A DNA stretch of 31,782 nucleotides from a virus (taxonomy: Duplodnaviria; Caudoviricetes), in IMG/VR virus record IMGVR_UViG_3300005662_007671, positions 1 through 31,782 of that record; one strand, given 5' to 3'. The notes under the pieces are model-generated. The model searched no databases. It saw nothing but the letters and a program-made list of their open reading frames with translations, and was not told the DNA's origin. Below, in pieces: positions 1 to 31,782 of this stretch. The position numbers and the translations under genes were made by a program. Each line of letters starts with the position of its first letter. Within the stretch, counting starts at the first letter, position 1.

Positions 1-102
1 AAATCGTATTATGACGCGGATAAATATGACAATAATGCCACTATGTCAAATACCAAAGAATACGGTTGGTTATTCGGTGTGACTAAAAAAAAAATAAAAT
101 AA
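1..102 (+). CDS. 3' end of upstream gene, probably terminase large subunit (gp17-like); partial
   Basis: Frame 1 is open from base 1 to TAA at 100-102 (KSYYDADKYDNNATMSNTKEYGWLFGVTKKKIK*). The terminase call rests only on position before the portal and the aromatic YGWLF ending. Confidence 0.4.
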   Translation, partial: KSYYDADKYDNNATMSNTKEYGWLFGVTKKKIK

Positions 103-119
103 TTTTAAATTAATTTAAA

Positions 120-359
120 ATGGGAAATATCTTAATTAAACAAGCAAGAAGCACTGGACCTGGTTCGGTTTCAATTATTAGAACAAAAGAGAAGGAAAGC
201 GGTAGATTAGATGGTAAAGCTCTACAAAGAAATGTTGACGCCATTAAATGCTCACCAGAGTCTGACGGTACAACAACATATGTACAAAAAAAGGAATGGG
301 ATGGGGTTACCGAAAACTATAAATTCCCACCCTATGTTGACTGTGAATACGTAAATTAA
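120..359 (+). CDS. hypothetical protein, 79 aa
   Basis: ATG after an A-rich leader; fills the gap up to the portal, which starts 6 nt later; no recognisable motif. Confidence 0.65.
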   Translation: MGNILIKQARSTGPGSVSIIRTKEKESGRLDGKALQRNVDAIKCSPESDGTTTYVQKKEWDGVTENYKFPPYVDCEYVN

Positions 360-365
360 AAAAAT

Positions 366-2189
366 ATGGCAGATAAATTAACAATATACCAAAGACTTAA
401 TAAAACTTTAGGAAACGAGGTTGATGGCCCAAAATATGTCATCGACCCAAGCTCATTTGATGGTCTTAGTGGTGCCGAATTGGATCAGAAAAAATTAGAG
501 GCGCAACAAACGCTTTATTTACAGAACCAATGGAAGAAAATTGATAATGAACTTTATCAAAAAGCGGTTTATTACGAACCAACAAGAATTGCTTCTTATT
601 ACGATTACGAAGCAATGGAATATACACCAGAAATCTCAGTTGCTTTGGATATTTTTGCGGAAGAAGCTACAACTGCAAATGAAAATGGTAAAGTATTAAC
701 AATATATTCTGATAGTAGTAGAATTAAAAAAGAATTAACTCACCTATTTGAAAACGTTTTAGATATAAACGCTAACCTAACTTCATGGGCTAGAAATGTA
801 TGTAAATATGGGGACAACTTCGTATACAATAAGGTTGTACCTGGTCAGGGGATTGTTGGCGTTACCCAGTTACCTAACATCGAGATGACGAGATCAGAAC
901 CTGGTTTCTCAAAAGTTACTAGTTTAGATGACCAACAAAAAGAACAAAACATCAAATTTTTCTGGAAAGATAAAAACGTTGAGTTTAACTCATTTGAGAT
1001 TTCTCATTTTAGATTACTTGGTGACGATAGAAGATTACCTTATGGCACCTCAATGCTTGAAAAGGTTAGAAGGATTTGGAAACAGTTATTGTTATCTGAA
1101 GATGCAATGTTAGTATACCGTGTCACCAGAGCACCAGAAAGACGTGTATATAAAGTCTTTGTTGGTAACATGGATGATAAGGATGTTGACGCATACGTTG
1201 ATAAAATCGCCAATAACTTTAAAAGGGTTAATATGGTTGATAAAAACAACGGTAATCAAGATACGCGTTATAACGCATTAGCGGTTGACCAAGATTACTT
1301 CATACCTGTTAGGGACCCTTCATTGGCGATGCCTATAGAGACATTACCTGGGGCACAAAACCTTTCTGAGATTGCTGATATTGAATACATCCAAAAGAAA
1401 ATGTTGGCCGCACTAAGAGTACCTAAAGCCTTCATTGGTTTTGAGGAAGCTACTGGTGATGGTAAAAACTTAGCTATTCTTGATGTTCGTTTTGCCAGAG
1501 CTGTGCACAGGGTACAAAAAGCGCTTATCCAAGAGTTAAATAAAATGGCTATTATCCACCTATACACAAAAGGTTTTGAGGATGATTTAGATAATTTCAC
1601 CATAACGTTAACAAGCCCATCAACACAAGCTGAGATGCTTAAAATACAAAACTGGAAAGAAAAAATTCAGTTGTATCGTGATGCGGTTTCTGACGCTGGT
1701 AACGGATTTGGTGCTGTGTCTATGACATATGCTAAGAAAGAAATCTTAAATATGAGCGATGATGAGATTAAACTCGACATTCAAAGACAAGCTGTTGAAA
1801 AAGCTGGTGGTGAAGAGCTTAAATCATTAGGTGAAACCATCAAACAAACTGGTATATTCAGGGATATATATAAACTATATAAAATCGACCCTAATAACAT
1901 GACTTTAGGTGCCGATGGTAGTGCACCAGCAGCGGATATGTCATCTGGTGGTGGCGGTGGTGGAGACATGGGTGGTACAGGCTCTGAAGCGGGTACTGAC
2001 TTTACCGCACCTCTAGAAGTACCAGGGGCTGAAGGTGGGGCTGAAGGTGGGGCTGAACCAGCCGCTGCTGAACCAGCTGCACCAGAGGAACCTCTAGCTG
2101 AAACAACTAGAAAGAAATTAGACGCTAGAAACAAATTAATAAATGAGTCGTTGAAAAAAACGATTGATGAGATTGATAAATTATTATAA
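366..2189 (+). CDS. gp20: portal vertex protein, T4 gp20-like
   Basis: Motifs PYGTSMLEKVRRIWKQLLLSEDAMLVYRVTRAPERRVYKVFVGNM, DYFIPVR, IETLPGAQNL, DIEYIQKKMLAALRVPKAF and DVRFARAVHRVQ match T4 gp20-family signatures. Acidic Gly/Ala/Pro-rich C-terminal tail. Confidence 0.93.
   Translation: MADKLTIYQRLNKTLGNEVDGPKYVIDPSSFDGLSGAELDQKKLEAQQTLYLQNQWKKIDNELYQKAVYYEPTRIASYYDYEAMEYTPEISVALDIFAEEATTANENGKVLTIYSDSSRIKKELTHLFENVLDINANLTSWARNVCKYGDNFVYNKVVPGQGIVGVTQLPNIEMTRSEPGFSKVTSLDDQQKEQNIKFFWKDKNVEFNSFEISHFRLLGDDRRLPYGTSMLEKVRRIWKQLLLSEDAMLVYRVTRAPERRVYKVFVGNMDDKDVDAYVDKIANNFKRVNMVDKNNGNQDTRYNALAVDQDYFIPVRDPSLAMPIETLPGAQNLSEIADIEYIQKKMLAALRVPKAFIGFEEATGDGKNLAILDVRFARAVHRVQKALIQELNKMAIIHLYTKGFEDDLDNFTITLTSPSTQAEMLKIQNWKEKIQLYRDAVSDAGNGFGAVSMTYAKKEILNMSDDEIKLDIQRQAVEKAGGEELKSLGETIKQTGIFRDIYKLYKIDPNNMTLGADGSAPAADMSSGGGGGGDMGGTGSEAGTDFTAPLEVPGAEGGAEGGAEPAAAEPAAPEEPLAETTRKKLDARNKLINESLKKTIDEIDKLL
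2025..2057 (+). repeat. 12-nt tandem repeat GGGGCTGAAGGT x2.75 (GAEG repeats) in the portal C-terminal tail
   Basis: Read directly: copies at 2025-2036, 2037-2048 and a partial copy at 2049-2057. Confidence 0.85.
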
Positions 2190-2195
2190 TAAAAC

Positions 2196-2203
2196 TATTT
2201 ATA
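2196..2203 (+). promoter_or_regulatory. putative phage late promoter motif TATTTATA
   Basis: 15 nt upstream of ATG 2219; the same TATTTATW motif precedes four other genes on their coding strands. Confidence 0.55.
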
Positions 2204-2218
2204 ATTAAAATTAAAAAA

Positions 2219-2932
2219 ATGTTTGGACAATTAAAAGAAAGCATACTTTCAAACTTAGAGAAAACCTATCAAAATAAAGGTGAGAAGGATTTTAAAGAAT
2301 CTTTCGCTAAATACGTTAAGGTCTTAAAAGAAAATAACACACTAAGAGAGTTTACTGAGGTGTATGATCTATTAAACACAATGAGATTTGAGGATGAGTC
2401 GATCGCCAAAGAATTTGTTGAGGAATCAATAGAACATTTAAAATCTTTTAATTTATCCGATGTTGATAAACTTAAAAGTTTAACTGAAGAGAGTATATCT
2501 ATTGAAGGTACCATTAATGAAAGTATTGATAAGCTTGTTTTCAGCAAAAAATTATCTTTGGTTGAAAAGGTTAAGCACAAAACAAATCTTATTAAACATC
2601 TAACTAGAGTTGAAAAGTCAGTTGAATCACTAACCGAATCAATTGAAAAGATAAATAATAGTTTGACGGATAAAATTTCTAAGTTAAATGAAGAACAGGT
2701 TAAGGTTTTGAATTTATTTGCTGAAAATGATGAGTCGGCTATCAACAACTACTACACCAACCTAATAGAAAGTACACAGAACGTTGTTGAGGAGACGATT
2801 AATAACGCTGACGATATTATTATCGTTAAAAAACTGTTAGAGGTTAGAACGAAATTAAATGAGATGAAAAATGAAAAACCATCTCTAGAAACGATCGATA
2901 ACATTATTGATCTTAAAAAGAGCTTCGAATAA
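2219..2932 (+). CDS. helical, charged protein; probable prohead core or internal head protein
   Basis: 237 aa, K/E/L/N-rich, follows the portal; many L/I-x-E sites (LKE, LRE, LTE, INE, LVE, LNE, LIE) of the type cut by gp21-like proteases. Confidence 0.6.
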   Translation: MFGQLKESILSNLEKTYQNKGEKDFKESFAKYVKVLKENNTLREFTEVYDLLNTMRFEDESIAKEFVEESIEHLKSFNLSDVDKLKSLTEESISIEGTINESIDKLVFSKKLSLVEKVKHKTNLIKHLTRVEKSVESLTESIEKINNSLTDKISKLNEEQVKVLNLFAENDESAINNYYTNLIESTQNVVEETINNADDIIIVKKLLEVRTKLNEMKNEKPSLETIDNIIDLKKSFE

Positions 2933-2944
2933 AAAAATCTCCAT

Positions 2945-2984
2945 AAAAAAGTAAAGCCAGGGTAGCGAATCCTGGCTTTTTTTT
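2945..2984. terminator. bidirectional intrinsic terminator between convergent genes
   Basis: Stem AAAGCCAGG (2953-2961), loop GTAGCGAAT, stem CCTGGCTTT (2971-2979); T-run to 2984 on + and A-run 2945-2950 giving a U-tract on -. Confidence 0.8.
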
Positions 2985-3031
2985 GTCCCATAACTGGAAC
3001 GGTCCTAAAACACCGCTTATAGCGGAATACT

Positions 3032-3277
3032 TTATTCTTTAGGTGTGTTATCAGAACCACCCTTTTTACTGAAAATCTTCTCAATAACGGTTAAACCTAA
3101 ACCGCCACCCGCGATAAGACACAACGCATCGTACATATACTCTGGTGTACCATCTGGGCTTCTAAATGTAGCTACATAAGCTAAGATAATAACGTTTAAT
3201 AACGTAAATAAAGCGGCGAATCTTTTGCTAGATGTTTCGCTTTGACCTGATAATAAGTCGCTAATAAATTTTTTCAT
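3032..3277 (-). CDS. small two-TM membrane protein, holin-like
   Basis: 81 aa; SSKR followed by hydrophobic FAALFTLLNVIILAYVATF and a second hydrophobic segment ALCLIAGGGLGLTVI, then a charged tail; has its own upstream TATTTATA motif and a downstream terminator. Confidence 0.65.
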   Translation of the reverse strand: MKKFISDLLSGQSETSSKRFAALFTLLNVIILAYVATFRSPDGTPEYMYDALCLIAGGGLGLTVIEKIFSKKGGSDNTPKE

Positions 3278-3309
3278 GATTAATAGTATTTGATTTGTGT
3301 TTATTTTAA

Positions 3310-3317
3310 TATAAATA
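3310..3317 (-). promoter_or_regulatory. putative phage late promoter motif TATTTATA (reads TATAAATA on +)
   Basis: About 32 nt upstream of the minus-strand ATG at 3277. Confidence 0.5.
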
Positions 3318-3398
3318 TCTTAAAATTTGCTTTAGTGACTTTTTTTTACTATTATTATCACCTAACAATAAATTTATTTTAAAATATGATTAAAGCAA

Positions 3399-3845
3399 AT
3401 GCAATGCAAATTCGGGAAAGAAAAGAAACTCTTCACAGACGAGAGATTTCGAGTTAAATACGGTACTATTGATGCCGTAAAATTAAATGCTGTCTATATA
3501 AACGTAGAATCTTGGGTGCAACCAAAAGATATAGAGAACTACGAGTCATATATAAGACTGATGCGTAAACAAATAATAGTTAACATAAAAGATAAAATTG
3601 ATAAGACATATTTTAAACAAAATTTTATCGTTGACTTAGATCTAAGGGCCTCTGGTATGTCAGATGATAAAAAAAGCTTCATGTTTATTGAGCTAACTGT
3701 TTACCCAGAACAAAAAATTAAATTTAATTCACCTTTAATGTTTAAAAAAATGCGTGAACTATCTAATCTTATAATTGAATCCTTAGAACAAAATAAATTA
3801 AGCTACTTTTCAAAAAAATCAAATGCCAGGACACGAAGACTTTGA
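3399..3845 (+). CDS. hypothetical protein, 148 aa
   Basis: Typical codon usage; overlaps the start of the AAA ATPase by 23 nt; no assignable motif. Confidence 0.7.
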   Translation: MQCKFGKEKKLFTDERFRVKYGTIDAVKLNAVYINVESWVQPKDIENYESYIRLMRKQIIVNIKDKIDKTYFKQNFIVDLDLRASGMSDDKKSFMFIELTVYPEQKIKFNSPLMFKKMRELSNLIIESLEQNKLSYFSKKSNARTRRL

Positions 3846-4752
3846 ATATGAAGAAATACCAATGGAAGAAGGTATTGAAATCATGAACGATCATTTAGAA
3901 AGAATACTACCATCGATTGAATCTTGGTATACAATAAACAACACTGATTTCTACTTCAATTTCAAAACGGTAGCCACCGTGGAATCGGGCCTTTATACGA
4001 TGATATATAATGAAGGTAATGGTTTTGGTATCTCTAAATTAAACTATAAGAGTGACGAGTTTTTCCATTTACCATCCCTACCACATAATCAAATCATAGG
4101 GGATTTAAAAATATTCTGGGATAACATCGAAAGATTTAGAACGTATAATCTAACACCTAAACGTGGTATAATATTATATGGGGATCCTGGTTGTGGTAAA
4201 ACATCATTAATACATTTATTGGTTGACGAACTAAAAAAATATAACGGAATATCAATTTATTTTGATAATCCATTTAACTGGGTTGAGCTAGCTAAATTAG
4301 TTAGAAAAGTTGAAAAAGAAAGACCCTTACTGTGTATTATTGAAGATTTGGATTTGGTTATCGATAAATTTGGTGAAGAGGTTTTTTTAAATTTCCTAGA
4401 TGGGTTAAACTCAATTGATAATGTTGTTTATGTTGCTACAACAAATAATTTAGATAGAATCCCAGATAGAATTAAAGATAGACCGTCTAGATTTGACAAA
4501 AAATATAAGATTGAGAAACCAAATAGTGATGACAGAAGGTTATATTTTGAATCAATACTAACAGATGAAGATAAAAAATTATATGATATCGATAAACTTG
4601 TAAAAGATACCGATAAATATACAATGGCCCATCTTAAAGAAACTTTCATTTCCTTATACATTCTTAAGAACGATTATACCGACACGATTAAAAGACTTAA
4701 AAAATCCAAAATAGCTGATGAGAGGATTGGATTTGATCTTTCTGAGGACTAA
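3823..4752 (+). CDS. AAA+ ATPase, classical AAA clade (BCS1/FtsH-like ATPase domain, no protease domain)
   Basis: Walker A GDPGCGKT, Walker B CIIEDLD, FLNFLDG, sensor-1 VATTN and second region of homology DRPSRFD. Confidence 0.9.
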   Translation: MPGHEDFEYEEIPMEEGIEIMNDHLERILPSIESWYTINNTDFYFNFKTVATVESGLYTMIYNEGNGFGISKLNYKSDEFFHLPSLPHNQIIGDLKIFWDNIERFRTYNLTPKRGIILYGDPGCGKTSLIHLLVDELKKYNGISIYFDNPFNWVELAKLVRKVEKERPLLCIIEDLDLVIDKFGEEVFLNFLDGLNSIDNVVYVATTNNLDRIPDRIKDRPSRFDKKYKIEKPNSDDRRLYFESILTDEDKKLYDIDKLVKDTDKYTMAHLKETFISLYILKNDYTDTIKRLKKSKIADERIGFDLSED

Positions 4753-4777
4753 AATGGTATTTAACGTGTTTTCGCTA

Positions 4778-4785
4778 TATTTATT
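4778..4785 (+). promoter_or_regulatory. putative phage late promoter motif TATTTATT
   Basis: 18 nt upstream of the protease ATG at 4804. Confidence 0.5.
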
Positions 4786-4803
4786 AGATATATTCATATA
4801 GCA

Positions 4804-5550
4804 ATGGCGATAAAAATTTTAAAAGAAAACGAAGAAGGTTTTGGTATCCTAGTTGAGGGTGATGCTGGTTCCGTATCTGAGAGTTTACAGAGTCAAATTA
4901 TAAATGAAGATTTTGGCGGAGCGATAGACCTATCTGGTCCAATATATTATTACGCAACACTACAGAAATATGGTGTTGAGAATAGAAACGGTAGAGTTTA
5001 TCCAGAGGATATCCTAAAAAGAGAGGTTGAGAGATATAGAGAAGTTATCGCTAGAAACTCAAGCTTTCATGAATTAGATCACCCACAGGAGTCAGTTATA
5101 TCACTTAAAGGTGGTTCACCACATAGGATAGTTGATATGTTCTGGAAAGATAATGTTCTAATCGGTAAATTAGAGATATTAGTTTCGGAAGGTTTTAGAA
5201 GAAGTGGTATTATCTCATGTAATGGTGATTTAGTTGCACATTACTTGGGTTATGGTATGACTTTAGGTATTTCATCTAGAGGTGTCGGTAGCCTTAAAAA
5301 AATTAACGGTAAAAATGTTGTACAAGATGACTTCGAACTAATCTGTTGGGATATTGTTTCGTCACCATCAACACCAGGGTCATACCTTTATAAAGATGCA
5401 AACGACTTCAACAAATATGACGAAGTTTTAAGCCAACCAAAGGAGATAGAGGAGACTAAAGGTGTTAATCGCGCAACAGGTGAAAAATACGTTGGTACTG
5501 ATTCAAAAGAGGATTTGGTAGCAAAATTGAACAAATTTTTAAAGTTTTAA
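4804..5550 (+). CDS. gp21: prohead core protease, T4 gp21-like
   Basis: NRNGRVYP, ELDHP (catalytic His), GISSRGVGSL (catalytic Ser), VQDDFELICWDIVSSPSTPGSY. Confidence 0.92.
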   Translation: MAIKILKENEEGFGILVEGDAGSVSESLQSQIINEDFGGAIDLSGPIYYYATLQKYGVENRNGRVYPEDILKREVERYREVIARNSSFHELDHPQESVISLKGGSPHRIVDMFWKDNVLIGKLEILVSEGFRRSGIISCNGDLVAHYLGYGMTLGISSRGVGSLKKINGKNVVQDDFELICWDIVSSPSTPGSYLYKDANDFNKYDEVLSQPKEIEETKGVNRATGEKYVGTDSKEDLVAKLNKFLKF

Positions 5551-5582
5551 TTTGACTTTTACCTTAATTATACCTAGAATTG
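5551..5582 (+). promoter_or_regulatory. possible Bacteroidota-type housekeeping promoter
   Basis: TTTG at 5551-5554, 20-nt spacer, TAGAATTG at 5575-5582 (one mismatch to TAnnTTTG), upstream of ATG 5605. Confidence 0.35.
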
Positions 5583-5604
5583 TATCAATTAAAAAAATTT
5601 TTTT

Positions 5605-5844
5605 ATGAAAACATATTATTGGTACACAGTTACAATTCAGTTTGTTGTTGAAGACGAACAAACGGGTAAAATTAAAAAAGTTAAAGAGAACTATTTAACT
5701 AAAGCGATTTCTGTAACAGACGCAGAAGCCTCTGTAATCAAGGATTTAGAAGGTATTATGGGTGAATACAGAATCTTAAAAATCGATGAATCGAGATTTG
5801 TTAGAGTTATCGTTCCTGAGGGAGTTGATATCAACGCTGAATAA
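5605..5844 (+). CDS. DUF4494-like small protein (single domain)
   Basis: WYTVTIQF...GKIKKVKENYLTKAISVTDAEASVIK...GEYRI resembles the Bacteroidota DUF4494 pattern (WF.C.I.Y...G..KKV.E.YLV.A.SFTEAEA); recognised from memory. Confidence 0.65.
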   Translation: MKTYYWYTVTIQFVVEDEQTGKIKKVKENYLTKAISVTDAEASVIKDLEGIMGEYRILKIDESRFVRVIVPEGVDINAE

Positions 5845-5865
5845 AAAAACAAGAAAATATTACAC

Positions 5866-5897
5866 AAAAGTCACTCTTTATGGGTGACTTTTTTTTT
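5866..5897 (+). terminator. intrinsic terminator
   Basis: AAAAGTCACTC-TTTAT-GGGTGACTTTT hairpin followed by a T-run; a second weaker hairpin (AACCTC...GGGGTT plus T-run) follows at about 5903-5926. Confidence 0.75.
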
Positions 5898-5957
5898 GTT
5901 ATAACCTCTAATTATGGGGTTTTTTATAATTTTTTAGTCTTTTTGCTTTTTTGATAG

Positions 5958-5965
5958 TATTTATT
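5958..5965 (+). promoter_or_regulatory. putative phage late promoter motif TATTTATT
   Basis: Downstream of the terminators and 42 nt upstream of the scaffold ATG at 6008. Confidence 0.55.
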
Positions 5966-6007
5966 ACTAAGATAATCTATCATAATAATTTTTTAATAAA
6001 TTAAAAC

Positions 6008-7246
6008 ATGAGCAAAACAAATATTTTAGCAGAGACTCTCGCTGAAATTCAAGAACTAAGAGAGGCTGTCTCTAAAAACGCTAACCATGCGTTGAAGAGT
6101 ACCCTTAAAGAGGAACTAGAAGAAATTGTCAAAAATAACCTTCAAGAAGGTATTGATGACGAAGAGTCTACAGATGACATGCCAGGTGCTGAACTACCTG
6201 GTGATTTAGATCAAGCAGATAATAACGATGGCGGTATGGGTGATGGCGCAACTGATCTTTCTGGTGAAGAAGGTGAAGAGGTTATCGACTTAACCGATAA
6301 ATCGGATGAGGAAGTTATTAAACATTTCGAACTCATGGAACCTGCTGACGAAATCGAAATCGTGCAAACACCTGAGGGTGGTTTACAGATCAACATTAAC
6401 CCAGCTTCTGATGAAGAGTCTAAAGAAGATTCTGAAGAAGAGTTACCAGCGGAAGATTTAGCTGAATACGGTGACGAACACCCTATGGCTACTAAAGATG
6501 CTGTTGAGAAACTCGAGGAAGAAGGTAAAGTAGATGAATACGGTGACGAACACCCTATTGCTACTAAAGATGCTGTTGATAAACTCGAAGAGACTGCCGA
6601 TGAAATGATCAAAGAAGAAGAGCCTGTTTTTGAAATCGAAATCAGTGAAGAAGATACAGCTGCATTAGCAGAAATGTCTACTGAGAAAGAAGAAGAAACT
6701 AATGAGGCTGAAAAAGTTGAGGAGACTGTTGCTGAAGAAGCTACAGAAGCCAACGAAAATTCAAAAGAAAAAGAGTTACATGAAAGCTTGGTTGTCATGA
6801 GAAAAAAATACCAGGAAGTAGTGGCTGAAAACAATAAAAAGACTAAAGAGTTAGAAGGTTTCAAAACTTTGGCTGAAGAATTTAAAGGTTCTGAAGCTGA
6901 TTATAAATCTGCTATTAAAAATCTTAAGTCTCAGTTACAAGAGGTTGCCTTGTTTTCGTCTAATTTAACATACGCGATTAAATTGATCACTGAAAACTCT
7001 ACAACTAAGGATGAAAAATTAGAAATCCTTAAAAGATTCGATGGTGCTAAAAACTTAAACGAATCTAGAGAAATCTTTAATTCAATGCAATCGCAGTTTA
7101 GCTCGAACAAAAACGCAACTAAACAGATGGTCGAAGAAAAAATTATGGAAACGCCAAAAGCTAGTGGTTCATCAAAATTAAATGAATCAACTGCCTATAC
7201 GAACCCACAATTAGATAGAATTCGTGAGATCATCGGTAAAATCTAA
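6008..7246 (+). CDS. prohead core scaffold protein, functional analogue of T4 gp22
   Basis: Very acidic low-complexity N-terminal half, coiled-coil C-terminal half, many L-x-E sites; lies between protease and major capsid gene. Confidence 0.75.
   Translation: MSKTNILAETLAEIQELREAVSKNANHALKSTLKEELEEIVKNNLQEGIDDEESTDDMPGAELPGDLDQADNNDGGMGDGATDLSGEEGEEVIDLTDKSDEEVIKHFELMEPADEIEIVQTPEGGLQININPASDEESKEDSEEELPAEDLAEYGDEHPMATKDAVEKLEEEGKVDEYGDEHPIATKDAVDKLEETADEMIKEEEPVFEIEISEEDTAALAEMSTEKEEETNEAEKVEETVAEEATEANENSKEKELHESLVVMRKKYQEVVAENNKKTKELEGFKTLAEEFKGSEADYKSAIKNLKSQLQEVALFSSNLTYAIKLITENSTTKDEKLEILKRFDGAKNLNESREIFNSMQSQFSSNKNATKQMVEEKIMETPKASGSSKLNESTAYTNPQLDRIREIIGKI
6463..6588 (+). repeat. 54-nt direct repeat with 72-nt period in the scaffold (EYGDEHPMATKDAVEKLE / EYGDEHPIATKDAVDKLE)
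   Basis: Copies at 6463-6516 and 6535-6588 differ at 2 positions. Confidence 0.9.
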
Positions 7247-7289
7247 AATTAAAAAATAATCAATAAAACAAACTTAAAAAAAAACTAAA

Positions 7290-8867
7290 ATGGGAGCATT
7301 ATTAGAATCAGGAAAAGTTGGTAACGTAAGCTTAAATCACTTGAAAGCTGTACGTACTGACGTAATTAACAGATGGGACAGCTTAGGTCTTTTAGAAGGC
7401 TTAGGTGGTCACAGAAAAGAGAATATCGCACAATTATTCGAAAACCAAGCATCTTACATGCTTAATGAATCAGTTGCTTTAGGTAACGAAGGTTCTTTCG
7501 AAACTGTGGTATTCCCAATCGTGAGAAGAGTATTCTCTAAATTATTAGCTAACGAAATCGTTTCTGTACAAGCGTTGAACTTACCTATTGGTAAATTGTT
7601 CTACTTCGTACCTAAATTGGAAAATTCAGCATTTGCTTCGGGAGCTGCTGGTATTGACCCTGCTGGTACTTCAGTTAGCCCTAACCTTTATGACGCATTC
7701 TATGGCGAAAACGGTCTTTATGACAACTCTAAAGGTGAAGCTACTGTATTAACAGGAACAACAACTACTGCTAACTTGTACCAATTCGCAACAACTGGTA
7801 ATGGTTACGCAACTAAAACTGGTACTTCAGTTGCAACTGGTGCTACTGAAATCGTTAAAGTTAACTTTGGTGCGTCTATCGCTAACTGGGAGAATGCTGA
7901 AGAAGTATTATCTACTTTAGCAATCACTTCAGCTACTGCTAACGCTGATTTCGATTTCTATTTACCAGCTCAAAAATATGGTAACTCAATTATGGAAGCT
8001 AATGGTGACATTTATGTTGCTGTTGTTAACAATAGTTCTTCTGTAGCATTACCATTAACTGGTTTAACAGTAACAGCTAAAGAATACGAATCTTTAGAGT
8101 ACAATGATCAAATGGGTGAAGTTAGCTTCGAACTTAAGTCTGTAACAGTTTCTGTTATCGAAAGAAAGTTAAGAGCTCAATGGTCTCCAGAATTAGCTCA
8201 AGACGTATCAGCGTTCCATAACATTGATGCAGAAGCTGAATTGACAGCTTTATTGTCTGAGCAAGTTGCTGCTGAGATTGACCGTGAAATTTTACGTGAC
8301 TTACGTAGAGGTGCTGCATGGAGAATGACTTGGGATTACTCTGGTTCAAGAGTTAACACAGGTGGTTTATCTGCAACAAACGGTTTCTATACTCAAAAAG
8401 AATGGAACCAAACTTTGATCACTGCGATCAACCAAGTTTCTGCACAAATCCACAAAGCTACCTTAAGAGGTGGTGCTAACTGGATCGTAGTTTCTGCTGA
8501 AGTTTCTGCTATCTTGGACGACTTAGAATACTTCCACGTATCTAACGCTGCTCCTGAGCAAGACAAATATAACATGGGTATCGAGAGAATCGGTTCATTG
8601 GGTGGAAGATACCAAGTTTACCGTGATCCTTACTTCCCAGCTGATACAATCTTGATGGGTCACAAAGGTACATCTTTGTTGGATACAGGTTACATCTACG
8701 CACCATACGTGCCAATGCAATTAACTCCTACAATGTACAACCCATTCACCTTTGCACCAGTTAAGGGTATTATGACTCGTTACGCTAAGAAAATGGTTAA
8801 CAACCGTTTCTATGGTGTAATCAAGTGTAAAAATATCGTTAGCTTCGGTATCACTGGTTTAAGATAA
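7290..8867 (+). CDS. gp23: major capsid protein, T4 gp23-like
   Basis: FPIVRRVF, IVSVQAL, RKLRAQWSPELAQDVSAFHNIDAEAELTALLSEQVAAEIDREIL, GYIYAPYVPMQ, FAPVKGIMTRYA; codon bias of a highly expressed gene. Confidence 0.96.
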   Translation: MGALLESGKVGNVSLNHLKAVRTDVINRWDSLGLLEGLGGHRKENIAQLFENQASYMLNESVALGNEGSFETVVFPIVRRVFSKLLANEIVSVQALNLPIGKLFYFVPKLENSAFASGAAGIDPAGTSVSPNLYDAFYGENGLYDNSKGEATVLTGTTTTANLYQFATTGNGYATKTGTSVATGATEIVKVNFGASIANWENAEEVLSTLAITSATANADFDFYLPAQKYGNSIMEANGDIYVAVVNNSSSVALPLTGLTVTAKEYESLEYNDQMGEVSFELKSVTVSVIERKLRAQWSPELAQDVSAFHNIDAEAELTALLSEQVAAEIDREILRDLRRGAAWRMTWDYSGSRVNTGGLSATNGFYTQKEWNQTLITAINQVSAQIHKATLRGGANWIVVSAEVSAILDDLEYFHVSNAAPEQDKYNMGIERIGSLGGRYQVYRDPYFPADTILMGHKGTSLLDTGYIYAPYVPMQLTPTMYNPFTFAPVKGIMTRYAKKMVNNRFYGVIKCKNIVSFGITGLR

Positions 8868-8889
8868 TCTTAGGGTTACATTAATTCTC

Positions 8890-8918
8890 AAAAGGGTGGA
8901 TTTTTTCCACCCTTTTTT
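8890..8918 (+). terminator. intrinsic terminator after the major capsid gene
   Basis: AAAAGGGTGGA-TTTTT-TCCACCCTTTT followed by further Ts. Confidence 0.85.
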
Positions 8919-8942
8919 GTTTATATTTCTTTTCTTTATTAC

Positions 8943-8950
8943 TATATTTG
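8943..8950 (+). promoter_or_regulatory. Bacteroidota-type -7 promoter element TATATTTG for the glycosylation operon
   Basis: Exact TAnnTTTG match 21 nt upstream of ATG 8972, just after the terminator; an upstream TTTG lies at 8916-8919. Confidence 0.55.
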
Positions 8951-8971
8951 TATAGTTAAGAAAAAGATTTT

Positions 8972-11722
8972 ATGAAAAAATTACTTTATGTAGCACCGCA
9001 TTTATCCACAGGTGGCTTACCACAATATTTAACTAAAAAAATTGAACTTCTTAGAGACAGTTTTGATATCTATGTAGTTGAATGGTCAAACCATACTGGT
9101 GGTGTATTAGTTGTACAGCGCGATAAAATAACTTCTATGGTTGCTAGGGATAAATTCTTTACTCTAGAGGAGAATAAAATGGAATTAATTGATATCATCA
9201 ATAATATTTCACCCGATATTGTCCATTTAGAAGAAATTCCAGAGTATTTTATGGATTTTGATGTCGCAAAGGAGCTATATAAAAAAGATAGAAATTATAT
9301 TATCGTTGAAACTTCGCATGATTCATCATATGATGCGACACAAAAGAAATTTTTCCCAGATAAATTTATGTTTGTCTCTAATTGGCAGATCAAACAATAT
9401 GAGTCAATCGATATCCCAAAAGTTTTAGTTGAATATCCTATTGAATATAAACAAAGGCCTAATAGAGAAGACGCTTTAAGAGATCTTGGTTTAGACCCTA
9501 GCAAAAAACATGTTCTACACGTAGGTTTATTCACACCAAGAAAAAACCAGAAAGAATTTTTTGAATACGCTAGATCTCTACCAGAATATGTTTTCCATTC
9601 GGTTGGAAACCAAGCTGGTAACTTTGCTCATTACTGGGAACCACTTATGGTTGATAAACCAAGTAATGTTGTTTGGCATGGTGAGAGAAAAGATGTTGAT
9701 AGATTCTACCAGGCAATGGATTTATTCCTATTTACGTCAAGAGGAACTGATAACGATAAAGAAACGATGCCATTGGTTATTCGTGAGGCCATCTCATGGA
9801 ATCTACCGATTTTAATTTACAATTTAAACGTTTATTTAAACTATTTTGATAAGTTTGATAACGTTAACTATTTGGATTTCACTGACTTTGATAAAAATTG
9901 TGAAATAATTAAAAATACGCTTGAGGTGGGTTATGAAACAAATACAGTTCTAGACATTAACAGATCAAACGAGGCTATAATCATCTCAACCTACCCAACA
10001 ACAAAAAGTTCTTTTGATACAACTGTTGAGTGTATTTTAGCGGCAAAGAAAACTGGTAGAAAAATCATATTAACTTCCCATTTACCAATTTCACCAGATT
10101 TACAAGATTTGGTTGACTACTGTGTTTACGATAAAAACAATATTTTAACAAAACACACTTTTTATTCCCAAAGTAGATACGGCGAGGGTGATTTCTTTGC
10201 TTTTGTTAATTTAAGAGGTGAGGGTAATGATGTTTACCACGGCCCAACTTGCTATACAAACTACTATAATGGCGCCGCTTTAGCTCACGAGTTAGGTTTT
10301 GAGAAGATTTATTTCCTTAACTATGATTATGTTTTAAAAAATGACGCTTATTTGGATAACGTATCTAGTGTGTTGAATAGAAAATCAGCTTATTTTGGGG
10401 ATATGCCTAATAACGCTGAGGGTCACTCAGTTACAACGTTTTTTATGGGTATTAAACCATGGTTTTACTTAAATAACGTTGAGCGAGTTTTTACTGCTGA
10501 GGATTATGAGAGTTTAAGACATAAATGGGGTTCTTATAGCAATGGTTATGAGAATTTAATGTATTTTGCCTTTAAAGATAAGTTAAATGAAATTGAATTA
10601 GTTGGTGAAGAGATTTTTAAGACGGAAATCGCAACAAATTTTCATCACAGGGACTATTCTAGAGTAGAATATTTCACTTTATTACCAACTAATTTACCAA
10701 ATACGTTTGCAACATATTTCCAAGTCTCTAATTCAATAGATAGTCGTATTGTTAACATAAAAATTAACAAAAATGGTTCCCTATTGCACGAAGAACAATT
10801 AACCGTTACGGGTAAAGGTGCTTGGTATCGAATCATTAATTTTGATCTGAGTGAAGACGCTAAATATCTTATTGAGTATTCCTCTTTTGATAAAGACACC
10901 CAACAATTTATTGAATATAAATCAATTGATGTTAATAATGAGTACCTAACAACGAAATTACCAAATAACGGTATGTTTACATATAACGGTGACGTGAATA
11001 GTGTTAACATATTAAAAGGTGAGGACGATGGTAAGCCAAAAATTAGGATTGTTCATTTGGTGACAGAACCAACAACAAATCAAAAAGAACTTAGATCAGC
11101 GTTTTCATTGAAAGATTTCGCCAGTAATTTCAGTAACGTTGAGTATTATGAGCAAGTTAATGTGATTTACAAAGATCTACCGCCAGTTGACACTTGTAAT
11201 AGACCCCATGATGTTGCGTCTGAACCAGGGTATTTTAAATTATCACCAGGGCACTACGGGTGTTTCTTAGCGCATAAAAATGGTATCACTTTACCAGACA
11301 ATGATAAGTATGACTTTATACTTGTTTTTGAGGGTGACGTTATCATTGATAGCCCATACCAAGAATTATACGACAATTTAATTAGATGGTCCCAATTAGC
11401 CAAAGAAGAAAATGTTGATATGGTTGGTTTTGGTAATTATGTTGCTGAGAGATATAATGGACAACGAGAAGATCTATTATTGAATTTAAGTATCTTCGCG
11501 CCAGCACAATCTTACTTGATTAACAGGGATAAATTACCTACTTTTGTTGAGAAGTTTGAAACTTGTAAGTGGGATGCGTTTGACCTGTGGATGACCAAAG
11601 TCGCTGGTTTACATGGTGCAATGGCAACCAAGGTTTATACAAAACATTTACCTGGGTATTCAATTGTGGATAAAAAAGATAAGAATAAAGATAACGATGT
11701 TGCGGCTATATTCGCAAATTAA
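8972..11722 (+). CDS. multi-domain glycosyltransferase: GT4 (GT-B), putative GT-A-like middle domain, GT25-like C-terminal domain
   Basis: N-terminal HLSTGGLPQY, HVGLFTPRKNQ, DLFLFTS...ETMPLVIREA (GT4 E-x7-E). Middle ILTSHLP...FLNYDYVL. C-terminal GHYGCFLAH (residue 760)...ILVFEGD...AQSYLIN resembles GT25. Confidence 0.82.
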   Translation: MKKLLYVAPHLSTGGLPQYLTKKIELLRDSFDIYVVEWSNHTGGVLVVQRDKITSMVARDKFFTLEENKMELIDIINNISPDIVHLEEIPEYFMDFDVAKELYKKDRNYIIVETSHDSSYDATQKKFFPDKFMFVSNWQIKQYESIDIPKVLVEYPIEYKQRPNREDALRDLGLDPSKKHVLHVGLFTPRKNQKEFFEYARSLPEYVFHSVGNQAGNFAHYWEPLMVDKPSNVVWHGERKDVDRFYQAMDLFLFTSRGTDNDKETMPLVIREAISWNLPILIYNLNVYLNYFDKFDNVNYLDFTDFDKNCEIIKNTLEVGYETNTVLDINRSNEAIIISTYPTTKSSFDTTVECILAAKKTGRKIILTSHLPISPDLQDLVDYCVYDKNNILTKHTFYSQSRYGEGDFFAFVNLRGEGNDVYHGPTCYTNYYNGAALAHELGFEKIYFLNYDYVLKNDAYLDNVSSVLNRKSAYFGDMPNNAEGHSVTTFFMGIKPWFYLNNVERVFTAEDYESLRHKWGSYSNGYENLMYFAFKDKLNEIELVGEEIFKTEIATNFHHRDYSRVEYFTLLPTNLPNTFATYFQVSNSIDSRIVNIKINKNGSLLHEEQLTVTGKGAWYRIINFDLSEDAKYLIEYSSFDKDTQQFIEYKSIDVNNEYLTTKLPNNGMFTYNGDVNSVNILKGEDDGKPKIRIVHLVTEPTTNQKELRSAFSLKDFASNFSNVEYYEQVNVIYKDLPPVDTCNRPHDVASEPGYFKLSPGHYGCFLAHKNGITLPDNDKYDFILVFEGDVIIDSPYQELYDNLIRWSQLAKEENVDMVGFGNYVAERYNGQREDLLLNLSIFAPAQSYLINRDKLPTFVEKFETCKWDAFDLWMTKVAGLHGAMATKVYTKHLPGYSIVDKKDKNKDNDVAAIFAN

Positions 11723-11731
11723 AAAGATATT

Positions 11732-12679
11732 ATGAAAATATGTCAAGTACATCCTGGATGCGGGATACCAGTTCCACCACCTAATTGGGGTGCTGTTGAA
11801 AAAATTGTATGGGAGTTTACACAAAATCTTAGAAAATTAGGGCATGAGGTTGATATAAAATTCGCCAACGAAATTCAACCAGGTGAGTATGATATCGTAC
11901 ACGTGCATATGGCAAACCTTTGTCACTTCTTACATGAAAGAAACATACCATATATTTACCAATTACACGATCATCACGCTTTTTATTACGGTAAAAACTC
12001 ATTTGTTTTTAAAGAAAATTTAAAAGCTATTGAAAATTCATTGGTTTCACTAATGCCTGGTAAATTTTTAGTACCATATTTCGATACACCCAAAGCAGTA
12101 TATTTTTCACATGGTGTTAACACGGATTTTTTCACTCCAGCTAAAAACCCACCCAAAGAACATAGGTTATTGTGTTTAGCTAATAACGGTTTGGCTGGTA
12201 TGAATGGTTATGATAGAAAAGGTTTTGGTTTTGCTATTAAAGCTGCCATGGCTAGGAATCTACCAATCACAATAGCTGGACCTAGAAATAATGAAAATTT
12301 TTTAAATGAGAACCCATGGGTTTTTGGTTACCCAAAATTAAACCTGGAATGGGAACCTAATCAAGAAGAACTTGTTGATCTCTATCATAGACACACAATT
12401 TTTATGCACCCGTCTGAACTAGAAGCTGGTCACCCTAATTTAACTATATTGGAAGCGGCCGCTTGTGGATTACCTGTTAATGGTTGGATTGAGATGGAAA
12501 CTGACTTTAGTGGTATGTGGAGAGCGCCAAGAAATGTTTTAGACCTAGTACGTGGGTTGGATGATATAACAAACAATTATGACACTTACAGAGCTAGAGC
12601 CATTGCGCATGCGGAGAGTTTATCTTGGTACAATAGATCGGTAGAATTAGCGGAAGTATTTAAAGGTTTCACTCAATGA
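11732..12679 (+). CDS. glycosyltransferase family 4 (GT-B)
   Basis: IPVPPPNWGAVEKIV, LGHEV, DIVHVH, HGVNTDFF, RKG, PSELEAGHPNLTILEAAACGLPV. Confidence 0.9.
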   Translation: MKICQVHPGCGIPVPPPNWGAVEKIVWEFTQNLRKLGHEVDIKFANEIQPGEYDIVHVHMANLCHFLHERNIPYIYQLHDHHAFYYGKNSFVFKENLKAIENSLVSLMPGKFLVPYFDTPKAVYFSHGVNTDFFTPAKNPPKEHRLLCLANNGLAGMNGYDRKGFGFAIKAAMARNLPITIAGPRNNENFLNENPWVFGYPKLNLEWEPNQEELVDLYHRHTIFMHPSELEAGHPNLTILEAAACGLPVNGWIEMETDFSGMWRAPRNVLDLVRGLDDITNNYDTYRARAIAHAESLSWYNRSVELAEVFKGFTQ

Positions 12680-14304
12680 AAATACTAGGGATATCAGCTG
12701 GTCACCATTGCTGTGGCATTAGTTTAATGGATAACGGTAAAATTGTTTTTTCTCTAGAAGAAGAAAGACATAATAGGATAAAAGTTTATAAAGATTTTTA
12801 TTCAGACACTTTTAGAGCCCCGCATTTAAGTTTAAGAGATGCGATGGATAAACTATCGTTAAATATAAACGATATCGACTACATCACTAGTTATTACCCC
12901 AAAAAAGAAGTTAAAATTATATGGGATGCACTGGAAACTGGTTTACCGTTCCCAGAACATAAGTTTATTTTTGTTGATCACCACGATTCTCATGCGGCTA
13001 CAGCGTATTATTTGAGTGGGTTTGAAGACGATACCTTAGTTGTGACGATGGATGCTAGTGGTGGTGATTATAGTGCAAAATATTTTATAGGTAGTAACGG
13101 TAATTTAAATTTTATCGATGGTCTTGGTCTTAATAACAAATCTTTTGGTCATTATTATGCTATGTTAACCGAATTTTTGGGTTTTAAGAGATTAAAAGAT
13201 GAGGGCAAGGTGGTCGGTATGGCTGGTCATGGTAAACATGAGATTTTTGCTTATAAATCTTTTAATGATGCTATAAAAATAGAAGGTATACACACCGATA
13301 AAGATGATTCTGGTGTTTTATTCGGTCAAGTTTATCTAGATTTTTACACATCTTTTTACAAGAGAATGGGGTCTAGAGTTTATTTTGGTGGTAAACAAGA
13401 TTTAGCGTATAACGGACAACTAGTTTTTGAGGAGAAGATAGTTCAGTTGTTAACGAATCTTCATAACCTTTACCCGAATATTAAAAAAATCGCATTAGCT
13501 GGTGGGGTTTTTGCTAACGTTAAATTAAATAAACGAATTAACGAGCAATACTGGGTTAATGAAGCTTTCATCGCACCACCAATGGGTGATGAGGGTTGCG
13601 CACTTGGGTGTGCTTTAACAGTACATAAAATGTTTAACCCAGAGTTTAAACCATTCAGGTTAAATGATGTTTTTATGGGTACATCATACACTGATGATGA
13701 GGTTGGTGATCAATATTGGGATGTTAACAAGTTTAGTCGAGAGCTTTTTACACCACAAATAGCGGCCAAGTACTTGGCTAACGGTAAAATTATCGGTGTT
13801 TTTAATGGTAGATACGAACACGGCCCAAGGGCTTTGGGTAATAGAAGTATTATTGGTGAGGTAACTAACCCAGAAACATACGATAAAATCAATAACAAGC
13901 TACAGAGAAACGATTTTATGCCATTTGCACCAGCTGTAATGGAAGAACACGCTAATACAATCTTTAAGGTGGATAAATCAGCTTACACCGCTGAATTTAT
14001 GACAATGCTATACGATACAAGACCAGAATGGTCTGAAAGAATACCAACAGTCGTACACCCTAAAGATAAAACAGCTAGGATACAAATAGTAACGCCAAAA
14101 TCAAATCCAACATTTTATAAAATATTGGATGAATATAATAAGATAACGGGCGTACCTGTTTTATTAAACACATCATTTAATGTACACGAAGAACCAATCG
14201 TTTGTCACCCAAACGAAGCTTTTGCACATTTAGAAAACGATGTTGTTGATCTACTGATAATAAATAATTTTATATATAAAAAGTATGAAGGAAACATTAA
14301 TTAA
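12676..14304 (+). CDS. O-carbamoyltransferase, NodU/CmcH/TobZ family
   Basis: ILGIS, EEERHNRIK, HHDSHAA, MDASG, EGKVVGMA, AGGVFANVKLN, PMGDEGCALG, EHGPRALGNRSI, FMPFAP, GVPVLLNTSFNVHEEPIV; ATGA overlap with the upstream GT4. Confidence 0.95.
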   Translation: MKILGISAGHHCCGISLMDNGKIVFSLEEERHNRIKVYKDFYSDTFRAPHLSLRDAMDKLSLNINDIDYITSYYPKKEVKIIWDALETGLPFPEHKFIFVDHHDSHAATAYYLSGFEDDTLVVTMDASGGDYSAKYFIGSNGNLNFIDGLGLNNKSFGHYYAMLTEFLGFKRLKDEGKVVGMAGHGKHEIFAYKSFNDAIKIEGIHTDKDDSGVLFGQVYLDFYTSFYKRMGSRVYFGGKQDLAYNGQLVFEEKIVQLLTNLHNLYPNIKKIALAGGVFANVKLNKRINEQYWVNEAFIAPPMGDEGCALGCALTVHKMFNPEFKPFRLNDVFMGTSYTDDEVGDQYWDVNKFSRELFTPQIAAKYLANGKIIGVFNGRYEHGPRALGNRSIIGEVTNPETYDKINNKLQRNDFMPFAPAVMEEHANTIFKVDKSAYTAEFMTMLYDTRPEWSERIPTVVHPKDKTARIQIVTPKSNPTFYKILDEYNKITGVPVLLNTSFNVHEEPIVCHPNEAFAHLENDVVDLLIINNFIYKKYEGNIN

Positions 14305-15520
14305 CGAATACAATAACACTGAAATTTTATCTAGGGACTATAAAGAACCCTCTAACTCATTCATCGTACATTTCATTAACGGAGTTTTTTGTGAGATAAA
14401 AGGTCCTTTATCTAAGAAATATCGTGTGGTGTTCATGGATAACAAAACTGGTGATGTGCATCATATCACCGAAATAACAAATAACATGTGGACCAAGAGT
14501 TCTATACAATATTTTATTGAATGGGGTGTTAAGGTTTATGATGTTGAAAGTAACGAGTTGGTTTTTGAACACAATTATGATGCATCAGGTAAAAAGGTTT
14601 ATATACATTTAGATAGTAGCGCTGTTGGTGATACATTAGCTTGGTTCCCATTTGCTGATGAGTTTAGAAAAAAACATAATTGTAAAGTTGCGGTGTCTAC
14701 ATTCCATAATGAATGGTTTGAAAAGATGTACCCAGAATTAGAGTTTATTAAACCAGGTACACCCGTACCAAATTTGTATGCAATGTATACCGTTGGTTGG
14801 TTCTATGATAATAAAGAGGTTGTTAAAAGTAGAATACCAATTGATTTTAAAGAACACCCGCTACAAAAAACTAGTAGTGTTATCTTAGGTTTAGATCATG
14901 TTGAAGTAAAACCTAAAATGGACGTACCTAGTGAACCAAGTAGGTTTGACGGTAAATATGTTGTTATCGCACCACACGCTTCTGCACATGCTAAATATTG
15001 GAATCATCCTGGTGGTTGGCAAACAATTGTTGACTATCTTAATGACCGCGGTTATAAAGTTGTGATGATAACATCAGAAAAATTGGGTGATAACTGGCAT
15101 GATTCAAAACTTGGTGGTACCCTTAAAAATGTAATCGATAAAACTGGTGGTGATATACCTTTAACAGATAGAATGATTGATATCAAAAACGCCGACATGT
15201 TTATTGGTCTTGGTAGTGGCTTAAGTTGGATGTCATGGGCGATCGGTACCCCAACAGTATTAATTTCAGGATTCAGTTATCCTTTATCTGAATTTGAGGA
15301 CTGCGTTAGAATATTTACCCCAGATCCAGAGAACACTTGTAACGGTTGTTTTAATAGACATTGGTTAAACCCAGGTGATTGGGAATGGTGCCCAGAACAT
15401 AAAGACACACCAAGACACTTTGAATGTACAAAAACCATAAAACCAGAAATGGTTATCGATGGTATTGAATCTGTTATAGGTAAAAAAGAGAAGAAAACTT
15501 TTTTTGGTAAATATTTTTAA
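14285..15520 (+). CDS. Aah/TibC-like autotransporter heptosyltransferase (BAHT family) protein O-glycosyltransferase
   Basis: N-terminal beta domain (WTKSSIQYFIEW), SAVGDTLAWFPFADEFRKKHNC (Asp116 equivalent to the catalytic base), HPLQKT, AKYWNHPGGW, FIGLGSGLSWMSWA, LISGFS, and iron-finger cysteines C352, C355, C369, C381 (CNGC...WCPEHKDTPRHFECTKTI). Confidence 0.88.
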   Translation: MKETLINEYNNTEILSRDYKEPSNSFIVHFINGVFCEIKGPLSKKYRVVFMDNKTGDVHHITEITNNMWTKSSIQYFIEWGVKVYDVESNELVFEHNYDASGKKVYIHLDSSAVGDTLAWFPFADEFRKKHNCKVAVSTFHNEWFEKMYPELEFIKPGTPVPNLYAMYTVGWFYDNKEVVKSRIPIDFKEHPLQKTSSVILGLDHVEVKPKMDVPSEPSRFDGKYVVIAPHASAHAKYWNHPGGWQTIVDYLNDRGYKVVMITSEKLGDNWHDSKLGGTLKNVIDKTGGDIPLTDRMIDIKNADMFIGLGSGLSWMSWAIGTPTVLISGFSYPLSEFEDCVRIFTPDPENTCNGCFNRHWLNPGDWEWCPEHKDTPRHFECTKTIKPEMVIDGIESVIGKKEKKTFFGKYF

Positions 15521-15521
15521 C

Positions 15522-15529
15522 TATATTTG
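15522..15529 (+). promoter_or_regulatory. Bacteroidota-type -7 promoter element TATATTTG
   Basis: Exact TAnnTTTG match in the short intergenic gap before the glucosaminidase gene. Confidence 0.5.
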
Positions 15530-15553
15530 TCGTCACGATAATAAGTGGTGACA

Positions 15554-16123
15554 ATGTTTTACAGATACGACAGTAACCAACTGAAGTTTGTCAAAGACAA
15601 ATTAAGTGTTAAAATAGCATTGGGAACCACCATTTTACTAATGGTTGGTTCCTTTTTTATTGGTAGACATTTTCAATCTGATACTCTAGATACAATAGAG
15701 AGTAAGGTTCGTATAATAAATCTACAAAAAGAGCGAGATAAATTTTCTAAAGATAAATTTATTGATGAACTTAAAAATAATGGGATAAAATTCCCCCACA
15801 TTGTTATGGCGCAAGCTATTGTTGAAAGTGGTTTAGGGAGAAGCGACCTATTCAAATCGAATAATAATTTATTTGGTATGAGGGAAGCTAAGAGTAGGAT
15901 GACGACATGTTCTGGGTCAAAAAATAACTTTGCTTATTATAAAAGGTGGCAAGATGGTATAGTAGATATGGGGTTTTTCCAATCAACGTATTTAAATAAC
16001 ATCAACACTGAAGAAAAGTATTATTTATTCCTTTCAGCACATTACGCAGAAGCCCCAACCTATGCACAAACAATTAAAAACATTGTGGATAAACAAAAAT
16101 TAAAATCATATTTTAATGAGTAA
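15554..16123 (+). CDS. GH73-like glucosaminidase (peptidoglycan hydrolase) with an N-terminal membrane anchor
   Basis: AQAIVESG (catalytic Glu), NNLFGM, YAEAPTY; hydrophobic IALGTTILLMVGSFFIG near the N-terminus. ATG 15554 preferred over GTG 15545. Confidence 0.8.
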   Translation: MFYRYDSNQLKFVKDKLSVKIALGTTILLMVGSFFIGRHFQSDTLDTIESKVRIINLQKERDKFSKDKFIDELKNNGIKFPHIVMAQAIVESGLGRSDLFKSNNNLFGMREAKSRMTTCSGSKNNFAYYKRWQDGIVDMGFFQSTYLNNINTEEKYYLFLSAHYAEAPTYAQTIKNIVDKQKLKSYFNE

Positions 16124-16949
16124 AGAAAAATTAAAAGATATTTTGTCAACACCAACTTACTGTGGTCAAGAACAATATCTCATATCTAAAATAACAAAAT
16201 ATCTTAGCGAAGCTAATTTAGATTATGTTATAGATGAACATGGTAACATTTTCGTTACAAAGGGTGTTGCCGAACATTATCCATGCGTTGTTGCGCACAC
16301 AGATTCTGTACACAGGATTGTTGATATGGATATCCTACACCATCCAGATGAAGATGATATAATATATGCTGTTGAAAGGGGTACAAATAAGCCAACTGGG
16401 TGCGGTGGGGATAATAAAGCGGGTGTTTATGTATGTTTGGAGCTACTTGAGCGTGTAGAGGTCTTAAAAGCCGCTTTTTTCGTATCTGAGGAGTACGGTT
16501 GTTTCGGCTCAACACTAGCCGATGAAGTTTTCTTTGAAGACGTTGGTTATGCGTTACAATTTGACGCGCCCGAAAATGATTGGGTGACCCATTATTGTAA
16601 CGGTGTCAAGTTATTTGACGAAAATGGTGATTTTTATAAAACAATTCAACCAATATTGGAAGATTATATGGGTGATTACACTCTGGGTCGACACCCATAC
16701 ACAGATGTTAGTGTTTTAGGGGCTTTTTACGATTTTTCATGTATAAATTACTCTGTTGGTTACTATAACATGCACTCTGCAAGAGAATATGTTAGTATTA
16801 GTTACGCACAACAAGCCCGAAATATCGCTTTAGAGATGATTTCTTCCCTGGGTAATATAAAGTATCCATTTATTGATGAAAACGTCAGGATCGATAAGGA
16901 AAGGGTTAAAGAAAGGGCTTTAAAATCCCTTAATGGTTTAAGGAAATAA
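16116..16949 (+). CDS. Zn-dependent M20/M28/M42-clan peptidase or amidohydrolase
   Basis: Metal-ligand motifs AHTDSV, GGDNKAG, SEEYGCFGS, QFD, YTD, GYYNMHSAREY. Confidence 0.85.
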   Translation: MSKEKLKDILSTPTYCGQEQYLISKITKYLSEANLDYVIDEHGNIFVTKGVAEHYPCVVAHTDSVHRIVDMDILHHPDEDDIIYAVERGTNKPTGCGGDNKAGVYVCLELLERVEVLKAAFFVSEEYGCFGSTLADEVFFEDVGYALQFDAPENDWVTHYCNGVKLFDENGDFYKTIQPILEDYMGDYTLGRHPYTDVSVLGAFYDFSCINYSVGYYNMHSAREYVSISYAQQARNIALEMISSLGNIKYPFIDENVRIDKERVKERALKSLNGLRK

Positions 16950-16974
16950 AAAAAGGGGCCTAGGCCCCTTTCTT
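16948..16974. terminator. bidirectional terminator between the convergent peptidase and fibre genes
   Basis: Perfect 20-nt palindrome AAAGGGGCCTAGGCCCCTTT (16952-16971) with an A-run on the left, giving a U-tract for the minus strand. Confidence 0.85.
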
Positions 16975-16979
16975 ATTTA

Positions 16980-19900
16980 TTATTTCTTTAACTCTTGAAT
17001 CTCTTTATCGAGGTCTTTTATTGCTTCGATAAGTAATCCAACTAGATTTGAGTAAGCAACCGCTAAGTGCCCATCAGATTCTCTCATTGAGATAACTTCT
17101 GGAACAACTTTTTGAACTTCTTGAGCAATAACACCCATTTTCAACGATTTATCCTCAACATCATTTCTAGTATAGTTAACACCTCTCATACTTCTTACTT
17201 TATTTAAGGCGTCACTGATAGTAACAACATTTTCCTTAACTCTTTGATCCGAGTACGCGATAACATCACCAGACGCGTAGATAGTACCATTGACATCTAA
17301 CGTATATGCTGGCGAGTTATTGTTTATACCAAGTCTAGTATTTGTTATATCAGCTTTCAAGAAGCTAACACTTTGAACAGTTGCTGTACCAGTTGTTCTA
17401 ACTAAGAAGTCAGGTTGGTTCGTGAAAGATCCACCACTGATACCAGATGTTCCGTTAATGGTTTGACCGTTTGTACCAGCATTACCTGAAGTACCGTTTG
17501 TACCGTTTGCCCCAGAAACACCACTAACACCGTTGTTACCACTGTTACCGTTAACACCAGATGTTCCGTTAGTACCAGATGAACCAGAAGCATTTGATCT
17601 ACCTGAAGTACCAGCGTTACCGTTAACACCGTTAGAACCGTTAGTACCAGAAGAACCAGAAACACCGCTGTTTCCGTTAGCACCGTTGTTACCGTTAGCA
17701 CCGTTTGTACCGTTAGAGCCATTCACACCAGAAACACCGCTAACACCGTTGTTACCATTGTTACCGTTGTTACCGTTTGTACCGTTAGAACCATTAGAAC
17801 CAGATACACCGCTTAGGCCGCTATTACCGCTCACACCATTGTTACCACTAGTACCGTTAGTACCGTTAGATCCAGATACACCACTTACACCAGAACCGCC
17901 GCTGTTACCGCTCACACCATTGTTACCAGAGGTACCATTAGAACCGCTTGTTCCTGAAGTTCTAGATAAACCTGAGTTACCAGCATTACCATTAACACCT
18001 GAAGAACCAGATGAACCAGATGAACCAGATACTCCGCTTAAACCAGAGTTACCATTATTACCAGCAACACCGTTTGTACCGTTAGAACCATTAGAACCAG
18101 ATACTCCGCTATTACCGCTATTACCACTAGCTCCGTTGTTACCATTTGTACCATTAGATCCGTTAGAACCAGATACACCGCTTAAACCTGAAGCTCCGTT
18201 GTTACCGTTGTTACCACTAGTACCAGAAGAACCACTTGTACCAGAGGTTCTTGATAAACCAGATACACCAGCAACACCACTAGCACCAGCTGAACCGTTT
18301 GATCCTGAAGAACCAGAAGTACCAGAAGTACCACTACCAGGGGCAGCGCCAGCACCACCACTAACACCATTGTTACCAGTTGTACCGTTAGAACCTGTTG
18401 ATCCAGAAGATCCAGAAGATCTAGATAAACCAGATACACCAGCAGCACCATCATTACCACTAGTACCAGAAGAACCTGAAGAACCAGAAGATCTTGATAT
18501 ACCAGATACACCGTTAGAACCAGCTGTTCCTGAAGAACCCGAAGAACCTGAAGCTCCTGAAGCACCTGGAGCCATGCTCATACCTGAAGTACCAGCCGTA
18601 CCAGTTGATCCCGAAGAACCTGAAGCGCCGCTAGCTCCATTAGCACCGTTGTTACCATTGTTACCGTTTGTACCGTTAGAACCATTAGAACCAGATACAC
18701 CACTTAAACCAGAGTTACCATTATTACCAGCAACACCATTTGAACCAGAAGAACCAGAAGTTCCTGAAGTTCTAGATAAACCTGAATTACCAGCGTTACC
18801 TGAGTTACCCGATGTACCATTTGAGCCAGTAGATCCAGAAGATCCAGATACACCACTCACACCAGAACCACCGTTATTACCAGATATACCGTTTGTACCG
18901 TTAGAACCATTAGAACCAGATACACCTGAGTTACCAGAATTACCAGAGTTACCATTATTACCAGAGGTACCGTTAGATCCGTTAGAACCAGATACACCAC
19001 TTACACCTGAGTTACCACTATTACCAGCAACACCGTTAGAACCGTTTGTACCAGAAGAACCAGAAGAACCTGAAACGGTTGATGTTCCCGAAGGTACTGG
19101 TAAACCACTTGTACCAGCAGTACCAGTTGATCCTGAAGAACCCGAGTTAGCACTCAATCCACTGTTACCAGCGTTACCAGATGAACCATTAGATCCTGAA
19201 GTACCTGAAGTACCTGAAGATTTAGATAAACCACTATTACCAGCAGCACCGTCAGTACCTGAAGAACCAGTCGATCCAGAAGAACCAGAAGTACCTGAAG
19301 ATTTAGATAAACCACTATTACCAGCGTTACCAGTTGTACCACTTGTACCTGTTGATCCAGAAGAACCAGAAGTACCACTACCAGGGGCAGCGCCAGCACC
19401 ACCACTAACACCGTTCATACCGATCGTACCATTAGAACCAGCTGTTCCTGAAGACCCAGAAGAACCTGAATTAGCCGAAGCACCGCTGTTACCAGCATTA
19501 CCTGAAGTACCGTTAGAACCAGCTGTTCCTGAAGAACCCGAAGAACCTGAAGCTCCTGAAGCACCTGGAGCCATGCTCATACCTGAAGTACCAGCGGAAC
19601 CTGTCGATCCTGAAGATCCAGAGGCACCACTAGCCCCATTAGCGCCGTTATTACCACTAGAACCATTAGAACCTGAAGAACCTGATGTACCAGATACCTT
19701 ACTTTGTCCGCTATCACCAGCTAAACCAGTTGTACCCGTAGATCCAGAAGATCCTGAAGAACCACTTACTGTTGAAGCACCATTATTACCAGCAACACCG
19801 TTAGAACCGTTTGTACCAGTCGATCCTGAAGAACCCGAGTTAGCACTCAATCCACTGTTACCAGCGTTACCTGAAGTACCGTTAGAACCTGAGGTTGCTG

Positions 19901-22900
19901 AAGAACCTGAAGAACCACTAAATCCAGATCTTCCTGATGTACCATCACTACCTGAAGAACCAGATGTTCCACTTGTACCAGAAGATTTACTTAAGCCTGA
20001 TTGGCCATCTGTACCAGCAGAACCCGTACTACCAGAAGATCCAGAAGTACCTGAAGATTTAGATAAACCACTATTACCAGCGTTACCAGTTGTACCTGTA
20101 CTACCAGAAGAACCAGATGTTCCTGATGTACCACTCGATGCTGATGCCGCACTATTACCATTATTACCAGCTGTACCATTAGAACCCGAAGATCCTGATG
20201 TACCAGATACCTTACTTTGTCCACTATCACCAGCTAAACCAGTTGTACCAGTTGTACCTGAAGAACCAGAAGATCCTGAATTTGCGCTTAAACCATTATT
20301 ACCAGCAGCACCATTAGAACCGTTTGTACCAGTTGATCCTGAAGATCCGCTTAAAGCTGAAGCCCCACTGTTACCAGCATTACCAGAAGAACCTGATGTA
20401 CCAGAAGAACCTGATGTTCCTGAAGATTTTGATAAACCTGATTGTCCATCTGTTCCAGCGGAACCAGTTGAACCACTTGAACCAGATGTTCCTGAAGATT
20501 TAGATGAAGCGGAAGCTCCACTAACACCATCGGTACCGTTAGAACCAGTTGATCCTGAAGAACCGCTTGTACCTGAAGATCTTGATAAACCTGATCCACC
20601 CGCATTACCTGAAGTACCGTTAGAACCCGTACTACCACTTGATCCACTCAACGCCGAAGCCCCACTATTACCAGCAACACCGTTAGAACCCGAAGTTCCT
20701 GAAGAAGCTGAACTACCCGCAGACCCACTTAAACCAGAAGCACCACTAGTACCAGAAGACCCTGAAGAACCAGATGTTCCTGAAGACCCAGAGGCGTCAC
20801 TTCTACCACTTGTACCACCAGAACCTTGTGAACCGCTTGATCCAGATGTACCTGAAGATTTACTTAAACCTGATTCACCTGCATTAGCTGAAGTACCAGT
20901 AGAACCAGATGTTCCGCTTGTACCAGAAGAAGCTGAAGAACCACTATCGCCAGATTTACCACTCGTACCGTTAGAACCGTTTGTACCAGTCGATCCAGAG
21001 GTTCCTGAAGTCGCTGAAGAAGCTGAAGCACCACTATTACCAGCAGTACCATCGCTACCTTTAGAACCAGAAGTTCCCGAAGAACCTGCTGTACCAGAAG
21101 TAGAAGATATACCACTGTTACCAGCGTTACCATTTGTACCAGTTGATCCTGAAGAACCACTTGTACCAGAAGATTTACTTAAACCAGATTGACCGTCTGT
21201 ACCAGCAGAACCTGTGCTACCAGAAGAACCACTTGTCCCTGAAGACTTACTCAAACCAGATTGACCATCTGTTCCTGAAGAACCTGTGCTACCAGAAGAA
21301 CCACTTGTTCCTGATGTTTTAGATAAACCTGAGTTACCAGCATTACCACTTGTACCAGCAGTACCCGTAGAACCAGAAGAACCAGAAGTGGCTGATGAAC
21401 CAGCTGAGCCAGATAAACCTGATTGACCATTAGAGCCGTTTGTACCAGCCGATCCTGAAGAACCAGAAGAAGCTGAAGTTCCTGAAGAAGCTGAAGCACC
21501 GCTATTACCAGCAGTACCATCGCTACCTTTAGAACCTGATGTACCACTTGAACCAGCAGTACCTGATGTAGAAGATATACCGCTATTACCAGCAGCGCCA
21601 GAGGTACCATTTGTACCTGTTGATCCTGAGGAACCTGAAGTACCTGAAGATTTTGATAAACCTGATTGGCCATCACTACCAGCGGTACCTGTTGACCCCG
21701 AAGAGCCAGAAGAGCCAGAAGATTTAGATAAGCCGCTATTACCGTCAGTTCCTGAAGTACCTGTTGAACCGCTTGTACCTGAAGATTTAGACAAACCACT
21801 ATTACCTGCGTTACCTGAAGTACCATTTGAACCAGCAGAACCAGATGTACCACTTGTTGCTGAAGAACCAGCAGAACCAGATAAACTTGATTGACCAGCA
21901 GTACCAGCCGATCCTGAAGAACCAGAAGTACCTGATGTACCCGAAGACGCCGAAACATTTGAAGCACCTGTTGATCCAGCGGTACCAGTTGATCCAGAAG
22001 AACCCGATGTACCTGAAGATTTAGATAAACCACTATTACCAGCATTACCTGAAGTACCGTTTGTACCAGTAGATCCAGATGAACCTGAGGTTGCAGAACT
22101 ACCAGATGAACCACTAAGAGCAGAACCACCCGCAGAACCGTTTGTACCAGTTGATCCAGAAGAACCAGATGTACCTGAAGTTCCCGAGCTTGCACTTAGT
22201 GAAGAAGAACCTATTGTACCAGCAGTTCCTGTTGAACCAGATGAGCCACTTGTACCTGAAGATTTACTTAAACCTGATTGGCCATCAGTTCCTGTGCTAC
22301 CAGAAGAACCAGAAGTTGCTGATGAACCAGACGCTGCTGATCTACCAGAAGAACCTTCAGTACCAGAAGAACCTGATGAACCAGATGTTCCTGATGTTCC
22401 TGAAGATTTTGATAAACCTGATTGTCCATCTGTTCCAGCAGAACCAGTTGAACCGCTTGAACCAGATGTTCCTGAAGATTTACTTAAACCACTATTACCG
22501 TCAGTACCAGATGTTCCTGTAGAACCACTTGTACCAGAAGATTTACTTAGACCTGAATTACCCGCGTTACCCGAAGTACCATTTGAACCTGTTGATCCTG
22601 ATGTACCAGAAGTTGCTGATGAACCAGCTGAACCAGATAACCCCGATTGGCCAGCAGTACCAGCCGATCCTGAAGAACCAGAAGAAGCTGAAGTTCCTGA
22701 AGAAGCTGAAGCACCGCTATTACCAGCAGTACCATCGCTACCTTTAGAACCTGAAGTTCCTGAAGAACCTGAAGTTCCTGATGTGGAAGATATACCACTA
22801 TTACCAGCAGCACCATTAGAACCGTTAGATCCTGTTGAACCTGATGTACCACTTGTTGCTGAAGACCCACTATTACCAGCGGCACCTGAAGTACCGTTAG

Positions 22901-25136
22901 AACCAGTAGAACCAGAAGATCCGCTTGTCGCTGAAGAACCGCTGTTACCAGCCGAACCAGCGGTACCCGTTGATCCTGAAGTACCAGAAGACCCACTTGT
23001 ACCAGAAGATTTACTCAAACCTGATTGACCGTCAGTTCCCGAAGTACCAGAAGACCCACTTGTACCAGAAGATTTACTCAACCCACTATTACCAGCATTA
23101 CCTGAAGTACCGTTTGTACCAGTTGATCCAGATGAGCCACTTGTTCCTGAAGAAGCTGACACATTTGAAGATCCCGCTGAACCAGCTGTTCCTGTTGATC
23201 CAGAAGAACCACTTGTTCCTGAAGTAGCTGAACTACCAGCAGAACCTGATAAACCTGATTGGCCATTTGATCCAGCAGAACCTGATGTACCAGAAGTTGC
23301 TGAAGAACCCGCAGAACCACTTAACGCTGAGGCGCCAGAGGTACCATTTGTACCAGTTGATCCAGAAGAACCAGATGTTCCTGAAGTACCCGAAGAATTT
23401 GACGCATTTGAAGAACCAGCCGAACCAGCGGTACCCGTTGAACCGCTTGTACCTGATGTACCAGAAGATTTAGACAAACCACTATTACCGTCAGTACCTG
23501 ATGTACCAGTTGACCCTGATGTACCTGAAGATTTTGATAAACCACTGTTACCAGCATTACCTGAAGTACCATTAGATCCTGTTGATCCTGAAGTACCACT
23601 TGTTGCTGATGAACCGCTAGATGAACTTAAACCCGCAGAACCACTTGTACCTGAAGACCCCGAAGATGCACTTGATCCAGATGTACCTGAAGTTCCTGAA
23701 GAACCCGCAGAACCACTTAGACCCGCTGATCCTGAAGTACCAGTTGAACCGCTAGACCCAGACGTTCCTGATGAAGCCGAGGCATTTGATGAACCCGCTG
23801 TTCCAGCGGAACCTGTTGAACCTGAAGATCCACTAGATCCAGACGTTCCTGATGATTTTGATAAGCTTGATTGGCCATCAGTACCACTTGTTCCTGTAGA
23901 ACCAGAAGAACCAGATGTTCCAGAGGATTTAGACAAACCACTATTACCTGCGTTACCTGAAGTACCGTTTGTACCAGTCGATCCAGAAGAACCTGAGGTT
24001 GCTGAAGACCCACTCAAGGCTGAAGATCCGCTTGTACCCGCAGAACCTGAAGTTGCCGATGAACCAGAAGATGCTGATGCGCCCGCAGAACCAGACGATC
24101 CAGATGTACCTGAGGTTGCAGAACTACCACTGTTACCCGATTGTCCGTTTGATCCACTTGTTCCTGAAGAACCAGCTGATCCACTTGTTGCTGAAGAACC
24201 AGCTGACCCAGATAATCCTGACTGACCGTTTGAGCCAGCAGTACCTGTTGAACCACTAGTACCTGATGTACCAGAAGATGCTGAAGCATTTGATGATCCA
24301 GCAGTACCTGAAGTACCAGTACTACCACTAGAACCTGAAGTCCCCGAAGACTTACTCAAACCTGATTGACCGTCTGTACCAGTTGATCCCGAAGAACCAC
24401 TTGTTGCTGAAGAACCTGAAGCCGCAGATCTACCCGATGAACCTTCTGATCCAGATGAACCCGCTGATCCACTTGTCGCTGAAGAACCCGCAGATCCGCT
24501 TAAACCTGATAAACCAGCTGATCCCGCGGATCCAGAAGAACCTGAAGTTCCTGATGATTTTGACAAACCAGATTGACCATCTGTACCAGCAGAACCAGTT
24601 GAACCGCTTGTACCTGATGTACCAGAAGATGCTGAAGCATTTGATGATCCAGCGGATCCAGCGGTGCCTGTTGATCCAGATGAACCACTTGTACCTGAAG
24701 AATTACTACCACCTGAAGCACCAGCTGTGCCAGTAGAACCAGAAGAACCGCTTGTACCCGAGCTAGCGCTTAAAGCTGAAGACCCGATTGTACCTGAAGT
24801 ACCTGTTGAACCTGAGGAACCAGATGTTCCTGAAGATTTTGATAAACCTGATTGACCATCAGTACCAGTTGAGCCTGATGTACCTGAAGATCCAGAGGTT
24901 TTGCTTAGACCACTACCACCAGTGGTTCCAGTTGTCCCTGAAGACGCAGAAGATCCAGAGGTACCACTTAAACCAGAAACCCCTGATGTTCCCGTAGTAC
25001 CCGCTGTCCCTGATGTTAATGATGTGTAGGTGAATTCACCCGATGCTGGATCAAATGAAACGTAGTGTGAAGGAGATAAATTCTCATCCACATTTTTTCC
25101 AAAAATACCACTTCTTATAATGTGTTCGTTTGCCAT
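16980..25136 (-). CDS. giant Gly-Xaa-Ser/Thr repeat fibre protein (2718 aa) with C-terminal peptidase S74 intramolecular chaperone
   Basis: About 42 aa unique N-terminus, about 2500 aa of triplet repeats, then [36 protein letters not shown]...[15 protein letters not shown]...[17 protein letters not shown], the S74 autocleavage signature (Ser codon at 17250-17252). Confidence 0.88.
17431..25010 (-). repeat. coding low-complexity 9-nt-period repeat (G-x-S/T/N) with internal block duplications
   Basis: For example 87 nt identical at 18510-18596 and 19509-19595, and 98 nt identical at 21442-21539 and 22657-22754. Confidence 0.9.
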
Positions 25137-25162
25137 TTTGCGTTCTTAAATTATTACTTATC

Positions 25163-25170
25163 TATAAATA
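25163..25170 (-). promoter_or_regulatory. putative phage late promoter motif TATTTATA (reads TATAAATA on +)
   Basis: 26 nt upstream of the minus-strand ATG at 25136, between the two fibre genes. Confidence 0.55.
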
Positions 25171-25204
25171 TATTTTTTAGTTAAAAAACACCCGTATTAT
25201 TAAA

Positions 25205-28200
25205 TTAAACTCTAATTAATTTTATACTAAATGTTATATTGTATGATGACCCATCACCGTTGTTAGCTAACAATCTAAAATCAGTACCAGAAATATCTGT
25301 AAGTAATCTTATACCGCTCGTTGACCCACCAATATCGGCTGTTGAAGTTTCGTCATATACAGTGTTTCCACCTGTGTGGGTTGACCTTAATGTGCCAGCT
25401 CTAAACCCACCACTAGTAACGTTCTCAATCACATAATCAACAAACATACCCAGCACATTATTAGGGCTATTATCGATCACTTTCAATGGTGTTACACCCG
25501 ATGAAGTAGATGTTGCTTTATCCGATAACATCATCGAATATAAACCTAACCCCAACGCGTTATGTGTTGAATCGTAAGTAAAGTCAGTGAGTACTTCAAA
25601 TCTGTTATTAGCCGCATCCCAAATAAACACACCGTTTTGTGTTGAACCGTTAATATCAAGACCGACTGTTACATCAGATGATAAAGCACCACCACCAGTT
25701 ACTGGTGCAGTTACATTAACGTTAACGTAAGTACCGTTTGTACCAACATTACCACTTATACCAGATGTACCCGCAGAACCACTAGATCCAGATGTACCAG
25801 AAGAACCAGATAATGAACTACCACCATAAGTACCACCAGATCCAGATGTACCTGATGAACCTGACGTACCTGAAGATGCACTTAAAGCAGATGCTCCGAT
25901 TGTACCAGCGGTACCTGTGCTACCAGAAGAACCAGATGTTCCTGAAGACCCAGAGGCGTCACTTCTACCACTTGTACCACCAGAACCTTGTGAACCGCTT
26001 GAGCCTGATGTTCCTGAAGTTGCTGATGCTGCGCTATTACCAGCGATACCAGCAGTACCTGTAGATCCAGTAGAACCAGATGTACCCGAAGATCCTGAAG
26101 TACCAGATACCTTACTTTGTCCACTATCACCAGCTAAACCAGTTGTACCCGTAGATCCAGAAGATCCTGAAGTACCTGAAGAAGCACTTAATGATGACGA
26201 ACCAATAGTACCATTTGTACCAGTCGACCCAGAAGAACCTGACGTACCTGAAGAAGCACTTAAAGCTGAAGAACCTGACGTACCTGAAGTGGCTGATGAA
26301 CCTGAAGTACCCGCAGAACCTGACGTACCTGAAGATAAGGAGCTACCGCTAGTACCAGCTGTACCAGTTGAACCGCTTGTTGCTGATGAACCACTAGAGC
26401 CACTCAACGCTGAAAGACCTGAAGTACCAGCTGTACCTGTGGATCCACTAGAACCACTTGTACCAGAACTTGCGCTTAAAGCCGAAGACCCAATTGTACC
26501 AGAAGAACCCGTACTACCAGATGTTCCTGAAGAACCTGAAGTACCAGATACCTTACTTTGTCCACTATCACCAGCCATACCAGTTGTACCAGTTGTACCT
26601 GAAGACCCAGATGTTCCTGAAGAAGCACTTAATGATGATGAACCAATAGTACCATTTGTACCCGTAGATCCAGATGAACCTGAAGTACCTGAAGAAGCTG
26701 AAGAACCGCTTAACGCTGATGTACCAGACGTACCAGTTGATCCAGATGTTCCTGAAGTTGCTGAAGAACCCGAAGTACCCGCAGAACCTGAAGTACCTGA
26801 AGATAAAGAGTTACCACTTGTACCAGCGGTACCTGTTGATCCAGATGAACCACTTGTTGCTGAAGAACCAGAAGCTGCTGATCTACCAGAAGAACCTTCA
26901 GTACCAGAAGAACCTGAAGAACCAGACGTTCCTGATGTGCCTGAAGACGAACTTAACGCTGAAGCGCCACTAGTACCATTTGTACCAGTACTACCAGAAG
27001 AACCACTTGTTCCTGAAGAAGCTGAAGCATTTGATGAACCCGCTGTACCAGCAGAACCTGTTGAACCTGAGGAACCAGATGTTCCAGAAGAACCAGATGT
27101 CCCACTTAATGCTGATGAACCAGATGTACCTGTACTACCAGATGTTCCTGAAGAACCAGATGTTGCTGATGAACTAGAACCACCTGAAGATCCAGCGGTA
27201 CCTGTTGATCCTGATGTACCAGATAAACCGCTAGTACCATTTACACCACTAACACCATCAATACCAGTTGTACCAGATGTACCAGATGAACCAGAAGTTC
27301 CTGAAGACCTAGAAAGTGCTGATGAACCAATAGTACCATTTGTACCAGTCGACCCAGAAGAACCAGATGTCCCTGAAGATGCTGAAGACCCAGCTAAAGC
27401 TGAAGACCCAGATGTTCCAGATGACCCAGATGTTCCCGAAGATCCAGCTAACGCTGATGTGCCAGACGTACCAGTTGAACCACTTGTACCCGAACTTGCT
27501 GAAGAACCAGATGTTCCTGAAGAAGCTGATAACCCAGATGAACCTGACGTACCAGTTGACCCAGATGAACCTGAAGTTGCTGAAGAACCAGACGCTGCTG
27601 ATAAACCAGATGAACCTTCAGTACCAGAAGATGCTGATGAACCACTAGTACCTGATGTACCCGAAGATGCGCTTAAACCAGATAGACCAGATGAACCATT
27701 CGTACCAGTAGATCCTGAAGATCCGCTAGTACCAGATGTACCACTTGAACCACTACCCAAAGAAACACAGAACTCCAATACCATAGGTGTACCTGGTGCG
27801 GGTGAAGCGTCCGCTGGTCCTGAAACGAATGATACGTTAAATACGTGGTAACTACCAGAGTCTGAGTTAGACAATATAGTATAAATGTAACCATTAATTG
27901 TTATTTGAGATCCAGCGGAAAGTGCATCTAATGCCGCATCGCGATCTATATTACCACCATCCGTGTCACTTATTTTAATACTAGTAACAAAACTACCCAA
28001 TGAACCGTTTTGACTAATTAACTCGCCGTTATTTGGCCCCAAATCTGGGTCAAACGACCAAACATATTCTAATGAGAAACAACCCAAACCAGATATACCA
28101 GACGTACCAACAGAACCTGAAGATCCACTTGAACCTGAGGTTGCTGAAGATGCTGAATCACCACTCTCACCACTTGTACCAGTAGAACCAGAAGACCCAC

Positions 28201-31200
28201 TTGTACCAGAAGTTGCTGAAGAACCACTTAAAGCTGATGTACCAGATGTTCCTGAAGATGCTGATGAACCAGAAGAACCACTTGTCCCTGAAGATGCTGA
28301 TGAACCAGCTGAACCGCTAAATCCAGATGTACCTGAAGAACCATCACTTCCAGATGAACCTGAAGATGCCGAAGAACCCGCTGATCCACTTATACCACTT
28401 GTTCCTGAAGACCCATCAGAACCACTTGATCCTGAAGATGCTGATGAACCAGATGAACCATCCGATCCACTTAACCCACTTGTACCAGCTGTACCGTCAA
28501 CACCAGAGAAACCTGAAGTTCCTGATGAACCTGACACCCCTGATACACCGTTAACACCATCTAAACCTGAAGAACCTGATGAACCATCAGATCCTGAAGA
28601 ACCACTTTCCCCGCTAAATCCAGCTGTACCTGAAGAACCATCTGATCCAGAAGATCCTGAAGATGCTGATGAACCAGCTGAACCGCTAAATCCAGATGTA
28701 CCTGAAGAACCATCACTTCCAGATGAACCTGAAGATGCTGATGAACCAGACTCGCCTGAAACACCAGACGTACCTGAAGAACCGTCTGATCCCGAAGAAC
28801 CAGAACTTGCCGATGTACCACTTATACCTGAAGAACCAGATGTTCCTGAAGACCCATCAGAACCACTTGATCCTGAAGAACCAGATTCACCGCTTATACC
28901 ATCACTACCAGAAGATCCTGAAGAAGCTGAAGAACCGCTTGAACCAGATTCACCGCTTATACCACTCGTTCCTGAAGAACCATCGCTACCACTTGATCCT
29001 GAAGATCCACTTGATGATGACAAACCAGAAGTACCATCAACACCACTTGTTCCTGAACTTCCATCGCTACCACTTGTTCCTGAAGACGCTGATGAACCAG
29101 ATGAACCACTTATACCTGAAGATCCATCACTTCCAGATGAACCAGAACTTGCTGAAGAACCAGCAGATCCGCTTTCACCACTTATACCACTTGTACCTGA
29201 ACTACCATCAGATCCAGAACTTGCTGAAGAACCTGAAGTTCCTGAACTTGCTGAAGATCCACTAAATCCAGAAGTACCTGAAGAACCATCACTACCAGAT
29301 GAACCTGAAGATGCCGAAGAACCCGCTGATCCACTTATACCTGAAGATCCATCACTTCCAGATGAACCAGAACTTGCTGAAGAACCAGATTCGCCAGAAA
29401 TACCACTTGTACCTGAACTACCATCAGATCCACTTGATCCTGAAGAGCCGCTATTACCACTTGTACCAGCCGTACCATCAACACCAGAGAAACCTGAAGT
29501 TCCTGAAGATCCCGATACACCACTGACACCGTTAACACCATCCAAACCGCTTGATCCAGAAGAACCGTCAGAACCACTTGATCCTGAGAAACCAGAGATA
29601 CCTGAAGATCCATCTGATCCTGAAGATCCAGAACTTGCTGAAGAACCGCTTTCGCCACTTATACCTGAAGAACCTGAAGATCCATCACTTCCAGATGAAC
29701 CTGAAGATGCTGAAGAACCAGATTCACCAGAGACACCACTTGTACCTGAACTACCGTCAGAACCAGAACTTGCTGAAGAACCAGATGTTCCTGATGAAGC
29801 GGATGTACCACTAAATCCTGAAGTTCCTGAAGAACCATCAGAACCAGAAGAAGCTGATGAACCAGAAGACCCACTCTCACCTGAAGAACCTGAAGAACCA
29901 TCACTTCCAGATGAACCAGATTCACCAGAGAAACCACTTGTTCCTGAAGAACCATCTGATCCAGAAGATCCTGAAGATGCTGATGAACCAGCTGAACCGC
30001 TAAATCCACTTGTTCCTGAAGAACCATCTGACCCAGAAGACCCACTTAAACCTGAAGATCCGTTTGAGCCTGTTGAGCCGCTTTCAGCACTTGTCCCTGA
30101 AGAACCCGTAGAACCTGATTGACCAGACGTACCAGCTGAGCCAGTTGAACCACTTATACCCGATGAACCATCAGAACCACTTATACCAGAAGTTCCTGAA
30201 GATCCATCAGAACCACTTGATCCTGAAGATCCACTTAAACCACTCGTACCTGAAGAAGCATTACTACCGCTTTCACCACTCGTGCCTGAAGAACCATCTG
30301 ATCCTGAAGTACCTGAAATCCCTGAAATACCACTAGCACCATCAATACCTGATGTACCTGAAGTTCCTGAAGAACCATCACTACCTGATGATCCACTCAC
30401 GCCAGAACTTCCATCACTACCAGAAGACCCGCTTAAACCTGAAGATGCTGAACTACCAGAAGACCCGCTTATACCTGAAGTTCCTGAACTACCGTCAGAA
30501 CCAGAACTTGCTGAAGAACCAGATGTTCCTGATGAAGCGGAAGAACCACTTAACCCACTTGTTCCTGAAGAACCGTCAGACCCTGAAGAACCAGAGCTTG
30601 CTGAAGAACCCGCAGAACCACTTATACCTGAAGATCCATCACTACCAGATGAACCAGAACTTGCTGAAGAACCAGATTCACCAGAGATACCTGATGAACC
30701 TGAGGAACCGTCAGATCCAGAAGAACCACTATTACCACTTGTACCAGCTGTACCATCAACACCAGAGAAACCTGATGTACCATCAGAACCTGAAACTCCC
30801 GATACACCGTTAACACCATCCAAACCGCTTGATCCAGAAGAACCGTCAGAACCAGAAGAACCAGAAATACCTGAAATACCACTAGAACCATCACTACCAG
30901 AAGATCCTGAAGATGCTGAAGAACCCGCTGATCCACTAAATCCAGATGTACCTGAAGAACCGTCCGATCCTGCCGAGCCGCTAAATCCAGACGTACCCGA
31001 AGATCCATCACTTCCAGATGAGCCAGACTCGCCTGAAGAACCGTTTGACCCTGTTGAGCCACTTTCACCACTTGTACCTGAAGATGCTGAAGAACCACTT
31101 ATACCAGAAGTTCCTGAAGAACCATCACTACCACTTGAGCCACTTAAACCTGAACTACCATTTGAGCCAGATTCACCACTTGTACCTGAAGAACCGTCTG

Positions 31201-31782
31201 ATCCAGAAGAACCAGAACTTGCTGAAGATCCACTTTCACCACTAGAACCATCACTACCACTAGAACCACTTAAACCAGAAGAACCACTGCTTCCACCAAA
31301 ACCTGAAGAACCAGAAGACCCGTCAGAACCCGAAGATCCACTTATACCGCTAACACCGTTAGAACCAGCTTGCCCACTTGTTCCTGAAGAACCATCGCTA
31401 CCTGAAGTAGCTGAAATACCACTTATACCACTAACACCATCAATACCCGATGAACCACTCGTACCCGAAGAACCATCGCTACCAGAAGAACCTGAAACAC
31501 CAGAAGAACCATCGCTACCAGATGAACCAGAAATACCAGATGAACCGTTTGACCCAGAAGAACCACTTAAACCTGAACTTCCATCAGAACCACTTGATCC
31601 TGAAGATGCTGATGAACCAGACTCACCTGAAACACCACTTGTTCCTGAAGAACCATCGGAACCAGATGACCCAGATGAACCTGAAGAACCATCAGAACCA
31701 CTATTACCACTTGTACCAGCTGTACCGTCAACACCAGAGAAACCACTCGTTCCTGAAGATCCTGACACACCGCTAACACCGT
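25205..31782 (-). CDS. second giant Gly-Xaa-Ser repeat fibre protein (more than 2190 aa, 5' end beyond the window) with an inserted globular domain and a C-terminal beta-rich domain
   Basis: The frame is open to the window edge ([10 protein letters not shown]...), so GTG 31768 is an internal Val. Non-repeat insert at about 27755-28090; unique C-terminal ~175 aa (FVDYVIEN...RAGTL...DETSTADIGGSTSGI...FSIKLIRV). Confidence 0.85.
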   Translation of the reverse strand, partial: GVSGVSGSSGTSGFSGVDGTAGTSGNSGSDGSSGSSGSSGSDGSSGTSGVSGESGSSASSGSSGSDGSSGLSGSSGSNGSSGISGSSGSDGSSGVSGSSGSDGSSGTSGSSGIDGVSGISGISATSGSDGSSGTSGQAGSNGVSGISGSSGSDGSSGSSGFGGSSGSSGLSGSSGSDGSSGESGSSASSGSSGSDGSSGTSGESGSNGSSGLSGSSGSDGSSGTSGISGSSASSGTSGESGSTGSNGSSGESGSSGSDGSSGTSGFSGSAGSDGSSGTSGFSGSAGSSASSGSSGSDGSSGISGISGSSGSDGSSGSSGLDGVNGVSGVSGSDGTSGFSGVDGTAGTSGNSGSSGSDGSSGSSGISGESGSSASSGSSGSDGSSGISGSAGSSASSGSSGSDGSSGTSGLSGSSASSGTSGSSASSGSDGSSGTSGISGSSGSSASSGLSGSSGSDGSSGVSGSSGSDGSSGTSGTSGIDGASGISGISGTSGSDGSSGTSGESGSNASSGTSGLSGSSGSSGSDGSSGTSGISGSDGSSGISGSTGSAGTSGQSGSTGSSGTSAESGSTGSNGSSGLSGSSGSDGSSGTSGFSGSAGSSASSGSSGSDGSSGTSGFSGESGSSGSDGSSGSSGESGSSGSSASSGSDGSSGTSGFSGTSASSGTSGSSASSGSDGSSGTSGVSGESGSSASSGSSGSDGSSGSSGISGESGSSASSGSSGSDGSSGISGFSGSSGSDGSSGSSGLDGVNGVSGVSGSSGTSGFSGVDGTAGTSGNSGSSGSSGSDGSSGTSGISGESGSSASSGSSGSDGSSGISGSAGSSASSGSSGSDGSSGTSGFSGSSASSGTSGSSASSGSDGSSGTSGISGESGSAGSSASSGSSGSDGSSGISGSSGSSASSGTSGSDGSSGTSGVDGTSGLSSSSGSSGSSGSDGSSGTSGISGESGSSGSSASSGSSGSDGISGESGSSGSSGSDGSSGTSGSSGISGTSASSGSSGSDGSSGTSGVSGESGSSASSGSSGSDGSSGTSGFSGSAGSSASSGSSGSDGSSGTAGFSGESGSSGSDGSSGSSGLDGVNGVSGVSGSSGTSGFSGVDGTAGTSGLSGSDGSSGSSASSGSSGSDGSSGTSGISGSAGSSASSGSSGSDGSSGTSGFSGSAGSSASSGTSGSSGSSASSGTSGTSALSGSSATSGTSGSSGSTGTSGESGDSASSATSGSSGSSGSVGTSGISGLGCFSLEYVWSFDPDLGPNNGELISQNGSLGSFVTSIKISDTDGGNIDRDAALDALSAGSQITINGYIYTILSNSDSGSYHVFNVSFVSGPADASPAPGTPMVLEFCVSLGSGSSGTSGTSGSSGSTGTNGSSGLSGLSASSGTSGTSGSSASSGTEGSSGLSAASGSSATSGSSGSTGTSGSSGLSASSGTSGSSASSGTSGSTGTSGTSALAGSSGTSGSSGTSGSSALAGSSASSGTSGSSGSTGTNGTIGSSALSRSSGTSGSSGTSGTTGIDGVSGVNGTSGLSGTSGSTGTAGSSGGSSSSATSGSSGTSGSTGTSGSSALSGTSGSSGTSGSSGSTGSAGTAGSSNASASSGTSGSSGSTGTNGTSGASALSSSSGTSGTSGSSGSSGTEGSSGRSAASGSSATSGSSGSTGTAGTSGNSLSSGTSGSAGTSGSSATSGTSGSTGTSGTSALSGSSASSGTSGSSGSTGTNGTIGSSSLSASSGTSGSSGTTGTTGMAGDSGQSKVSGTSGSSGTSGSTGSSGTIGSSALSASSGTSGSSGSTGTAGTSGLSALSGSSGSSATSGSTGTAGTSGSSLSSGTSGSAGTSGSSATSGTSGSSALSASSGTSGSSGSTGTNGTIGSSSLSASSGTSGSSGSTGTTGLAGDSGQSKVSGTSGSSGTSGSTGSTGTAGIAGNSAASATSGTSGSSGSQGSGGTSGRSDASGSSGTSGSSGSTGTAGTIGASALSASSGTSGSSGTSGSGGTYGGSSLSGSSGTSGSSGSAGTSGISGNVGTNGTYVNVNVTAPVTGGGALSSDVTVGLDINGSTQNGVFIWDAANNRFEVLTDFTYDSTHNALGLGLYSMMLSDKATSTSSGVTPLKVIDNSPNNVLGMFVDYVIENVTSGGFRAGTLRSTHTGGNTVYDETSTADIGGSTSGIRLLTDISGTDFRLLANNGDGSSYNITFSIKLIRV
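28091..31782 (-). repeat. acidic triplet repeat with a higher-order unit of about 1-1.3 kb
   Basis: Marker CAACACCAGAGAAACC (GFSGVD) at 28498, 29479, 30757 and 31729; spacings 981, 1278 and 972 nt, all multiples of 3. Confidence 0.85.

Follow-up and report, generated by a model that had tools for sequence, protein, structure and literature searches.

The locus described here raises the question of whether a tailed phage encodes both a set of protein-modifying sugar transferases and the giant serine-rich fibres that these enzymes would coat. The window, that is, the whole stretch of 31,782 nucleotides analysed, is a complete IMG/VR record (IMGVR_UViG_3300005662_007671; Duplodnaviria, Caudoviricetes) and represents about 11 % of the genome according to the CheckV estimate.

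Setting and organization of the locus

Profile matches identified T4-type portal, prohead protease and Gp23 capsid genes in the window, and an AAA ATPase gene (3823-4752) lies between the portal-side genes and the prohead protease. The operon following the capsid gene was detected in freshwater metagenomes (11 runs with at least half of its words), and the sole match among 185,579 species genomes was a phage-like contig carrying the same operon in a Flavobacteriales bin, a weak pointer to a possible Bacteroidota host. An assembly artefact at the operon-fibre joint was ruled out by bridging contigs from 3 runs of 3 studies and by the presence of the same joint in relatives of the phage. Short contigs that derive from other Gly-Ser repeats map in their thousands to positions 17786-31782 of the window in four freshwater runs, which suggests that such repeats are widespread and fragment assemblies.

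The operon spans positions 8972-16949 on the plus strand and begins 104 bases downstream of the capsid gene (Table 1). Its first four open reading frames are separated by intergenic gaps of +9, -4 and -20 bases, and their families agree with the first-pass annotation, which had proposed a coupled operon of a multi-domain glycosyltransferase, a GT4 enzyme, a carbamoyltransferase and an Aah/TibC-like transferase. No membrane span was found in these four enzymes, which together hold five transferase domains. The last two genes are glucosaminidase-like and then peptidase-like; the glucosaminidase-family protein has a single hydrophobic N-terminal stretch (hydropathy peak 1.86 at residue 22) and is probably a lysis-related passenger. 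The hairpin between the capsid gene and the operon is expected 0.0 times in shuffled sequence.

Table 1 Features of the operon, the fibre genes and their surroundings in the window
Feature	Position	Strand	Basis and remarks
T4-type major capsid protein	7290..8867	+	PF07068, E 4e-74; neighbour, outside the module in most relatives
Terminator-like hairpin in the capsid gene/operon gap	8890..8916	+	11-pair stem and T run
Triple glycosyltransferase, 916 aa	8972..11722	+	PF00534, fold matches
GT4-like glycosyltransferase, 315 aa	11732..12679	+	PF00534/PF13692/PF13439, slightly below cut-off
NodU/TobZ-type O-carbamoyltransferase, accessory	12676..14304	+	PF02543 and PF16861; PDB matches
Aah/TibC-family (BAHT) O-glycosyltransferase	14285..15520	+	TIGR04414, TibC 4RAP
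Glucosaminidase-family protein	15545..16123	+	PF01832
Metallopeptidase-like protein	16116..16949	+	phrog_4191, E 6e-39
GC hairpin separating converging genes	16950..16975	.	Read directly in the sequence
Fibre 1, 2718 aa, C-terminal S74 chaperone	16980..25136	-	PF01391, PF13884, composition
Fibre 2, >2191 aa, start beyond the window	25205..31780	-	Two Gly-X-Ser blocks, 100-aa inserted domain, 180-aa C-terminal domain

Transferases of the operon

Judged by its sequence, the phage BAHT is a true member of the Aah/TibC enzyme family. It scores 315 bits against TIGR04414 (cut-off 200) over model positions 20-373 of 374, matches the TibC structure 4RAP with an E value of 2e-53, and is about 32 % identical to the enzymes of the TibC-TibA and Aah-AIDA-I systems. 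The catalytic base Asp110 of TibC and its donor-binding Lys230, Trp305 and Arg286 correspond to D116, K237, W315 and R296, and a further donor-binding residue, Thr226, to Ser233. The N-terminal barrel region aligns with that of TibC, as does the four-Cys iron finger (C352, C355, C369 and C381); these cysteines, D116, K237 and W315 are invariant in 33 of 33 phage homologues, and R296 is present in 27 of the 33. Of the TibC thumb (Phe265, Val266, Phe368) the last residue is retained as F379, the thumb tip aligns to a gap and lacks Phe-Val, and Pro300 is replaced by Gly. A search at E 0.001 returned 5,025 homologues, phage and bacterial pooled, and 11 distinct homologous proteins have BAHT fused to GT4. 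Only 4 of 50,697 GenBank phage records carry BAHT: LR756501 and LR756503 (735 kb), the cultured phage Mel-JY01, and LR756504. Five records (G029, G140, G141, G145 and G149) have a separate open reading frame of 220-250 aa that matches TIGR04414 only at positions ~55-160, with 22-32 bits.

The 916-aa protein comprises a GT4-like domain (~1-320), a GT-A fold (~330-590), a beta domain and a GT25-like GT-A fold (~690-916), and was modelled with a pLDDT of 89.5; PF01755 matches weakly in 9 of 23 homologues. The best fold matches of both modelled GT-A domains include the collagen galactosyltransferase COLGALT1, LH3 and mimivirus R699/R655, the COLGALT1 match having an rmsd of ~19 A and being tied with unrelated GT-A enzymes. 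For the middle GT-A domain a WavE-like cluster was a low Atlas lead (0.87). Ten of 15 clade loci contain an inserted FkbM methyltransferase gene, and the operons of other lineages have in addition GT2, GT9, 2OG-Fe oxygenase, sulfotransferase and methyltransferase genes. The extra genes look like a variable decorating kit.

Heptose is a plausible sugar for BAHT on sequence grounds. HldE-like adenylyltransferase and kinase genes, named by best NCBIfam matches that fall short of the cut-off, lie directly 3' of BAHT in two records (G073 and G053); on the other side, no GmhA-like gene was found in the 5 records searched. A full-length RfaE-domain-I-like kinase scoring 284-365 bits was counted in 58 of 201 genomes of the order to which the Flavobacteriales bin belongs, one of them above the cut-off of 345.

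Gly-X-Ser/Thr fibres

The first-pass annotation had noted two huge fibre genes about 1.5 kb beyond its four-gene operon with Ser/Thr at most third positions. Distance and composition were confirmed (1,460 bases past the BAHT gene; 72-84 %), but the genes lie on the minus strand and converge on the operon. Fibre 1 holds 838 Gly-X-Ser/Thr triplets in a single unbroken register, with Gly first in 87 % and Ser/Thr third in 72 %, and contains 871 Ser, 292 Thr and 6 Pro residues. The 13 % of first positions that are not Gly recur at about every 8 triplets; within the N-terminal two thirds, Ala or Lys takes the place of Gly at intervals of ~7-9 triplets. In the two repeat blocks of fibre 2, Ser/Thr is third in 79 % and 84 %, and Gly occupies position 1 in 83 %. 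Gly thus recurs at every third place of the fibres in runs of up to 40 triplets with periodic breaks. Chance origin of the 29-base repeat pattern was ruled out by reading it backwards, which gave 0 or 1 match per record in 32 records.

The S74 chaperone (PF13884) lies at residues 2629-2681 of fibre 1, overlapped by a tail-fibre PHROG match (2611-2717), and suggests that the fibre would be a trimeric part of the virion. No S74 chaperone was found in the in-window part of fibre 2, whose C-terminal domain matches unnamed viral clusters only. With the triple-helix rise of 0.286 nm a residue, fibre 1 would be ~720 nm long. A plain triple helix is nevertheless unsure for fibre 1, because the non-Gly first positions are numerous and periodically spaced, and the periodic breaks may instead indicate a folded polyglycine-type bundle.

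Co-occurrence and gene order

Co-occurrence of BAHT homologues with G-x-S repeats, a test put forward in the first-pass annotation, was borne out. Among 32 large records, Gly-Ser repeats were found in 15 of 16 BAHT-positive versus 1 of 16 BAHT-negative records (Fisher p 9e-7); three of the 15 have only 2-3 pattern matches, and the contig of the BAHT-negative record with repeats (G003) ends inside a fibre. Counts of this kind are raised by relatedness among the phages, by contigs that nearly duplicate one another and by the physical linkage of genes within fragments. Thirteen large records picked by capsid only comprised 4 with both, 8 with neither and 1 with the repeat only (p 0.007). Sampling by the Gly-Ser pattern alone gave 118 stretches in 59 records, and of the 48 records examined 18 carry BAHT, 17 of them over the cut-off, including 3 of 3 that are near-complete. 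Control records picked by a Pro-type collagen motif, mostly small, unrelated phages and not clade-matched, had BAHT in 0 of 50 (0 of 25 near-complete).

LR756501 and LR756503 and the cultured Mel-JY01 have both BAHT and repeats; both are absent from G013 (91 % complete), LR756508 and Flavobacterium phage immuto. The operon is rarely found apart from Gly-X-Ser fibres, yet LR756504 (636 kb) has BAHT above the cut-off and no collagen repeat. Gly-Ser fibres with no BAHT found occur in G038 (79 % complete), G060 (71 %), G077 (67 %) and G063 (57 %), one of which has other sugar genes nearby. With exceptions both ways, the tie as read from these genomes is strong but not obligatory.

At least 5 repeat open reading frames of 1,665-3,488 aa, in two clusters and with 1,462 pattern matches, were seen in LR756501, where a distance of 160-480 kb separates the giant fibres from the operon and only a short repeat is beside it. 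The Gly-Ser repeat of Mel-JY01 (PP395634; L162:2-3052) is an open plus-strand frame where the record annotates two minus-strand hypothetical genes, and it may continue from an unannotated open reading frame at the end of the record; its BAHT is the C-terminal part of a 1226-aa fusion named 'methyltransferase FkbM'. The host listed for Mel-JY01 is Microcystis, yet its capsid scores against the window capsid like that of Flavobacterium phage immuto and its head-gene order is similar, so the listed host may be worth a check.

Gene order ties BAHT to the fibre and supports the earlier proposal of enzyme and substrate in one locus. The best 80 of 176 BAHT loci were used, many being near-copies and not independent events, and 37 were excluded because the upstream sequence was too short. 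Among the 43 informative loci, 37 have a Ser/Thr collagen-like open reading frame; in 27 the fibre is directly upstream on the same strand in the order fibre-GT-GT-BAHT, and in 10 the order is inverted as in the window. The other six informative loci comprise one contig that ends in a fibre tip, two loci that adjoin Pro/Tyr/Gln collagens, and three short contigs in which genes for other modifying enzymes lie upstream. One of the two collagen-adjoining loci belongs to G028, in which a Ser-type gene lies further upstream. The three collagen-like genes upstream of the same operon in G028 (L449/L038) are rich in Pro, Tyr, Gln and Thr and adjoin a GT2-methyltransferase fusion and two 2OG-Fe oxygenase-like genes, possibly for proline hydroxylation of a second fibre type.

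Adjacency to the capsid gene, also claimed previously, holds in the window but is a clade-specific rearrangement, with the terminator-like hairpin in between. An inversion probably placed the operon behind the capsid gene in this clade, because the window operon turned round gives the common order fibre-S74, GT, GT, BAHT, a relative (G001, capsid 77 % identical) carries the block beside the capsid gene in the opposite orientation, and the window-order BAHTs form one branch of the tree.

Proposed function and alternatives

It is likely, from these genomic patterns, that the operon attaches O-linked sugars, within the host cytoplasm, to serines of the Gly-X-Ser fibres that the phage itself encodes. 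The TibC-type BAHT would add the first sugar to fibre Ser from an ADP-sugar, probably heptose and mostly host-made; the GT4, GT-A and GT25-like domains would lengthen the glycan or act at further Ser/Thr sites; and variable extras such as the FkbM methyltransferase and the carbamoyltransferase would decorate it. TibC modifies Ser, not Thr, at an NSGG-type site of a beta-helix and accepts synthetic peptides (PMC4358343), so an unfolded Gly-Ser chain may serve as substrate. Aah/TibC had been offered as the model for the fibre serines; family and residues are shared, but the TibC-type site SGGxQ occurs 0 times and SGG 8 times in ~1,470 fibre triplets, so substrate recognition would have to differ from that of TibC. 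Proline and salt bridges stabilise bacterial collagens, and (Gly-Pro-Thr)10, otherwise a coil, becomes a triple helix when its Thr is galactosylated, according to the available text of PMC11923368. Since the fibre repeats have almost no Pro, 2-6 % charged residues and no KGD/KGE, the one known stabiliser left is a sugar on the hydroxyl of the Y residue, which may stabilise a collagen-like rod of this kind.

One alternative is that the enzymes put their sugars on virion proteins other than the fibre, the capsid in particular, as happens in mycobacteriophages, and that the fibre is a mere neighbour of the operon. The 104-base spacing in the window, LR756504 with the enzyme and without repeats, and known phage capsid and tail-tube glycans (cited in the accessible part of PMC12619734) fit this explanation, which is improbable, however, given that the operon is present at just 5 of 80 capsid loci, that most BAHT loci place it after the fibre and often before the tail sheath, and that the hairpin separates it from the capsid gene. 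Equally little credence is given to remodelling of host LPS or another surface glycan by the operon during infection, for superinfection exclusion, BAHT having a GT9 fold in common with LPS heptosyltransferases. GT4 and GT25 families are frequent in LPS synthesis, PF01075 and weak WaaC/WaaQ matches were obtained for BAHT, and the middle domain has its WavE-like lead; but LPS models reach <=33 bits against 315 bits for the protein-directed family, the barrel region and iron finger align with TibC, the four enzymes are without membrane spans, and linkage to Ser-type repeats is left unexplained.

A third explanation, just as improbable, is that some of the operon acts on phage DNA or nucleotides and has nothing to do with a fibre glycan, the carbamoyltransferase being the main candidate. 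The PDB matches of this enzyme are of the TobZ, GdmN and NovN type. Its 58 viral relatives divide into 17 within BAHT operons, 18 next to a DNA polymerase gene, 5 close to thymidylate synthase and 18 in other places, the second and third groups favouring a role in DNA modification; directly after a two-part family B DNA polymerase, a carbamoyltransferase gene was observed in 18 loci (L494-L524). No dCMP-type (Asp177) thymidylate synthase was found next to the carbamoyltransferase in 16 clade loci, and in the relative G027 (69 % complete) the thymidylate synthase lies 190 kb away and keeps the Asn form, at a motif position that we take to be 177. In a tree of 35 of the 58 relatives, the operon-linked carbamoyltransferases fall on two separate branches, a point against a role in DNA modification. 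One phage carbamoyltransferase produces carbamoylated 5hmC, but GT1-flanked ones sit on unmodified contigs, as reported in the part of PMC8670742 available. For glycosylation of the fibres, a carbamoyl cap is weakly supported, because 41 of the 58 relatives are outside BAHT operons. The carbamoyltransferase, earlier assigned to the glycan system, does belong to the window operon but is accessory, being present in 12 of 80 BAHT loci (best 80 of 176).

Comparison with known systems

The TibC-TibA and Aah-AIDA-I systems (TIGR04414, PDB 4RAP/4RB4) share with the phage locus the enzyme family, the catalytic Asp, Lys, Arg, Trp and four-Cys iron finger, and the position of the enzyme gene beside a long Ser/Gly-rich repeat protein. 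The E. coli partner is an autotransporter beta-helix, whereas its phage counterpart is a Gly-X-Y repeat protein that carries an S74 chaperone and has no NSGG-type sites, and the phage enzyme has Gly for Pro300, a different thumb tip and extra transferases alongside. Membership in the BAHT-autotransporter system was rejected since the neighbours are Gly-X-Y proteins and no autotransporter; by analogy, the phage locus may work like that system.

Mycobacteriophages are tailed phages that encode transferases for glycans of their own virions (Freeman et al. 2023, as cited in PMC12619734; PMC11256854); in the available text the glycans are on capsid and tail-tube C-termini, whereas the window phage has BAHT and hundreds of potential fibre Ser sites. 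The first-pass annotation knew of no characterised tailed-phage system of this kind, which stands for the pairing of a BAHT enzyme with a Gly-Ser fibre, not found in the literature searched, but not for virion glycans at large. Riftia cuticle collagen and Bacillus BclA are glycosylated Thr collagens (cited in the accessible text of PMC11923368 and PMC10141479), alike in having a hydroxyl residue at Y of a collagen-like repeat and a sugar proposed or shown to stabilise the helix; they keep proline and use Thr, whereas the phage fibres use Ser, have almost no Pro and frequently have Ala/Lys for Gly. COLGALT1/LH3 and mimivirus R699 and R655 also have tandem GT-A domains, the second GT25-like (PDB titles), but are 10-13 % identical with other domain packing, the phage fibres are without hydroxylysine acceptors, and fold alone shows no function. 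Moraphages (200-307 kb, mostly freshwater, predicted Bacteroidota hosts) have four core glycosyltransferase groups, and the portion of their main text available makes no mention of heptosyltransferase, collagen or serine (PMC12619734).

Significance

A broader and more tentative reading, judged less likely than not, is that a widespread class of large aquatic phages (up to the 735-kb LR756501) builds sub-micron glyco-collagen fibres of proline-free serine repeats that would fold only after TibC-type and partner transferases had coated serines at hundreds of sites, with lineage-varied methyl and carbamoyl caps and the sugar replacing hydroxyproline as stabiliser of a virion structure, and that phages would be a main home of BAHT. 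Glycosylation of the fibres would bear on the open question of how very long proline-poor collagen-like virus proteins fold and remain stable (raised in the available part of PMC11923368). The fibre-glycosylation hypothesis is testable with the cultured phage Mel-JY01, which has both parts, and the BAHT-operon enzymes might find use in decorating Gly-Ser linkers densely with O-glycans. If true, it would bring an enzyme family that is otherwise known only from proteobacterial adhesins into phages and onto a novel type of substrate, and would provide a second, mechanistically different route to virion glycosylation.
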